Assembly (NCBI GenBank): GCA_963977015.1
Contig: CAXBMO010000017.1
Coordinates: 80,719-144,718, forward strand
From: an uncultured bacterium
GTDB taxonomy: Bacteria > Verrucomicrobiota > Verrucomicrobiia > Verrucomicrobiales > DEV007
Length of the DNA stretch: 64,000 bases
Direction: 5' to 3'
Under the pieces are notes generated by a model. It worked only from the letters and a program-made list of their open reading frames with translations. It did no database searches and was not told the DNA's origin. Below are positions 1 to 64,000 of the stretch, piece by piece. Within the stretch, counting starts at the first letter, position 1, and each line of letters begins with the position of its first letter. The translations under genes and the position numbers were made by a program.

Positions 1-203
1 TGGTGAAAATCGACTTCCAGATCGCCATTGGCCTTGATCGTGAGATCGATCAGGCTGTGGCGCGAAAAGAGCGTCAACATGTGATCGAAAAAACCGATCC
101 CGGTTTCGATTTCACATTCACCGGTTCCATCCAGGTTCAGCGAAAGCTGAATCTGAGTTTCGGCGGTATTCCTCTCAATACTTGCGGTACGCGTTTTGGC
201 CAT
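1..203 (-). CDS. hisB: Imidazoleglycerol-phosphate dehydratase (5' part only; runs off window start)
   Basis: Not in ORF track. Manual translation from ATG at 203 gives [67 protein letters not shown], the IGPD N-terminus (RxTx[12 protein letters not shown], GDLxVDxHH). Confidence 0.95.
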
Positions 204-274
204 TGCAGCTAAATTCGCTCAACTGTACGGCGAAAAGGAGATCGCCGCAAACCGGGCGCGCCGGTAAATCCGGC

Positions 275-1786
275 TTACTCTTCCCCTCCGCCAGCCTGCG
301 CCTTCTTCTTCTTGTCCATGAAGTAGAGCCCGACTGTCACTCCAATCAGCAAAACCGGAACCAGGAAGAGGAAATTGAACCCACCGCCCGAAGATGGTGC
401 GGGTGAAGTTGTCGAAGCCGCCGTTGAACTGGTCTTTTTGGCCGTCGATGAAGTGGAGCTCTTTTTGGGCTCGGGCTTTTTGGGCTTCGCCGCCTCCACA
501 GCAGCCTGTTTCTGGCGAGCCATTTCGGCAATCGCTTGAGACGCAGAAAGGGGTTTGTCTTCACCGTTGGCGGCTTCGGGCGATTCTGCTTCGCCGTCCT
601 TCTTCACGGCATCCGCGATCTTGCTGGCCTCCATCGCATTGCGATCCGCCAGGGCCGCTGCTTTCGCCGCCTTTTCCTCAACCTGAGCAATCTTCGATTG
701 GATTGCGGCCAGAACCTTGAGTGAATTATCCCGCGTATTCTTGGCGCCGCCCTTCACCTTCAGCGCTTCGGCCAACTGCAGCTTCGCTTCTTCAACATTC
801 TCCTCAGCCAACAAGCCCTCCACTTCCCAAAGTTGATCCGCCTGGGCGCGAATGGCTTCCAGATCATACTTCCCAACTCGCTCGATCTCCTTGCGGACAC
901 GATCAATCCCTGACTTCAGGCTCGTTTCATCGACCAAATTCACCGTCGTCCAAAACAGCCCCCGCTTCGTCTCCGCCTCCACTTGTCTTGTGTAGCGCTC
1001 TTTCTCCTGGGCCAGCACTTTCTGGTATTCCGTTTTCTGGTAATTCCCCATCCCCGCCAACGCCTTCTGGCGCTTCGCGATCTCATGCCTTGCATAACCA
1101 ATTTCATTGGTCAGAAAACCACCATACTTGGGCAGAACCTGCCGGGCGAGTTCGACCGCCTCAGGAAAGGCCAACGTCCCTTGATAATTCTTCTCAATCC
1201 GCTCAAACAATCGCAACGCAGCCAATTGCCAGCCCGTCTCTGAGCCTTCCACCACAGAGCGCATCTGGTTCAATGCCGTGTCGGCCTCCATATTCACCCG
1301 GTGCGAAAGCTGCTCACTGGGACTCAACCACTCACTGCGGAACTTGCGGAACCCGAGCTCCACCTTCTTTCGCTCGTCTTCCAGCTGAGCGATGACCTTC
1401 TCGATTTTGTCTTTGCGAGAACTCTCAGGATACTTCTCCAAGAACTCTTGGGGCCTTTTGATGAGCTGATCGTACTCATTGACGGTCAGACCAGGGGCGG
1501 TGGGAATCACCTTAATCGCCACCTCATAGGCAAAATCTTCCGGCGTGGTCCGCTCGATCCGCTCGATCTGGATTTTTTTGTAAAGCTTGGTGTCCTTGAT
1601 CGTTCCCGTGATGATGCTGATTCGAACATCATCGTCGGTTTCCGTGGTGATTTTGCCGCTAACGACCGTGCCGTCCTTCAGATAAATTTTGTCCGCCCAG
1701 GCAGATGGAATGGCAGAAAGAAGGGCAACAGCCAAGAGCCATTGGGCGATCAGCTTGCATTGGGGCAACAGAGAAAAACGGGTCAT
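275..1786 (-). CDS. Exported protein with C-terminal membrane anchor (possibly verrucomicrobial PTPDL-family-like)
   Basis: Sec signal ending SAWA|DKIYLKDG; helical body; S/T/K/P-rich linker; SSGGG + TM helix + KKKK. The segment IPTAPGLTVNEY resembles the PTPDL family motif, recalled from memory only. Confidence 0.6.
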   Translation of the reverse strand: MTRFSLLPQCKLIAQWLLAVALLSAIPSAWADKIYLKDGTVVSGKITTETDDDVRISIITGTIKDTKLYKKIQIERIERTTPEDFAYEVAIKVIPTAPGLTVNEYDQLIKRPQEFLEKYPESSRKDKIEKVIAQLEDERKKVELGFRKFRSEWLSPSEQLSHRVNMEADTALNQMRSVVEGSETGWQLAALRLFERIEKNYQGTLAFPEAVELARQVLPKYGGFLTNEIGYARHEIAKRQKALAGMGNYQKTEYQKVLAQEKERYTRQVEAETKRGLFWTTVNLVDETSLKSGIDRVRKEIERVGKYDLEAIRAQADQLWEVEGLLAEENVEEAKLQLAEALKVKGGAKNTRDNSLKVLAAIQSKIAQVEEKAAKAAALADRNAMEASKIADAVKKDGEAESPEAANGEDKPLSASQAIAEMARQKQAAVEAAKPKKPEPKKSSTSSTAKKTSSTAASTTSPAPSSGGGFNFLFLVPVLLIGVTVGLYFMDKKKKAQAGGGEE

Positions 1787-1961
1787 TTGGGAAGTCGATG
1801 GAGTTTGGTCTTACGGTAGAAAAAGACGTATTCAGAGGGTCTTTATCATAAACCAATTTTACCCAATCATGCCAATCCTTAATTCGATCGATTCCAAACC
1901 GGGATTTTCGTGATGCCAGAGTGTTGCCAAAGGTGGAATCATCGTAGAGTGAAGACCTTCC

Positions 1962-2579
1962 ATGATTCTCGCGATCGAGACCTCAACTCCCAATGCCCAC
2001 CTCGCGGTTCTCAGCCCCGACGGGTCTGACGTCGTCTTCGAAACGCGGTTTCACTCGGACCGAGCCCACAATTCGCGCATCTTTGATCCGCTCAAGGAAA
2101 CCCTCGACGCCGCCCCCCAACTTTCGCGCCTCGTGGTGGGAACGGGGCCCGGCTCCTACAGCGGAGTTCGCGTCGGAATCGCGATCGCCAACGGACTCGC
2201 CGTAGCCAAAGGAGCCGGTGTTATCGGCCTGCCCTCCATTTGCACCCTGCTGCCCGATGGGTTGGTCGTGGGCGATGCCCGCCGAAACGCCTTTTTCGTG
2301 GCTGAAATTGCCGGCCATCAGATGGTTTCGGCTCCGGAAATTCACTCCGGCGACGAATTCACGAAGCTGGTCCACCAGGCACTCACCGATGGCACCAGGG
2401 TCGTGACGATGGATGCGAAACCGCCGCTTGGGATCGCCGGGATCGAAATCCAATCCCCCAGCGCGACCAAGCTGGGCGCCCTCGCCGCAGAATTGGCGAT
2501 TCCCGATCAAGCGATCGAACCGGTCTACGTTCGCGAGCCCTACATCACCAAGGAAAAACCGAAAGCGGCCCTCGGTTAG
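1962..2579 (+). CDS. tsaB: tRNA threonylcarbamoyladenosine biosynthesis protein TsaB
   Basis: MILAIETST start, GPGSYSGVRVG, DARR and EPVYVR motifs of YeaZ/TsaB. Confidence 0.93.
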   Translation: MILAIETSTPNAHLAVLSPDGSDVVFETRFHSDRAHNSRIFDPLKETLDAAPQLSRLVVGTGPGSYSGVRVGIAIANGLAVAKGAGVIGLPSICTLLPDGLVVGDARRNAFFVAEIAGHQMVSAPEIHSGDEFTKLVHQALTDGTRVVTMDAKPPLGIAGIEIQSPSATKLGALAAELAIPDQAIEPVYVREPYITKEKPKAALG

Positions 2580-2627
2580 GGCGCCGATTGTGAGGTGGCT
2601 GAAAAAGTGTTGCCAGGTTTTCCAAGA

Positions 2628-3269
2628 CTATGGCTGAAACTCTTCGGATCTCTCATTCCATTCCCAAAGAGTGGACAAAAGAGCATCTACTCCGCCTACC
2701 GAACCCATCGAGACGCTAAATGCTGTCGTGGAATTCAGATAGTGTTGTGATATTCGATTCAAAACACTATCCAACGCAGTCAACGCTTCCCTGATTTTCT
2801 GTCTAGTCGTCTCGGGTAGTGGTTCCGTTCTTCTCCCACCAACTAGCGGCATTTCCCGATGCGCCAATCGCCTATTCCTCCTCACCCTAGCGAATTTGCA
2901 TTTCTCGATTGCATTCTCCACTAGCGTATCCACTTCATTTTTCAATTTCCTGTCAGTAATATTTCTGGAGAACCTCTTCACTGTCAGCGTTTCGTTCCCT
3001 GCGACCGTAACATTGTCAGTTATTCGACAAATATGGAGGACCACATCCTCTATCATCATTCTCTGAGTGTTATGAAAAAATGCCGGCGCAACCTTGTTAA
3101 GTAAATTGATAACTTCGGGCGTGTCCGCAAACAGACTTTCGTAGTCGTTCCACTTTAGATGAATCCAAGTAAGCTGATTTCGAAGGTCATCGTACAGTTC
3201 TCCGAGGTTCTCGCCCATCTGTGCGATGCACTCTTCCCTTATTTCTTCTGGTGACTTTATCCTGCTCAT
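2628..3269 (-). CDS. HEPN-superfamily protein (AbiU2-like), putative RNase
   Basis: All-helical ~213 aa protein with an R-x4-6-H motif (RNRRLAH) and LLNKVAPAFF / LHICRITD segments reminiscent of AbiU2-type HEPN. Probable ATG at 3269 (track starts at 3290). AT-rich relative to flanks. Confidence 0.65.
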   Translation of the reverse strand: MSRIKSPEEIREECIAQMGENLGELYDDLRNQLTWIHLKWNDYESLFADTPEVINLLNKVAPAFFHNTQRMMIEDVVLHICRITDNVTVAGNETLTVKRFSRNITDRKLKNEVDTLVENAIEKCKFARVRRNRRLAHREMPLVGGRRTEPLPETTRQKIREALTALDSVLNRISQHYLNSTTAFSVSMGSVGGVDALLSTLWEWNERSEEFQP

Positions 3270-3479
3270 CACATTGTTGCCAAAACGCAAGGATCTGAAA
3301 ATCCTCCTCAGTCCTCGCTTATTCCCTCACTAAAGCAGAATTCTGTCAGCCTGCAAAAACCATTAAGGAATTCTTGACTTTAAGGATTTTTGAAACTAGA
3401 TCTGCGGCCGCAGCGAAACCGGCAATCATCAAATCTCAAATTCAATAGGGCAATCGACGCGTTGATCCATTGATCGTCT

Positions 3480-3717
3480 ATCCCAACGGGATTGCGCACC
3501 ACAAGCCCAAGGTTACCGCCGGCTACCTTGGGCCCGATCCCCGAAAGAGGAATCAATCCTGAAGGGCTTGTGGAAAGGTGAGGAGATGAAGGAGCAGGCC
3601 GGCAACGAAGATTTCGCAACCACGGTGTGGTTGATGGCTCATGGCGACGGTGTTCCTGGAGTAGGCCGCTTCGCTGGGCCAACCCCAGGCTTTCCCTGCG
3701 CAACGGCGTTGCCGTTG
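3480..3717. repeat. Degenerate REP/MITE-like palindrome cluster
   Basis: Hairpins ATCCC-aac-GGGAT (3480-3492), GCCCAAGG..CCTTGGGC (3505-3533), CAACCAC-ggt-GTGGTTG (3617-3633), CCTGG..CCAGG (3655-3689) and CAACGGC-gtt-GCCGTTG (3701-3717) in an intergenic region. Confidence 0.65.
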
Positions 3718-3887
3718 TTCCCTTGTGGCTGGCGGCTTCGCTAAGCCATCCCAGTCGGTTAGTTTGACATCCGGAGATACTTCGATTCGGAGATCCGGTA
3801 GGGCGATGTGGTTTGGGCGCGCGATGAGGTGACCGATAAGGAGGGCAGGAAGAAGGTGCTTTCCTGAAATCCCTGATGGAGTCCTGG

Positions 3888-5618
3888 CTAGGTCAGAGCC
3901 AGCCAGACTGGACCAAACGGCGGAAGCTCGATGGCTTTGCCGGGTTCCACCATCGCTCCGCTGAGCACTTCCCGGGTTGATTCCACGGGATCCGATCCAG
4001 AGACACAATCGCTCCAATTCACGGTCAACGGTTTGGCGGTCAAATTGGCGAGGCAGACAATCGTTTCGGAGCCATCGTGTGCCTTGCGAACGAAGCCAAA
4101 GCACGCTTTCCCGAGGTCGAGAACCTCCATGGCCGCTTCCGGATGGAACGCGGGATGGTTTTGCCGCCGAATCAGCCAGCTCGTCAGGATATCGAAAATT
4201 TTGCTCTGTTTTCCCTCCCGATCGTCCAGCACTTCATTCAGTTGATCCAATTTATACTGGCGGCGATTCAGGGTTCGGTTGCGCTTGGTCTCTTCGAAAC
4301 CCTCAACCCAGTTTGGCGTTCCCAACAAACTGTGAATGTAGAGTGCGGGAACGCCGCGCATCGCCAGCATGATTGCCTGTGAACAGAGGAAGCGGGCAAT
4401 GCTGGTTTCCTCGTCACCCGGTTCGCTCATGGCATCGACGTAGGTGATGTTCAGCTCATAGGGCCGCTTTGAGCCATCCGGCATGGAGCGCTGCGAGACT
4501 TTTCCGCCACGCTTCTTGACCTGACCAACCACCCAATCCAATTCCGAGTCGTCCAGGATTCCCTGCAAGGGGCGAACGCCAACTCCGTCGTGCGACGCGG
4601 TGAAGTTGAGAAAGGTCTGCCCTTCGGGAAGGTCCGGAAGCGTCTTGGCCCAACCGGTGAGATGAGATCCATCCCCACGCAACAGGGCATGCAGCAACAG
4701 CGGAGGCAGGCTGAAATTGTAAACCATGTGCGCCTCATCCCCATCGCCAAAGTAGCTCACATTCTCTTCGTGCGGCACATTTGTTTCGGTTAGCACGACG
4801 ACGTGAGGAGCGACGACTTCGAGGACGTCGCGAATCAGCTTCACCACTTCATGCGTCTCGGGAAGATGCAGGCAATTGGTTCCAATCTCCTTCCAAAGAA
4901 ATGCCACCGCATCGAGCCGCAGAATGCGGACACCTTTGGCGACGTAGAGAAACAGGATGTCGAGAAATTCGAAGAGCACGTTCGGATCCTTCCAATTCAG
5001 ATCGACCTGATCCGCGCTGAAGGTTGTCCAAACGTTCTGATTGCCCCCACGCGTCGCCACCGTGGTTAAAAGCGGAGTTTCTCTCGGCCTAACGACTTCC
5101 GATAGATCCACGCTTTTGTCTGCGGTGACAAAATATCCCAAGCCCGGCTCCACTCCGGTAACGAATTGACGGAACCAAGGGCTCTCGCTCGAACAATGAT
5201 TCAAGACCAGATCGAACATCAGCGAAAAGTCGCTCCCCAGGTCTTCAATGTCTCTCCACCCCCCGTATTCCTCTTTCACCTCACGGTAGTCCACCACACT
5301 GAATCCATCGTCCGAGGTCCAGGGGCAAAAGGGAAGAATGTGAACCGTCCGAATCGCATTCTTCAGCCGTTCGCACAAAAATCCCCGCAGCGTTCGCAAG
5401 GGATTCTCTCCGCCCTGAACCGTATCGGCATAAGTGATCAGCACCGTATCATTCTCGGTCCAAAGCGGCGTTTTGGGTGGCGAAACTTCGCCCACGCCAT
5501 AGCGACCTAACATCATTTCGAAGCGCCGAATCAACTTTGGCGCCATTTCGACTCCATAGAGCCGTTCAAGACGGGCTTGGATTCGGTTGGATTGGCCTTT
5601 GCCTAGTACAATGCTCAT
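3888..5618 (-). CDS. GH13_18 sugar phosphorylase, probably glucosylglycerate phosphorylase (YcjM-like)
   Basis: LITYAD, SDDGFSVVDY, DLVLNH, WTTFSADQVDLN, RLDAVAF (nucleophile), TETNVP (acid/base), ASHDG and PYELNITY. Probable ATG at 5618. Confidence 0.88.
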   Translation of the reverse strand: MSIVLGKGQSNRIQARLERLYGVEMAPKLIRRFEMMLGRYGVGEVSPPKTPLWTENDTVLITYADTVQGGENPLRTLRGFLCERLKNAIRTVHILPFCPWTSDDGFSVVDYREVKEEYGGWRDIEDLGSDFSLMFDLVLNHCSSESPWFRQFVTGVEPGLGYFVTADKSVDLSEVVRPRETPLLTTVATRGGNQNVWTTFSADQVDLNWKDPNVLFEFLDILFLYVAKGVRILRLDAVAFLWKEIGTNCLHLPETHEVVKLIRDVLEVVAPHVVVLTETNVPHEENVSYFGDGDEAHMVYNFSLPPLLLHALLRGDGSHLTGWAKTLPDLPEGQTFLNFTASHDGVGVRPLQGILDDSELDWVVGQVKKRGGKVSQRSMPDGSKRPYELNITYVDAMSEPGDEETSIARFLCSQAIMLAMRGVPALYIHSLLGTPNWVEGFEETKRNRTLNRRQYKLDQLNEVLDDREGKQSKIFDILTSWLIRRQNHPAFHPEAAMEVLDLGKACFGFVRKAHDGSETIVCLANLTAKPLTVNWSDCVSGSDPVESTREVLSGAMVEPGKAIELPPFGPVWLALT

Positions 5619-5688
5619 GGTCAGTTGAACCGGAAATAAGCACACTTTTACCGAGTGGCGAATCCCCGATTCAAGAAAAGCCAGAGCG

Positions 5689-6711
5689 CTAACCCGGCTT
5701 CAAGACCGACTTGACCACTTCGCCTTGGTGCATTTTTTCGAAGGCCGTCTTCCATTCCGAGACGGGCCAGACTCCGCCGATAATCGGTTTCACATCAAAC
5801 TGGCCACTGGCGAGCAATCGAATCACGCGCTCCCAAATCGGCCAGTTGTGACTGAAACTTCCCTGGAGGGTGATGTTTTTCTGAACCAGAGGATCGAGGT
5901 TGTACCCCAGCGGCTGGGGGCCCCACCCTACCTTGCTGATCCAGCCAGCAGGTCGAACCAGGTTCAGCGCGATCTGCAACGTGGCGCTGGCTCCAGCGGC
6001 GTCGATCACCCCATCACATCCCAATCCATCCCGCTCCAAGGCCCAGGACCCGGCATCTCCCACGATGACTTCACAGCCGTATTGTTTGGCGATTTCCAGT
6101 CGGTGCCGATCGTTCTCCAAACCAACGATCGCAACTTCCGCTCCGCAAAGTCGAGCCATCCCGGCACACAGAATTCCAATCGTTCCCGGCCCCAGCACCA
6201 CAATGCGATCCCCCGGTTCGATACGCGCGTTTTTGACCGTGGCATTGTAGGCAACGCAGCACGGCTCGGTCAGACATGCCTGCTCGAACGGCAAGCTGTC
6301 GGGAATTCGATGAAGGACCCGCGCCGGCACGCGGACATGCTTTGTCATGGCCCCATCCACTCCGTAACCAAATCCCTTCCGGGTTGGGTCGAGATTGTAG
6401 AGACCTTGTCGCGTCATCGGATTGTCCGCACCGATGATGGCGGCGGTTTCGCTGACGACCCGATCACCTTCCTCCCATCCTTCCACGTCTTTGCCGACTT
6501 CCACGACATAGCCGCCAAACTCGTGCCCCAACACCACCGGATAGTTGACCGGCCAGGAATGATCTGCGGTCCATTGATGAAGATCGCTCCCGCAAACGCC
6601 GACATTGGCGACTTCAACGAGGACGTCCTGCGCCCCAATCTCCGGTTTTTCGATCTCCCGAATTTCAACAGAACCTTTCTCAGGAGCAAAGTTAACGACA
6701 GCGGCATTCAT
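5689..6711 (-). CDS. Zinc-dependent medium-chain dehydrogenase (sorbitol/threonine dehydrogenase-like)
   Basis: GVCGSDLH and GHEFGG catalytic Zn motifs, LTEP, and GPGTIG Rossmann motif. Confidence 0.9.
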   Translation of the reverse strand: MNAAVVNFAPEKGSVEIREIEKPEIGAQDVLVEVANVGVCGSDLHQWTADHSWPVNYPVVLGHEFGGYVVEVGKDVEGWEEGDRVVSETAAIIGADNPMTRQGLYNLDPTRKGFGYGVDGAMTKHVRVPARVLHRIPDSLPFEQACLTEPCCVAYNATVKNARIEPGDRIVVLGPGTIGILCAGMARLCGAEVAIVGLENDRHRLEIAKQYGCEVIVGDAGSWALERDGLGCDGVIDAAGASATLQIALNLVRPAGWISKVGWGPQPLGYNLDPLVQKNITLQGSFSHNWPIWERVIRLLASGQFDVKPIIGGVWPVSEWKTAFEKMHQGEVVKSVLKPG

Positions 6712-6714
6712 GAG

Positions 6715-7410
6715 TTAGTTGGATACGGTTTGTGCATGGACGGCTTCGCAAATCAGGCGGAGCGAGCTTTCCAGATCGCCATCAGCGGTTTTGAACGCAT
6801 CGGCATCGATCGTCAGCGGAGCCCCGAGAACGACCAGCGGCGCCCCGTATCCGGGACATTCAATCGCCTGTTCCAGGCTCAGGCCACCGACGGCTTGAAC
6901 CGGGACCTTGACCGCTTTCACCACGTCTCGAAGCTGATCCAGCGGGCTGGGCATGCGGTTACCAGCCGCGGCGATTCCCCGGCGTTCATCATAACCAATG
7001 TGATGAATCACGTAGTCACAGCCGAGCTGCTCGAGACGCTTTGCTCCCTCCACCATGTCCGCGCTAACCATGTTATCCCCCATCACCTCACAGCCAAAAT
7101 CACGCCCCGCCTTCACCACGCATTTGATCGTTTCCTCGTGAGCCTGCGCCATTACCACGACATGGGTTGCGCCCGCTTTCGCCATCATCTCGGCTTCCAG
7201 ATAACCGCCATCCATCGTCTTGAGATCCGCGACAAGCGGCACCTTGGGAAACGCTTCGCGCAATTTGCGAACGCCGTGCAATCCTTCCGCCAAAATGAGC
7301 GGGGTTCCGGCCTCCAGCCAATCGACTCCGGCACGCATGGCCAATTCCGCCGTCTCCAGCGCTTCATCAATCTTCGTGAGGTCCAGAGAAATCTGAACGA
7401 GGGGTTTCAT
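6715..7410 (-). CDS. 3-hexulose-6-phosphate synthase / KGPDC family (OMP decarboxylase superfamily) enzyme
   Basis: QISLD, WLEAGTPLI, VADLKTMDGG and HIGYD motifs. Probable start MKPLVQ at 7410. Confidence 0.88.
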   Translation of the reverse strand: MKPLVQISLDLTKIDEALETAELAMRAGVDWLEAGTPLILAEGLHGVRKLREAFPKVPLVADLKTMDGGYLEAEMMAKAGATHVVVMAQAHEETIKCVVKAGRDFGCEVMGDNMVSADMVEGAKRLEQLGCDYVIHHIGYDERRGIAAAGNRMPSPLDQLRDVVKAVKVPVQAVGGLSLEQAIECPGYGAPLVVLGAPLTIDADAFKTADGDLESSLRLICEAVHAQTVSN

Positions 7411-7469
7411 CCCTTGAGATGCCACAGGCCAGCGAACCTGCCAAGCAACGTTCCTCGCGATTTTTTTGT

Positions 7470-8306
7470 CTAGGCCAGTTGGTATGCCTCTGTGGCAGTC
7501 CCACCCATGATCCAGGCTTGCTCCGTAGTTGAAAGCTTCGAAGTCCAGCTTCTCACGGTTTCGATCCAGCGATGGTAGTCACTGGCCAACAGACAAACCG
7601 GCCAGTCCGACCCGAACATGAGTCGATCGGGGCCAAACGCCTCCAACACCGTCTCGAAATACGGCTGAAGGAGTTGAGGCGACCAGTTCACCCCTTCGAC
7701 AACTTCGGTGACCATCCCGGAGACTTTGCAATAAACATTGCCGCGCCGGGCGATCTCTCGCATTCCACTCACCCACGCCGGATCGGGAGTGTCCGTCTCA
7801 ATCCTGGGTTTCGCGATGTGGTCAATCACGAAAACCTGCCCTTCATGTTGATCCACAAATGCCGGTGTGTGGGGCAAATGAAAATGCTTGATCAAGATGT
7901 CATAGACAAATCCGTAGTTGTGCAGCATCGCGACTCCACGATTGAAGTCTTCGCGCAACATGTATCGCTCGTCGGACTCACCCTGAAGGACGTGGCGAAA
8001 ACCTTTGATCAGAGGCTCCATGGAACACTTCTCCAACGCATCGCCGACCTTGGGATCCGTCAGCTCGATCCAACCAACGACGCCCTTGATGAAAGGATGC
8101 TTTTTCCCAAATGCGAGCAAGGATTCCGTTTCCTCGGGAATCGTTCGCGCTTGGACGGAAACGACGCCATCCAGCCCCTCGCTTTCCGCGATTTCCAGCA
8201 GGTCACCCGGCCCGAAATCGCGTTTCAGCACATCCATTCCCTCACCAATCCACCCATACTGTTCGGGGCTATACTTCCAGAAATGATGATGGGAATCGAT
8301 AGTCAC
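7470..8306 (-). CDS. Amidohydrolase_2 family sugar lactonase (L-fuconolactonase-like)
   Basis: IDSHHHFW, GFRHVLQ, IDHIAKP, CKVSG and FGPDRLMFGSDWPV motifs. GTG start. Confidence 0.88.
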   Translation of the reverse strand: MTIDSHHHFWKYSPEQYGWIGEGMDVLKRDFGPGDLLEIAESEGLDGVVSVQARTIPEETESLLAFGKKHPFIKGVVGWIELTDPKVGDALEKCSMEPLIKGFRHVLQGESDERYMLREDFNRGVAMLHNYGFVYDILIKHFHLPHTPAFVDQHEGQVFVIDHIAKPRIETDTPDPAWVSGMREIARRGNVYCKVSGMVTEVVEGVNWSPQLLQPYFETVLEAFGPDRLMFGSDWPVCLLASDYHRWIETVRSWTSKLSTTEQAWIMGGTATEAYQLA

Positions 8307-8333
8307 GAGACTTGGTCCACTGAAAGCATACGG

Positions 8334-9860
8334 TTAATCCAAAACGTCTCGACCCGGTTCCGGTTTCTTCGTAGGTGGCGGCGCGGGTTTGCTTTCAGGC
8401 AACGGCTTGGTGGGAACACTCGAATACTTGGTGAAGAGATAGATGTGAGGAATATGCGGAAGTTGAGGCTCCACCAAAATGGACTCGCGCCCAACCCTGG
8501 AAGGATCGACATGCTTCAAATGATGGGAAACCTCATAGAACTGCCCACGGTGCGACCTCGCCCAACGCTCGACCGCGGGCACGACTTTGGGGTCCGCGGT
8601 TTTGGGAATCTCGGCCTCGGCTGCGGTGGCCAATGTGTCCAAGCGGCTTTCAAGAGCGGTGGCGTGAGCCTGGGTCTTTGCAAAGGGCACAAAACGATCC
8701 GACGCAAAGTCGTAGTCTTCAAACCGGCGTTTGATCTTCACCGCTTCCGGAACTGATGGCATAAACGTTCCCTTTTCATCAGGACTCCACGGCGCCCAAC
8801 CATTCGGAACCCCGGTTCCCCCTCCCAGGGAGTTGGCCAGATCCCGCGCCGCGATGTAGACGTCAAAACTGTCGGGCGCGACGTGGAAATAGATGTAGTT
8901 GCGATTGTTTGAAATGGTCTTGAAGGCATTGACCAGAGGCGAACCTGCGGAGCGAAACTCGCTGATCGCCATTCCTCCGTCCGGCCGCGGCACAAAGGCC
9001 AGTTTCAACCTGTCGCGATCAACCGTGACCTGGTATTCAACATCCTTGGTTCCCAACTTCCCGGCGTTGGACTTGAAATAGGAAGCAACCTTGGCGGAAT
9101 CATAGCGTAACTTCTTCAGCGCTTTTCCGTCACGATTCACAATCGACTCATAGCCTCTTCCGTCCCGTCGTTCTTTGTCACTTTTGAACGAGTAGGTATA
9201 AGATCCCGCTTCCCCACCGGAATATACCAGATCGTCAAAGTTGCTGTCCACCAAGTCGCGAATCTTGAACGCATGCTGATAGATATCACCGACATAATAG
9301 AGTTTTCCGAAGACGCAGAGAACGTAGCGCGGCTCGGCGGCTTCCGGGGCGGTCCTCGGATTGGGCAGCATGACGACGGTCGGGGCCGGGCCCTCATCCG
9401 ACATCGCGACTTCGAGTTTTTTTCGCAACTCGGTCAGTTCATCAACCTTGATCTGGTTTTCCGTCGATTGAGTCTCCTTCTTTTCCTCCTCGGTCTTGAT
9501 CGCCAGCTCGATGGCCTTGAGTTTGTTCTGCAGATCATCAACTGACTCGTCGGATTTCAACGCTTCCAATTGGAGCTCCAACTCTCTTTTCTGCTTGTTG
9601 ATTTCGTCCAGCGAGCGGTTTTGCGCCAACGCACTCTTCAGATTCGCCTTGTCTTCCAATCGCTTGTCGCGAGTCAATATATTCGCCTGCAACTCTTCCG
9701 GTGAGACCGGCTTGAGTTCGGAAACGATGCGATCCACCACATCGCTCATGCTGATGCTGGTGAGAATAAGAACAAGGAGCAGGATCCCGACCACGTTCGT
9801 CAACGCATCGAGCAACGAGTCCATGTTCGCTTCTTCATCTCCTTTGTTTCGGCGGGCCAT
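8334..9860 (-). CDS. Long ExbD/TolR-like single-pass membrane protein with coiled coil (Asp-containing TM)
   Basis: MARR..NMDSLLDALTNVVGILLLVLIL N-terminal TM, ~120 aa coiled coil, then an ExbD-like module (YFHVAPDSFDVYIAARD..GWAPW). Located in an operon with an ExbB-like gene. Confidence 0.65.
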   Translation of the reverse strand: MARRNKGDEEANMDSLLDALTNVVGILLLVLILTSISMSDVVDRIVSELKPVSPEELQANILTRDKRLEDKANLKSALAQNRSLDEINKQKRELELQLEALKSDESVDDLQNKLKAIELAIKTEEEKKETQSTENQIKVDELTELRKKLEVAMSDEGPAPTVVMLPNPRTAPEAAEPRYVLCVFGKLYYVGDIYQHAFKIRDLVDSNFDDLVYSGGEAGSYTYSFKSDKERRDGRGYESIVNRDGKALKKLRYDSAKVASYFKSNAGKLGTKDVEYQVTVDRDRLKLAFVPRPDGGMAISEFRSAGSPLVNAFKTISNNRNYIYFHVAPDSFDVYIAARDLANSLGGGTGVPNGWAPWSPDEKGTFMPSVPEAVKIKRRFEDYDFASDRFVPFAKTQAHATALESRLDTLATAAEAEIPKTADPKVVPAVERWARSHRGQFYEVSHHLKHVDPSRVGRESILVEPQLPHIPHIYLFTKYSSVPTKPLPESKPAPPPTKKPEPGRDVLD

Positions 9861-9874
9861 GGTGAGTCTTTCGG

Positions 9875-10708
9875 TTATTTCATCAGGTTCTCAAAATAGC
9901 TGAGATCAATCTCGCCCTCACCGGGAAGGGGGAGCTTGCCAGCTCGAAAATTGGATCGTCGCGCGATGTTGGCGGCATACGTATTCACCACCGAATTGGC
10001 TTTCGTGTAAGCGGCAATGGACTGCGGATTGTTCCTCACCAGGAACACGATCTGCGTTCGCGGATTGGCGTCGATGAAGTCGAGAAATTTGCGGAACTTT
10101 TCGTCGGTGTTGAGCGTTGCGGTCGACAGCTTCACCGGCTCCTCCCCTTTCCTCATGATCGAAATGGTTTGAGCCGATGCCTCGATGAAATAGGGCACCA
10201 AATTCCGTCCCGAACCCGCGGGGCGAACCTGGATCGGAGGCGCCTGATCCGCAGGTTTCTCCTGCGCGGCGAGTTTCTTCTTCAGCTCCTCGATATCGAG
10301 CAGCAGTTGCTGATACGACGTCAACAGACTTTCATTGTCGACTTTGAGTTGTCGCAGCTTCGCGTCTTTCTCGGCCAAACTCCCTTCCGTCTCCTCCACA
10401 TTCTCCATGATCTCGCGAAGCCGGTTCTTCTCGGTCATGGCGAAGGTCAATTCGTTGACCGATTTCGAGATGGTGTCGAGCAACTGACGAAGCTCATCAT
10501 TCTGCTTCTTCAGCTCCTCGCTTTCGGCGAGAACTTCCTTGTTTTGCTCTGAGCGGTCCTTTTCCTCCGGCTCAATATCATCCGCCTTTTGCAGCTGGAT
10601 AATCGCCATCCCGGAAATGATCACGACCAAGGCCCCGATGAGCGCCGCGAGGATGCTCAAAAACGGGAACAGAGAAATCGTAGTTCCGCTATCTTTGCGT
10701 CGTCCCAT
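9875..10708 (-). CDS. ExbD/TolR-like single-pass membrane protein with coiled coil (no TM Asp)
   Basis: MGRRK..ISLFPFLSILAALIGALVVII TM, coiled coil, C-terminal alpha/beta module (IVFLVR). Confidence 0.6.
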   Translation of the reverse strand: MGRRKDSGTTISLFPFLSILAALIGALVVIISGMAIIQLQKADDIEPEEKDRSEQNKEVLAESEELKKQNDELRQLLDTISKSVNELTFAMTEKNRLREIMENVEETEGSLAEKDAKLRQLKVDNESLLTSYQQLLLDIEELKKKLAAQEKPADQAPPIQVRPAGSGRNLVPYFIEASAQTISIMRKGEEPVKLSTATLNTDEKFRKFLDFIDANPRTQIVFLVRNNPQSIAAYTKANSVVNTYAANIARRSNFRAGKLPLPGEGEIDLSYFENLMK

Positions 10709-10742
10709 AGGGTTTGAAGTGCGGAGTCAGGCTAGCGCCGGA

Positions 10743-12254
10743 TCATCCAAATGGCCACATTTTCTTCTTCACCACCACTTGCTTGCCGTTCAGCTCCTTC
10801 AGCACGTTGTTCAAATTGGTGATTCCTTCCGCCAGGTTCTTCACACTGCCGGAAATGTCTTCGTCCAACTTGGATTCGTAGCCTTTGGCGCGATCCTCGA
10901 TCGCGGAAAGCTGCTTATCGACTGCTTCCGCCACCGTTTGGTAGTGCTCGGTCTGCTTGTCGTAGACCTCTTTCATGTTGCCATGAATCTCACCGAATTT
11001 GCCAACCACATCCTTGTTGCTGGCCGAAATGGCCTCGCCAAGTGACTTCAACGCGGCCGAATCCGTGAACTGACCACCGGCACCACCATCGTTGAGGCGC
11101 TTGATTAGGTTATCATTGCTGTATTCGTCTACCAGGTTCAGCACGTCTTCCTCAGTCGCCTGAAGAGAACTGGCCGGAATCATCAGCAAGATACTGAAAA
11201 CGAGGGCAAGGAACGTGGTATCGAACGCCGTTCCCAAACCGCCCAGAACAGTTTGCAGGCCACCCATCATCGCTTCGGGATCCGAGGCGTTGGCCAGGGT
11301 TTCCGCAAAGCTTCCGATGGCGCCACCGATACCGAGAACGGTTCCGATGAATCCCATGATCGGGATCGCCCACAGGAAAACCTTGGCCTGAGCGTAACTG
11401 CTGGCAATTGAGTTCGCGTCAATGTCCGACTGCGAAGACATCATCCCGGCAACCTCGCTGTTGCTCTCCCGAACGTAGAAATATTCCAACCCCTTGCGTA
11501 AGCGCTTGTGCATGAAGCTGTCATGCAATTTGCGGGGCAGATTGATCACATGGTCGTAGAAATCCGCCACATTGTACATGTTGATCTCAGGGCTGATATC
11601 CTGAGGCAAGGCATCGAGAAGCATGGCTCGGCGCTGCTTCTTAATATGAACCACTTTCAAAATCAGGATTCCCAATGTCCATCCCGCCAATCCGGTGGTG
11701 ACGAACTGGACCCAACTCCGCTCGATAAAGAGCTGGTAAAGGTAGTTCGCGGGTTTGTCAGGAGTGCTGGGACTGTCTGACAGAAAGATTGCCATCATGA
11801 CCACCCCCGCGATTCCCAATCCGATGGCCAGCGACAACCAAAAGCTCACCTGGGCAATGTTCCCCAGGGTTCCGGTGTAGAAATATTCGATGGGCCGGGG
11901 AGCTTCGTCAGAGATCTGGTGCTCCAGAGTCTGTTCGTGCGTTTGCTCTTCCTCCTCGGGTTCCGGAGCGGACTCCGTCGTGGGCGCAGGTGCCGAAGTG
12001 GCTCGGCCAATTCCCAAATTAGGCGGCGGAATGGCCGGCGAAGTATCCGGAGACGGGATGCTCGGCTTTGGAATCGATGGAGCGGGAGGCTCAGCAGCGC
12101 TGGGCGCGGGAGGAGCGGCCGCACTCGATGCGGGAGTCCCCGGTGCCTCCGGGATCTTGATCTTGGCACTACAGCCAGGACACTTCACGGTTTTGCCGGC
12201 CGAATCCGCTTCGGCCTGCATTTGAACGCTACATTTTGGGCAGCTAAATCTCAC
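10743..12254 (-). CDS. MotA/TolQ/ExbB proton-channel family protein with N-terminal zinc ribbon
   Basis: CPKC..CPGC, Pro-rich linker, four hydrophobic helices including AIPIMGFIGTVLGI and GLGTAFDTT (ExbB/TolQ signature helices), C-terminal coiled coil. Confidence 0.88.
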   Translation of the reverse strand: MRFSCPKCSVQMQAEADSAGKTVKCPGCSAKIKIPEAPGTPASSAAAPPAPSAAEPPAPSIPKPSIPSPDTSPAIPPPNLGIGRATSAPAPTTESAPEPEEEEQTHEQTLEHQISDEAPRPIEYFYTGTLGNIAQVSFWLSLAIGLGIAGVVMMAIFLSDSPSTPDKPANYLYQLFIERSWVQFVTTGLAGWTLGILILKVVHIKKQRRAMLLDALPQDISPEINMYNVADFYDHVINLPRKLHDSFMHKRLRKGLEYFYVRESNSEVAGMMSSQSDIDANSIASSYAQAKVFLWAIPIMGFIGTVLGIGGAIGSFAETLANASDPEAMMGGLQTVLGGLGTAFDTTFLALVFSILLMIPASSLQATEEDVLNLVDEYSNDNLIKRLNDGGAGGQFTDSAALKSLGEAISASNKDVVGKFGEIHGNMKEVYDKQTEHYQTVAEAVDKQLSAIEDRAKGYESKLDEDISGSVKNLAEGITNLNNVLKELNGKQVVVKKKMWPFG

Positions 12255-12457
12255 GGTTTAAGTAGTTGGTTTCGAGGGTTGAATGGGAGCCTGCGTTTCC
12301 CCAGATTCGATTCTGGATGTATTTGGGACGTTTGAGGCGGAAAGACAAGCTTTTTCAGTCAGGAGCATGAAACTCACGACAGCATCGCCATCCTGGAAAA
12401 TTGATTTCTTCCATCTCAATTTGGGTAATTGAGGGACGCCTGACCGTACAATCCTCT

Positions 12458-12961
12458 TCAACTCGCCAATTGATGCCGAATCGTTGAGGGGGCCAAGCCG
12501 AAATCGGCAGGAAGCTCCGTTCCCATTGATTGGCACATGATTCCGATGATCGCAAAGTGATGAACCATGTGGGAGACCAGAAATTGCAATTCACGCCCCA
12601 CGGTTGATTTCTTCCAATGCGTCTCATTTCCTCCGCAATCCGATTTCACGAGGATTTCCTGGCCTTCATCAATCGTTCCCTCCCCCAGAAGCAACAGATT
12701 GATCATCCGCTGAATCCGCAACCCCGCCGTCTCGGGATCCAATTCCGAAGGAACGCCTCTCTCACGTGCGTCATAATCCACTTTTCCTCCGGGAAGCCCC
12801 TCAACAAGACACTCAAAATGGTCGAGGCAATGGCGGATATGACCTCCCACCGTTCCTCCAAAACACGTTGCATGAGGCGATGTGTATTGAACCGTATCCA
12901 ATCCAGAAACGAGATCGTACCCCTGTTGCAGATAGATACGGCAGGAATTGAGCAAAGTCAT
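12458..12961 (-). CDS. DinB/YfiT family putative metalloenzyme
   Basis: GGHIRHCLDHF, VDYDARER, and RELQFLVSHMVHH His triad. Confidence 0.8.
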   Translation of the reverse strand: MTLLNSCRIYLQQGYDLVSGLDTVQYTSPHATCFGGTVGGHIRHCLDHFECLVEGLPGGKVDYDARERGVPSELDPETAGLRIQRMINLLLLGEGTIDEGQEILVKSDCGGNETHWKKSTVGRELQFLVSHMVHHFAIIGIMCQSMGTELPADFGLAPSTIRHQLAS

Positions 12962-13134
12962 TGCGAAGAAGGGGTTTGAACGCCCGTACGGACACTACCG
13001 ACGAGATAACCTAACCCGTCTCCGCTCTTTTAGCGAGACTCGCTCAAAATGCAATGCCAATCTAGCAAACTTCCCAAGGGGATCCGATCGGGAGAACTTC
13101 GGGAGGTATTTCCCAAACCTGGAGGGAAGCTCCG

Positions 13135-16104
13135 CTACTTCGCAGCAACGGTTTCCTCTTCCCACTCGCGATACATCCCCCGGTATTTATTCTCCAGTTC
13201 ATCAACCCGGCGGGATTGCTGCTGGATCTCTCCTTCCTGGCGTTTCTTCAACTCCAACGCCTTCTTTAACTCGGCCTCTTTCTGAAGCTTCGCTTTTTCT
13301 CGATCGGAGATCATTTGGGGAGCTTTCGTCACCGTTTCGGTGGCCTGGGTCAGACGCTTGGTGGTTTCCTCAACCTTTTTGTAGGTGGCTGCGAGCACTT
13401 TCTCGAATTCCGGCGCCTTCGCATCTGGCTCTGCCAGGGACCGCGCCGCAACCAACTGCAGCGCGACTTCCACAACATCGTCAGATGCGGTGTCCAGCAG
13501 TTCGGTGGTTTCTGCAATGGTCTTTTGGGCGCCCTCCAAGGTTTTCTTTGCGTCTTCCACGGCCTTGGCGGCCGCCTCTTTTTGAGCGATGGCCTGCTGT
13601 GCCTGCCCTTCGACGCTCATCAGGCGTTCGTGATAATTTTCGAGTGTTTCCTGCTCTTTGTGGAGCACGACATTGACTTCTGCAGCAGCCCATTTGTCGA
13701 CTTGATACTGCATGAACGCCAAATCAAACTTGGCCTGCTTTGCATCGTTCTGGGCCTTCGTCTGGGCCGCAACGAGTTGATTGTAGCGGTCGGTTGCCGC
13801 TTTGGCAGCCGCTTCTTTGGCCTTGATCGCCGCATCCGCACCGGCCAGAACCTTTTTCGCGTCTTCAATCCGCTTTTGAGCATCGGCAACATTCTTCTTG
13901 GCTGCGTCGACCTTGGCTTTGATACCTACGAGTTCTTTCTTCACAACCTCGGCATCTTTTTCAGCCTGCGGCATCGCTTTCTTCTCAGCCTCATCGGCGA
14001 CTTTCTTTTGCTCTCCAATGAGGAGTTGGGCCACTTTCAGTGATCTCTCTCCCTCAACGACCGAATTCTTGGCGTTCATGAGCCCGGCTTCGGCGTTTTT
14101 CAGCTTGTTTCCAATGTCCCGGCGCTTCGCGTCAGCCGCCTTCATCGCGCCATCCGCTTTGGCAAATGCGGCCTTTGCTTCGGACAGAGCTTTTTGAAAA
14201 TCCTGATTTTCAGGAACTTGCTCAACCTGGAGCTGCAACCCTTTGACCCGGGCTTCAAGATCGACCCGATTCTTTACGGCCTGCTCATACTGCTGCTCGG
14301 CGACCGGAAGATCCTTACGACCCTGCGCGATCTGCGCGGTGAGTTGGCCCGCCAATTCCTTCTGCTTCGCAATTGCCGCCTCCTTGGCTTTGGCATCATT
14401 GGTCAACGCCGCCAATTTCTGATGTTCAGGCGTGTTTTTGGCGGAATTCAGTTTCGCCGCCACTTCAGCATTCTTTTTGTTATACTCGCCCTCGGCGGCT
14501 TTCACGGCGTTGCCAAGGTCTGCCAGCGTCTTGCCGGCACCTTTGACAACTGAATCCGCATCTGCTTTTTGCTTTTTCACCGCCGCGACTTGTGAATTGG
14601 CATCATCGCGAGCCTTTTTTCCTGCATTGGCCGCATCCGCGGCTTTCTTGATCGCCGCCTCAAGCGCGGGCAAATTCTTGGTGATTTCAGCAACGCGAAG
14701 CTTCGAGTCCTCCATTTGCTGGGCAATGGTCGGCGGATTGCTGATCAACTCACCAATCAGTGTGCCATCCTCGGCGTTCCAAACCTTGAGTTGACCGTTC
14801 CAGTCCCCGCTAATGACCTTCTTATTGTCAAAGGTGAAGACGACCGAGGTCACAACGTCCGTGAACTCCTTGATTTCGCGGAGAAGCTTTCCGTTCAGAT
14901 CCCAGATTTTCACGCGGTTATCGCGGCCTGCTGTCGCGATTTTCGATCCATCGGGAGAGAAGTCGATCGCCAGGGCGCCACCACCATGAGCGGCCCATTT
15001 CTTGATCTGCTTTCCATTCTGCATTTCCCACAAGGAAACGTTTCCATCTTCGCTCGACGCCCCGACAACGTTCGAATCACCTCGCCAGCTAATTCCGGTG
15101 ATCGCCTGTTGGTGCTCTTTCAATTCGTAGAATTCCATTCCAGCCTCAGCTTCCCAAACATAGAGACCACCATTGCGTCCTCCCGTGGTCAGCAACACGC
15201 CATCAGGACTGTATTCTGCTTCCATCAACCAATCCGGATGCTTCTTGATGGAGTGAAGCTGCTCGCCCGTCGTGGTATCGAAGATTTTGATATTCCGACC
15301 GGGGCCACCCAGCGTTACGAACTTGTGATTCGGACTGATATCAGCCGCCAGCGCGGTATCGAATTCGCGCCCGACTTCAACGACCCGATCTCCGGTTTCG
15401 ACATCCCAAGCGACCGCTTTCCCTGATTTGCCACCTCGTCCCCCGCCGGCAATCAGCAATGACCCATTGGCGCTGAAGGAAACCGTCTCCGGAAATCCTT
15501 CTTCGAACGGCAAGATTCCCAGGAGCTCGAGGCTGTCGGAGTTGTAAAGAATGACCTGCTTTTGCCCACCAATCGCAACCAAAGGCGCCCACGGGCTTGC
15601 CGCAATCGCCGTCACGGCATTTCCTCGCGGAGTCACGACCGTCGGCTCCAGAAGGAGATGCTCCGGCATGGCCGGATCTTCGGGTTTTCCACCCACTTCA
15701 ACGGTTGACGCAATCGTTGGGGCGCTCGATTTTTTGGCCTTGCTGTTCGTGGTCTCAAGCAGTCCGCCCTCAATCCACTTTTTCATCATCGCGAGATGTT
15801 TGTCCTCCGATCTGGGCTTGTTCGGTGGCATCTTCGGCTCATCGGTGTGCGCAGTCAGGGTGTAGAGTCGGCTACTGTCGGGGTTGCCTGCCTGCACAAC
15901 TTCTCCTCCTGATCCGCCCGCCATCATGGCTCCATAACTCGTCAAATCCAAACCTCCCTTGGCCTCGTCCGGATTGTGACAGTTCAAACAAGCACTTTCC
16001 AGGAAGGGCATGACGTGATCCACATAGGTGATCTTTTCCTGGGCGTTGGCGCTCCCCAACGCAATCGATAGGGCAAATAGAATGAGCGATGTGTGTTTTT
16101 TCAT
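13135..16104 (-). CDS. Exported planctomycete-type cytochrome c + WD40 beta-propeller + long coiled-coil protein
   Basis: Signal peptide; CLNCH heme motif with GGLDL..MPP..WI (PSCyt1-like); about seven WD40 repeats; ~500 aa Ala/Lys/Glu coiled coil. Confidence 0.88.
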   Translation of the reverse strand: MKKHTSLILFALSIALGSANAQEKITYVDHVMPFLESACLNCHNPDEAKGGLDLTSYGAMMAGGSGGEVVQAGNPDSSRLYTLTAHTDEPKMPPNKPRSEDKHLAMMKKWIEGGLLETTNSKAKKSSAPTIASTVEVGGKPEDPAMPEHLLLEPTVVTPRGNAVTAIAASPWAPLVAIGGQKQVILYNSDSLELLGILPFEEGFPETVSFSANGSLLIAGGGRGGKSGKAVAWDVETGDRVVEVGREFDTALAADISPNHKFVTLGGPGRNIKIFDTTTGEQLHSIKKHPDWLMEAEYSPDGVLLTTGGRNGGLYVWEAEAGMEFYELKEHQQAITGISWRGDSNVVGASSEDGNVSLWEMQNGKQIKKWAAHGGGALAIDFSPDGSKIATAGRDNRVKIWDLNGKLLREIKEFTDVVTSVVFTFDNKKVISGDWNGQLKVWNAEDGTLIGELISNPPTIAQQMEDSKLRVAEITKNLPALEAAIKKAADAANAGKKARDDANSQVAAVKKQKADADSVVKGAGKTLADLGNAVKAAEGEYNKKNAEVAAKLNSAKNTPEHQKLAALTNDAKAKEAAIAKQKELAGQLTAQIAQGRKDLPVAEQQYEQAVKNRVDLEARVKGLQLQVEQVPENQDFQKALSEAKAAFAKADGAMKAADAKRRDIGNKLKNAEAGLMNAKNSVVEGERSLKVAQLLIGEQKKVADEAEKKAMPQAEKDAEVVKKELVGIKAKVDAAKKNVADAQKRIEDAKKVLAGADAAIKAKEAAAKAATDRYNQLVAAQTKAQNDAKQAKFDLAFMQYQVDKWAAAEVNVVLHKEQETLENYHERLMSVEGQAQQAIAQKEAAAKAVEDAKKTLEGAQKTIAETTELLDTASDDVVEVALQLVAARSLAEPDAKAPEFEKVLAATYKKVEETTKRLTQATETVTKAPQMISDREKAKLQKEAELKKALELKKRQEGEIQQQSRRVDELENKYRGMYREWEEETVAAK

Positions 16105-16347
16105 GACTTGACCAGCTTTCAGGGCTTTGCGAAAAATTAGAGGCAGTTAACAGTTAATTTTTCTGAATTTACAGTAATTCCACAATTTCTGCAGGTTTCC
16201 TGCCGCCGCAGGACTGAGTTAGTATCTTTGCGGGTTGGTTCGTTCAATTCAAGTACCGTTCGATTTTCCTGAAAAATCGCACCCCAGATACACGTCCCAA
16301 ACCAGCCTCCTGTTGCAATGTGTTGCCATTTAGGACATTTATCCAAC

Positions 16348-16935
16348 GTGCGGCCCCCAGATTCACCAATTCCCGAACCCGATCAACTGCTCCTCGCGGC
16401 CCAGCAAGCGTCCATCAAATTCAACGTCGAGGACTATTGGCAGACCATTCTTGTCCTGCGACAGAAGCACTATTCGTGGCGAGATATCGCAGCTTGGTTC
16501 AAGCGGGAGGGCCTTCCTTGTGACCACACGAGGATTTATCGGTTTGGCCAGAAATGTGTCGCGCTGCAAGTGGCGACCATTCCCGAAGAAGAGCGCCCTT
16601 TCGCCGTTGCCGACATGCTTGGAGAAACGATTCAAGAACTGACGGATCTTGGGAATCTTCCTGAAATGATCCGTGAAGTTGACCTCTCAGACGCTGGTGT
16701 CGATGAATACGAAGTCCCCACCGTCGAAGTCGATCCCTCACAAGGGCTGGTAATTTCCATTCGATTTACCATCACCAGCGCGCACGCCACAGGCGAAGAC
16801 TACCAGGGCCCAAGAATCCGCGGAACCGCGACCGGAATCCTCCGTCCCGACAACTCGGTGGAATATGGCAACATTGCCGCAACCGCGGAGGAACCTGAAA
16901 AGCCCAAGGTTTTGGGCCGCTGGTTAAGCAACTAG
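16348..16935 (+). CDS. Hypothetical protein with N-terminal HTH-like region
   Basis: LRQKHYSWRDIAAWFKREGLPCDHTRIYRF is HTH-like; acidic beta-rich C-terminal half. Probable GTG at 16348 (track starts at 16318). Confidence 0.55.
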   Translation: MRPPDSPIPEPDQLLLAAQQASIKFNVEDYWQTILVLRQKHYSWRDIAAWFKREGLPCDHTRIYRFGQKCVALQVATIPEEERPFAVADMLGETIQELTDLGNLPEMIREVDLSDAGVDEYEVPTVEVDPSQGLVISIRFTITSAHATGEDYQGPRIRGTATGILRPDNSVEYGNIAATAEEPEKPKVLGRWLSN

Positions 16936-16996
16936 CCGTCCCGCTCAGGAGACATTTACGGTCGACCAATCGTAGCGTAGGTAGTTCCGCCGAATC

Positions 16997-19528
16997 ATGG
17001 CCGACTTCCTTCATCCCCGTGTCGCAAAATGGGTCGAATCGCAATTTGGCGAGCTGACACCGGCCCAAGAGCAGTGCGTTCCGAAAATCATCCAAGGGGA
17101 ATCGACGCTTCTTTCCTCCCCTACCGGAACCGGAAAGACGCTGGCAGGTTTTTTGGGAGTTCTGGACCGGCTCTACCGCGAACAGGCGGAACAGCGCCTG
17201 CGCGTAAACCAAATCCGCGCCGTCTATATTTCGCCGCTTCGCGCCCTGACCTATGACATTCGCAAAAACCTTCAGATCCCCCTTGAGGGACTGGATCTGA
17301 CGGAAACGATTCGGGTCGCCTCCCGAACCGGCGACACGTCCCAGCACGAGCGCGCCAAACAACGGCGTCAGCCTCCCCACATTTTTCTAACGACGCCGGA
17401 GAGCCTGGCCATCGTCCTTTGCCAGAAACCGTATCGCGAGGCGCTTCGCTTCTGCGAAACCGTGATTATTGATGAGCTGCATGCGTTGGTTCCCAACAAA
17501 CGCGGAAGCCACCTCATGCTGTCCCTCGAGCGACTCGAGGAGCTGACGGAAAAGCCGCTCTGTCGCGTCGGACTTTCGGCGACCGTTGCGCCGCTGGAAT
17601 TGGTCGGGGATTTTCTGACCGGCGGAAGAGGATGCCATCTGATCGAACCTGAGTTTGAGCGAAAGAGCCTCGTCGAAGTGCTGACTCCGTTGCGCAAAAC
17701 GGCCTACCCTCCCAGCGGCTGGACGGGCTCCCGCGTGATTCGGGACATCGCGCAAATTGTGGAACGCAATCGCTCAACCATCATTTTCTGCAACACGCGT
17801 TCCAGCACGGAAAACATCACGATGCGCCTCAAGCAGGTGCTGCCGCATTGCGCCCATCAAATCGAGACCCACCACTCGAGTCTGGATCGGGACATGAGGC
17901 TGGAAACCGAGGATCGGCTCAAAGATGGCGAGCTGCGCGCCGTCGTTTGTTCAACCAGCCTCGAACTGGGAATCGATATCGGCTCCATCGACACCGTCAT
18001 CATGATGTCCACACCCAAAGGGGTTTCGCGGGCTCTGCAACGCATCGGCCGGAGCGGACATTCCATCAAGGAGATGAGTCACGGCGTCCTCGTCGCAACC
18101 AACATCAACGACCTGATCGAATGCGTGGTTTGTGCCGAAATGGTGAAGCGGAAGAAGCTCGATCCGGTTTCGCCATTGGAGAGCGGGTATGACGTGATTG
18201 CCCAGCACATCGTCGGCATGGCGATGGGCGACGGCATCACGAAGGAGGATGCGTGGACCATGATCAAACGAAGTTGGCCCTATCGAAACCTTGAACGCGC
18301 CGATTTCGAGCGAATCCTGCGTTACCTGGAAGGCGGGGGAGAAACGCTCGAGCAGCAATATCGCGACACGTTCGGCAAGATTGTCGAAAAAGACGGCGTT
18401 TTTGAGACTCCGAGTCGAAAGGTCGAACGCGATTACCTGGTCAACATCGGCACGATTGCCGCGGAAGGCATGGTCAGCGTATTATTGGGCCGCAAGCGGC
18501 TTGGCGGAGTTGAAGAAGGTTTCGTAAAGGGACTCAAGATCGGGGACATTTTCGTGATTGCCGGTCGCACCGTCAGATTGGAGCAGACCGGCATCATGGA
18601 AATTCACGTCACCGCCGCAGATGGACGGCAACCGACGGTACCCACGTGGAACGCCAACAAAATGCCGCTGGCTTCCGGACTGGCGCACGAAGTCACCCGG
18701 TTTCGCAGCGCGATGCACGACCGATTGAAGTCGGCAGACAACGAAGACGCGATTCTGGATTGGCTGGTCGAAACCTGGAACATCTCCACGCTGAACGCCG
18801 AAGCCGTTTTGGAGCATTTTCAGAATCAAAACAAACTTTCCGAGATCCCCAGAGAAGACTTCTTTCTCATCGAACAATTCGTTGATGCGCAAAAGGATCC
18901 GGATCGGGTTCACTTCTTCTTCCACTCGCTCATCGGCCGCGCCGCCAACGATGCCCTGTCCAGAATCGTCGCCTACCGGCTGAAAAAAGCCGCCGGAGGA
19001 AACGCCATGGTCACGATCGATGACTACGGTTTCCTCTTGAGCGTCCGCTCCTTCCAAACCCTGGAACTCGAAGCCTGGCGCGAACTCTTTCAGCCCGAAA
19101 ACGCGGAAAAAGATCTTCGCGAAGCGCTGCAGACTTCGGAACTCGTGAAGTGGAATTTTCGCGGCGTCGCCCAGACCGGTCTCATGGTCCCGAGAAACAT
19201 CCCGGGTCAGGAACGGCGCATCAAACAACTCCGCTGGAGTGCGGAAATCCTCTTTCGGGTCCTCCACGAGCACGAACCTGAACACCCGCTGATTGAGCAA
19301 GCCGTCCAGGAAGCGCTACACACGTTTCTCGACACGAACCGCGCCTGTGAATTCCTCTCCCAAGCTCAGAAGTATACTTGGAAACAGATTGAAGTTCCGG
19401 CAGTGACTCCGTTCAGCTTCGGGATCCATGTCAGCGGCATTCGCGAAGGAATGATGTTGGAAGATCCGGATGAAGCGATCGAGCGCTTGTTCCATCAGAT
19501 GAATCAGAAGATCTCTGAACTCAGCTGA
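16997..19528 (+). CDS. lhr: ATP-dependent SF2 helicase, Lhr-core type
   Basis: SPTGTGKT, YISPLRAL, TTPESL, IIDELH, GLSAT, HHSSL, STSLELGIDIG, QRIGRSGH and NIGTI motifs; 843 aa (core length). Confidence 0.92.
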   Translation: MADFLHPRVAKWVESQFGELTPAQEQCVPKIIQGESTLLSSPTGTGKTLAGFLGVLDRLYREQAEQRLRVNQIRAVYISPLRALTYDIRKNLQIPLEGLDLTETIRVASRTGDTSQHERAKQRRQPPHIFLTTPESLAIVLCQKPYREALRFCETVIIDELHALVPNKRGSHLMLSLERLEELTEKPLCRVGLSATVAPLELVGDFLTGGRGCHLIEPEFERKSLVEVLTPLRKTAYPPSGWTGSRVIRDIAQIVERNRSTIIFCNTRSSTENITMRLKQVLPHCAHQIETHHSSLDRDMRLETEDRLKDGELRAVVCSTSLELGIDIGSIDTVIMMSTPKGVSRALQRIGRSGHSIKEMSHGVLVATNINDLIECVVCAEMVKRKKLDPVSPLESGYDVIAQHIVGMAMGDGITKEDAWTMIKRSWPYRNLERADFERILRYLEGGGETLEQQYRDTFGKIVEKDGVFETPSRKVERDYLVNIGTIAAEGMVSVLLGRKRLGGVEEGFVKGLKIGDIFVIAGRTVRLEQTGIMEIHVTAADGRQPTVPTWNANKMPLASGLAHEVTRFRSAMHDRLKSADNEDAILDWLVETWNISTLNAEAVLEHFQNQNKLSEIPREDFFLIEQFVDAQKDPDRVHFFFHSLIGRAANDALSRIVAYRLKKAAGGNAMVTIDDYGFLLSVRSFQTLELEAWRELFQPENAEKDLREALQTSELVKWNFRGVAQTGLMVPRNIPGQERRIKQLRWSAEILFRVLHEHEPEHPLIEQAVQEALHTFLDTNRACEFLSQAQKYTWKQIEVPAVTPFSFGIHVSGIREGMMLEDPDEAIERLFHQMNQKISELS

Positions 19529-19543
19529 TCGCGGAAAGACTCT

Positions 19544-20956
19544 CTAATATGCCCGGCTCGATGGCCAAACCGTCTCGCGAAGCGTCATCATAATGATCTT
19601 CAGATCCAGCCATGGCGTCCAGCTGCGGATGTATTCGATGTCCCAGCGCACACGATTCAAAAGGTCAGCAGGCTGCTTAATTTCCCCGCGGCAACCGTTC
19701 ACTTGAGCCAGGCCAGTAATGCCAGGCTTCGTGAACTGTCGGACCGGGTAATTCTTGGCCACCTCCTTGAACGACTCATCGTGGCTGATGTAGTGAGGGC
19801 GAGGCCCTACCACACTCATGTGACCGAGCAGCACATTGATGAACTGTGGCAACTCATCGATGCTCACCTTGCGGAGAAAACCTCCACCAGGAAACAGTCG
19901 CACATCATTTTTGGTAGCCTGCACCCCATCCTGATCGTGAGCGACCGTCATCGTCCGGAACTTGAAGATTTGGAAACGCTTTCCATCCTTCCCGACGCGT
20001 TCCTGCCGATAGAACAACGGACCAGGAGAATACATGCGATGGATCGTAAAGACGAGCAGTGACGCGAGCGGCATCGTGACCGCCAAGGCGAACAAGCTCA
20101 CGGCAATATCAAGCCCTCGCTTCAACAGCTGGTTGACCGGATCTTCCAACGGCTCTGGAATCGAAACGTAGAAATTGTTTCCACCGAATTGGTAGAATGC
20201 ATAGTTTTCGCCCAATCGGTCGCGAACCCCGTCTACGACCACAAAGCGGATGGAGCGATACTCGCAATACTTGGCCAGCGAATCGAATACATCGTCAAAC
20301 TCATGGTAATTGACGACTGCCAAGCCACTCACTTTGGCTTCGTCACAAATGGATTCGATATCTTCCAGGGAACCGAGGCATGGCACAACGCCGTCTTTGC
20401 TGGGTTCCCCATTCCCGATTTCGATGTAACCCGCCAAATCAATTCCCAGGAACTCTCCGTTGGCTACCCGCTGGGCGAAATTGTCAGCGTCCGCCTGGTT
20501 GGCGACCAACAAAATGGACTGCACCTCCTTGTTTGTTTTCGAGATGCAAAAGTTCGCGAGGTAGGGAAGAAACCGAAAGTTGGAAATTGCGATCAATCCT
20601 GAAAACAGAGCACCGAAGACGAGAAGGTAACTCCGGGAGAGCATCGTCTCCTTGAGCAGGAACATCGCTCCCAGCAATGCCAGGAATGGAAAAACGACCT
20701 GCCGGCGGCTCAGGACCGCCATCATGCGAGCAGGCATGCAGTAGACGTTTTGGAGCCGGATTGGTCGAGTCAGAAACTCAACAACCATCACAGCTACAAA
20801 AAGCACCATGTAACTGAGGTATTTCGTGTACGCGAATCCTTCGTAATGAATCCACGGTCGCAAAATCGCGAAGGTGATCAGCATAAGCGTCATCGCCATC
20901 ATGATTTGCAGAATTACCAGCATTCTGGCGAGGCCCAAAGGTCGTTCCAACAACAT
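19544..20956 (-). CDS. Polyprenyl glycosylphosphotransferase (WcaJ/undecaprenyl-phosphate sugar transferase family)
   Basis: Four N-terminal TMs, CoA-binding-like domain, KRGLDI, FKFRTM, SIDELPQFINVLLGHMSVVGPRP, KPGITGLAQV. Confidence 0.92.
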   Translation of the reverse strand: MLLERPLGLARMLVILQIMMAMTLMLITFAILRPWIHYEGFAYTKYLSYMVLFVAVMVVEFLTRPIRLQNVYCMPARMMAVLSRRQVVFPFLALLGAMFLLKETMLSRSYLLVFGALFSGLIAISNFRFLPYLANFCISKTNKEVQSILLVANQADADNFAQRVANGEFLGIDLAGYIEIGNGEPSKDGVVPCLGSLEDIESICDEAKVSGLAVVNYHEFDDVFDSLAKYCEYRSIRFVVVDGVRDRLGENYAFYQFGGNNFYVSIPEPLEDPVNQLLKRGLDIAVSLFALAVTMPLASLLVFTIHRMYSPGPLFYRQERVGKDGKRFQIFKFRTMTVAHDQDGVQATKNDVRLFPGGGFLRKVSIDELPQFINVLLGHMSVVGPRPHYISHDESFKEVAKNYPVRQFTKPGITGLAQVNGCRGEIKQPADLLNRVRWDIEYIRSWTPWLDLKIIMMTLRETVWPSSRAY

Positions 20957-21049
20957 AATTGCTTAGTTTTTAGGTTAGGTTCACAACCCAGAAAGACGAC
21001 ATCGAGGGGAGGAAGTGCTCTTCCTGCTATTCGCAACAGCGTCAATCTG

Positions 21050-21476
21050 GCTCCAAATGACTAAGATCTGTAAATACCATATCTACTCTGATCTCAGTCC
21101 TGAGTTATTATAGTAATATCCGCAAATCTGCAACTCAGTTTTTGAATTTTTGTAATTTCACAACAGGGAATTACTACCGTATTTGATTCTTTTATTACAT
21201 TTTTGACACAAAAAGGACATTATTGTCATTTTTTAGACACTTTCCGGTATACCTGTAGCTTTTCGCCATTACCGCGAACGATCAGATTTACCCATTCAAT
21301 TGGATTCCAGAAAATAGACTCGGCGTCTGCCTCTCTGAAAAACCTCCACTCGCCTCCAAGATGAGTGCGTTTCCGTAAATCGAAATTCCTCCAATCCCTG
21401 CAAAAATAGTTAAGACATTTTAAGAACCTTCCTTTGACAGTGGAAGGGATGAAGGTTCAAGAGTTACTGCTTACCC
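21050..21476. promoter_or_regulatory. AT-rich divergent promoter region (sugar transferase / gsp operon)
   Basis: 520-bp divergent intergenic gap, markedly AT-rich. TTGACA at 21434-21439 is preceded by TTAAGA direct repeats at 21410 and 21420. No clean -10 identified. Confidence 0.5.
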
Positions 21477-23210
21477 ATGAGATCGGCCATTCTCCAGATC
21501 CTCAGTGATAGTGGTTGCACGGACGTGAACAAAGTTCGCGACTTGGCTCGCACGTCCTCTCAGGGCCTTTCTTCGCTGAACGAGTCCATCCTTTCGGCTG
21601 ATCTGGTGGAGGAGGAAAATTTCCTGGAGAAGGTGAGCCACCACTTCAAGATGGATTGGCTACCGGAGCCAGAGCCGGATCTCGATCAACGAAAAGCCCT
21701 TCAAAAGGCCTGCAAAGCCGGGGTGGTCGTTCGACACCGCATTCTTCCAATCCGATTTGAGGGGGATCCTGACGATTCCTCCGCCAAACTCATCATCGCA
21801 ACGTCCGATCCTTTCGATGTGGTAACCCGCCAGATGGCGACGCGAGAGTTTGCCTATCCCCTGCGCTGGGTGTTGGCGCCGCAAAAAAGAGTCCTGGAAG
21901 GAATCCAGGCGCTTTATGGCGTTGGGGCCGATACCTTCGAAGCCATTCTGGAGGGAAGAAGCGATTTTGACTCCAATTCTGATCTCAAAGAGGAAACCAC
22001 GGACCTCGATGAGAACGATGCCGAGGCTTCGGTCGTCCGATTTGTGAACGACATCATTCGTGATGCCCTGAACCAGCGCTCGACGGACATCCATTTGGAG
22101 CCGTTGAGCCATGACTTGAGAATTCGCTACCGAATTGACGGAGTTCTTCAGGAAGTTCCGGTTCCGGAGCAAATCAAGACGCTTCAGTCTTCCGTCATTT
22201 CCCGGCTCAAGGTCATGGCTCGCCTGGATATTGCCGAGAAGCGAAAACCACAGGACGGCCGGATCGCGTTGCAACTCGACGGCAGATCGATCGACGTCCG
22301 GGTCGCCACCATCCCATCCGTAGAAGGGGAAAGCATCAGCCTCCGATTGTTGGGACAGGAATCCTTCAGCCTGGATCGACTGGGATTGATCGAGGCTCAC
22401 CAGAAAACGATCGACCAGTTGCTGAAAGAGCCAAACGGCATCGTTTTGGTGACGGGACCAACGGGTTCGGGAAAATCGACAACGCTTTATACGTTCCTAT
22501 CAGCTCTCAATGATGGCAGTCATCGTATTGTCACGGTGGAGGACCCGGTTGAGCACAAGTTGCCGGGAGTCATCCAGATCGCCGTGAAGCCGGACATCGA
22601 CCTGACTTTTGCCGCCGGATTGCGAAGCATTTTGCGGGCAGACCCGAACGTCATCATGGTGGGGGAGATTCGCGACCTCGAAACGGCGGAAATCGCGATT
22701 CGATCCGCACTGACCGGTCACCTGGTTTTCAGCACGCTTCACACCAACGACGCCATCGGCGGAATTACCCGCCTCGTTGATATGGGCGTTGAGCCTTTCC
22801 TCGTCGGAGCATCAGTCCGCGCCTTCATCGGCCAGCGTTTGGTCCGCCGCCTCTGCCCGGATTGCCGGGTTCCCGCCAATTATTCGACCCCTGAACTTGA
22901 TACCGTGGAGTTTCCGTCAAATCTGCGGACGGACGGGAATCTGCACACGGCCAAGCCCGGCGGGTGCAAGTCCTGCCGTGGAACGGGTTACCGTGGGCGC
23001 ATCGCTATTTTCGAGATTTGCCGGATATCCGAAGCCCTCCAAGATCTGATCGTCGGGCAAAAACCGTATGCCTCACTCCGTCGGCAAGCCGAGGCGGAGG
23101 GATTCATTTCGATGCGCCAGTATGGCTGGATGAAAGTCGCGGAAGGCGAAACCACGTTGGAAGAGGTTGTGAGCGCGACTGCGGACGAACGAAACGCCGG
23201 TCCCAAGTAG
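21477..23210 (+). CDS. gspE: Type II secretion ATPase GspE/PilB family
   Basis: TDIHLEP, PQDGRI, GPTGSGKSTT, TVEDPVE, LRADPNVIMVGEIRD, LHTN, CPDC..CKSC. Confidence 0.95.
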   Translation: MRSAILQILSDSGCTDVNKVRDLARTSSQGLSSLNESILSADLVEEENFLEKVSHHFKMDWLPEPEPDLDQRKALQKACKAGVVVRHRILPIRFEGDPDDSSAKLIIATSDPFDVVTRQMATREFAYPLRWVLAPQKRVLEGIQALYGVGADTFEAILEGRSDFDSNSDLKEETTDLDENDAEASVVRFVNDIIRDALNQRSTDIHLEPLSHDLRIRYRIDGVLQEVPVPEQIKTLQSSVISRLKVMARLDIAEKRKPQDGRIALQLDGRSIDVRVATIPSVEGESISLRLLGQESFSLDRLGLIEAHQKTIDQLLKEPNGIVLVTGPTGSGKSTTLYTFLSALNDGSHRIVTVEDPVEHKLPGVIQIAVKPDIDLTFAAGLRSILRADPNVIMVGEIRDLETAEIAIRSALTGHLVFSTLHTNDAIGGITRLVDMGVEPFLVGASVRAFIGQRLVRRLCPDCRVPANYSTPELDTVEFPSNLRTDGNLHTAKPGGCKSCRGTGYRGRIAIFEICRISEALQDLIVGQKPYASLRRQAEAEGFISMRQYGWMKVAEGETTLEEVVSATADERNAGPK

Positions 23211-23211
23211 A

Positions 23212-24438
23212 ATGCCCCAGTTTTACTACGAAGCGATTCAACCGGATGGGAGCAAGGTCAAAGGAACGGCCGAAGCTTCCAATCGCGGTGAGGCAATGCA
23301 GTCTCTCAATGCGCAGGGACTTCAACCGTTCGTTCTCAAGGACAGTCAGGCGAAGCCGGGAACCTCGACTCCCACTTCCGATAACGGGGGACAGATTCGA
23401 CTTCGCAATCGCGACGTCATTGAATTCACCGAGGAACTTGGCGATCTGCTTCACGCTGGCCTGCAATTGGAACCGGCTTTGGGGGCAATGGCGGAACGCG
23501 ATGACCAATCCGCGCTCAAACGGGTGATTGATCGCAGTGTCGAATCGCTTCGCGAAGGCTTGAGCTTTTCCGAGGCTCTCAGCAAGGCGTCGCCGAGTTT
23601 CGGCCCGATGTATTGCTCGCTGGCTCAGGCCGGGGAAGTCAGTGGCTCGCTGCCGAAGATTCTGCGCCGCCAGGGCGAACATCTCAAAGTGATTCAGGAA
23701 TTGCGATCCAAGGTCGTTACCTCCCTCACCTATCCGGCATTTCTTCTGATTTCGGGAATCGCGCTCTGCATTCTCTTCATGACGTATTTGATTCCGCGGC
23801 TCGCCGAGATGTTGGACCGAAGTGGAGCCAAGCTTCCACCTCTCGCCTCGGCGCTCATCGCCATCAGCAACTTCATTCGTGAAGACGGACTCTTGGTCCT
23901 CGGAATTCTTGCTGTTGTCGGCGTGGTTGGCTGGCGCCTCCTCTCGTCCAAGGCATTTCGTCCCCACTGGGATCGAATTCAGCTAAAGCTGCCGTTCGTC
24001 GGCCCATTGCTCACCATCTACTTTCAGGTTCGCTTTCTTGAGACCATGGCCAATCTGCTGCAGAACGGAATTCCGCTTCTCAGAGCCTTGGAGTTGGTGC
24101 AGAACTCCTCCCAAAACCTCTTCATCCGGGAGAAACTCGCCAAAACCGTTGATCAAGTGACCGATGGAATGAGTCTGTCGCGCTCGCTCCAGCAATCCGA
24201 GTCATTTCCCAGACAATTGACGGACATGCTTCGAATTGGTGAGCAATCCGGGCAGCTTGGAGAAAAGCTGAGTCGAATCGCCGAAAAGTACGACCGGGAA
24301 TTCTCGCAGAGGATCGCAAATATCAGTGCACTAATTCAACCTGTTATTATATTAATGATGGCAGTACTTGTAGGAACCATGGCTTATGTCATGATTTCTG
24401 TAATATACGACACCGTCTCGACCCTGCGTTCGCGATAA
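23212..24438 (+). CDS. gspF: Type II secretion inner membrane platform protein GspF
   Basis: MPQFYYEA start, AGEVSGSL, LTYP, IGEQSGQL, LIQP; three TMs. Confidence 0.93.
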   Translation: MPQFYYEAIQPDGSKVKGTAEASNRGEAMQSLNAQGLQPFVLKDSQAKPGTSTPTSDNGGQIRLRNRDVIEFTEELGDLLHAGLQLEPALGAMAERDDQSALKRVIDRSVESLREGLSFSEALSKASPSFGPMYCSLAQAGEVSGSLPKILRRQGEHLKVIQELRSKVVTSLTYPAFLLISGIALCILFMTYLIPRLAEMLDRSGAKLPPLASALIAISNFIREDGLLVLGILAVVGVVGWRLLSSKAFRPHWDRIQLKLPFVGPLLTIYFQVRFLETMANLLQNGIPLLRALELVQNSSQNLFIREKLAKTVDQVTDGMSLSRSLQQSESFPRQLTDMLRIGEQSGQLGEKLSRIAEKYDREFSQRIANISALIQPVIILMMAVLVGTMAYVMISVIYDTVSTLRSR

Positions 24439-24468
24439 CGATTTCAACTCTGATCCCTATCATTCCGG

Positions 24469-24906
24469 ATGAAAACTTCAATCAATCCCCCCTCAAGTAA
24501 CACCCAGTCAGCCATGACACTGATGGAGATGATGCTGGTTCTGGCGATCATTGCGCTCCTTCTGGGATTGGGTGCCTTCAAGATGAAGAACGTTCTCTCT
24601 GATGCTGACGTGACCGGTGCAAGCGCCGACGTCGAGAACATTGAGACCAATCTGGTCCGCTACAAGGCCAAGGCGATGTTCTATCCTACCGAAGAACAGG
24701 GGCTCATTGCATTGGTTGAGCCTCCCACCAGCGGGCCGAAGCCAAGGACCTGGACGCAATGCCTCGAAAAGGAGGCCCTCATTGATCCCTGGGGAAATCC
24801 CTATCAATATCATTATCCTGGGCGAAAGAACTCAGACAGCTATGACGTCTACTCGATGGGACCAGACGGGAATCCAGGCACCGAAGACGATATTGGGAAC
24901 TGGTAG
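24469..24906 (+). CDS. gspG: Major pseudopilin GspG
   Basis: A|MTLME prepilin motif, YPTEEQGLIALV, DPWGNPYQY, YSMGPDGNPGTEDDIGNW. Confidence 0.95.
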   Translation: MKTSINPPSSNTQSAMTLMEMMLVLAIIALLLGLGAFKMKNVLSDADVTGASADVENIETNLVRYKAKAMFYPTEEQGLIALVEPPTSGPKPRTWTQCLEKEALIDPWGNPYQYHYPGRKNSDSYDVYSMGPDGNPGTEDDIGNW

Positions 24907-25351
24907 TCAGCCGCGCCAACCGGCCGCGTTTACGCTGCTGGAGGTCGTCATCGTCATCTCGATTATGATGGTGTTGATCGGAATTGCCGCAGTCAGCTTC
25001 CGGGGCCTCGACCAAGAGCAGGTTCTCACTCGTTATGCCGTCGATATTCAGGACCTGGCAGGCCAGGCGCGACGCACCGCAATCTCAGAAGGTAACCCGG
25101 TTTTTTTGCAGGTTGGAACCAGCGCCGTTCGCGCTCGGGACTACCAACTTCCATTTGCCGATTGCACCCTGGAGGTTCGCCGCTGGGGGAGCACCAAGTG
25201 GGTCTCTCCCGCCAATTTTGCGTGGCGGTTTGAGCCCAACGGCGTTTGCGAGCCCATTGGACTGCGAGTGATCCGAGGCGACGCTTCTTACGAAATGCAG
25301 TTTCATCCGCTCACCGCGATGCCGCAGGAAGAACGATTATGGATTCCGTAA
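24893..25351 (+). CDS. gspH: Minor pseudopilin (GspH-like)
   Basis: A|FTLLEVVIVISI, ARRTAISEG, FEPNG. Probable TTG at 24893 overlapping the end of gspG (track starts at 24617). Confidence 0.75.
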   Translation: MGTGSQPRQPAAFTLLEVVIVISIMMVLIGIAAVSFRGLDQEQVLTRYAVDIQDLAGQARRTAISEGNPVFLQVGTSAVRARDYQLPFADCTLEVRRWGSTKWVSPANFAWRFEPNGVCEPIGLRVIRGDASYEMQFHPLTAMPQEERLWIP

Positions 25352-25758
25352 GCCCCAACCTTCGCCGTTCCCGGAATACCGGCGTCGCCTTGCTGGAAGC
25401 GATGCTGGCGTTGGCCGTTTTTGGGCTCGTCACGGTTTCCCTGGTCGGGGCCCTTCGCAGCATGAGTCTTTTGACGATCGAATCCGCGCAGGAAGCTCAC
25501 GCGGTTCAAGCAATGCGAACCCTGATGGAGCAACAACTGCATTCCCAGGAAGTTGAGCCGGGCGTGACGCGAATCGGGCCTGATGAGTTGGGAGTGAGCT
25601 ATCAGGTCAACATCAATCCTGAAGTCTCAATCATCGATGGGAATGGCATTGCGCTTCCAGATCTCTACCAAATTGAAGTGATTGCGGCCTGGAAAGAAGG
25701 AGACCGAACCCAATCTCGCCGCGCTGAAACCCTCAAGAATGCCCTGCTCTATCCATAG
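25339..25758 (+). CDS. gspI: Minor pseudopilin (GspI-like)
   Basis: RRSRNTG|VALLEAMLALAVF; LYQIEVIAAW. ATG at 25339; operon position. Confidence 0.72.
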   Translation: MDSVSPNLRRSRNTGVALLEAMLALAVFGLVTVSLVGALRSMSLLTIESAQEAHAVQAMRTLMEQQLHSQEVEPGVTRIGPDELGVSYQVNINPEVSIIDGNGIALPDLYQIEVIAAWKEGDRTQSRRAETLKNALLYP

Positions 25759-26395
25759 ATCGAATCAGTCCGGATTTACCCTGATTGAAATTTCTCTGGC
25801 GGTCGCCATCACCGGGATTTTGCTGGCCGGCGTCTATCAGGTTGCGCGGACGACCTTTGAACTGAGCAGTGACGTCAAACAGGTTCAGGCGCTCGAAACC
25901 ACGCGGACGGCGTTCGTCGATTTTGTTCGTCGCGAGCTTCGGCATTTGCCGGCGGAAGCAGGCCTCACCCATCAGGTGGAACTCAACGATGACAAGGCCT
26001 TCTCCGCTTTAACCGTCGAAGGCGCACCCACGGCGTTTGGATTTGGAGCCGCAGCCGGGTTCAAGCGGATTGAACTCGTTTCCGAACCCGAATTGGGAGG
26101 AACGCTCCGGGTCCTGCTTCGCTACCATCAAGAGGATTTGCTCAACCCGCTGGAGCTCCCGCTTCTCCAGAATCTGACCACGTTTGAGTGGCAATTCTAT
26201 GATTCCAGCCTCGGTGAATGGTCACCCATCTGGATCAATCCCGGTCGCCGCCCAAGTCAGATCGAGCTGTTGCTCGGTTTCAGCGGTGAAGCTCCCCGTC
26301 GCTACGTATTCTGGAGCCCACAGATAATTCCGCCACAGCTGTTGCTCGATTTGCGCGATACGACCCCACCTCAAGAAGAGGAGGAACAACCATGA
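25739..26395 (+). CDS. gspJ: Minor pseudopilin (GspJ-like)
   Basis: G|FTLIEISLAVAI; FEWQFYD..W..W..RRPSQIEL typical GspJ C-terminus. ATG at 25739. Confidence 0.8.
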   Translation: MPCSIHRSNQSGFTLIEISLAVAITGILLAGVYQVARTTFELSSDVKQVQALETTRTAFVDFVRRELRHLPAEAGLTHQVELNDDKAFSALTVEGAPTAFGFGAAAGFKRIELVSEPELGGTLRVLLRYHQEDLLNPLELPLLQNLTTFEWQFYDSSLGEWSPIWINPGRRPSQIELLLGFSGEAPRRYVFWSPQIIPPQLLLDLRDTTPPQEEEEQP

Positions 26396-27327
26396 ATTGG
26401 CATCCTGCCAACACGAAACGCGGTTCATCGTTGCTCGCGGTTTTTTGGCTGCTCGCGATTTTGAGTTTTGCGGTTTTTACGAGCCTGAACTTTGTCGTCG
26501 GTCAGGTCGAAACGCAATCGACGCAAAAACAGGCATTTCGAGCCGAGCAAATGATCGAGCGAGGATTGGCCATTGCCGCGCACCCCAATGTCATTGAGGG
26601 GAGTCCTCTCCTGACATTCGAATCGACCGATGACTTTGAATCTCTCGAAGTCAGCTTGAGAAGCGAAGCGGCGCGCTTCAATCTCAACACCTTGCTCCTG
26701 AACGAGGAACGGGAGCTTCTCGAGAGTATTTTTGGATTTTGGGGCCTCGGCATGGGGGAGACGGCAGATTTGATCGACCGATTGATGGATTGGGTTGATG
26801 GCGACGATCTCGTGCGAGCCAGTGGCGCGGAACGCGATGCCTACGAGGAAGCCGGTCTCATCGGTCTTCCCTTCAATCGCCCGTTCCAAACTCTGGACGA
26901 AGTTTCACAAGTTCGCGGCATGGATGCGGTCAGCGCTCAATTTCCCGAATGGCGCGATTGGTTCACGCTTTGGAGTTCAACCGGCCAACTGGACCTGAAT
27001 GCGGCCGCCTCCCCGCTCATTCAAGTCGCCTGCGGCTGTTCGCCCATCGCCGCGGACCAATTCATTCTTTCCCGAAACGGGCCGGACGGAATCCCGGACA
27101 CCGAAGACGACCTGCGTTTTCAGACACTGGACGATGTCTTGTCTCTTTTGGGAGCCACGGGGTTGCCGCCGGAGCAGATTTCATCGCGATTAACCTTCAG
27201 AGAGCCGGTGAAGCGGGTTGCGATTGTGGCTTTGGTAGGGAACTATGGGGCGCGTCGCGACGTCGTTCTCACCAAGGGCAACGGCGAGCTGAGATTCCAC
27301 TATTGGCGCGATTCCGTCATTCCATGA
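26392..27327 (+). CDS. gspK: Minor pseudopilin GspK
   Basis: KRG|SSLLAVFW (no Glu5), EAARFNLN, LMDWVDGDD, GAE..Y, NRPF, LDLNAA. Confidence 0.9.
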   Translation: MNWHPANTKRGSSLLAVFWLLAILSFAVFTSLNFVVGQVETQSTQKQAFRAEQMIERGLAIAAHPNVIEGSPLLTFESTDDFESLEVSLRSEAARFNLNTLLLNEERELLESIFGFWGLGMGETADLIDRLMDWVDGDDLVRASGAERDAYEEAGLIGLPFNRPFQTLDEVSQVRGMDAVSAQFPEWRDWFTLWSSTGQLDLNAAASPLIQVACGCSPIAADQFILSRNGPDGIPDTEDDLRFQTLDDVLSLLGATGLPPEQISSRLTFREPVKRVAIVALVGNYGARRDVVLTKGNGELRFHYWRDSVIP

Positions 27328-28535
27328 GTTCCACCACTTCAGCACAAACGCTTCTCTTTCCTGGCTCGCAGGACTGGGAACCTTGGGTTGTCGATAAGCA
27401 GGGCCGCTGGATTCCTGCCGCCAAGGGCGCGTCCTTCTCGGAGGTCAGCGTCATGGCAATCCCGACGCGTTCCCTGTGCGCATTTCCGCTGACAGTGGCC
27501 TCCGACGATCCTACGGTCGTGAAAGGCATGATTCGCGTTCAGCTGGAGAGTCGCGGCATCCTTCTCAACGAATCCGACACGGAAACGATCAGCTATCTGA
27601 AAGTTTCGTCGAACAGGGACCAAATTCAGATTCTTGCGTTCGCCCTTCTCGATCACCAAGTGAACGATGGATCGACCGAAGCGGATGAATTTGAGCCATC
27701 AGCTTATTTTCATGCCGTTCCGGAAGATGGAATTCTGCTTTGGCGAGAACTAGGCCACTGGGTCGCGATGTTTGCCCGCGGAAAACAGCCGGCCCATGTG
27801 CAAAGTCTCTCCCAGCCGGAACTGAATGAAGACGCGATTCAGGAAATCCAGTCGATTCAGGAAGGATTGATTCTTCAAGAATTGATCGATTCCCCGAAAG
27901 TCGTCGAAATCGTCAAGACGGATACGCTTGGGCCGGAAGAAGTGGCTTTGGTCGGGCTCAACTTCAAAACCGAAGTTCGCGTTCGGGAACGTTCGCCCCT
28001 CGCCAAGGTGGAAACCAAATCACAGCTTGTTCCCGAGTCCGTCGCCGAAGCTCGCCGATCACAGACCCTGAAAAAGCGCATCATTTGGGGAATTGCGGCC
28101 GCGTTTGGGCTCTACGCGATTTTCCTCGGCGCATGGGCCGCCCAGCTCTGGATGAAGGATCAAGAGATCGTGGCGCTGAAGGAAACCGTCGAGGAATTGG
28201 AACCTGAGGCGAGCAAAGTTCGCCAGGCGCGCCTCGAAGTTGAAGAATTGCGCCCTTCGTTCGACTACCGACTTTTTCCCATCGAACTCTTCAATCGCTG
28301 CGTTGAAATTCTACCGGAGGAAGGGATTCGATTGACCCACTTTGAAATCTTACCCGGCTCGATCGTGCTCCGGGGCGAAGCGAGCAGTTCGACGGCCGCC
28401 GTAACCTGGAAAGCCCGCCTTCGCAGCAGTGATTCCTTCCGCGAATACCGTTGGGATTTCCCTCAGCCCGCTATTCTGCAGGACAATCGCGCCGTTTTTA
28501 CCGCAACCGGAATTTTACCAGGCTTTGAAGAATGA
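27324..28535 (+). CDS. gspL: GspL/PilM-PilN-like assembly protein
   Basis: ATG at 27324 overlapping the gspK stop; cytoplasmic domain, single TM after KKR, PilN-like periplasmic domain (LPEEGIRLTHF..LRGEA). Confidence 0.7.
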   Translation: MSSTTSAQTLLFPGSQDWEPWVVDKQGRWIPAAKGASFSEVSVMAIPTRSLCAFPLTVASDDPTVVKGMIRVQLESRGILLNESDTETISYLKVSSNRDQIQILAFALLDHQVNDGSTEADEFEPSAYFHAVPEDGILLWRELGHWVAMFARGKQPAHVQSLSQPELNEDAIQEIQSIQEGLILQELIDSPKVVEIVKTDTLGPEEVALVGLNFKTEVRVRERSPLAKVETKSQLVPESVAEARRSQTLKKRIIWGIAAAFGLYAIFLGAWAAQLWMKDQEIVALKETVEELEPEASKVRQARLEVEELRPSFDYRLFPIELFNRCVEILPEEGIRLTHFEILPGSIVLRGEASSSTAAVTWKARLRSSDSFREYRWDFPQPAILQDNRAVFTATGILPGFEE

Positions 28536-29062
28536 TGAAGCGCTTCAACCAACGCGAATTGATTCTGCTGGGAGCGTTTTTGTTGCTCATTGCCTTTGCC
28601 ATTCACACGGTGATTGCCGGGGCACTTTCCAAACGCAATAGCAACCTGCAAGCTGAACTCCGCGAGCTAACGCTTCAAAAAGTGGAAGCCGAGACCCTGC
28701 TTGAGGAGCGCAAGTTCTGGATCCAGCAGCATCAATGGGTTCAGCAACATCAACCGCAGTTCGTTTCAGATGAGGAGGCTGAAAAGGAGCTTTTGAAGCT
28801 GGCGGAATCCGCCGCCACCCGGTCTCTCAAAGTCAATCAACGGGAATTGCTTGAGATTCAGCGCAATAGCCAGTTCATTGAAGCGGGAATGCGGCTTCAA
28901 GTTTCCGGCGAACTCAAGAATTTGATCAGCTGGCTCCATCAGGTCCAGGATCCGCGCCAATTTCGCGAGGTTCGTGACTTTACGATCACCCCGGACAAAA
29001 CGGATGAGTCGCTGGTCAATTGCAGCCTTTCCTTCTTCCGTCGCTACCGAGATCCATCATGA
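28532..29062 (+). CDS. gspM: GspM/PilO-like protein
   Basis: NQRELILL + TM, coiled coil, ferredoxin-like C-terminus (LQVSGELKNLISWLHQV). Confidence 0.72.
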   Translation: MMKRFNQRELILLGAFLLLIAFAIHTVIAGALSKRNSNLQAELRELTLQKVEAETLLEERKFWIQQHQWVQQHQPQFVSDEEAEKELLKLAESAATRSLKVNQRELLEIQRNSQFIEAGMRLQVSGELKNLISWLHQVQDPRQFREVRDFTITPDKTDESLVNCSLSFFRRYRDPS

Positions 29063-29586
29063 AACCTTCCGCAGTTTTCCTCCTCGTTATTGGAGCCGGC
29101 ATCGTTTCCTCGTTTGCCCAGGAGTCCTGGAGCCCCACCTATCCAACGTTGGAGCGTTACCGGGCAACTTGGGAAAAAAGTCCTTTTGATCGCGACACGG
29201 TAGCCTCGGTACAGCCCAGTTTTGCCGAGGACTATGCACTCACCGGAATTTCTCGAATCGGAGACGATTGGACGATCCTGCTCGTTGATCGCAAGACCCG
29301 GAAATACCTCCCCATCAGCAGTAGCGACAAAAACAGCGAACTGAAAATCGTCGAGGTCTTTCCGAACAGCGACCGGAGACAGGCCAAGGTCAAAATTGCC
29401 AAGGGAAAGCAGGAAGCAATCTTGAACTTCGATCCCAACTTCAACCAGCCAATCGGCGGGAAAAAGGCCAAGCCCAACGCCCAACCCGAGGCGGTGGAAG
29501 TGAAAGCGGCAGAGCCCCCTCCGAAGCGCCTGAAGTTGCGGATTCCGAAAAAAGACGAGGCCGTATCCAAAAAGCCTGCCGGATAG
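29059..29586 (+). CDS. GspC/PilP-like exported protein
   Basis: ATG at 29059; hydrophobic N-terminus; SPF..YALTGIS..LKIVEV beta domain reminiscent of the GspC-HR/PilP fold; sits between gspM and gspD. Confidence 0.5.
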   Translation: MKPSAVFLLVIGAGIVSSFAQESWSPTYPTLERYRATWEKSPFDRDTVASVQPSFAEDYALTGISRIGDDWTILLVDRKTRKYLPISSSDKNSELKIVEVFPNSDRRQAKVKIAKGKQEAILNFDPNFNQPIGGKKAKPNAQPEAVEVKAAEPPPKRLKLRIPKKDEAVSKKPAG

Positions 29587-29652
29587 CTAAAAACCCTGCC
29601 GATCAACGGGTGACATTTGTCTTGCGACATTAGGAATTCATCTTAATGTTAA

Positions 29653-31866
29653 GACATCTTTACTATCTACCATTCGAAATTAAATTGGCAAATTCTGATC
29701 CTCTCGATCGGAATTTTCCACGTTCAATGCGGCTCGTCATTTGCTCAAAACAATCAGGCAACCGTTAGCCTGCAGTTCTCAGACGCGCCGATTCCCTTCA
29801 TTCTGGGTGAGTATGAAAAGCTGACCAACCAGAAAATCATTCGGGATGCGGCGATCGATGGCGAGTTTTTGTCGATCGAAACGAATGCGACGATGACCAA
29901 GGAAGAAGCGGCGGAATTCATCGAGAAAAGCCTGCTGCTGAATGGATACGTCCTGATTCCCAGTGGCCCGGACACGATGAAAATCGTCACTGAGGAAAGA
30001 GTGCCCCGCAGCGAGGGCGTTCCGGTGATTCTCCACCCGTCCGATTTGCCCAAAGGTGACCAACTGGTGACCTACCTGATGAGCCTTTCCAACGTTCCCG
30101 CCGAACAGGTGCTTGAAGCCTTTCGCACGATTTCACCATCTCATGGATATGGCGAAATCACGGTGCTTCCAGACGGCGCATCGCTCGCGATCACCGACAA
30201 TTCAGCAGTCATTCGGCGCTACATCGAGTTGCAGGGTTTTGTGGATGTTCCAACGGCCGAACAAGTGACCAAGTCCTTTCGGCTCGAGCGTTCTGACGCG
30301 TTGGAAGTCGTCGAGCAGTTGGAGAAGTTTCTCATCAAGGACGAGGATGAGCCCGCCCAGCCGTCCAACGGAGACGTTCCAAGACAAGCTGGCCAACGCG
30401 TTCTCGCGCCAACCGTCGCGGCAATTCCGCGCACCAACCGGGTTCTGGTTCAGGCTCATCCGACCCAAATGCTCTTTGTCGAGCGCCTTATCACGGAACT
30501 CGATGCGCCTTCCGACACCAGCAATCACATCACCTGTGCCCTGCGTTATCTTCCGGTGCTGGAGTTTCTCCCCATCGCACAGGATGCTCTGAACCGGGGC
30601 AAGGACGACGGCTCCAATGTGGACTTTGATGAATTCAGCCGAAACTCCAGCAACCGGCAGTCAACGTCTTCCCCCTTTTCGACCATCAATCAGAATGGGC
30701 TCTCCGACGGTCCGCGCGAATCCCTCGGCGAACCTACGGACGTTGGCGGTCCCCGCTCGCTTGTGGTTGGCCATACCCTGTTGATCGGCGACCCAACGGC
30801 CAACGAGCTCTTCGCATCGGGTCCTCCGGAACAATTGGCGCTTCTCAGCCGCCTCATCGCTCACCTCGACAAAAAGCCCCGGCAGATTTTCCTCTCCACC
30901 GTCATTGGTCAGCTGACCTTGGGTGACAACCTGAATTTCGGTCTCGATGTCGTTCAGTCGATCGACGGATTCAATGTGGGTGGCGATTCGGTCTCGACTG
31001 CCGGCTCCTTTCGAACTCGAAATGCTGCAGCCCCAATTCTGGATCCGCTCGGGCTCGGCGCGGTTGCGGACTTTGCGGGAAATTTCCCAACCGGCCTCAC
31101 TGTTTACGGGCAAATCGGCGACCATATTTCCGTCATTCTCGACGCCCTCCAGCAGACCTCCAAGTTCACCGTGATGTCCCGGCCGTCCGTCTTTACGTTG
31201 AACAATGAGAAAGCCGTGATTCAGACGGGTCAACGAATCGCCGTTCCCGTCAACACGCTCTCCAGCCTGAATACGGGCACCGACAACGCCGCCGTAGCCT
31301 CCAGCATTCAGTTTCAGGACGTCGTTCTTCGGCTCGAAGTCATTCCTTTGATCAACTCAGCCGACGAAGTCACCTTGCAGATCTCCCAGGTCAACGATGA
31401 CATCATCGGCAGCACGGTCGTCAGTGGCAACGAGATCCCAACGATCGGCACCCAGGAACTGCGCACCACGGTAATTGTGCCGAATAAGGCGACGATCCTG
31501 CTTGGTGGACTCATTTCCGAAGACACAACCGACGGACAAACCGGCCTGCCGTTTCTGACCCGGATTCCGGTGGTGAAACATCTTTCTGGAACCACCAACC
31601 GCTCTCTCAACCGGCAGGAACTGCTGATCTTCATCCAGCCTCAGATCGTCGGGAATGAAGAAGCTCTCGCCATCGCCAATGCCGACACGCTCGACCGAAC
31701 TTCGCTTCGTCAGCAGGCCTTGGAATTCGCCTCGTCTCCCCAGACGCCGTTGATTGTTCCATCAACCAGGCCAGTTCCCCAAGGGATGGTTCGCCCGCAG
31801 GAAGCGCCCGCCACTCCCCAGAATTTCGGCCTTCGTGCACTTCTGAAGAAGAAAGAGAAACGGTAG
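29653..31866 (+). CDS. gspD: Type II secretion secretin GspD (true start unresolved)
   Basis: N-domains plus secretin core (SRPSVFTLNNEKAVIQTG, LEVIPLIN, LLGGLI, GLPFLTRIP, ELLIFIQPQI). The frame is open from 29653 and encodes a signal peptide and N0 upstream of the track TTG at 29869. Confidence 0.9.
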   Translation, partial: DIFTIYHSKLNWQILILSIGIFHVQCGSSFAQNNQATVSLQFSDAPIPFILGEYEKLTNQKIIRDAAIDGEFLSIETNATMTKEEAAEFIEKSLLLNGYVLIPSGPDTMKIVTEERVPRSEGVPVILHPSDLPKGDQLVTYLMSLSNVPAEQVLEAFRTISPSHGYGEITVLPDGASLAITDNSAVIRRYIELQGFVDVPTAEQVTKSFRLERSDALEVVEQLEKFLIKDEDEPAQPSNGDVPRQAGQRVLAPTVAAIPRTNRVLVQAHPTQMLFVERLITELDAPSDTSNHITCALRYLPVLEFLPIAQDALNRGKDDGSNVDFDEFSRNSSNRQSTSSPFSTINQNGLSDGPRESLGEPTDVGGPRSLVVGHTLLIGDPTANELFASGPPEQLALLSRLIAHLDKKPRQIFLSTVIGQLTLGDNLNFGLDVVQSIDGFNVGGDSVSTAGSFRTRNAAAPILDPLGLGAVADFAGNFPTGLTVYGQIGDHISVILDALQQTSKFTVMSRPSVFTLNNEKAVIQTGQRIAVPVNTLSSLNTGTDNAAVASSIQFQDVVLRLEVIPLINSADEVTLQISQVNDDIIGSTVVSGNEIPTIGTQELRTTVIVPNKATILLGGLISEDTTDGQTGLPFLTRIPVVKHLSGTTNRSLNRQELLIFIQPQIVGNEEALAIANADTLDRTSLRQQALEFASSPQTPLIVPSTRPVPQGMVRPQEAPATPQNFGLRALLKKKEKR

Positions 31867-31983
31867 GCGGCAACCGGATAGAGCAGTTCCAATCGGGAGA
31901 GGCGCCGCATCTCAAGCTCACGCGAAGCCAATCTTCAAAAATGAGGACGAACTTGCGCGTCCCGACCTCACTTGAAACGCTCC

Positions 31984-32766
31984 CTAGGCTTTTCCTGATT
32001 CAATCACCGCAAACGCGTTGTGATTGTGGATGGACTCAAAGTTTTCAGCCTCGATGCGATACCAAGTAATGTTATCCTGCTCGTTGGAACGTGCCGCCAC
32101 ATTGCGCACCAGATCTTCCACAAAGACCGGATTGTCGTAAGCGCGCTCAGTCACGGCTTTTTCGTCCGAGCGCTTCAGCAGGCTATAGAGTTCGCTGCTG
32201 GCGCATTGTTCCACCAATTGAATGAGATCCTCGATCCAGATCGGTTCGTTGAATCGCACGGAGTAGGTAACAATGCCGCGTTGATTGTGCGCTCCGCGTT
32301 CGCTGATCGCCTTGGAACAGGGGCAGAGTGTGGTCACCGGGACTTTGACGGTGAGCACAAAATCGATGTCTCCATTCTGGGACTCCAACTCAAAAACGAC
32401 CTCGTAATCGACCATCCCCTTGCGCTCCGTCACCGGCGCTTCCTTCGTCATGAAGTACGGAAACGCGAACTCAATGTGTGATCGCTTTGCGTCGAGGCGC
32501 CCCAACAGCTCCTGGGGGATATTGCAGATGGTGTGAACGTTGAGCTCGGGGCCGTGCGAGTTCAAAACCTCCACAAATCGGCTCATGTGGGTTCCCTTGT
32601 ACTCTTTGGGCAAATCGACCGCCAGGGAGACGGTGGCAACGGTGTGCTGTTCCCGGTTGGCCTTGTCGCTGACACAGACCGGAAATCTCAGGTTTTTCAC
32701 ACCAACGCGATCGATGGCAATATCTCGGTAGTCGGGCTCGTTCTGCGTGTCTTTCAATCCCTGCAT
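31984..32766 (-). CDS. folE2: GTP cyclohydrolase IB
   Basis: LKDTQ, IDRVGV, KGTHMSRF, VTTLCPCSK, AHNQR, LLKRSDEK, FVEDLVR, ESIHNHNA. Confidence 0.96.
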   Translation of the reverse strand: MQGLKDTQNEPDYRDIAIDRVGVKNLRFPVCVSDKANREQHTVATVSLAVDLPKEYKGTHMSRFVEVLNSHGPELNVHTICNIPQELLGRLDAKRSHIEFAFPYFMTKEAPVTERKGMVDYEVVFELESQNGDIDFVLTVKVPVTTLCPCSKAISERGAHNQRGIVTYSVRFNEPIWIEDLIQLVEQCASSELYSLLKRSDEKAVTERAYDNPVFVEDLVRNVAARSNEQDNITWYRIEAENFESIHNHNAFAVIESGKA

Positions 32767-32806
32767 GATGATGGGAGCATTGTGGTTTCGGAACTCTACG
32801 TGCCCT

Positions 32807-32841
32807 GAAAAGAAAAGAGACGACAGAATTCACTGTCGTCT
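32807..32841 (-). terminator. Intrinsic terminator downstream of rpsR
   Basis: Stem AGACGACAG (32818-32826) / CTGTCGTCT (32833-32841), followed on the minus strand by CTTTTCTTTT. Confidence 0.75.
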
Positions 32842-32877
32842 TCTCATCTCAAAGGCTGTGACGAATCAACGGAGCGA

Positions 32878-33117
32878 TTACGCCATCAAATTCAGCGAAC
32901 GCGCAATCTTGATCTCTTTGGTGATCCGGCGATGCAGTTTCGCGGAAACTCCCGTAATGCGTCGTGGATAAATTTTCCCGGTTTCAGTGACAAATTTCCC
33001 CAGAAATTCGGGATGCTTGTAACTGAGCTTTTCTGCAGGAATATCCAAACGCCGACGCGGCATTTTTTTGTTGTTGCGTCGCAGGTTGGCAAGTCGTTGG
33101 CGTGTCTTAGGGACCAT
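32878..33117 (-). CDS. rpsR: 30S ribosomal protein S18 (Cys-free type)
   Basis: [42 protein letters not shown]. Confidence 0.95.
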
Positions 33118-33154
33118 AATAAAGGCGTCTAAAAGTTGGCGAAGATCCTCTGAT

Positions 33155-33328
33155 TTACTTCATTTCCCGATGAAGCGTCCGCCGATTCAAATGCGGATTA
33201 AACTTCACCTTTTCCAGTCTTCCTGGAGTCAGAAGGCTTTTCTTATTGCGACGGGTTACATAGCGTGAAGGCTGCTTGCCTTCCGCCTTTGCTTCCGTGC
33301 ATTCTAAAATGATGATCTCACGTGCCAT
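33155..33328 (-). CDS. rpmG: 50S ribosomal protein L33 (zinc-ribbon-less type), 57 aa
   Basis: Not in ORF track. Manual translation: [57 protein letters not shown]. Confidence 0.93.
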
Positions 33329-33351
33329 GGGGCGCGTAGATTAGATGAAAA

Positions 33352-33990
33352 TTAGTCGCTGTCAACACCTTCGTTTCCGCCTTCCATCAGGCCGAACAGA
33401 GAACGTGTCGGTCCACGACCATATCCGCGTCCAATTCCGCCGTTCTGCTTCTCCCACTGTTCCTGGCAGGTGACCGTCAATCTGGCGAATGGAACCGCCT
33501 CCAAACGAGCTTCAGGAATCGTATCTCCGGACATCTCACAGATGCCGTAGGTGCCGGATTCGAGGCGCTTGAGAGCTTCGTCGATCTCGTAGAGCGCATC
33601 CTGTTCCTGAGACAGCAGATTGAGGGCAAAATCACGGTCATAGGCATCGCTGCCCGCATCGGCCTGATGCATCCCGAACGCGGAGGCATCACTTCCTTCC
33701 GATCGGGAGCGCAAATTGTCCTGAGCGACCCCGGCCATGGCATCCACCATGTGATCGCGGAGCTCGAGCAATTTCTTTTGCTGCGATTTTTGGAAAGCGG
33801 TCAGTTTGGCCGGCTTCTTTTTCGCCGCTGGCGCCTTCTTCTTTGGAGGAGCCGGCTCCTCAGATTTTTCCGGCGCCTTCGCCTTTGCCGCAGTCACTTT
33901 TTTGGCGGCGGTTTTCTTGGTTGCCGCCTTTTTGGTTCCTGAAGCGGCTTTTTTGGCCGTTGTTTTTTTACTCGCAGCTTTCTTGGCCAT
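33352..33990 (-). CDS. TraR/DksA family transcription factor with histone-like N-terminal tail
   Basis: K/A-rich first ~60 aa; HQADAGSD coiled-coil tip; LYEIDEALKRL..GTYGICEMSG..IPEARLEAVPFARLTVTCQ. Confidence 0.9.
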   Translation of the reverse strand: MAKKAASKKTTAKKAASGTKKAATKKTAAKKVTAAKAKAPEKSEEPAPPKKKAPAAKKKPAKLTAFQKSQQKKLLELRDHMVDAMAGVAQDNLRSRSEGSDASAFGMHQADAGSDAYDRDFALNLLSQEQDALYEIDEALKRLESGTYGICEMSGDTIPEARLEAVPFARLTVTCQEQWEKQNGGIGRGYGRGPTRSLFGLMEGGNEGVDSD

Positions 33991-34162
33991 GAGGGTTTTG
34001 TCTTTTTGGTGTTGTTGGGGGATTTAGAATTGCCCGAATTTCTGTCCGGTCAAAAGCCGGTCTAAGTAGGGCCTAAATTTTAGGTTAGCAAGAGCAAAAC
34101 CCTCGATTTCGGGAATTTTGGAATCACAAATTTTAAAATTTGCCTACTTTGTTCCATCGCGC

Positions 34163-35965
34163 TCATCCACCGGGTTGAAGGGGCCAAAATACCGGGATCA
34201 AAAGCGAAGCGGTAATCCAAAGTATCACCGCCAATGGTGCTCCCGTACGGGCAAAATCGCTGAACTTATAGCCACCCGCTCCGTAAACATAGGTGTTTGT
34301 CTGGTAACCGATTGGGGTCGAAAAACTGGCGCTTGAGCCGAACATGACCGCAATAACGAACGGGCGGGGATCAAAGCCCATTTGCAGACTGATAACGACC
34401 GCAAGGGGCGTAAGAAGCGTCGCAACCGCGTTGTTGCTGATCATTTCCGTCAACACGGCGGCCAACAGATACACCACCGCAATGAGGACCACGCCCGAAC
34501 TCTCTCCGAAAAACCGGGTGGTTGCGGTGGCAATCTCATTGGCAAGCCCGGTCACCTTGAGAGCTTCACCAAGCCCCAACATCCCAAAAATCATGAAGAT
34601 GACTTTCCAGTCGATGGCGCTGTAGGCCTCCTTGGCATCGATCGCCCCACTGACGAGCACCAGAAACACTCCGGCGAGGGCAAAGGCAATGATCGGGGTG
34701 TCCAGTTGCCTTGCAAACGCTCCAAAAACCATGAATCCCAAAATCGCCGCCAAGGCAAACGGCGCCTTGGTTCGGCGGAGCGAAGCGTGCTTTGGCTCAC
34801 TCAGGTTCACAAAATCCTTTTGATCAAAGAGTTGCGCCATTTTTCCCGCCGGTCCCTGAACGAGAAGCGTATCGCCAAACTCCAGATTCACCTTTTCAAA
34901 TCGTTCCCTCAAATTCATCCCCCGGCGGTGCACGGCAAGAATGATCACGCCAAAACGCTGACGAAAATTCAGCTCCCGCAAGCTGTGCCCCACCAGCTCC
35001 GAGTCGGGACCAATGATGCCCTCCATGAGGACGGCCGATTCGGTTGAAATCTCTTCCAGACCAAAGACCAATCCCAGCTGTTCCTCAGAAATCTCAACCA
35101 TGCTGGCGACTCGACTCTTGAACACCACAATATCTCCCTCTTCCACCTCCAGCTTGTTCAAGGGCGTCTCGACACGCCGGTCACCTCGGCGCACTTCGAT
35201 AATCCGAATGTTCCGAATCTTGGAAAGCGGCGTTTCGGTCACGATTTTGCCGATCAACTTCGAATCAGGCGTAATGCGAGCCTGGGTGAGGAACTCGCGA
35301 GTCTGGGCGCTTTCGAACAAGGTGGAGAGCGTTACGCGATCCGGCAACAAACGGCGCCCGATCGTGACCAGGTAAAGGCTGGTAATGGCGACAAAGACGA
35401 CTCCAAGCTTTGCCGTTTCGAACATGGTGAAGGGTTCGAGCCCTTCGGTGGAAGCAATATCCGCCGCCAAAAGGTTGGTCGACGTCCCGATCAGGGTGCA
35501 GGTTCCGCCAGCGATCGAGATATAGGAAAGCGGGATGAGGAACCGCGAAGCCTTGAGGTCCAACCGGCGGCAAAGCTGCAGCAGGATCGGCATGAAAACG
35601 ACCACCACCGGAGTGTTGTTCACAAAGGCGGAGAGAGGCGCGACGATCAGCGCCAGAACCATCAGAATGCGAATCTCGCCTTTTCCGGCAATTCGCCCAA
35701 ACCAGTTTCCCATGGCCTCAATCAGCCCGGTCCGTTCCAGGGATGCGCTGAGAATGAACATGCAGGCAACCACGATGGGCGCGGATCTCCCAAACACGTT
35801 GGCCAGGGAGCTATCGTCGAGAACTCCGGTCAGGAGGCAGAGCGTCAAGGCTCCCATCGCCACATAGTCAGGCCGTATCCACTCTCGCAAAAACGCGAGG
35901 AAGACCAGCACGACTAGGGTGGCTACAAAGCATTGCTGCCACAAAATGGGTTCAACATCTGACAT
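34163..35965 (-). CDS. SLC13/DASS family permease with two TrkA-C (RCK_C) domains
   Basis: SAFVNNTPVV, GGTCTLIGTSTNL, two RCK_C domains, TEMISNNA, TPIGYQTN..GGYKFSDF. Confidence 0.92.
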   Translation of the reverse strand: MSDVEPILWQQCFVATLVVLVFLAFLREWIRPDYVAMGALTLCLLTGVLDDSSLANVFGRSAPIVVACMFILSASLERTGLIEAMGNWFGRIAGKGEIRILMVLALIVAPLSAFVNNTPVVVVFMPILLQLCRRLDLKASRFLIPLSYISIAGGTCTLIGTSTNLLAADIASTEGLEPFTMFETAKLGVVFVAITSLYLVTIGRRLLPDRVTLSTLFESAQTREFLTQARITPDSKLIGKIVTETPLSKIRNIRIIEVRRGDRRVETPLNKLEVEEGDIVVFKSRVASMVEISEEQLGLVFGLEEISTESAVLMEGIIGPDSELVGHSLRELNFRQRFGVIILAVHRRGMNLRERFEKVNLEFGDTLLVQGPAGKMAQLFDQKDFVNLSEPKHASLRRTKAPFALAAILGFMVFGAFARQLDTPIIAFALAGVFLVLVSGAIDAKEAYSAIDWKVIFMIFGMLGLGEALKVTGLANEIATATTRFFGESSGVVLIAVVYLLAAVLTEMISNNAVATLLTPLAVVISLQMGFDPRPFVIAVMFGSSASFSTPIGYQTNTYVYGAGGYKFSDFARTGAPLAVILWITASLLIPVFWPLQPGG

Positions 35966-36071
35966 AAGATCACACCACCTGAGGAGGCCCGACTGTGGCG
36001 CGTTTCAGGCAACCGTCAACCCAAGCGCCGCGATCCGACCGATACCTGTCTCGACTTCAGGCGTTGGACGA

Positions 36072-36803
36072 CTAGCGTCGACGCAACTTGGCCAGAAGCC
36101 GAAGAATCTCGATGTAGAGCCAGATCAACGTCACCAAAACGGCAAAGCCACCATACCACTCCATGTATTTCGGAGCACCTTGAGCCGACCCGACTTCAAT
36201 CAGTTCATAGTCGATAATAAGATTCAACGCCGCAATCACGACAACAAAAATGCTGAAACCTATCCCGAACGCTCCACTTCCGTGAATGTAGGGGATGTTC
36301 ACGCCGAAAAACCCGAGAACAAAGGTCACCAAATAAATCAGCATGATGCCTCCGGTGGCCGAAAGGACGACGGCCTTGAATTTTTGCGTCGGGACGATGA
36401 TTCGCATTCCGTAAAGCGCGAGCATGAGCAAGGCCACGCCAAGTGTCAGCGTAATGGCCTGCACCACAATCCCATCAAACTGAGCATTGTAGATTGCGGA
36501 AAGCACGCCAAGGAACAGTCCTTCCACGATGGCGTAAATCGGAGCCGTGATCGGACTCCATTCCTTCTTAAAAACGGTCACGACAGCCAAAATCAATCCG
36601 GCAATCAGCCCACCCCAAAAAAACGGCATGGCGGCGGGATTCCCCTCCCCTGTCATTCGCCACGTAAAACTCGCCGATACGATGACGATGAGCAGCAGAA
36701 AGGCAGTCTTGGCCATTGCCCCTCCCAACGTCATGACACCTCCCGAAACCTGAGGCAATTCGTCATACGTTTCCGGCTTTAATACAGGGCTTCCTCCAGT
36801 CAT
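36072..36803 (-). CDS. Bax inhibitor-1/YccA family membrane protein
   Basis: Seven TMs; PIYAIVEG, NLIIDY, GAPKYMEWY, VTLIWLYIEILRLL. Confidence 0.9.
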   Translation of the reverse strand: MTGGSPVLKPETYDELPQVSGGVMTLGGAMAKTAFLLLIVIVSASFTWRMTGEGNPAAMPFFWGGLIAGLILAVVTVFKKEWSPITAPIYAIVEGLFLGVLSAIYNAQFDGIVVQAITLTLGVALLMLALYGMRIIVPTQKFKAVVLSATGGIMLIYLVTFVLGFFGVNIPYIHGSGAFGIGFSIFVVVIAALNLIIDYELIEVGSAQGAPKYMEWYGGFAVLVTLIWLYIEILRLLAKLRRR

Positions 36804-37014
36804 TCTGTTGGCCTAACATACGGGCCTTGGAATTCAAGCTGAAAGACCGGTCATGCCCCCTTATTTGTCAGGCAAATGGCCCTCGATCATAATTCGGTAA
36901 TTTTGTGCAATCATTCCGTGACTCGATGTCTATTGGAAAATCCTGGCGGATATCCAATTGAGTTGACGAATCCTCACGAGTTGACTAAGAACTAAAGACT
37001 AACACCTCCTAATT

Positions 37015-37266
37015 ATGAACAAGACCTATCTAACTCTTTGTGCCGGCGTTCTCCTTTCCGCGTTTGCTCTCTCTTCCTGCGAATCTCCGCAGACGACCCG
37101 GGAAGGCGCGAAAAAGGGTGCCATTTATGGTGGCGCAGCTGGACTTCTGAAAGGCGCAGTGGACGGCAAAGAAGGAAACGTCCTCAAATCGGGCGCGATT
37201 GGAGCTGGTATCGGCGCCGGAACGGGTGCTGCAATCGGTAATCGCAACGAGAAGCGCGGTTACTAG
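37015..37266 (+). CDS. Small glycine-zipper lipoprotein
   Basis: Lipobox LSS|C; GAKKGAIYGGAAG and GAIGAGIGAGTGAAIG glycine zippers. Confidence 0.85.
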   Translation: MNKTYLTLCAGVLLSAFALSSCESPQTTREGAKKGAIYGGAAGLLKGAVDGKEGNVLKSGAIGAGIGAGTGAAIGNRNEKRGY

Positions 37267-37301
37267 GTTTCTGCACCTCAACCTTACAGCTATTTTTTCA
37301 G

Positions 37302-37333
37302 AGAAGCCGACGGAGTCCGTCGGCTTCTTTTTT
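37302..37333 (+). terminator. Intrinsic terminator
   Basis: AGAAGCCGACGGA-g-TCCGTCGGCTTCT followed by a T run, downstream of the lipoprotein gene. Confidence 0.88.
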
Positions 37334-37421
37334 GGGGAGAATTTCACAAAGTATTCGCGACGGCGTCATTGAAATCAACGTTGATGCGTCCCAGTATCGT
37401 AAGCCTTATCTCCCCCTGACT

Positions 37422-40400
37422 ATGAGTTCTACCCCTGAAACGAAAGAGGAACTTGTGCACGACTTTGTCGCTCGCGCGGCATCCGAATGCGGCTCGGTTT
37501 CTCCAGCCATTGCCGGAACGTTTGCCCAACGGTTCTTCCAGTTCGTCCCCTATTCCGATTCGGCAACTGGCCAAAACGGCTCCCTGGTGGACTCAGCCAT
37601 TGCGGTATTGAACGAATATGCCGCCTATCGAGGCGATACCGCACAAATTTCCGTCCTGAAAAAGTCGGGAAAGCAAGGTGAATCCAGCCTGATCGTCGTC
37701 GTTCAACCGGATGTCCCGTTTCTGGTCGACTCCATCCGGATGGAGCTCAATCGGCGAGATCTGCCGGTTCGCTCCATTCTCAGCGTGATCCTGAATGCCG
37801 AGCGCGCTCCGGATGGAAGCCTGCTGGATCTCAAGGCCAACAGCAATGACGCCAATCATTGCGAGTCTGCCATCTGCGTGGAAACATCGGCGCTTGTCGA
37901 TCCCGAGGAGATTGCAGATTTGAAGGCCGGACTGGATTCCGTCCTGCAGGATCTGCAGCTGGCGGTGACTGACTTTCCCACGATGCGGGAACGTGCCCTT
38001 GCCGAAGCCGCAAATTTGAAACAAACCAGTTTCGGTCAGAATTCCGCCGAGATCGCCGAGGCCGAGGAGTTTCTCCGCTGGTTGGCTGACGATCACTTCG
38101 TGTTTCTCGGCTACGATGAACACCAGATTCTCGAAGAAGACGGTCACCGCGTTTTGCAGCCTTCACCGGACTCCGCGCTGGGAACCATGAAGCGCCACCG
38201 GAAACTTCGGCACTGGGTTTTGGATGCGCTCTCCGTTGAAGCCCGAAATTTTATCGAGACGCCGAGAATCCTCAATTTCGTGAACTCGACCCACCGGTCC
38301 CGCATTCATCGCCCGGTTTATCCCGACTACATCACGGTCAAACGATTCGACGAATCCGGTGAAATCGTCAGTGCCTGCCGATTTCTCGGGTTGTTCACCT
38401 CTTCGGTTTACAACGAATTGCCGAGCGAAATCCCAGTCATCCGCCGCAAGGTGGCCAATGTTCTGGATAAATCCACCTTTGCGCTGGGGGGGCACTATCA
38501 AAAAGCGCTGGTGGGCGTGCTCAATGCCTATCCGCGGGATGCCATGTTTCAGGCGAGCGAGAACGAAATTTTCGAGACGGCGATGGGAATCGTCCAGGTT
38601 CAGGAAACTCCACGCGTTCGGTTGTTTCTTCGGCGCAATCCCTATGGGCGCTTCTTCTACTGCAAAGTATTCGTCCCCAAGAGCGTCTACCACAGCGAGT
38701 TGCGGCAGAAAATCGAACGCCACCTATGCAAGCGGCTGCGCGCTGACGATGTGGAGTTGAGCATGCACATGGGCGAAGGCGAATTGGTGCGTTTGCGCTT
38801 CGTGCTGCGAGTTCCCAGCGTCGAACAGTTCGACGTGGATGTGCGCGAGTTGGAGCAGGAAGTGGTGACGATCGCCCAGTCGTGGGACGATGCCTTTCTC
38901 GCAACCCTCCGTTCCCAATATGACAGCTCTACGGCGGATTCGCGGTTTCGGACCTATCACCAAGCTTTTCCGGCCAGCTATCGGGAACACTTTTCGCCTC
39001 AAATTGCGCTCCGCGATTTGGAATCCATTGCCCAACTCGACCAAGGCTCCGAGCTCGCCCTCACCCTGGAAACTCACCCCGAAAACGAGAACCACCTCAG
39101 TTTTCGCCTCTTTCAGAAAGGCACACCAGTCCCCCTTTCCGACGTGCTCCCGATTCTTGAAAACATGGGGTTGCGGGCCAATAGCGAACACCCCTATCAC
39201 ATTCGGCGGGCCGAAGGGACCGAGATCTGGATCCACGATTTTCACCTGATTCCCAGCCTGGCCGTGAAACTGGAAACCACCAAAGTGGCGGAACTGTTTC
39301 GCGATGCATTTGTCAACACCTGGCGCGGTTTGGCCGAGAACGACGGATTCAACGCGCTCATCCTGGGAGCCTGTGTTTCCTGGCGAGAGGTCGCCATGTT
39401 GCGAGCCTATGCCCGTTACAACCACCAAGCCAAGTTTGGTTTTGGCACGGTTTTTACGTCCGAAACCCTCGCCAGACACATCAACGTCTCCTGCCTGCTG
39501 GCTGATTTCTTCGAAGCGCGTTTCAACCCCGACTTCAAGGGTCGCAAAAAAGCGCAAACCCTGATTGAGGGCCGCATTCTGGAGTCGCTCGATCAAGTCC
39601 CGAGCCTGAACGAGGACCGCGTCTTGAGGCGTTTTCTCGAAATGATGCAGGCGACGATTCGCACCAACTTTTACCAGTTGACGGAAGACGGCTCCCCCAA
39701 GGACTACCTTTCGTTCAAACTCGACCCTTCGCGCGTTCCGGGCCTTCCATTTCCCCGTCCGGCCTACGAAATCTTCGTCTACTCACCCCGCTTCGAGGGA
39801 ATTCACCTTCGCGGTGGCAAAATCGCCCGTGGCGGGCTCCGCTGGTCGGATCGCCCCGAAGATTTCCGAACCGAAGTGCTCGGGTTGGTCAAAGCCCAAC
39901 AGGTCAAGAACGCAGTCATCGTTCCCGTGGGCGCCAAGGGCGGGTTCGTCGCCCATCAGTTGCCAACCCACGATCGCGGCGCCATGATGGAGGAAGGGAA
40001 AGCCTGCTACCGCAACTTTCTTCGCGGCCTGCTCGACCTCACCGACAACCTGGCGCCCGACGGCAGCATTGTTCCACCGGCCAGGGTCGAACGCCATGAC
40101 CCGGACGATCCCTATCTGGTCGTCGCCGCCGACAAAGGCACCGCCACGTTTTCCGACATCGGCAATTCCATCTCGGAGGAATACGGATTCTGGCTGGGCG
40201 ACGCCTTTGCTTCCGGGGGCAGCGAGGGCTACGACCACAAAAAGATGGGCATCACCGCCAAAGGAGCCTGGGTGTCGGTCCAGCGTCACTTCTGCGAACT
40301 GGGAATCGACGTTCAGCGTGAACCCATCACCGTCGTGGGAATTGGCGATATGGCAGGCGATGTGTTTGGAAACGGCATGCTCTGCTCCGAGCAACTGCAG

Positions 40401-42233
40401 CTCGTTGCCGCCTTCAACCACCTCCACATTTTCATCGATCCCAACCCGGACCCTGCGACGAGCTTTGCCGAACGCAAACGCCTGTTCGAAGAAGTCGCCG
40501 GATGGGGAAACTATGATACCGACCTCCTTTCGGAAGGCGGGGCGATCTACTCGCGCGAACAAAAGGTGATCGAGCTTTCCCCTCAAGCGAAGGAACGCTT
40601 CCAGATTGAAGCCGACAAACTCACTCCCGCCGAACTCATCACCCAACTGCTCAAGTCGAAAGTCGATTTGCTCTGGAATGGCGGTATCGGAACCTTCGCC
40701 AAAGCCTCCCACGAATCGCACGAAGACGCGGGCGACCGCAACAACGACGGACTCCGCGTCGATGGGAAGGACCTGCGCTGCCGGGTCATCGGCGAAGGCG
40801 GGAATCTCGGCTTCACCCAACTGGCGCGGGTCGAATTCTGCCTCAACGGCGGCTCCTGCAACACCGACTTCATCGACAACTCTGCCGGCGTCGATTGCTC
40901 CGATCACGAGGTCAATCTCAAGATCCCGCTCAACCGCATGATCGCCGAAGGCTCCATGACGCGCGAAAGCCGCAATGAGCTTCTATTTGGAATGACCGAC
41001 ACGGTCGGAGCGCTCGTCCTCCACAACAACTATCGCCAAACCCGCGCCATCAGCCTTGCGCAAGCACAATCCGCCAAGCGCACCGTCGAATACATCCGCC
41101 TGCTCGAACACTGGGAGCGGCGGAATGCCATTGACCGCAAACTGGAGGGGCTCCCCGATAACGAAGCTCTCGCCGAGCGAATTTCCCGGGGCCAGGCCCT
41201 CACCCGCCCCGAACTTGCCGTCCTGATTGCCTACAACAAGTCCATGTTGAAACAGGAGTTGGTCGCATCCGACGTCCCGGACGATCCCTTCATGTCACGA
41301 ATCGCGGAGCAGGCGTTTCCGGCGCAGTTTGTGGACCAATATCGCGAGCAACTCAACCAGCACCAGCTTCGCCGCGAAATTGTCGCAACCCAATGGGCCA
41401 ACGATATGGTGAACCTGATGGGGCCGAGCTTTGTTTATCGGCTGGAAGAGTCCACCGGCGCGACTTCGGCAGAAATTACCCGCGCCTATGCTGCCGCTCG
41501 TGAAATTTTCTCATTTGGCGAGCTTTGGCCCCGAATCGAAGCGCTCGATTTCCAGGTTGAACCCAAAATCCAGCACCTCATGATGTACGAAGTCAGCCGA
41601 CTCGTGCGTCGCGGAAGCCGCTGGCTCGTTCGCAATTGCCGGGAAGAACTCAGCGACCTGCCCGCCCTCGTGAAGCGATTCCGCCCTGGAGTTCAACAAG
41701 TTGCGTATTCCATCCACAGTCTGCTACACGACGCCGCCCTGAAAAACTGGGAGAAAAATTTCCGCCAGTTTACCAAAGCAGGCGTTCCGGAAGATCTGGC
41801 CTCCACTATTTCGGCTTCCAGCGGACTCTACTCCTCATTCGGCGTCATTTTTGCAGCAGAACAAACCCAGGAACCTGTCGATGATGCCGCACACGTCTAT
41901 TATTCCGCCAGCGACTACCTCGATCTCCACTGGCTTTCCTACCGCATTCGCGATCTGAAAGTGGAGGATCACTGGCAGGCTCGCGCTCGCGAATCCTTCC
42001 GGGACGAGCTGCATATCCAGCAACGCAAGCTCACGATCAATATCATGCGAAATTCGACGGAAGAGAGCCCCGACGACCGCATCCTGAACTGGATCCAGCC
42101 ACGCCGACACTACGTCGACCGCTGGAAGGTGGTTTTGGAAGAGTTTCGCGCCGCCGGAAGCCGCAATTACTCCATGTATCCGGTCGTTTTGCGAGAACTC
42201 GCGGTCTTGGTGGAATATACCGAGGACTCCTGA
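37422..42233 (+). CDS. gdhB: Large (~1600 aa) NAD-specific glutamate dehydrogenase
   Basis: PFLVDS, EGIHLRGGKIARGGLRWSDR, KNAVIVPVGAKGG, YLVVAADKGTATFSD, GYDHKKMGIT, GDMAGDVFGNGML, GEGGNLG, DCSDHEVN. Probable ATG at 37422. Confidence 0.96.
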   Translation: MSSTPETKEELVHDFVARAASECGSVSPAIAGTFAQRFFQFVPYSDSATGQNGSLVDSAIAVLNEYAAYRGDTAQISVLKKSGKQGESSLIVVVQPDVPFLVDSIRMELNRRDLPVRSILSVILNAERAPDGSLLDLKANSNDANHCESAICVETSALVDPEEIADLKAGLDSVLQDLQLAVTDFPTMRERALAEAANLKQTSFGQNSAEIAEAEEFLRWLADDHFVFLGYDEHQILEEDGHRVLQPSPDSALGTMKRHRKLRHWVLDALSVEARNFIETPRILNFVNSTHRSRIHRPVYPDYITVKRFDESGEIVSACRFLGLFTSSVYNELPSEIPVIRRKVANVLDKSTFALGGHYQKALVGVLNAYPRDAMFQASENEIFETAMGIVQVQETPRVRLFLRRNPYGRFFYCKVFVPKSVYHSELRQKIERHLCKRLRADDVELSMHMGEGELVRLRFVLRVPSVEQFDVDVRELEQEVVTIAQSWDDAFLATLRSQYDSSTADSRFRTYHQAFPASYREHFSPQIALRDLESIAQLDQGSELALTLETHPENENHLSFRLFQKGTPVPLSDVLPILENMGLRANSEHPYHIRRAEGTEIWIHDFHLIPSLAVKLETTKVAELFRDAFVNTWRGLAENDGFNALILGACVSWREVAMLRAYARYNHQAKFGFGTVFTSETLARHINVSCLLADFFEARFNPDFKGRKKAQTLIEGRILESLDQVPSLNEDRVLRRFLEMMQATIRTNFYQLTEDGSPKDYLSFKLDPSRVPGLPFPRPAYEIFVYSPRFEGIHLRGGKIARGGLRWSDRPEDFRTEVLGLVKAQQVKNAVIVPVGAKGGFVAHQLPTHDRGAMMEEGKACYRNFLRGLLDLTDNLAPDGSIVPPARVERHDPDDPYLVVAADKGTATFSDIGNSISEEYGFWLGDAFASGGSEGYDHKKMGITAKGAWVSVQRHFCELGIDVQREPITVVGIGDMAGDVFGNGMLCSEQLQLVAAFNHLHIFIDPNPDPATSFAERKRLFEEVAGWGNYDTDLLSEGGAIYSREQKVIELSPQAKERFQIEADKLTPAELITQLLKSKVDLLWNGGIGTFAKASHESHEDAGDRNNDGLRVDGKDLRCRVIGEGGNLGFTQLARVEFCLNGGSCNTDFIDNSAGVDCSDHEVNLKIPLNRMIAEGSMTRESRNELLFGMTDTVGALVLHNNYRQTRAISLAQAQSAKRTVEYIRLLEHWERRNAIDRKLEGLPDNEALAERISRGQALTRPELAVLIAYNKSMLKQELVASDVPDDPFMSRIAEQAFPAQFVDQYREQLNQHQLRREIVATQWANDMVNLMGPSFVYRLEESTGATSAEITRAYAAAREIFSFGELWPRIEALDFQVEPKIQHLMMYEVSRLVRRGSRWLVRNCREELSDLPALVKRFRPGVQQVAYSIHSLLHDAALKNWEKNFRQFTKAGVPEDLASTISASSGLYSSFGVIFAAEQTQEPVDDAAHVYYSASDYLDLHWLSYRIRDLKVEDHWQARARESFRDELHIQQRKLTINIMRNSTEESPDDRILNWIQPRRHYVDRWKVVLEEFRAAGSRNYSMYPVVLRELAVLVEYTEDS

Positions 42234-42323
42234 ATCCGGAAAATCCTGACCCTGATCTTCGTGTAGCATCAGGATTTCCCTTAGCGCGCCGTTCTCGGCG
42301 ACAGGGAAAGTTTTTAAAAAATG

Positions 42324-42357
42324 AAACAACCTCCCCGTAGAGGTTGTTTTCTTTTTT
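42324..42357 (+). terminator. Intrinsic terminator after gdhB
   Basis: AAACAACCTC (42324-42333) / GAGGTTGTTT (42340-42349) followed by TCTTTTTT. A second imperfect stem lies at ~42239-42279. Confidence 0.7.
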
Positions 42358-42506
42358 GAAAATGCATTGACTTCCTTGGCACTGGTCCACTACAAGGCAC
42401 CTTGATAGGCAAGCGAGGAAAGCGAGCCAACATTCCAACCAACTATTTAGACAGGCTCATCCAACTCTTCGGAGATTTTGTGGCGGGGGAGATGACCTGG
42501 GGCGCA

Positions 42507-45170
42507 ATGCAACAACTCAACAGGTCTACTCTTGGCATTCCAGTCTACGTTTCCGCAGGCATTTTGCTGCTGCTGGCTGGACTCAATGCTCAGGAGGCAA
42601 CGAAACCGCCCGCAGAAGCGTCAGCGGCCACGGAGACCGCGGTTCCCCTCCCCTCCAAACACGAAAAACGGAATGTCGAGATGAGCCTGTTTCCCAAACC
42701 GGGAACCAAGCGGGGAATCATCACGGTCTACACACCGGACGAAGGTGTCGGAGAAGCCGCTCCAGACGACGAAGGCGAAGAGCGTAAGTCACTTCTGGCA
42801 GAAGAATGGCGACCGGAACACCTGTCCACGCCATCCAACATCGATTACCAACTTCCCGGATTGGATCAAATTGGGCTGGTTGCCGAATCCCCAACCATCA
42901 ACATCGACACGATCAAGTTTGAGGGAAACACGGTCTTCACCGACTCCGAAATTGAGGAGGCCATTCGTGAAGCGATTGGCGATTATCGCGAACATCCCCT
43001 GAGCAGTGAAGACATTGAGGCTGCCCGCATTGCCACGACCAAACTGTATATCGCGGAAGGTTACGTGAACTCCGGAGCTTTGGTTCCCGATCAGGACCTT
43101 CAGGACGGCAGCCTGACCCTGAAAATCGTGGAAGGTAAATTGAGCGATGTCCGAGTGATTCGTCGCCCCCGGGAATCTGAGATCAAGAAACTGACTTTTT
43201 CAGGAAACGTCGCGATCCCAGATGAGGATCTGGAAGTGGTCGCCTTGGAGGTGCTGCAAGGAAAGACCATTCCGCTATCACCTAACGACACCGCCATCCT
43301 CCTGAGAAAACTCAGCGAAGTTTACTTTGCGCAAGGATTCCGAGATTCGGGAGCCCTGATTCCCAAACGTTCCTGGCTGGGCTCCGCCTTGGCAGTTCAG
43401 ATCATCGAGGGCGAATCGGTCGAAACACCGGTCGAGTCCGAAACGGAGACGGACGAAAACGAGACGACCGGCGGTAACCGAGGCATCACGGTGGTGGAGA
43501 CTGACGCCACCTTGCCCGCTGCGGCATCCGAGGAACCTGAGGAGGTCGAAGTTGAAGTCATCACGCCTCCGAGCTCCAAATTCGCATTCGAAGGCAACGA
43601 GGCCTACTCGGATGAGGAGCTCAAACTTGCCGTGGCTGAAAAAGTTGAATTGATCGTGGAGTCTGAGATTCGGTCCTACACGGCGGAGGAAATTCTTTCC
43701 GCGCAGGAAGCCATCAACGGTTTCTATGCTTCCGAAGGATACGTTCATTCAGGCGCCCTCCTCCCCACCTTCAACGAGGATGAAGAGACGGTGACGTTTC
43801 GGATTGTGGAAGGCGAACAGAAGCCGGCCAAAGAGCACAAATGGATGCGAGACCGTTTTTACAGCAAGCGCCTCAAATCCGTTTCCGACGGCACCTTCAA
43901 CATGACCAAGGTGCAACGCCGATTGGAATTGCTGACCCTTTCGCCCCACGTCAGCCGCATCAACGCAGAAGTCAAACCAACGGCCGAGCAGGGAGATGCG
44001 TATCTGCAACTCACGGTGAAGGAGAATTTTCCGATCCAGGGAGGCATCGATTTTCACAACCATCGCCCCGTCAGCGTCGGCTCGGAACAGATCGAAGCCT
44101 GGATCCTTCATCAAAGCCTTCTGGGATTCGGAGACCGGCTCTACCTGACCTACGGCCTCCTCAACGGCGGGCTGGATGAAGCCGACTATGCAGGTTTCGA
44201 CAACTACGGAGTCGAATACCGCGTCCCCGTTACCGGTCGGGATACGACGATTTTTGCCTCGTATCGACAAAGCAGCTACACCGTCATTCAGGAACCCTTC
44301 AACGAGTTGGACATCGGCGGGAGCAGTTCGACCTGGCACCTCGGAATCGAACAACCCTTGTTCCGCTCGCCGCGCAATGAACTGATCGCCTCAGCCCAAT
44401 TCGACCGCATTCACAGCGAAACGCTCGTGCTCGGGATTCCGTTCAGCGTCACGCCCGGAGCGATTGACGGCGAAATCGACATTTCCATGTTCCGCGCCTC
44501 GCTCGACTGGGTGACGCGCAGTCGCAATCAGGTCCTGGCCCTGAGAATGTCGGGTTCCATGGGCGTGGACTGGTTTGGGTTGGAAACGACAGACGATGGC
44601 ACAGACTTGGACAATGACTTCGTGATCGGCCAACTCCAGGGACAGTATATCCGTCGTCTCAGCGGATCCGCCCCCAAACCGAGCGAAGCCGATGACGCGA
44701 TGGATCAGAACGAGAAGGACCGAAAGGCCTTGCTGGGCAAACTCTGGGAGCGCGATTTCCAGCTTCTGTTGAAAGGTGGCCTCCAGGTTACGGATACCGA
44801 ATTGCTTTCTCCGGTTCAATGGACCGTTGGCGGCGTCAATACAATCCGCGGCTATCGCGAAAACTCGATTGTCCGTGACCTGGGTTACTATGGATCGGTA
44901 GAGTTCCACATTCCCTTGATCCAGGGGCGCTCAGGCCGGGAGATCGTCCGATTGATCCCGTTCTTTGACGTTGGCGGCGCCTGGAGCGGTGGTCAGGATC
45001 TGCCGGCCGATCAGGTCGATCTCTACAGTGCAGGATTGGGGTTTCTACTATCACCGTTCGAACACAGCCAACTTGAAATGTACTGGGGGCATCCATTCAC
45101 AGATTTGGGACAACCCAATGAATCGCTTCAGGATGATGGCATTCACTTTAAGGCAAGCCTCCAATTTTGA
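42507..45170 (+). CDS. TpsB (ShlB/FhaC/HecB family) outer membrane transporter with expanded POTRA region
   Basis: Signal peptide; three FxGN..YxxxG(Y/F)xxSGAL..I(V/I)EG modules plus one more POTRA; beta-barrel with GGVNTIRGYREN loop-6 motif; terminal Phe. Start uncertain (42402, 42492 or 42507). Confidence 0.93.
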   Translation: MQQLNRSTLGIPVYVSAGILLLLAGLNAQEATKPPAEASAATETAVPLPSKHEKRNVEMSLFPKPGTKRGIITVYTPDEGVGEAAPDDEGEERKSLLAEEWRPEHLSTPSNIDYQLPGLDQIGLVAESPTINIDTIKFEGNTVFTDSEIEEAIREAIGDYREHPLSSEDIEAARIATTKLYIAEGYVNSGALVPDQDLQDGSLTLKIVEGKLSDVRVIRRPRESEIKKLTFSGNVAIPDEDLEVVALEVLQGKTIPLSPNDTAILLRKLSEVYFAQGFRDSGALIPKRSWLGSALAVQIIEGESVETPVESETETDENETTGGNRGITVVETDATLPAAASEEPEEVEVEVITPPSSKFAFEGNEAYSDEELKLAVAEKVELIVESEIRSYTAEEILSAQEAINGFYASEGYVHSGALLPTFNEDEETVTFRIVEGEQKPAKEHKWMRDRFYSKRLKSVSDGTFNMTKVQRRLELLTLSPHVSRINAEVKPTAEQGDAYLQLTVKENFPIQGGIDFHNHRPVSVGSEQIEAWILHQSLLGFGDRLYLTYGLLNGGLDEADYAGFDNYGVEYRVPVTGRDTTIFASYRQSSYTVIQEPFNELDIGGSSSTWHLGIEQPLFRSPRNELIASAQFDRIHSETLVLGIPFSVTPGAIDGEIDISMFRASLDWVTRSRNQVLALRMSGSMGVDWFGLETTDDGTDLDNDFVIGQLQGQYIRRLSGSAPKPSEADDAMDQNEKDRKALLGKLWERDFQLLLKGGLQVTDTELLSPVQWTVGGVNTIRGYRENSIVRDLGYYGSVEFHIPLIQGRSGREIVRLIPFFDVGGAWSGGQDLPADQVDLYSAGLGFLLSPFEHSQLEMYWGHPFTDLGQPNESLQDDGIHFKASLQF

Positions 45171-45178
45171 CCTCCCGA

Positions 45179-47605
45179 ATGATCCGCTCCTCCACGCTAT
45201 CCATCCTGCTAAGCTGCGTCCTGCCATGGCTCCTTGGCATCACTTCTGGAGGAGCCCAATCTCCAGCACAGGCACAAACCACGCCTACCCAATATTACGA
45301 AGCAGCTACCGCCGCCTTTCAGAAGGGTAATCACAAGGAAGCAATCCAGGGATTCTACGCAGCCTCCAAAGGATTTTCCGACGCCAAGGACTTCGTCTCC
45401 CAAGCCAATGCGATGGGAAATCTCGCCATCGCGATGCATGCAACCGGGAACTATCGGTTGGCGTTCACCACTCTGGATCAGGCGCTCAATCTCGCTCGCG
45501 ATCTCAAGGATGAAGATCTCATCAGCCAACTTCGCGGGATCGCAGGCTCCATCAGTACCTTCTCCCGAAGGGCCGGCGATGCCCAACGCATGCTGGAATT
45601 CAGCATCACCCAAACCCGGAAAACCGATGATTCCGATGCTCTCGCGCTCCTCCTCCACGATTATGGCGTCATGTGGGCTGGGAGAGGCCGAACCGAAGAA
45701 GCAACCAAGGCGTTTGATGAAACCCTGGAGCTTTGTGAGAAGCAACAGCTCACCGACCTCAAGGTCAAGACGCTGGCAAATCGCGCCATGATGTATCTCA
45801 ACCTCGCCCTTGAACAATTCGATTTGATGGAGATTCGAGGGGAAGAGGACTTCTACTATACGCGTTACCTCGATGCGTATGAAACCCACCTTCAGAATTG
45901 CCTCGATTCCGTCATGACTGCTCAAAAGAGCCTGGGTTCGGTCAGTGGGACTTATGACAAGTCGATCATCGCAACCACTCTTGGCGATTGCTATCGCACG
46001 ATGTTGGAGAAGAAGGCCGCCAATTCATCGAAGAGCGCTGAAGAAGCACTGGCGATGTATCAACTGGCGATCAAGTCCGCGAAGGAAGCCGGCAACCCTC
46101 TCGCCCTCAGTTACGCCCTCGGCGCGATGGGCCGCCTCTACGAAGAGCGCCAGCGCTACCCCGAAGCCCTTGCCCTCACTCGCGAAGCTCGTCGCCTTGC
46201 CCAGGAACTCTCGACTCCTGACATTCTCTTCGAATGGTCCTGGCAATCCGGCCGCATCCTCAAAGCGGTGAACCAAATCGAGGAAGCCAAGAAAGCTTAC
46301 GAAGCAGCCAAGCAAACCCTCGACCCCATCCGCCACGACCTGGCGATAGGCTACGGCAACCGCAATCTCGGACGCTCCTTCCGCGAAGCCGTGGGGGCGT
46401 TCTATTTCGAGCTCGCGGAAATCTACCTGGACGAGTCCCGACAAACCACGGAGTCGAATCAAGAGATTCTCAAGAACGCCCGCGGAATCGTTGAGTCCCT
46501 CAAATCCGCGGAATTGGAGGACTACTTTCAAGATGACTGCGTCAACATCGCGCTCGGCAAACGCAAAGACATTGATGAAACCCTGAAAGACGATCCCAGG
46601 ACCGCCATTATCTATACCATCCCTCTCGTTCAAGGAACCGCGACACTGGTAACGATTGGCGATCGCATTCACTTTGCCCGGTCCGAAATTTCCGGACGTG
46701 ACCTTCAACGGGAAGCCCTTCGGATGCGCGACTTCATCGTTCGCCCCGAAGCATCCTACTACGACTATCAGGGCCCCGCGCAAAAACTCTACGACGCGAT
46801 CATCCGGCCGATCAAACCGCTCCTCGACAAGAATGCTATCGAAACCTTGGTTTTCGTTCCCGACGGTGCCCTCCGGACGGTCCCAATGTCCGCGCTCCAT
46901 GATGGGGAAAAGCATTTGATTGAAGACTATGCCGTCGCCATCACCCCGGGCTTGACTCTGATGGATCCCAAAGAGATTCCGACCGGCAATGCCGAGGTCT
47001 TGGTGGGGGCATTGAGCGAAGCGCGTCACGGTTTTTCGGCCCTCCCCTACGTGGAACGTGAAGTCGAAAAAATCACAACCCAATCTCAATCGGCAGCCTT
47101 TAAGGACGGCAACATTCTCCACAACGAGCGCTTTTTGAAAGGCCAGCTTCAGAACTCGGTCAAGGAAGGCACGTTCACCATCGTCCACATCGCCTCTCAT
47201 GGCGAATTCCAACGAGAGAGTGGAAACTCCTTCTTTCTAACATGGGATGGTAAGCTCACGCTCGACGAGTTGGAGGCGATGATTCGCCCCAAAGAGTTTG
47301 ATGAGAACCCCGTCGAAATGCTCTGCCTCAGCGCCTGTAAGACGGCGCTTGGCGACGACCGCGCGGCCCTCGGTTTGGCCGGCATCGCCGTGAAGTCCGG
47401 AGCTCGCAGTGCCCTGGCAACCCTCTGGGAGGTGGACGACGAAGTCACCAGCAACCTGATGGCCCAATTTTACAACGAACTGCTCCAGGGAAAGTCGCGC
47501 GTGGAAGCGCTTCGCACCGCCCAACTCGCAGTGCTCCAGTCTGAGCAACCCTACGATTTCCCCTTCTTCTGGGCACCCTTCATGATCATCGGGAACTGGT
47601 ATTAA
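45179..47605 (+). CDS. Exported TPR-CHAT domain caspase-like cysteine protease
   Basis: Signal peptide; TPR helices; AELEDYFQDDC; LVFVPDGALRTVPMSALHDG, VHIASHG (catalytic His), LSACKTA (catalytic Cys), LATLWEVDD, PFFWAPFMIIGNW. Confidence 0.94.
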   Translation: MIRSSTLSILLSCVLPWLLGITSGGAQSPAQAQTTPTQYYEAATAAFQKGNHKEAIQGFYAASKGFSDAKDFVSQANAMGNLAIAMHATGNYRLAFTTLDQALNLARDLKDEDLISQLRGIAGSISTFSRRAGDAQRMLEFSITQTRKTDDSDALALLLHDYGVMWAGRGRTEEATKAFDETLELCEKQQLTDLKVKTLANRAMMYLNLALEQFDLMEIRGEEDFYYTRYLDAYETHLQNCLDSVMTAQKSLGSVSGTYDKSIIATTLGDCYRTMLEKKAANSSKSAEEALAMYQLAIKSAKEAGNPLALSYALGAMGRLYEERQRYPEALALTREARRLAQELSTPDILFEWSWQSGRILKAVNQIEEAKKAYEAAKQTLDPIRHDLAIGYGNRNLGRSFREAVGAFYFELAEIYLDESRQTTESNQEILKNARGIVESLKSAELEDYFQDDCVNIALGKRKDIDETLKDDPRTAIIYTIPLVQGTATLVTIGDRIHFARSEISGRDLQREALRMRDFIVRPEASYYDYQGPAQKLYDAIIRPIKPLLDKNAIETLVFVPDGALRTVPMSALHDGEKHLIEDYAVAITPGLTLMDPKEIPTGNAEVLVGALSEARHGFSALPYVEREVEKITTQSQSAAFKDGNILHNERFLKGQLQNSVKEGTFTIVHIASHGEFQRESGNSFFLTWDGKLTLDELEAMIRPKEFDENPVEMLCLSACKTALGDDRAALGLAGIAVKSGARSALATLWEVDDEVTSNLMAQFYNELLQGKSRVEALRTAQLAVLQSEQPYDFPFFWAPFMIIGNWY

Positions 47606-47627
47606 CGACGAACTCACTTCGAAGAAC

Positions 47628-48359
47628 ATGAAGCATCCCGTTTCAAGACGAACCCGGTTTAAGCAACCAATACCCGCCGTAGTCGCTGCGCTCTTGCTTG
47701 GCATCCTGTGCCAACCGGCTTCCGCGCAGGAAGACACCGGGACAGGCTCAAAACTGAAGTTCAACTCCCTTCCCAAGCCCTCCGGCTTCTTCCCGGAGGT
47801 GAAAGGTGCTCGCCGTGCGGGCCCGGAAGACAAAGATGCGATGAAGCTTCGGACGCTATCGCCCAAAAATGGAGCTCCCGCCACGATCTCAACCCGTCCC
47901 CGCCTCTTCTGGTACCAGTCGAAACCTTCCGACGGAAACCTTGTGGTTGTACTTCGCGATCGCAACACCCGAAGAATCGACCCTTCCATCCTGGTCCGCG
48001 ACGCTCTTTCCGCAGGCACCCAGGCTCTTGATCTTCCCTCGGAAATCGAGTTGAAACCGGGAGAAATTTACATCTGGACCATCACCTACAAACCCAGCCC
48101 CAACATCCTCGAAGACGTTGTGGCAAGAGGGGAAATCTTTGTGATGAACGAAGCTGGCAAACTGCGGGCCGAAGCTGAAAAGCTCGAGGCTGGCGAACCC
48201 CGTATTCTCTTCTACGCCTCCAACGGTGCCTGGTACGACGTCCTCCGCGAAATCCAGGATCTTCGTCAGAAAAATTCAGAAATCAGCGAGGAGCTCCAAT
48301 CCCTTTGGGAAGAAGTCCTCAAGCAGGGCGGGATCTCTGGAGAAGATACCGAACCGTAA
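47628..48359 (+). CDS. DUF928 family exported protein
   Basis: Signal peptide ending ASA|QE; TISTRPRLFWY, ELKPGEIYIW and YASNGAWYDVL motifs typical of DUF928; adjacent to a CHAT gene. Confidence 0.8.
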   Translation: MKHPVSRRTRFKQPIPAVVAALLLGILCQPASAQEDTGTGSKLKFNSLPKPSGFFPEVKGARRAGPEDKDAMKLRTLSPKNGAPATISTRPRLFWYQSKPSDGNLVVVLRDRNTRRIDPSILVRDALSAGTQALDLPSEIELKPGEIYIWTITYKPSPNILEDVVARGEIFVMNEAGKLRAEAEKLEAGEPRILFYASNGAWYDVLREIQDLRQKNSEISEELQSLWEEVLKQGGISGEDTEP

Positions 48360-48580
48360 GTTGAAGGCCTTACGCCAACGGCTTGAGAAATGAACCCAAT
48401 GATTGCCATCAGCCACCCGGAATCCGGTGAAATGACTCGCCGAATTGCCTCGAAACTGATACATTTTCTCAAGTTTGGCGTGTATTTTTGAGACAGGTGT
48501 TCGTTTCCCTAAGGAGGAATTTGGGCGGCGAAGGAAACCTTCTGCGTTTCACGGCAACAATTCCCCCTCCCCTAACTTAT

Positions 48581-51500
48581 ATGATGACCTTAAGACTTCC
48601 GGCCTGTTTGCTCGCTCTGATCAGCATTTCGGTCACGGGGGCGCTGGCCCAGAATATCCAGTTCGACGGCTCGTTGGGAGCCGATGGGTCGAACGGAAAA
48701 AACGGGGCGTCCTTGGACGGCCCGAGCTACCAGATCGACAAGCTCGACGGGCAACTGGAAGGCACCAACCTGTTTCACAGCTTTGAAAAATTCGGCCTCA
48801 TCAGCGGAGAGACCGCAACCTTTGAATCAACGGGGGTTAGCAACATTCTCACACGTGTAACAGGAGGTGACGCGTCATCCATCGATGGCGGAATCGTGGC
48901 GGGCGCGAATCTGTTCTTTATGAACCCAAACGGGGTGATGTTTGGACCAAATTCCAGTCTCAATGTCTCTGGAGCGTTCACCGCGACAACCGCCGACCGC
49001 CTCAACTTTCAAGGTGGAGGAACCTTTGCCGCCACCGCCAGTGCCCTCCCCGCCACCGTCACGGGTGATGTCACTTCGTTTGGGTTTCTCGGGCCAGATT
49101 CACTGATTACCCTCGACGGCGTCAATTGGGGAGCAGCCAGCGCAGATTCCGTTCACCTGCTAGGTGGCTCCCTCGAAATCACCGACAGCGCCATCGCCCC
49201 CAACTCAGGCCGTGTGAATCTCGTTGCCGCGCCATCCGGGGCCACCGCAACCCTGGCTCCGCTCGATCACGCTTCCATCCCGGTGATCGACCTCGCCATT
49301 CCAGAATCGGCTTCCATCACCTTGAACGGAGCGACCGGCTCGCAGGTATCCTCTCAATCCGGGGGCAAAATCGTGATTCGCGGTGGAAAACTGACGGTCG
49401 AAGGCGGCAGCTCCATTTCCTCCACCGATTTTGCGACCGGTTGGGGCGGTGACATCGACATCCACGTCAGCGGTTCGGCCATCGTCAACGGCGCCATCAC
49501 CTCAACCGCGAATTCCGGAAACGGCGGAGGAAAGATCGACATCAAGACCAATGGAGGAGTTAGCGTCACCGGAGGCCGCATCGCCTCAACGACCGGTCCC
49601 GGGAGCACCGGGCCGGGAGGTGCGATCAACCTCAACGCGGGAGGCGACATCGCATTGCGCGCCGATGGCGCCGCTCCTGCGGTCCTGGAAACCGCGACCT
49701 CATCGGCGACCCAACCCGCAGGGCCCATCTCTGTTTTCGCTGGCGGGAATCTGGCAGTGATGGGAGCAACCGTTTCCTCCACCTCAAGTGCCGGAACCAG
49801 CGCGGACATCACCTTGAATGCACTGGGCAACCTCGAAATGGGATCCGTTCCGGCCGCCTCGGGAACCGCCGTGGTTCCAGCCAACATTTTTTCCCGCAGT
49901 GGAGGCCTTGGCGATGGCGGCGCGATCACCCTCACCGGCAATCACATCGCGCTCCGTTCCGGCAGTCACCTTGCCGCGACGGGCCCAACCGGCGGCCGGA
50001 TCAGCCTGTCGGCGGCGAATGGCGCCCGAATCTCGCAAGGCGCGCTACTTGATTCCGGCGGCCAAACCGGAGGGGCCATTTCGGTAAATGGCGGTAGCGG
50101 TGACGTCCACGTCGCCGGGAACCTTCGCAGCGTGGGAAGCGATGGAAACGGCGGAGATATCCGAATTCAAACCTCCGCCAACCTGGAACTCGCCCCCACC
50201 GCTCGCCTCGATGCCAGTGGCACTCTGGCCGGCGGCCAGGTTTTCGTGGGTGGTGGCCGCAAAGGAAGCGATCCAAACCTCATCAATGCCCGAAACGTCA
50301 CCGTAGCTCCGGGGGCGCTGATCACGGCGAACGGGGCTTCCGGAGATGGAGGAACCGTGATTCTTTGGGCGGATGGAGCGATGGATTTTCAGGGTTCGGT
50401 CGTGAACACCGGGTTCACCGCTGGTGGGTTTGCCGAGGTCTCCGGGCTGGAAAGCCTTAACTTCGCGGGGCATGTCGATACCGGTGGCGGGGAATTGCTC
50501 CTTGATCCCTACAATTACACCATTGGCGAAACGGAAGCGACGAACATCGAAAATGCCCTGGCACTCAACGATGTCACCATCGAAACCAGCGCGAACATAG
50601 CTAGTTACGGTTCATCGGGAAGTGACTTGGGCGATGGATCCATCATCGTGTTGGCCCCCATATCCTACATTTCCCAACGCATCTTGGGGTTTAATGCAGC
50701 AAAGGACATCACTTTTTCCGCCAACATAGAAAGTCGCGGGGGACTTAACATTGAGGCAGGTGGAAAGGTCTCGGTCGAAACAAACGTTTCTCTCTCAACT
50801 GCGAGAGAGGGAGCCCCAGCCGATTTCGACGTCGCTCCTATCACCATACAGGCTAATGAAGTAGAGGTTGCGGAAGGGGGAATCATCGACCTTACCGCTG
50901 GCGGGGCTTTCGATGGCGACGCTTTCGGTGATGGTAGAACGGGCAATGCCGGCGACTTGCTGATCGAAACATCCAAGCTTACTTTGAACGGTAGCATCTT
51001 CACTCGCACCAATACTCTGGGTGGCGCTGGCAACGTTACGGTAAACTTGCTTGAGGGAACGACGGGAATAACGCCTTCGGCCACGATTTCAAGCACAGGC
51101 CTCATTGATACCAAAACGCGGGCTTTCTCCACGGGTGACGCCGGTGATATCAGTATTCTTGGCGGCCGCGGGAATGTCACTCTACGAGGAAACGTCGAGT
51201 TGAACTCCTTAAGCAGCGGAGCGGGTGGCGATCTAGTCGTCAACGTCGATTCGTTCCACCTGGATGGAAGCAGAGTCAGAACCAGTTCGACCAGCCTTTC
51301 CCAAGATGGTGCTCCCGCTGGCAATGTGGACATCACCGCGAAAACTGTCACTATCGACAATGGCGGCGGAATTTCCACCCAGGTCACAAGCGGCGCCGCG
51401 GGCGACATCCTTCTCCAAACTAACAACCTTACGATCGACAACGGTGAGATACTCTCTACTACCCTGAATTATGTCAGCCAAGCAGAGGCCGGTGATATAT

Positions 51501-54500
51501 CGATATCCGGAATTACAGGCTTAGGATCTCAAGCTAACCTGGTCACGTTAAAGAACGGTGGAAAGATTAGTGCGACGACCGATACGGATGGAGACGGTGG
51601 GTTGATTTCAATCGAAACTCTCACCCTAGATCTTCAGGAAAGTTCCGAAGTAAGCAGCAAGACGCAAGGATTTCAGGGAAATGCCGGAATGATTGAGATT
51701 ACTGCAGACACTTCGACCATTCACGGAACCATCTCCACAAGTGCCATCGACAATCCCGAAGACCCTAACATCCAAATTATTTCCGAGGGAGGAAATGCAG
51801 GAGAAATCCATTTTCGAGATGGAGTTAGCCTGACAGTTGGACCGACCGGAAGGATCGAAAGCAAGACAGACACCAATGGAAACGCGGCCCCGATCACCAT
51901 CACAGCAGAGGCCGTAACGGTGGAAGCTGGCGGCGTGATTTCTACGGAATCTACGGGCATCAACACTCTGTCCGCAGGCAATGCCTCAAATGTGAACATC
52001 ACGGCGGACACCGAGCTAATCGTCAACGGACAGATCAGTTCCACAACCGCAGCCGAGGGAAACGCTGGAACGATTACCCTCACAATCGGTGAATTGGAGG
52101 TCGATACATTTGAAGAGGCAACTGGTAACGGTCAAATCGTCTCTGAGTCGACTGGCAATAGAAGAAGCACGAACGCCGGCGACGCTGGCTCCATCTCCAT
52201 CACGGCAGACTCGGCAATGATCCTGGGAAAAGTCAGCACGGAAACGGCAACAGTGGGCCTCGCGGGAAACATCGACATCACCACCAATGCTCCAACTGAT
52301 GGCCCAGGAGATCCGGTCGATTTCAGCCGAGCCACCCTTTTGGTGGGAAACGGAGGACAAATCCTTTCTCAGTCAACCAACGTGTCGATGGCGGGCAAAG
52401 CCGGAAATATCGTCATCCAGTCAGGAATGGCCCAAATCGATGGAACCGTGAGCACAACTACCGATACCGAGGGAAATGCCGGCAATATCGATCTTCACAC
52501 GGATTTTCTTTATGTGTCGGACAGCGGAAGCGTAATCTCGACCTCCACAGGAACAGGTGTTATCGACGGAAGCACCGCAGGGAACGCCGGCCAGATTCGT
52601 ATCGCCGAGTCCATTTATGGCATCGAAATTCTCGATACCATAGGGACCTGGACCGCCGCCAACCAGGTCACCATCGAAGGCGAAGTCAGTACCCGCACTA
52701 ATGCGCAGGGCAACGCCGGGACGATCGGTATTAATGCCTTCAATCTCGACATCGAAGGGACGGTGAATGCAAATACCTTTGGAAGCGGCGTTGCAGGTAG
52801 CGTGATTATTTCAACGGATACAATGAACGTCGGCGATTCCACTACCGGCGGCACAGGTAGGGTCGAGTCTTATACCAGCGGCGCAGGTCCAGGCGGAGAC
52901 GTCATCGTATTCGGACGAATCCTCAATCTGACCAATTCCAGCACTTGGTTTGCCGCCGACGCGTATGGTGAAAATACCGGCCATGCCGGAGAAATCAACA
53001 TCACCGCCACGGAGAACCTTCATCTCTCCAATGGTGCCCAGATCTTCTCCACATCCATAGGAAGTGGTGCCGCCGGCGAGGTCTACATTCAGGCTAACAA
53101 TTTTACGCTTACCGGTCAGAATTCTCTGGTATCAACGGCTACCACGGGTTCAGGAAAAGCAGGAGACATCGTGGTTTCTACCAACAACCTGACCTTGAAC
53201 AGCGGTACTTTCATCGAATCCAACACCTTCAACGAAGGCCGTCTCGCAGGGATTCCTTCAGGTGAGGGCACGGGCGATGCGGGGACGATCAAGATCACAG
53301 GATTCAATCCCCTGGATCCACGCGAAACTGATCCGGGAGGTTTTGCAACTGCAAGCGTCACGCTGAATGCTGATTCCGAAATCAGCACAGGTACGAAAGG
53401 GAAAGGCAACGCCGGCTCGATTACAATCCAAACTCTTGCCCTTGACCTCCAAGGTGAGATCCTGTCGACCTCAGAGGGAAACAGCAGCGGAATCGACCGC
53501 TCTGCTGGCGAGACTGCCGGTCAGGCCGGCACGATTCGGATTGGCCAAAGTCTCGTGGACGGCGCCATTTCAGACACCATTGGAAGTTGGATCCCCGCAA
53601 CCACTGTATCGATCGATGGCGGCCTCATCAGCACAGCTACTAATGCCGAAGGCGAGGCCGGAAACATTGGAATCAGTGCCAACATGTTGGACCTCTCCGA
53701 TTCAACTTCGGAAATCAGTTCATCTTCCACCGGATCGGTTGCCAACCTGACTTCCTACGGAGATGCCGGCCTTGTCTTCATCAACGCGGGAACCGCGAAC
53801 GTGGAAGGCTCCGTCAACACGAAAACTCAGGCATCCGGCAGCGCTGGTGACATCACCTTCAACGCGGCAAATCTCACCATCTCTCAGACCGGAAAAGTTG
53901 AGTCCAACACCACCACGACCAGCAGCGGCACGGCAGGGAATATCACCGTGAACGCCGGAATTGGATCCGTAAACGGCGCCATCGACTCTCGATCTGACGG
54001 CACGGGTGATGCCGGAATCGTCAACTTCAGCGGCGGGCGACTCACCATTGCCGGCGACGGATTTGTGACTTCCCAAACCTCAGGCTCGGGAGACGCGGGC
54101 GCAGTCAACGTCATTGGAAACCAGATTATCCTGTGCGACAACGCCTACGCGACGTCGCAGACTTCTGGAAGCGGCCAAGCCGGAATCGTGACGATTCAAA
54201 CGGATGATCTCACCCTCAAGGATGGAGCCTTCCTCACCACGCTCACGTCCGGTTCGGGCAATGCCGGAACGATTGCCCTCGACATCGACAATCTTACCTT
54301 GGAAGGGACCAGCTCCATCACTTCAACCACCAGTGGCTCAGGTGACGCGGGTAGTCTTCGCCTGAACTTGAATACGTTGACGCTTCGTGATGGCGGCAGT
54401 GTCAGTGCCACCAGTTCCGGGAGCGGCAAGGGCGGTAACGTCGAAATCTCCGCCAACGAGATTGTGGTCGATGGGGGCGTGATTGAAGCTCAGGCCACCT

Positions 54501-56425
54501 CAAGCGGTGCGGCGGGAAGTATTGACCTGGACACTGCAATCGTCTCCGTCAGCAACGGTGGCCGCATCAGTGCGACAACTTCCGGTTCTGGCCAGGGAGG
54601 AAGCGTCACCGTCAAGAGCCGGAACATCGATGTTGGTAGCGGCGGTCAGATCACCGCAGAGACGACCGGCTCCGGAAACGCGGGAACGCTCGGCGTGAGC
54701 GCCGACAGCTTGACGGTGCACGGTCAGGGAAACATCAGCGCGACCACCACCGGTTCAGGAAAAGGCGGTAGTGTTAGCATCAAGAGCCAATCCGTTGAGG
54801 TCAGCGATCGCGGACAAATCACGGCGGAAACGACCGGCTCAGGAAATGCTGGAACCCTCACCGTCACCGCTACCAATCTCGAGGTGCACAGCTCCGGAGA
54901 AATCAGCGCCACCACTTCCGGGAGCGGACGCGGCGGAGGCGTTTCCGTGAATAGCAATTCGATTGCGGTGAACACCAATGGCCGAATCGCGGCGGAATCC
55001 ACCGGGCGCGGCAATGCCGGAACCCTGCAGGTCAATGCTAACACCCTGCAGGTTCTCAACGGCGGAGAGATCAGCGCAACGACAACATCCAGCGGTCAAG
55101 GAGGATCGGTGATCGTCAAGACAACGGGCAATACCAGCCTCGCCAACGGCGGAAGAATCGAGGCCGAGACGCGCGGCTCTGGCAATGCCGGGAGCGTCGA
55201 TTTAATTGCCCAGAACCTCTTCCTCAACAGTGGATCCAAAGTCAGCGCAACAACCTTTGGTTCCGGCAACAGCGGGAACGTTACGGCAACGGGGCGCAAT
55301 CGCGTTCAAATCAACGGAGGCGCCGGAATCGAAGCGGTTTCCCAGGGAACCGGGAACGCCGGGAGCATCGCGCTCAATGCCCATCGCATCACCATGAGCG
55401 GCGGTGGAAACGTCAGTGCGACGACGCTGCAAAGTGGTCAGGGCGGCAGCGTCCAGGTTGGGGCGAATCTCATTTCAATGACCGGAAGCGGCAGTGGTAT
55501 TTTTGCGCAAACCACAGGCTCCGGGCGCGCGGGAAATATTGACGTGCGATCCACCACCGATCTGAACCTGCATAGCGGAGCTTCCATCAGCGGCACGACC
55601 TCCAGTTCCGGTCGCGCGGGAGACATCAAAGCCACCGCTTACGACGTCAACATCAACGGCAATGGCTCCGGCATTTTCGCGGAATCCACCGGGTCCGGCA
55701 ACGCCGGTTCGATCGATCTCAACGCCACCGGCGCCAACACGCTTCGTCTCTCCAACAACGGCACGATCAGCTCCCGCAGCTCGGGCAAGGGCAACGCCGG
55801 CAGCATCGACATCGATTCCGCCGGGCTCATCATCCTCAACAGCGGCAGCTCGATCAACGTGGAGTCGCTGCTTACCAACGCGGGTAGCATCTTTCTCGAC
55901 GGCGGCAGCGACCTCATCCTCGACAGCAGCTCCATCACGGCACGGGCCGGTCAAAACGCGGGAAATATCGAAATTCGCGTGCCCGACACCATCCGGCTCG
56001 ACAACAGCGCGATCATCGCCGAGGCCGGCAGCGATGGCGGCAACATCATCATCGACGACGCCCGCTTCCTCCTTCTTAACAACAGCACCCTCAGCGCCAA
56101 CGCGATTCTCGGCACTGGCGGCTTCATCCAGATTGGCACCGATGTTCTCTTTCAGAACAACAGCGACATCACCGCCTCCTCCGAATTCGGCGCCGACGGC
56201 GAAGTGCGAATCGATGCGCTCAGCGACCTCAGCGCGGCACAAGCCGCCCTCGACGCGGCCTTGCTGGATGCCAGCAACGACCTGCAGGAGCGCTGTGCCG
56301 TCAAACTCCCGGGTCAGCGCAACAGCTTCATCCTCGTCGGTCGCGGCGGGCTTCCCGTCATGCCCGGACGCTTTCTGCCGGGGCATCAACTTTTGAAGCT
56401 GCCCAGCAAAGCACCCAATCCGTGA
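48581..56425 (+). CDS. TpsA exoprotein 1 (filamentous haemagglutinin N-terminal TPS domain, beta-helix repeats)
   Basis: Signal peptide; NLFHSFEKF..RVTGG..NPNG TPS domain; many G(N/D)(A/G)GxIxI repeats; C-terminal SFILVGRGGLP. Probable ATG at 48581. Confidence 0.93.
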   Translation: MMTLRLPACLLALISISVTGALAQNIQFDGSLGADGSNGKNGASLDGPSYQIDKLDGQLEGTNLFHSFEKFGLISGETATFESTGVSNILTRVTGGDASSIDGGIVAGANLFFMNPNGVMFGPNSSLNVSGAFTATTADRLNFQGGGTFAATASALPATVTGDVTSFGFLGPDSLITLDGVNWGAASADSVHLLGGSLEITDSAIAPNSGRVNLVAAPSGATATLAPLDHASIPVIDLAIPESASITLNGATGSQVSSQSGGKIVIRGGKLTVEGGSSISSTDFATGWGGDIDIHVSGSAIVNGAITSTANSGNGGGKIDIKTNGGVSVTGGRIASTTGPGSTGPGGAINLNAGGDIALRADGAAPAVLETATSSATQPAGPISVFAGGNLAVMGATVSSTSSAGTSADITLNALGNLEMGSVPAASGTAVVPANIFSRSGGLGDGGAITLTGNHIALRSGSHLAATGPTGGRISLSAANGARISQGALLDSGGQTGGAISVNGGSGDVHVAGNLRSVGSDGNGGDIRIQTSANLELAPTARLDASGTLAGGQVFVGGGRKGSDPNLINARNVTVAPGALITANGASGDGGTVILWADGAMDFQGSVVNTGFTAGGFAEVSGLESLNFAGHVDTGGGELLLDPYNYTIGETEATNIENALALNDVTIETSANIASYGSSGSDLGDGSIIVLAPISYISQRILGFNAAKDITFSANIESRGGLNIEAGGKVSVETNVSLSTAREGAPADFDVAPITIQANEVEVAEGGIIDLTAGGAFDGDAFGDGRTGNAGDLLIETSKLTLNGSIFTRTNTLGGAGNVTVNLLEGTTGITPSATISSTGLIDTKTRAFSTGDAGDISILGGRGNVTLRGNVELNSLSSGAGGDLVVNVDSFHLDGSRVRTSSTSLSQDGAPAGNVDITAKTVTIDNGGGISTQVTSGAAGDILLQTNNLTIDNGEILSTTLNYVSQAEAGDISISGITGLGSQANLVTLKNGGKISATTDTDGDGGLISIETLTLDLQESSEVSSKTQGFQGNAGMIEITADTSTIHGTISTSAIDNPEDPNIQIISEGGNAGEIHFRDGVSLTVGPTGRIESKTDTNGNAAPITITAEAVTVEAGGVISTESTGINTLSAGNASNVNITADTELIVNGQISSTTAAEGNAGTITLTIGELEVDTFEEATGNGQIVSESTGNRRSTNAGDAGSISITADSAMILGKVSTETATVGLAGNIDITTNAPTDGPGDPVDFSRATLLVGNGGQILSQSTNVSMAGKAGNIVIQSGMAQIDGTVSTTTDTEGNAGNIDLHTDFLYVSDSGSVISTSTGTGVIDGSTAGNAGQIRIAESIYGIEILDTIGTWTAANQVTIEGEVSTRTNAQGNAGTIGINAFNLDIEGTVNANTFGSGVAGSVIISTDTMNVGDSTTGGTGRVESYTSGAGPGGDVIVFGRILNLTNSSTWFAADAYGENTGHAGEINITATENLHLSNGAQIFSTSIGSGAAGEVYIQANNFTLTGQNSLVSTATTGSGKAGDIVVSTNNLTLNSGTFIESNTFNEGRLAGIPSGEGTGDAGTIKITGFNPLDPRETDPGGFATASVTLNADSEISTGTKGKGNAGSITIQTLALDLQGEILSTSEGNSSGIDRSAGETAGQAGTIRIGQSLVDGAISDTIGSWIPATTVSIDGGLISTATNAEGEAGNIGISANMLDLSDSTSEISSSSTGSVANLTSYGDAGLVFINAGTANVEGSVNTKTQASGSAGDITFNAANLTISQTGKVESNTTTTSSGTAGNITVNAGIGSVNGAIDSRSDGTGDAGIVNFSGGRLTIAGDGFVTSQTSGSGDAGAVNVIGNQIILCDNAYATSQTSGSGQAGIVTIQTDDLTLKDGAFLTTLTSGSGNAGTIALDIDNLTLEGTSSITSTTSGSGDAGSLRLNLNTLTLRDGGSVSATSSGSGKGGNVEISANEIVVDGGVIEAQATSSGAAGSIDLDTAIVSVSNGGRISATTSGSGQGGSVTVKSRNIDVGSGGQITAETTGSGNAGTLGVSADSLTVHGQGNISATTTGSGKGGSVSIKSQSVEVSDRGQITAETTGSGNAGTLTVTATNLEVHSSGEISATTSGSGRGGGVSVNSNSIAVNTNGRIAAESTGRGNAGTLQVNANTLQVLNGGEISATTTSSGQGGSVIVKTTGNTSLANGGRIEAETRGSGNAGSVDLIAQNLFLNSGSKVSATTFGSGNSGNVTATGRNRVQINGGAGIEAVSQGTGNAGSIALNAHRITMSGGGNVSATTLQSGQGGSVQVGANLISMTGSGSGIFAQTTGSGRAGNIDVRSTTDLNLHSGASISGTTSSSGRAGDIKATAYDVNINGNGSGIFAESTGSGNAGSIDLNATGANTLRLSNNGTISSRSSGKGNAGSIDIDSAGLIILNSGSSINVESLLTNAGSIFLDGGSDLILDSSSITARAGQNAGNIEIRVPDTIRLDNSAIIAEAGSDGGNIIIDDARFLLLNNSTLSANAILGTGGFIQIGTDVLFQNNSDITASSEFGADGEVRIDALSDLSAAQAALDAALLDASNDLQERCAVKLPGQRNSFILVGRGGLPVMPGRFLPGHQLLKLPSKAPNP
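54560..55140 (+). repeat. Intragenic tandem repeat, 168-bp (56 aa; 2 x 28 aa) period
   Basis: QITAETTGSGNAGTL at 54647 and 54815 (168 bp apart), alternating with ISATTxGSGxGG units. Confidence 0.8.
55790..56045 (+). repeat. Direct repeat shared with 63745-64000 (TpsA1 vs TpsA3)
   Basis: 256 bp ungapped; 14 mismatches by manual count; one amino-acid change. Confidence 0.92.
56150..56396 (+). repeat. Direct repeat shared with 60117-60363 (TpsA1 vs TpsA2 3' ends)
   Basis: Ungapped alignment at offset 3967 with mostly third-position differences, e.g. cagcgcaacagcttcatcctcgtcggtcgcgg is identical. Confidence 0.9.
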
Positions 56426-56516
56426 TCAACGCTTCCGCATAAAGTTTCCGATGCATGTAGCAATCCGACCCAAGGGAGACAATGAATCGCAACTACCATC
56501 GGCCGTGTTCCAACCT

Positions 56517-59500
56517 ATGAACCTGAAACTTTACCCTCTGACCATCATCCTCGTAGTTCTCTTTTTGGGTGGAGACCTCACCTTCGCTCAAACCATCAAG
56601 TTTGATGGCTCCCTGGGAGACGTTGGATCCAATGGAAAAAACGGCGCTACATTGGCCGGTCCAAACTACCAAATAGAACAAGCGGACGGTCAGCTGGTAG
56701 GCACCAATTTGTTTCAAAGCTTCGAGTCATTCGGGCTCGCAACCGGCGAGGCCGCCGACTTCAATGGATCCAACGGGATTCTCAACATTCTCGCCCGGGT
56801 TACCGGTGGAACTCGATCCGACATCGACGGGACGCTTCGATCAAACATCCCCAACGCGAATCTCTTCGTTGTGAATCCTGCGGGCATCTTCTTTGGTCCA
56901 AATGCCAGTCTCGACGTTACCGGTGCATTCACCGCGACCACGGCGAACCAGATCAACCTTTCCGATTCCGAGACGTTTGAAGCTGTTGTTGGCGATCTAA
57001 CGCTGAGCAGTGCCCCGGTTGCCTCTTTCGGATTTACCCAAGCAACGCCGTCCTCCATTCAGGTAAACGGCACTTCTCTGGAATTAGGGAGCAATCAAAC
57101 ATTGTCGCTTATCGGAGGTGCCGTGGAGCTAACATCAACTTCATTCATCTCGACGAAAGGAGGCGCTATCAACATCATCGCTGGTGGGTCTCCGGGAACC
57201 GCGATCGTAGACGTCACCAACCCGCTTTCACCAGTTGATTCCTCCGGATTCGCAGCAATGGGCCCTATCACGATCGACTCCTCGACCATCGACTCGAACG
57301 ATTCGCCTCTGACAGCAACCTCCGGCCGCATCGTCATTCAAGGAGGCGAATTGACCATGCCTCACGGGAGGATCTTTTCAGAGACGGTTTCCGGCGACGG
57401 CGGCGGCATCGAAATTGCCGTTGGCGGGACGATGAATCTGACCAGCGGAGCCCAGATTATCGGCGGAACGAGAGGCTCAGGCACAGGGGGGGCGATCACA
57501 ATCGACGCCGGCGATTTGATCGTCAAAGGCGAGGGCGTTGCATCCAGCGAGATCGTCAACCGAACCCAGGGAACCGGATCTGGAGGAGCGGTGACCATTC
57601 GAGCGGAGAGTGTAAGCCTTTCGGGGACTCCTGGATTCAGCTCGGGACGAATCGTCGCAGATACTACGTTTGGAGGAGGAAACGCGGGCTCAATCACCAT
57701 TGAAGCCACCACACTCAACGCATTCAACAGCGGCTTTGTTTTGTCTGATTCCAAGGGAACCGGGAATGCGGGAAACATTGTGCTCAATGTTGCAAACGTG
57801 AACCTTTCCAATGGTGGAGTTGTGAGTACCACCGCATTCAATGAAGGGGACGCCGGCTCGATCACGCTCAACAGCAAGAACGTCTCGCTGGTCAATGGCG
57901 GCGTCATCTTTAGTGAGTCGATTCCAAGCGCGACCACCAATCCGGGTGGTGATGCTGGCAATATATCCATTCATGCGACGGGCAGTATGGAAGTGAAAGG
58001 CTTACGGTCCCTGATCGGAACAGGAACTTCGGTAGCCAACGGAGGCCTGGGAGGAAGCCTCTCCATCCAAGCCGGAAGCCTCCTTGTAACCGACGGTGCA
58101 AAAATATCCGCGGAAACCACGAACCCCAGCGACGCCGGCACTGTTAGCGTTAAGGTCGACTCGCTTTCGGTAACCAATTCGGCGGAAATCACCACCGCAA
58201 CCGGTGGAGCCGGAAGCGCAGGTAGTGTCACCATCGAATCCAAAACGTTGAATCTCGACTCGACCGGCCGAATCACGTCGAACACCCAGGTCGTCAATAC
58301 CGCTGGCACAACGTTAAATGGGGCAGGAAACGCGGGAACGGTAACCGTTGGCGCTGACAACGCGACCGTTTCCGGCCTCATCACCTCGAGCACGAGTGGT
58401 GCCGGAGCCGCTGGTGACGTCAACTTCTCCGCCAAACGCTTGAACCTTGCCGGCGGGCGGATCAGTTCCGAAGCGTTGGCCGGATCAACCGGGAATGCCG
58501 GTAAGGTAAACCTGGATGTTGGTGTCATTGACCTTTCGGGAGGTGGCACCATCACGTCCCAGACTTCCGGTGCAGGCGATGCCGGTTCTCTAGAGTTTGA
58601 CGTCGGAACCCTGACCCTTGAGAAGGGCGGCGTTACGACCGAGACTTTTGGCAGTGGCAATGCAGGAAGCATCACGATTCGGGGAGATACCCTGAACCTG
58701 ACCGGAACGGCCAAACTCACTTCCAGCACATCAGCCAGCGGAAGAGCCGGTAGCATCCTCATCGACCTTATCAACTTGTCCGTTCTTGAAGACGCGTTGA
58801 TCACCACGGAAACCAGTGGAAGTGGTGATGCAGGCAGCATCGTCATGAACCTGACGCAACTTGATGTGCTCAACGGAGGACGAATTTCTTCCCAATCCAG
58901 TAGTTCCGGTGAAGCCGGACTCATCTCCCTCAACGCGGTGAAGGCGAATCTCGCGGATGGAACCATCACCACCCAAACCAGCGGAAAGGGAAATGCGGGA
59001 AGCGTCACGGTGCAGGCTAGAAACCTTGCCGTCGCCCATGGCGGAACCATTTCATCGGGAACCAGTTCGAGCGGGCGTGGGGGCCAGATCGACGTCTCGG
59101 CGCTACACCTCAACGTCAAAGGCGGCACCATCACCACGGAAACAAGCGGGACGGGAGATGCTGGAGAAGTTTCCGTCTCGGCAAGCAAGAGCATCGTCGT
59201 ACGTCAGGATGGAACGATCGACTCGCTCAGCGAATCCACTGGTGACGCCGGAAGTGTCGTGGTCGGCGCGGAATTCTTGCGGGTTTCCACTCGCGGCAAG
59301 ATCAGCACCGAGGCTCGAGGTTTGGGCAACGCCGGCAGCATTGAGGTTACCGCAGATGAACTAACCGTGGAGTTAGCCGGCGGCATCACGGCGACAACCT
59401 TGCAAAGTGGTCGCGGAGGCAGCATTTCCGTCGATGCCGTTGATATCGAAGTTAAAACTGATGGAAAGATTGAAGCACGCACCACGGGCTTGGGACGAGC

Positions 59501-60383
59501 CGGAGACATCTCGATTGATGCAACCAATCTGGCGATCAAATATGGCGGTGAAGTTACCGCTGCCAGTTCGGGAACCGGAAGGGGTGGAGACATTGGGATC
59601 ACAGCAAAAGACGTCCTCATCAAGGACAGCGACTCAGGCATCTTTGCCGAATCCAGCGCCGATGGTGATGGCGGCGAGATCCGGCTCCACGTAACCGGCG
59701 AAAACACGCTGAGAATGCAAAACGGTGCACAGATCAGCTCTCGAGCTACCGGCCTTGGCGAAGCAGGGAAGATCGATATCGATTCCGCAGGACTCATCAC
59801 ACTCACGGGCGACAGCATCATTTCTGTTGAATCTTTGCGAACCAACGCGGGCGACATTGTCATCGATTCGGGGAGCAGTGTCCTCCTCACCGATAGCTCG
59901 ATCACCGCGCGCGCAGAAATCGATGGAGGGAACATCGCGGTTAGTGCTCCGGATTTCATTTGGTTAACCAAAAGCGACATCATTGCTGAAGCGGGCAACG
60001 ATGGAGGCAACGTCTTCATTCGCGACGCGAGGTTCGTTCTTCTTGATGATAGTCGCATTTCCGGAAATGCCGTTTTTGGGGATGGCGGGTTCATTCAAGT
60101 CAACTCTGAGGTGCTGTTTCAAAACAACAGCGAGATCACCGCTTCGTCTGAATTCGGCGCCGATGGCGAAGTTCGAATCGATGCCCTCAGCGACCTCAGC
60201 GCAGCTCAAGCAACCCTCGACGCCGCCTTGCTGGATTCCAGCAACAACCTTCAGGAGCGCTGCACCATCAAACTTCCCGGCCAGCGCAACAGCTTCATCC
60301 TCGTCGGTCGCGGTGGACTTCCCGTCATGCCCGGACGCTTTTTACCGGGACTCCAGCTTTTGATGCTTAAGCAATCGGAGTGA
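56517..60383 (+). CDS. TpsA exoprotein 2
   Basis: Signal peptide; NLFQSFESF..RVTGG..NPAGIFFG; same repeat type and C-terminal motif. Probable ATG at 56517. Confidence 0.93.
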   Translation: MNLKLYPLTIILVVLFLGGDLTFAQTIKFDGSLGDVGSNGKNGATLAGPNYQIEQADGQLVGTNLFQSFESFGLATGEAADFNGSNGILNILARVTGGTRSDIDGTLRSNIPNANLFVVNPAGIFFGPNASLDVTGAFTATTANQINLSDSETFEAVVGDLTLSSAPVASFGFTQATPSSIQVNGTSLELGSNQTLSLIGGAVELTSTSFISTKGGAINIIAGGSPGTAIVDVTNPLSPVDSSGFAAMGPITIDSSTIDSNDSPLTATSGRIVIQGGELTMPHGRIFSETVSGDGGGIEIAVGGTMNLTSGAQIIGGTRGSGTGGAITIDAGDLIVKGEGVASSEIVNRTQGTGSGGAVTIRAESVSLSGTPGFSSGRIVADTTFGGGNAGSITIEATTLNAFNSGFVLSDSKGTGNAGNIVLNVANVNLSNGGVVSTTAFNEGDAGSITLNSKNVSLVNGGVIFSESIPSATTNPGGDAGNISIHATGSMEVKGLRSLIGTGTSVANGGLGGSLSIQAGSLLVTDGAKISAETTNPSDAGTVSVKVDSLSVTNSAEITTATGGAGSAGSVTIESKTLNLDSTGRITSNTQVVNTAGTTLNGAGNAGTVTVGADNATVSGLITSSTSGAGAAGDVNFSAKRLNLAGGRISSEALAGSTGNAGKVNLDVGVIDLSGGGTITSQTSGAGDAGSLEFDVGTLTLEKGGVTTETFGSGNAGSITIRGDTLNLTGTAKLTSSTSASGRAGSILIDLINLSVLEDALITTETSGSGDAGSIVMNLTQLDVLNGGRISSQSSSSGEAGLISLNAVKANLADGTITTQTSGKGNAGSVTVQARNLAVAHGGTISSGTSSSGRGGQIDVSALHLNVKGGTITTETSGTGDAGEVSVSASKSIVVRQDGTIDSLSESTGDAGSVVVGAEFLRVSTRGKISTEARGLGNAGSIEVTADELTVELAGGITATTLQSGRGGSISVDAVDIEVKTDGKIEARTTGLGRAGDISIDATNLAIKYGGEVTAASSGTGRGGDIGITAKDVLIKDSDSGIFAESSADGDGGEIRLHVTGENTLRMQNGAQISSRATGLGEAGKIDIDSAGLITLTGDSIISVESLRTNAGDIVIDSGSSVLLTDSSITARAEIDGGNIAVSAPDFIWLTKSDIIAEAGNDGGNVFIRDARFVLLDDSRISGNAVFGDGGFIQVNSEVLFQNNSEITASSEFGADGEVRIDALSDLSAAQATLDAALLDSSNNLQERCTIKLPGQRNSFILVGRGGLPVMPGRFLPGLQLLMLKQSE

Positions 60384-60468
60384 ACTCATCTCGTCCGGAA
60401 GCGTTTCCAAATTCAACTTTTCATTCCCACCGAATCCTGTCATTACAAAGATTGGTTTTCCCGGTTTC

Positions 60469-63400
60469 ATGATTCTTGAAAAGTTCATTCCCAATAATTG
60501 GCACGGTTCAATCCTCCTCGCCGGGGCGCTCTTCGGCCTGGTGACCGCGTCAGTTACGGCCCAGAATCAGAACATCAAGTTTGATGGTTCCCTCGGCACC
60601 GCTGGATCCAACGGGAAAAATGCAGCCCTCCTGAATGGCCCGAACTACGCCATCCAAATCGAGGACGGCCAATTGGAGAGCTCCAACCTGTTTCATAGCT
60701 TCGAAGCGTTTGCCCTAACCATGGGGGAAACCGCAACCTTTGAGTCAACCGGAATCACCAACATCCTCACACGAGTCACCGGTGGAGCCGCCTCTTCGAT
60801 TGATGGCGGAATCACCGCCAATGCGAACCTCTTTTTTATGAACCCCAACGGGGTGATGTTCGGGCCGAATTCCAGCCTGAATGTCTCTGGAGCGTTCACG
60901 GTAACCACAGCAGATCGAATCAATCTCGATCCCGCCGCTGGAGGTGGCGTTTTCGCCGTTTCCAAAGCCGGGGATGCGACCTTGAGTTCTGCACCTATCG
61001 CATCGTTTGGATTCCTGACCGCGCCGTCTGGCGTACGCGGAGCCGTGAGCCTGGAAGGAGCAAACCTGTCCTCGTCTTCCTTCCACGTGATCAGCGGGGA
61101 CGTTACGTTACAGGATGACGCCCAAATCTCGAGCGTCGATGGACCGGCAAGCATCATTTCTGTCGGCCCGGGAGCCGGTACGGTTGACCTGTCTCAAATC
61201 GGTTCCGCGACGGGCCCGACTTTTGAAGGCGTCGATGCCTTGGCCGCAAAATTTGGCTCGCTCGGAAACATCACGGTAACATCGGATTCTTCGATCGAAT
61301 CGACAAACGTTTTCGCCCCGGGTGCGCCCCAAAAAATCGTCATCCGCAGTGGTCAGCTCCAAGTTCTGAACGGAGGCAGCTTGTTCGCGTTGGGAGTGGA
61401 CAGCATCCCGGAAGAAGGCAGCATCGATGTCGGAACCCAGAGCCTTGTCAATGTCGACAGCATGGGCGGAGGGTTCACCAATCTCGCTGCAAATGGGGAT
61501 TTAAAAATCAAGACGAGCAGCCTCCGTGTTGCCAATGGGGGCTCCGTCGCCACCAACGCCTTTCGAATTTCTCTGGCCGGAATCACAACTCTCACCGAAG
61601 GCGGAAACATCTCCATTCAAGCTGATGATATCGACGTTTCAGGTGGATTTGTTGAGGCTGTGACGCGTTTCAGCACCGATGCCGGGAGTATTTCCATTCA
61701 GTCGGACAACTTGACGGTCCAGAACGATGGAATCATCCGGACGAGTACTTCCGATGAAGGGAACGCAGGTTCCATCGCCATTAACGCAGGCAATGTTCAT
61801 TTGGCGGCCAACGGACACATTCGATCCGACAGCGATGACAGCGGCTCAGGAGGATTGATCTCCATCGCTGCTTCAAACCTCGCCCTCCGGGAAAGCGCCA
61901 TCGCAGCCAATTCGACCGGCAGCGGAGACGGTGGAACCATTCAAATCAAGGCCGGAGCCATCGACCTGAAAGACAGCACCATTAACTCCAACGCCGCCAA
62001 TCTTGGACTTGGCGGCACGGTCACGGTTGAGGCAAAGGATCTCCAGATGACGGACAGCTTCATCGCTGCGTTCACGTTTGGTCAGAAGGATGCCGGCAAC
62101 GTCGCGGTCAAAGCTGACAATCTGCAGATCTCCGGCGGGGAAATCACAACATCGACCATCAACAGTGGTGATGCCGGAAGCATCGTGATTGAGGCGGAAA
62201 ACCTGAATGTCACCAATTCCGGCCTTATCCTTTCCAGCACGGGGGGCGCTGGAGATGCCGGCTCAATTCGTATCGACGCCGGCAGCATGATCGTCTCCGG
62301 CTCAGGATCCGTCAGTTCCGCAACCTACGCCGGAGGCAATGCTGGTAGCGTCACCGTCACCGCGGATTCTCTGGATCTCAGGGATCAGGGGGCAATTTCC
62401 ACTTCGACCGGAGGAACGGGCAATGCTGGCCGTATTGTGGTCGATGCCGATGTTCTTCGGGTTCGAAAGGGAGGGTTCATCGCCTCTGACACGCAATTTT
62501 TTGACCCGGTAATCGGCACACAGGTGGGTACGGGCTCTGCAGGAAGCGTGCAAATCCAAGCTGATTCCGCAATCATTCAAGGACAGGTCAGCACGAGCAC
62601 ATCAGGCCCGGGAAACGCGGGATTGGTTGATTTTGAAGCGGTCAATCTGACGGTAGACGCGGGCATCATCGCTTCGATAACAGCCGGGACCGGAAACGGT
62701 GGCACCATTTCCATCACGACGGATTCCCTCAACGCGATCAACGGTGGCGTCGTCAACGCAGACACCTTTTTCAGCGGGCAGGGTGGCGACATCAACGTCG
62801 TTGCCAACCAGATCAAGGTGGACGGTGCCAACAAAGCGCTCGGCATCACCAGCGGAATTGAAGCTTCTGCCTTTGGACGCGGAGACGCAGGCACCATCAC
62901 TGTCGATACCGGCGTTTTAGAGGTAACCAACGGCGCCTTTCTCCGGGTGGAAACGTTGGGCGAGGGACGCGCCGGCGACATCAACATCGACGCGACTCGA
63001 ATCCGGGTAGATGGCGTGAATCTCGACCTCGGAGTAGCCACCAACGGCCCTGCCAACGACGCCCCCAGCGTCATTTCCGTGCAGACCTTCGGCAAGGGCG
63101 AAGGGGGAAGCATCCGTATCAAAACGCGCGATCTGGAGGTCACCAACGGCTCCGTCATTACCGCCACCACTTTTACCGAGGCGGATGGTGGCGATATTAC
63201 GATCAACGCCAAATCGGTGAAGGTGGAAGGAGTGGACAAGGTGTTTCAAGACGTCAGTGCCATTGGGGCCGGGTCCATCACCACAGGTGCTGCAGGTCAA
63301 ATTCTCATTGCGACCGATACCCTGGAGGTTCTCAAGGGCGGCGTGGTTCGGGCATCCTCGGTGGACGGCCCGGCGGGAAGCATCAACGTCCGGGCTGACG

Positions 63401-64000
63401 AAATCCTGGTGGATGGAACGGATCCCAACTTTGGTTTCTCCAGCGAAATTGATGCCGATTCGTTTGGCTTGGGCGATGGGGGAAGCATCCTTTTGGAAGC
63501 GGACACCCTGACCATTACCAATGGGGGCAATGTCGGAACCAACGCCGAATCCAGTGGCAACGGAGGCGACGTCCGCGTCACGGCACGGGACATTTTCATT
63601 GATGGCGCCGGGCAGGGAACTTTCGGCATCACGGCAGAAAGCTCAGGCGCGGGTGACGCCGGTTCCATCAACCTCAACGTTACCGGAAAAAACACCCTCC
63701 GGATGCAGAACGGAGCCATTGTCAGCACCAAGGCATCCGGTCAAGGCAACGCCGGCAGCATCGACATCGACTCCGCCGGCCTCATCATCCTCAACAGCGG
63801 CAGCTCCATCAACGTGGAGTCGCTGCTTACTAACGCGGGTAGCATCACCCTCGACGGCGGCAGCGACCTCATCCTCGACAGCAGCTCGATTACCGCACGC
63901 GCCGGTCAAAACGCCGGCAATATCGAAATTCGCGTGCCCGACACGATCCGGCTCGACAACAGCGCGATCATCGCCGAGGCCGGCAGCGATGGCGGCAACA
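60469..64000 (+). CDS. TpsA exoprotein 3 (3' end beyond window)
   Basis: Not in ORF track. ATG at 60469 gives MILEKFIPNNWHGSILLAGALFGLVTASVTA|QNQNIKFDGSLG..NLFHSFEAF..RVTGG..NPNG. The last 256 bp match the TpsA1 C-proximal region in frame. Confidence 0.9.
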   Translation, partial: MILEKFIPNNWHGSILLAGALFGLVTASVTAQNQNIKFDGSLGTAGSNGKNAALLNGPNYAIQIEDGQLESSNLFHSFEAFALTMGETATFESTGITNILTRVTGGAASSIDGGITANANLFFMNPNGVMFGPNSSLNVSGAFTVTTADRINLDPAAGGGVFAVSKAGDATLSSAPIASFGFLTAPSGVRGAVSLEGANLSSSSFHVISGDVTLQDDAQISSVDGPASIISVGPGAGTVDLSQIGSATGPTFEGVDALAAKFGSLGNITVTSDSSIESTNVFAPGAPQKIVIRSGQLQVLNGGSLFALGVDSIPEEGSIDVGTQSLVNVDSMGGGFTNLAANGDLKIKTSSLRVANGGSVATNAFRISLAGITTLTEGGNISIQADDIDVSGGFVEAVTRFSTDAGSISIQSDNLTVQNDGIIRTSTSDEGNAGSIAINAGNVHLAANGHIRSDSDDSGSGGLISIAASNLALRESAIAANSTGSGDGGTIQIKAGAIDLKDSTINSNAANLGLGGTVTVEAKDLQMTDSFIAAFTFGQKDAGNVAVKADNLQISGGEITTSTINSGDAGSIVIEAENLNVTNSGLILSSTGGAGDAGSIRIDAGSMIVSGSGSVSSATYAGGNAGSVTVTADSLDLRDQGAISTSTGGTGNAGRIVVDADVLRVRKGGFIASDTQFFDPVIGTQVGTGSAGSVQIQADSAIIQGQVSTSTSGPGNAGLVDFEAVNLTVDAGIIASITAGTGNGGTISITTDSLNAINGGVVNADTFFSGQGGDINVVANQIKVDGANKALGITSGIEASAFGRGDAGTITVDTGVLEVTNGAFLRVETLGEGRAGDINIDATRIRVDGVNLDLGVATNGPANDAPSVISVQTFGKGEGGSIRIKTRDLEVTNGSVITATTFTEADGGDITINAKSVKVEGVDKVFQDVSAIGAGSITTGAAGQILIATDTLEVLKGGVVRASSVDGPAGSINVRADEILVDGTDPNFGFSSEIDADSFGLGDGGSILLEADTLTITNGGNVGTNAESSGNGGDVRVTARDIFIDGAGQGTFGITAESSGAGDAGSINLNVTGKNTLRMQNGAIVSTKASGQGNAGSIDIDSAGLIILNSGSSINVESLLTNAGSITLDGGSDLILDSSSITARAGQNAGNIEIRVPDTIRLDNSAIIAEAGSDGGN

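Follow-up and report, generated by a model that had tools for sequence, protein, structure and literature searches.

On balance, we favour reading the gene cluster at the end of the window (the whole 64,000-nt stretch of DNA analysed here), in which a TpsB secretion system is encoded together with its own exported TPR-CHAT protease, as a conserved variant of two-partner (type Vb) secretion. That its genes form a conserved, multi-phylum module is supported by sequence comparison, and the sensing or maturation role proposed for the cluster in the initial annotation is partly supported overall. The best reading, to which we give slightly better than even weight, is that the TpsA tail is retained in the periplasm, where it binds to TPR-CHAT and undergoes processing, with a link to CHASE2 proteins in most relatives. 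Our literature search returned no paper describing this system.

Gene content and limits of the cluster

All named genes of the cluster are co-oriented on the + strand and encode the Pfam domains given in Table 1, so the order tpsB, TPR-CHAT, DUF928 and tandem tpsA originally described was borne out. Upstream, the limit is marked by a terminator-like hairpin that separates tpsB from the NAD-glutamate dehydrogenase gene. The TPR-CHAT ATG lies 8 bp past the tpsB stop (about 10 bp had been reported), and the 22-bp gap between TPR-CHAT and DUF928 was as noted. In contrast, tpsB had been started at 42402, while its likely ATG, with GGGGAG ahead, is at 42492. Every cluster protein has exactly one hydrophobic segment, which is N-terminal and followed by an AxA-type site, and no further membrane segment, in agreement with the signal peptides first assigned to all of them.

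Table 1. Features of the cluster, in window coordinates.
Feature	Position (nt)	Strand	Details
Terminator-like hairpin	42323..42350	.	11-bp stem (11 pairs) and T-run, bidirectional
tpsB, Omp85/ShlB-type transporter	42492..45170 (ORF 42402-45170)	+	POTRA_2 1.2e-26, ShlB 1.1e-21
TPR-CHAT caspase-like protease, 808 aa	45179..47605 (ORF 45167-47605)	+	CHAT 7.9e-62, TPR_12 1.9e-17
DUF928 protein, 243 aa	47628..48359	+	DUF928 2.4e-19; 70.2 bits, cut-off 26
tpsA1	48581..56425 (ORF 48488-56425; likely start ATG 48581)	+	TPS 3.6e-28
Tail-encoding part of tpsA1	56168..56422	+	ITASSEFG...C...GRGGLP...
tpsA2, 1310 aa	56451..60383 (alternative start 56517)	+	TPS 1.9e-32
82-aa tail-encoding part of tpsA2	60135..60380	+	Partner chain of the complex prediction
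tpsA3	60469..64000	+	TPS 3.3e-29; stopped by contig end

TpsB is unusually long (~892 aa) and comprises a signal peptide, three POTRA-like units and a ShlB barrel with the L6 'TIRGY' motif. TPR-CHAT consists of a signal peptide (MIRSS...AQA|Q), ~9 TPR pairs and the CHAT domain. Its catalytic dyad, reported as intact, is H674 (codon 47198-47200) and C720 (codon 47336-47338; 808-aa numbering), and both residues are invariant in 35/35 aligned orthologs. A signal-peptide-like N-terminus was found in 30 of the 35 orthologs checked.

The DUF928 protein starts with a signal peptide; a flexible Gly/Arg linker carrying an invariant Arg63 then leads to a beta-sandwich and a four-helix domain. Of 82 DUF928 proteins checked, 79 begin with a signal-peptide-like segment. 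Its structural model matched the C-terminal domain of MtxA (PDB 4z29) with a VIA Z of 10.6 (rmsd 3.9 over 150 residues; next-best match Z 7.0) and a Foldseek E of 2e-4. The likeness extends over the beta-sandwich as well as the helical part, at a sequence identity of just 15-17%. We know of no established molecular function for MtxA, and thus the match gives a fold rather than an activity.

The tandem tpsA1, tpsA2 and tpsA3 described initially are present, but the actual number of tpsA genes is four. The contig ends where the window ends, and a second contig, C27, overlaps it by 34 nt with one mismatch; the protein database places these proteins on a single contig of 232,416 nt, which equals 144,718 + 87,732 - 34. 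C27 completes TpsA3 (1297 aa, tail included) and then carries tpsA4 (2139 aa). The gaps within tpsA1/tpsA2/tpsA3 measure 25 and 85 bp, and the six largest antisense ORFs matched no Pfam family, in line with the earlier statement that no immunity ORFs lie among these genes.

The shared TpsA tail and its predicted complex with TPR-CHAT

TpsA1 and TpsA2 each combine a TPS domain, beta-helix repeats (a long body of them in TpsA1) and a conserved tail. This tail of ~82 aa is common to all four TpsA C-termini and contains an invariant Cys and the motif SSFxVxGRGGLPxxPG. Within this genome the last 82 residues are 86-99% identical, compared with 44-66% for the first 300 residues (the TPS region), which confirms that toxin-like variable C-termini are lacking. 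Cys43, G11 and L28 are invariant in an alignment of 47 tails, and the tail Cys is the sole Cys of mature TpsA2, TpsA3 and TpsA4.

Prediction of a complex between TPR-CHAT and the 82-aa TpsA2 tail gave a score of 0.78, compared with 0.02 for the best of three controls. Among solved complexes 116 of 157 came up to that mark, as did 2 of 215 mismatched pairs; part of the score may reflect resemblance, since solved structures include many peptides bound in TPR grooves. Contacts agreed to at least 73% among three runs, at a partner pLDDT of just 48-50. In the model the last ~24 tail residues (LVGRGGLPVMPGRFLPGLQLLMLK in TpsA2) run in extended form along the concave groove of the TPR superhelix, as the initial annotation had supposed for the TpsA C-terminal peptide. 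The predicted interface comprises TPR-groove residues 37-397 and residues 453-454 and 457 of the CHAT protein, together with tail residues 42-43 and 56-79, so that the tail Cys falls inside it. Because H674 and C720 lie outside this interface, the model depicts docking on the TPR domain rather than a substrate occupying the catalytic cleft.

The position of the predicted interface, in the TPR groove and near C454 but away from the dyad, would also suit a TPR-CHAT that does not cut at all. Acting as a holdase or stopper in the periplasm, such a protein would grip the tail, perhaps by a Cys-Cys bond, to pace secretion or anchor the fibre, its protease site being unused or serving self-processing only. 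Both cysteines are invariant (the tail Cys in 47/47 tails, the extra C454 in 35/35 TPR-CHAT orthologs), and there is a precedent in FhaB of Bordetella FhaB/FhaC, a large TpsA whose periplasmic C-terminal part, the prodomain, controls folding and maturation and is removed by proteases. However, the dyad and its surrounding motifs are likewise invariant in 35/35 orthologs, which argues for retained catalysis, and a pairing of tail residue 43 with residue 454, which we infer, is absent from the complex-prediction listing. We therefore regard a non-cutting TPR-CHAT as unlikely and retain docking followed by processing as the preferred reading.

Conservation, gene fusions and the CHASE2 link

The gene set also occurs in Verrucomicrobiota, Nitrospirota, Desulfobacterota, Planctomycetota, Myxococcota and other phyla. 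Among 80 loci spanning many phyla, which are the best CHAT-ortholog matches of 583 and not a random sample, DUF928 was found at 56, TpsB at 51, a tailed TpsA at 47 and CHASE2 at 54, with none of these at 8. At the 35 of these 80 loci that are flanked by 8 kb or more on either side, DUF928 was present at 31, the tail at 29, a TPS domain at 28, TpsB at 26 and a CHASE2-cyclase at 23, and partner genes were wholly absent at 3.

Co-occurrence was also followed in 352 genomes (a Nitrospirota-centred sample of 151 and an own-phylum sample of 201; genomes within a sample are related and not independent). The tail was detected in exactly 17 genomes, the same 17 that carry a CHAT ortholog: 14 of the Nitrospirota-centred sample and 3 of the own-phylum sample, and nowhere else, although the tail profile was made from tails adjoining CHAT genes, so that CHAT-independent, more divergent tails could escape it. 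DUF928 was found in 15 genomes of the Nitrospirota-centred sample, 13 of them with CHAT and always adjacent to it, and in 2 of the 3 CHAT-bearing genomes of the own-phylum sample. Its absence from 1/14 and 1/3 CHAT-bearing genomes marks DUF928 as an accessory rather than a core part.

Some of these partners are fused. P0090 contains a TPS domain (8-318), a beta-helix, the tail (815-928) and a full mature TPR-CHAT ortholog (1013-1740, E 1e-201), and P0046 and P0056 are partial versions of this architecture. Such proteins resemble FhaB-like TpsA with a large periplasmic C-terminal domain; the FhaB prodomain, in contrast, is not a protease, has its processing enzymes encoded elsewhere and is unrelated in sequence to the present tail. 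In CdiA-type proteins the effector domains sit at the C-terminus, and the fused TPR-CHAT takes that place. TPR-CHAT might then itself be a cargo for export and work as an effector protease at the surface or after secretion; its fused forms would be akin to polymorphic toxins, the tail marking a pre-toxin boundary. We judge this very unlikely: when not fused, the protease carries a Sec signal peptide and lacks a TPS domain, and should thus escape recognition by TpsB; no immunity-like gene follows it; the TpsA C-termini are conserved rather than variable; and the family is uniform in length, with ~37-45% identity over the full length among the best 120 database matches.

On the continuation past 64000, where a CHASE2 cyclase or kinase was to be looked for, we found instead, just downstream of the cluster, genes for an nSTAND1-TPR NTPase and a caspase-DUF4384 protein; a CHASE2 gene in cis was not reached in the window or in this continuation. 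The caspase matches a PADLOC caspase model. Both genes would hint at a defence island if the cluster genes shared a neighbourhood merely because of co-regulation or island structure and did not act on one another directly. This appears extremely improbable, as the tail and CHAT co-occur perfectly in the samples, even in genome G070, where the three genes lie hundreds of kb apart, fusion proteins exist and the predicted complex clears its controls. Additionally, PADLOC has no model for TpsB, DUF928 or TpsA, and CHAT gave only a weak TPR match.

The suspected CHASE2 association holds in relatives but lacks a cis gene here. CHASE2 proteins occur at 54 of the best 80 of 583 loci, as full CHASE2-cyclases at 47. 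CHASE2-cyclase-TM-DUF928 fusions also exist, in which the extra membrane segment puts DUF928 back in the periplasm. The cluster of L051, the nearest relative that has long flanks, includes a CHASE2 histidine kinase and a sigma54 response regulator; the sensor domain is retained, with a different output. Ten loci encode a glutaminase with a cNMP-binding domain. This genome has two unlinked CHASE2 cyclases, one adjoining a ShlB-type transporter gene.

These observations would fit a module that is mainly an outside-in sensor, with the fibre reporting contact or damage and CHAT cleavage of the tail or the DUF928 linker making or exposing a ligand for the CHASE2 receptor, thereby altering cNMP or a phosphorelay (here via one of the two unlinked cyclases), and release processing being secondary. 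PMC11506125 offers a precedent in DdvA of Myxococcus xanthus, a transmembrane anti-sigma factor with a periplasmic TPR-CHAT and a proposed role in trans-envelope signalling. Against this stand the missing cis gene in the window and the scores of both unlinked cyclases against the module profile (1.9e-73 and 1.9e-60), far under the ~1e-200 or better of in-module ones. Furthermore, 17 of 75 tree loci, mostly of one Nitrospirota-type clade, have no CHASE2 despite sufficient flank, indicating that CHASE2 is dispensable for the core. Sensing as the main role is therefore possible but doubtful, and tail docking with processing remains our preferred reading.

Comparison with known systems and proposed mechanism

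Among the closest known systems is CdrA/CdrB of Pseudomonas aeruginosa, a type Vb system. According to the review PMC5422565, the periplasmic CdrA tail is cut by the periplasmic cysteine protease LapG, which controls surface release and is linked to a nucleotide second messenger, and tps operons usually lack maturation proteases. Similar to that system, a TpsA fibre would here be exported by TpsB and its tail processed by a periplasmic cysteine protease. Unlike LapG, the protease is a TPR-CHAT caspase-fold enzyme encoded within the tps operon, and the tail motif differs from that of CdrA. With DUF928 and CHASE2 (cyclase or kinase) as partners instead of LapD with c-di-GMP, any signal would run outside-in rather than inside-out.

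We infer tail cleavage, topology and signalling as follows. TpsB would export four paralogous TpsA beta-helix fibres, and the ~82-residue tail of each, last to reach the transporter, would remain in the periplasm, a retention that we assume by analogy with CdrA and FhaB. There the tail would dock on the TPR-CHAT protease of the same operon, whose CHAT domain would cut it, and perhaps the DUF928 Gly/Arg linker as well, deciding whether the fibre is kept on the cell or released. DUF928, a periplasmic beta-sandwich and helical protein, may act as an adaptor; as it adjoins or is fused to a CHASE2 receptor in most relatives, the state of the tail could be reported to the cytoplasm. The window would then hold a CHASE2-less form with an enlarged tpsA array.

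The AF2 model of TPR-CHAT (pLDDT 85) had Csx29, periplasmic DdvA and separase as its top structural matches. DdvA (structures 8rw5 and 8rot, E ~2e-12) shares the periplasmic location of its TPR-CHAT, but forms dimers, lacks three active-site helices and has a membrane helix leading to a cytoplasmic zinc-binding anti-sigma domain. TPR-CHAT is instead predicted to be soluble after signal-peptide removal, with no second membrane segment, and is tied to a TPS system rather than an ECF sigma factor.

The best match was Csx29 of the type III-E CRISPR 'Craspase' (8eey_B, Foldseek E 1.2e-15, TM 0.42/0.46), which has the same two-part architecture and His/Cys dyad and whose proteolytic activity is controlled by a bound partner. 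Csx29 is cytoplasmic, bound to Cas7-11 and triggered by RNA, whereas TPR-CHAT is exported and has no Cas context. The comparison with Csx29 drawn at the outset thus stands for the fold but not for family membership, as TPR-CHAT reached 17.7 bits against the NCBIfam Csx29 cut-off of 300. Lastly, the long-form tails of Nitrospirota-type loci have a second Cys 2-3 residues before their end, which recalls the two-Cys 'hook' carried by CdrA.

A six-gene cluster with an exported TPR-CHAT protein

Six genes, all on the + strand, fill positions 42402–64000. The operon is real and well delimited, and it is an unstudied yet widespread type Vb variant in which a caspase-like protease, encoded within the operon, is matched to the tail of the TpsA proteins (their conserved C-terminal ~82 residues). 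The TPR-CHAT start lies 8 bp past the tpsB stop, the DUF928 start lies 22 bp past the TPR-CHAT stop, and the tpsA genes are spaced by 25 and 85 bp. Every product carries a single hydrophobic segment at its N-terminus, with an AxA-type cleavage site, lacks further membrane segments, and is therefore expected to be exported across the inner membrane. The TpsA proteins, each with a signal peptide, are matched by TIGR01901 in addition to PF05860. By its genes the TpsB/TpsA pair is of type Vb, and export of TpsA via TpsB is predicted. The initial annotation had read co-oriented genes, a signal peptide on every product, a TPR-CHAT start within ~10 bp of the tpsB stop, a 22 bp gap before DUF928 and an intact CHAT His/Cys dyad; each of these readings was borne out, with Pfam domains found for all six genes.

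Features of the cluster and its flanks (positions in the window unless a contig is named)
Feature	Position	Strand	Support or description
NAD-glutamate dehydrogenase gene	37332–42233	+	upstream of the cluster; 1633 aa
terminator-like hairpin	42323–42350		strong; between the NAD-glutamate dehydrogenase gene and tpsB
tpsB	42492–45170 (likely start 42492)	+	POTRA_2 1.2e-26, ShlB 1.1e-21, Omp85 1.3e-05 (Pfam); L6-type motif 'TIRGY'
TPR-CHAT	likely start 45179	+	CHAT PF12770 7.9e-62
DUF928	47628–48359	+	PF06051, 70.2 bits vs Pfam gathering cut-off 26
tpsA1	likely start 48581	+	TPS PF05860 3.6e-28
tpsA2	likely start 56451	+	TPS PF05860 1.9e-32
tpsA3	likely start 60469; runs to window end	+	TPS PF05860 3.3e-29
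nSTAND1 NTPase gene	contig C27 (L003), 8364–12320	-	C-terminal TPRs; 1318 aa
caspase (Peptidase_C14)-DUF4384 gene	contig C27 (L003), 6630–8114	-	494 aa; matches PADLOC caspase model

The six largest antisense ORFs in the cluster matched no Pfam family, PADLOC matched nothing for TpsB, DUF928 or TpsA, and an Rfam search of 42000–64000 matched zero families. A promoter scan gave 4 sites against a mean of 7.1 in shuffled sequence, i.e. fewer than chance. Within the cluster, terminator-like sites were about as many as expected by chance (28 vs 23.7), and we relied on the upstream hairpin alone. TpsB is ~892 aa long, compared with mostly 527–686 aa for TpsB ORFs in related loci, and an insertion splits its ShlB match. 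POTRA-like units lie at ORF residues ~160–262, 262–345 and 395–490 and are separated by an acidic linker; these three units were drawn from two Pfam POTRA_2 stretches together with a reading of the sequence, and no significant internal repeat emerged when TpsB was compared with itself by BLAST.

The TPR-CHAT protein (808 aa) belongs to a family of uniform length. A family search gave 3069 matches at E ≤0.001 among 8000 candidates scored, the best 120 of which align over their full length at ~37–45% identity. Across 35 aligned orthologs, H674 and C720 (HIASHG ... LSAC) and a further cysteine, C454, are invariant (35/35 for the dyad). By domain and dyad the protein is a CHAT peptidase, for which proteolysis is predicted. 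A signal-peptide-like N-terminus is present in 30 of the 35 orthologs; that TPR-CHAT is itself an exported effector we regard as very improbable. The AlphaFold model (pLDDT 85, pTM 0.80) has as its top fold matches Csx29 of type III-E CRISPR, the periplasmic TPR-CHAT of DdvA, and separase. Membership in Csx29 was rejected (17.7 bits vs the NCBIfam NF041237 cut-off of 300), as was a DdvA-type anti-sigma factor: the sole hydrophobic segment is the signal peptide (ORF residues 11–29) and the mature protein opens with TPRs. The sequence of the TPR part is similar to that of the peptide-binding TPRs in LGN/Pins, kinesin light chain and Rap/NprR. When the PDB sequences were searched with the CHAT profile, the 60 matches listed were all TPR proteins.

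For DUF928, a word-based search found 3 proteins, and 799 representatives at E ≤0.001 came from an exhaustive one; the DUF928 clusters of the ESM Atlas are mostly cyanobacterial. A signal-peptide-like N-terminus occurs in 79 of 82 aligned members, and a lipoprotein assignment was rejected because 'GILC' does not fit a lipobox. The mature protein opens with a flexible linker bearing the motif (Y/F)xPPxxGAPxxRVGGGxRG, whose final Arg (R63) is invariant, followed in the model (pLDDT 84) by a seven-strand beta-sandwich and then four helices. Both parts of the fold resemble the C-terminal domain of MtxA (Z 10.6, next best 7.0; Foldseek E 2e-4), and the modelled fold gives no hint of catalysis. Eight unusual members were scanned and included two CHASE2-cyclase-DUF928 fusions and one PG_binding_1-DUF928 protein. 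Both CHASE2 fusions have an extra membrane segment past the cyclase, so that DUF928 would be returned to the periplasm. A role for DUF928 as a frequent periplasmic accessory is firmly supported. We also observed a likeness between the linker motif GAPxxRVGGGxRG, which some members carry twice, and the Gly/Arg core of the TpsA tail motif, GRGGLP; on this ground DUF928 may be a further substrate of the protease or may compete for the same site on it.

The TpsA tail and its predicted docking on TPR-CHAT

The window ends at the contig terminus, and its last 34 nt overlap the end of a second contig of this genome (C27) with one mismatch. In the protein database the same proteins lie on a 232,416-nt contig, a length of exactly 144,718 + 87,732 - 34, and we therefore took the join as real. 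The joined sequence completes tpsA3 (1297 aa) and adds tpsA4 (2139 aa; TPS PF05860 4.1e-26). The assembly break falls inside a repeat common to the tpsA1 and tpsA3 tails (window 63960–64000 and 56680–56730), and the final 40 nt of the contig recur at contig position 136723.

The four TpsA paralogs are 44–66% identical over their first 300 aa and 86–99% identical over their last 82 aa. Tails this alike suggest gene conversion, and such similarity will split short-read assemblies of these loci. Assignment of the array to CDI or polymorphic toxins was rejected on the same tail identity and the short spacing of the tpsA genes, and no Pfam toxin domain was found in the cluster; the earlier reading, that the array has neither immunity ORFs nor variable C-termini, stands.

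The genome encodes four tails, every one in this cluster. Our first tail profile (135 residues) also matched beta-helix repeats in TpsA bodies and was rebuilt from the last ~80 residues. When a large protein collection was searched with the tail only, 94 proteins matched at E ≤0.001 among 1727 candidates, nearly all of them TPS-domain proteins and many cyanobacterial. In an alignment of 47 tails (4 from this genome and 43 from others), one Cys, one Gly and one Leu are invariant, and the consensus is ASSxFGxxGTVxI...LPxxLL...RCAxRL...SSFxVxGRGGLPxxPGxxLPS. The tail Cys is the sole Cys of mature TpsA2, TpsA3 and TpsA4 (1300–2100 residues). A long form of the tail has a second Cys 2–3 residues from the C-terminus, which suggests an internal disulfide loop where the short form has one free Cys. 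It occurs in L040, L044, L048, L049, L054, L056, L061, L067, L071, L074 and L077, mainly in Nitrospirota-type loci and mostly in loci without CHASE2.

Distribution across genomes links the tail to the protease. In a sample of 201 genomes from the window's own phylum, a CHAT ortholog (E ≤1e-50) occurs in 3 genomes and the tail in the same 3 and none elsewhere, two of the tail matches being weaker (E 2e-8 and 1.5e-6). In a second sample, 151 genomes of the phylum to which a Nitrospira carrier belongs, the ortholog occurs in 14 and the tail again in the same 14 and none elsewhere; a genome with four CHAT copies has a tail within a few kb of every copy. These counts come from genomes that are mutually related and from a tail profile built from tails near CHAT genes. 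DUF928 is present in 2 of the 3 CHAT-bearing genomes of the first sample and in 15 genomes of the second, 13 of which carry CHAT, with the two genes adjacent in 13 of 13. Thus the co-occurrence proposed in the initial annotation was perfect for CHAT and tail (14/14 and 3/3) and less strict for DUF928 (13 of 14 and 2 of 3 CHAT genomes). Within the own-phylum sample, one genome of ~2 Mb (G070) encodes DUF928, a CHAT ortholog and a tailed TpsA at positions 212858, 345999 and 1370738 of its contig C1. These genes are hundreds of kb apart, so co-occurrence is independent of adjacency; that the genes of the cluster are merely neighbours seems to us extremely improbable. The same genome offers a natural unlinked form of the system.

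Additionally, TPR and CHAT domains occur in 3 of the 94 tail matches. In the database protein P0090 (1740 aa), a TPS domain (8–318) is followed by beta-helix repeats, the tail (815–928, including ...C...FVITGRGGLPSNPG) and then TPR-CHAT; this last part is a complete mature ortholog (1013–1740, E 1e-201, profile positions 30–768). P0046 and P0056 have the same architecture and are N-terminally partial.

We modelled a complex of mature TPR-CHAT (residues 30–808, 35-row alignment) and the TpsA2 tail of 82 residues (47-row alignment), a prediction of the kind for which the initial annotation had called. The peptide was set in the TPR groove with a score of 0.78 (median of three runs), whereas the highest of three controls scored 0.02, and contact agreement among the three runs is at least 73%. 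Of solved complexes, 116 of 157 attain that mark, as do 2 of 215 mismatched pairs, a calibration that is rough here because the alignments were self-supplied; peptide-in-TPR complexes are, moreover, common among solved structures. The partner pLDDT was at least 48, so the tail's own fold is uncertain. In the confident predicted interface, tail residues 56–79 (LVGRGGLPVMPGRFLPGLQLLMLK) run along the TPR groove (CHAT residues 37–397, with 164, 197, 200–201, 204 and 263–267 among the groove positions named). Two isolated patches, tail residues 42–43 (Arg-Cys) and CHAT residues 453–454 and 457, also belong to it. From these two isolated patches we infer that tail Cys43 may lie beside Cys454, a pair absent from the output itself. 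The model favours binding of the tail to TPR-CHAT, and a dedicated partnership between the tail and the exported TPR-CHAT is firmly supported. The catalytic residues lie outside the listed predicted interface. A non-cutting role for TPR-CHAT, as holdase or anchor, appears improbable.

We favour, with modest confidence, a mechanism of tail processing. The fibre would pass through TpsB and leave its tail in the periplasm, the tail would dock in the TPR groove of the protease, and the CHAT domain would process the docked tail, so setting whether the fibre is retained or released. Candidate cut sites would be the R-G bond within GRGG of the tail and, in DUF928, the linker that holds R63. The predicted docking peptide of ~24 residues makes the idea directly testable with peptide and purified protein. 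The nearest studied analogue is CdrA/LapG, in which LapG likewise cuts a periplasmic TpsA tail (available text of PMC5422565). In contrast to LapG, the protease here is a CHAT, of another fold and encoded in the operon, and because of this the relation to CdrAB-LapG is one of working alike, not of membership. According to the same text, two-partner secretion usually comprises two genes, with the maturation protease, if any, encoded elsewhere; here a caspase-fold protease and DUF928 belong to a gene set recurring in at least seven phyla.

Related loci and the CHASE2 receptor

Relatives were sought with the CHAT ortholog alignment in a species-genome collection, where 583 of 599 candidate stretches encode one. 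The best 80 of the 583 loci were used for neighbourhood counts, their ORFs being scanned with profiles built here, and come from Verrucomicrobiota, Nitrospirota, Desulfobacterota, Planctomycetota, Myxococcota, Chloroflexota, Pseudomonadota and others.

Genes near CHAT orthologs in the best 80 of 583 loci and in the 35 flanked by 8 kb or more on each side (tail counts from the first profile; alignment and whole-genome counts in the text from cleaner profiles)
Gene or domain	Best loci	Well-flanked loci
DUF928	56/80	31/35
CHASE2 protein	54/80 (any)	23/35 (CHASE2-cyclase)
TpsB	51/80	26/35
tailed TpsA	47/80	29/35
TPS domain	46/80	28/35
none of DUF928/CHASE2/TpsB/tail/TPS	8/80	3/35

The common gene between CHAT and DUF928 encodes a CHASE2-adenylate/guanylate cyclase of ~650 aa. 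Pfam identified a CHASE2-cyclase in 9 of ten ORFs taken from this interval, and a full-length one is present in 47 of the best 80 loci. That a CHASE2 receptor is part of the set in most lineages is firmly supported. In the tree, 17 of 75 loci are without CHASE2 despite enough flank, most of them in one Nitrospirota-type clade, and the CHAT of the window groups with those of three related loci (L004, L043 and L051). L051 has the order CHAT, DUF928, tailed tpsA, CHASE2 histidine kinase and sigma54 response regulator; thus the sensor is kept and the output is different.

The window shares with these modules a tailed TpsA beside a TPR-CHAT ortholog and lacks a CHASE2 gene in cis. The initial annotation had advised looking past position 64000 for a CHASE2 cyclase or kinase; neither the window nor the C27 continuation contains a CHASE2 gene, and an nSTAND1-TPR gene and a caspase-DUF4384 gene were met instead. 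The genome does encode two CHASE2 cyclases, both unlinked to the cluster and distant from the in-module type. These observations weaken, for this cluster, the main rival reading, in which signalling to CHASE2 comes first; attractive as it is for the full module, we judge it unlikely. Tail processing with control of fibre fate remains the reading we prefer.

A more speculative proposal, which we hold tentatively and as rather doubtful, is an undescribed trans-envelope signalling pathway in which the beta-helix fibres at the surface would leave their tail in the periplasm and TPR-CHAT would read and cut that tail, or the DUF928 linker. CHASE2 receptors would then have the product, along with DUF928, as their natural ligand. 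CHASE2 is a widespread sensor domain for which we know of no physiological ligand. If true, this would be the first input pathway for CHASE2 and the first substrate for periplasmic CHAT proteases. Confirmation of the tail as the protease's dedicated partner would give the large exported TPR-CHAT family a defined substrate or ligand and DUF928 a role, and would offer a testable lead on what CHASE2 receptors sense.

The module is undescribed in the literature searched, the scope of which excludes subscription journals and supplementary files. Within that literature we found no paper on DUF928 with CHAT or on the CHAT domain with two-partner secretion, and only the DdvA paper on periplasmic TPR-CHAT; DUF928 by itself gave a single, unrelated paper, and CHASE2 is absent from the 15 general two-partner secretion papers listed. 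In their available text, the sources nearest to the subject, PMC5422565 among them, do not describe the module: one mentions a CHASE2/DUF928/WD40 neighbourhood in Nostoc (PMC5587647), another reports a metacaspase-CHASE2 fusion, metacaspases being the only relevant case of CHAT with CHASE2 (PMC2853523), and a third presents DdvA as an anti-sigma factor with a periplasmic TPR-CHAT domain (PMC11506125).

Several neighbouring genes were recorded in the course of these searches. Elsewhere in the genome, on contig C10 (143588–152209, L086), a gene for a divergent second ShlB-type transporter lies head-to-head with a CHASE2-cyclase gene, with a 1449-aa BON/OmpA protein next, so that CHASE2 is again paired with a transporter of Omp85 type. 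In 10 related loci (e.g. L005, 7844–9700, - strand), the gene beside CHAT encodes a glutaminase that carries fused STAS and cNMP-binding domains. With the glutamate dehydrogenase gene upstream of our cluster, it is possible that cyclase output is tied to glutamine/glutamate metabolism, or the neighbours may be a coincidence. Lastly, the nSTAND1 and caspase genes downstream of tpsA4 lie on the same strand as the array, and the pair could form a conflict or defence module of its own, or it could be tied to the cluster.
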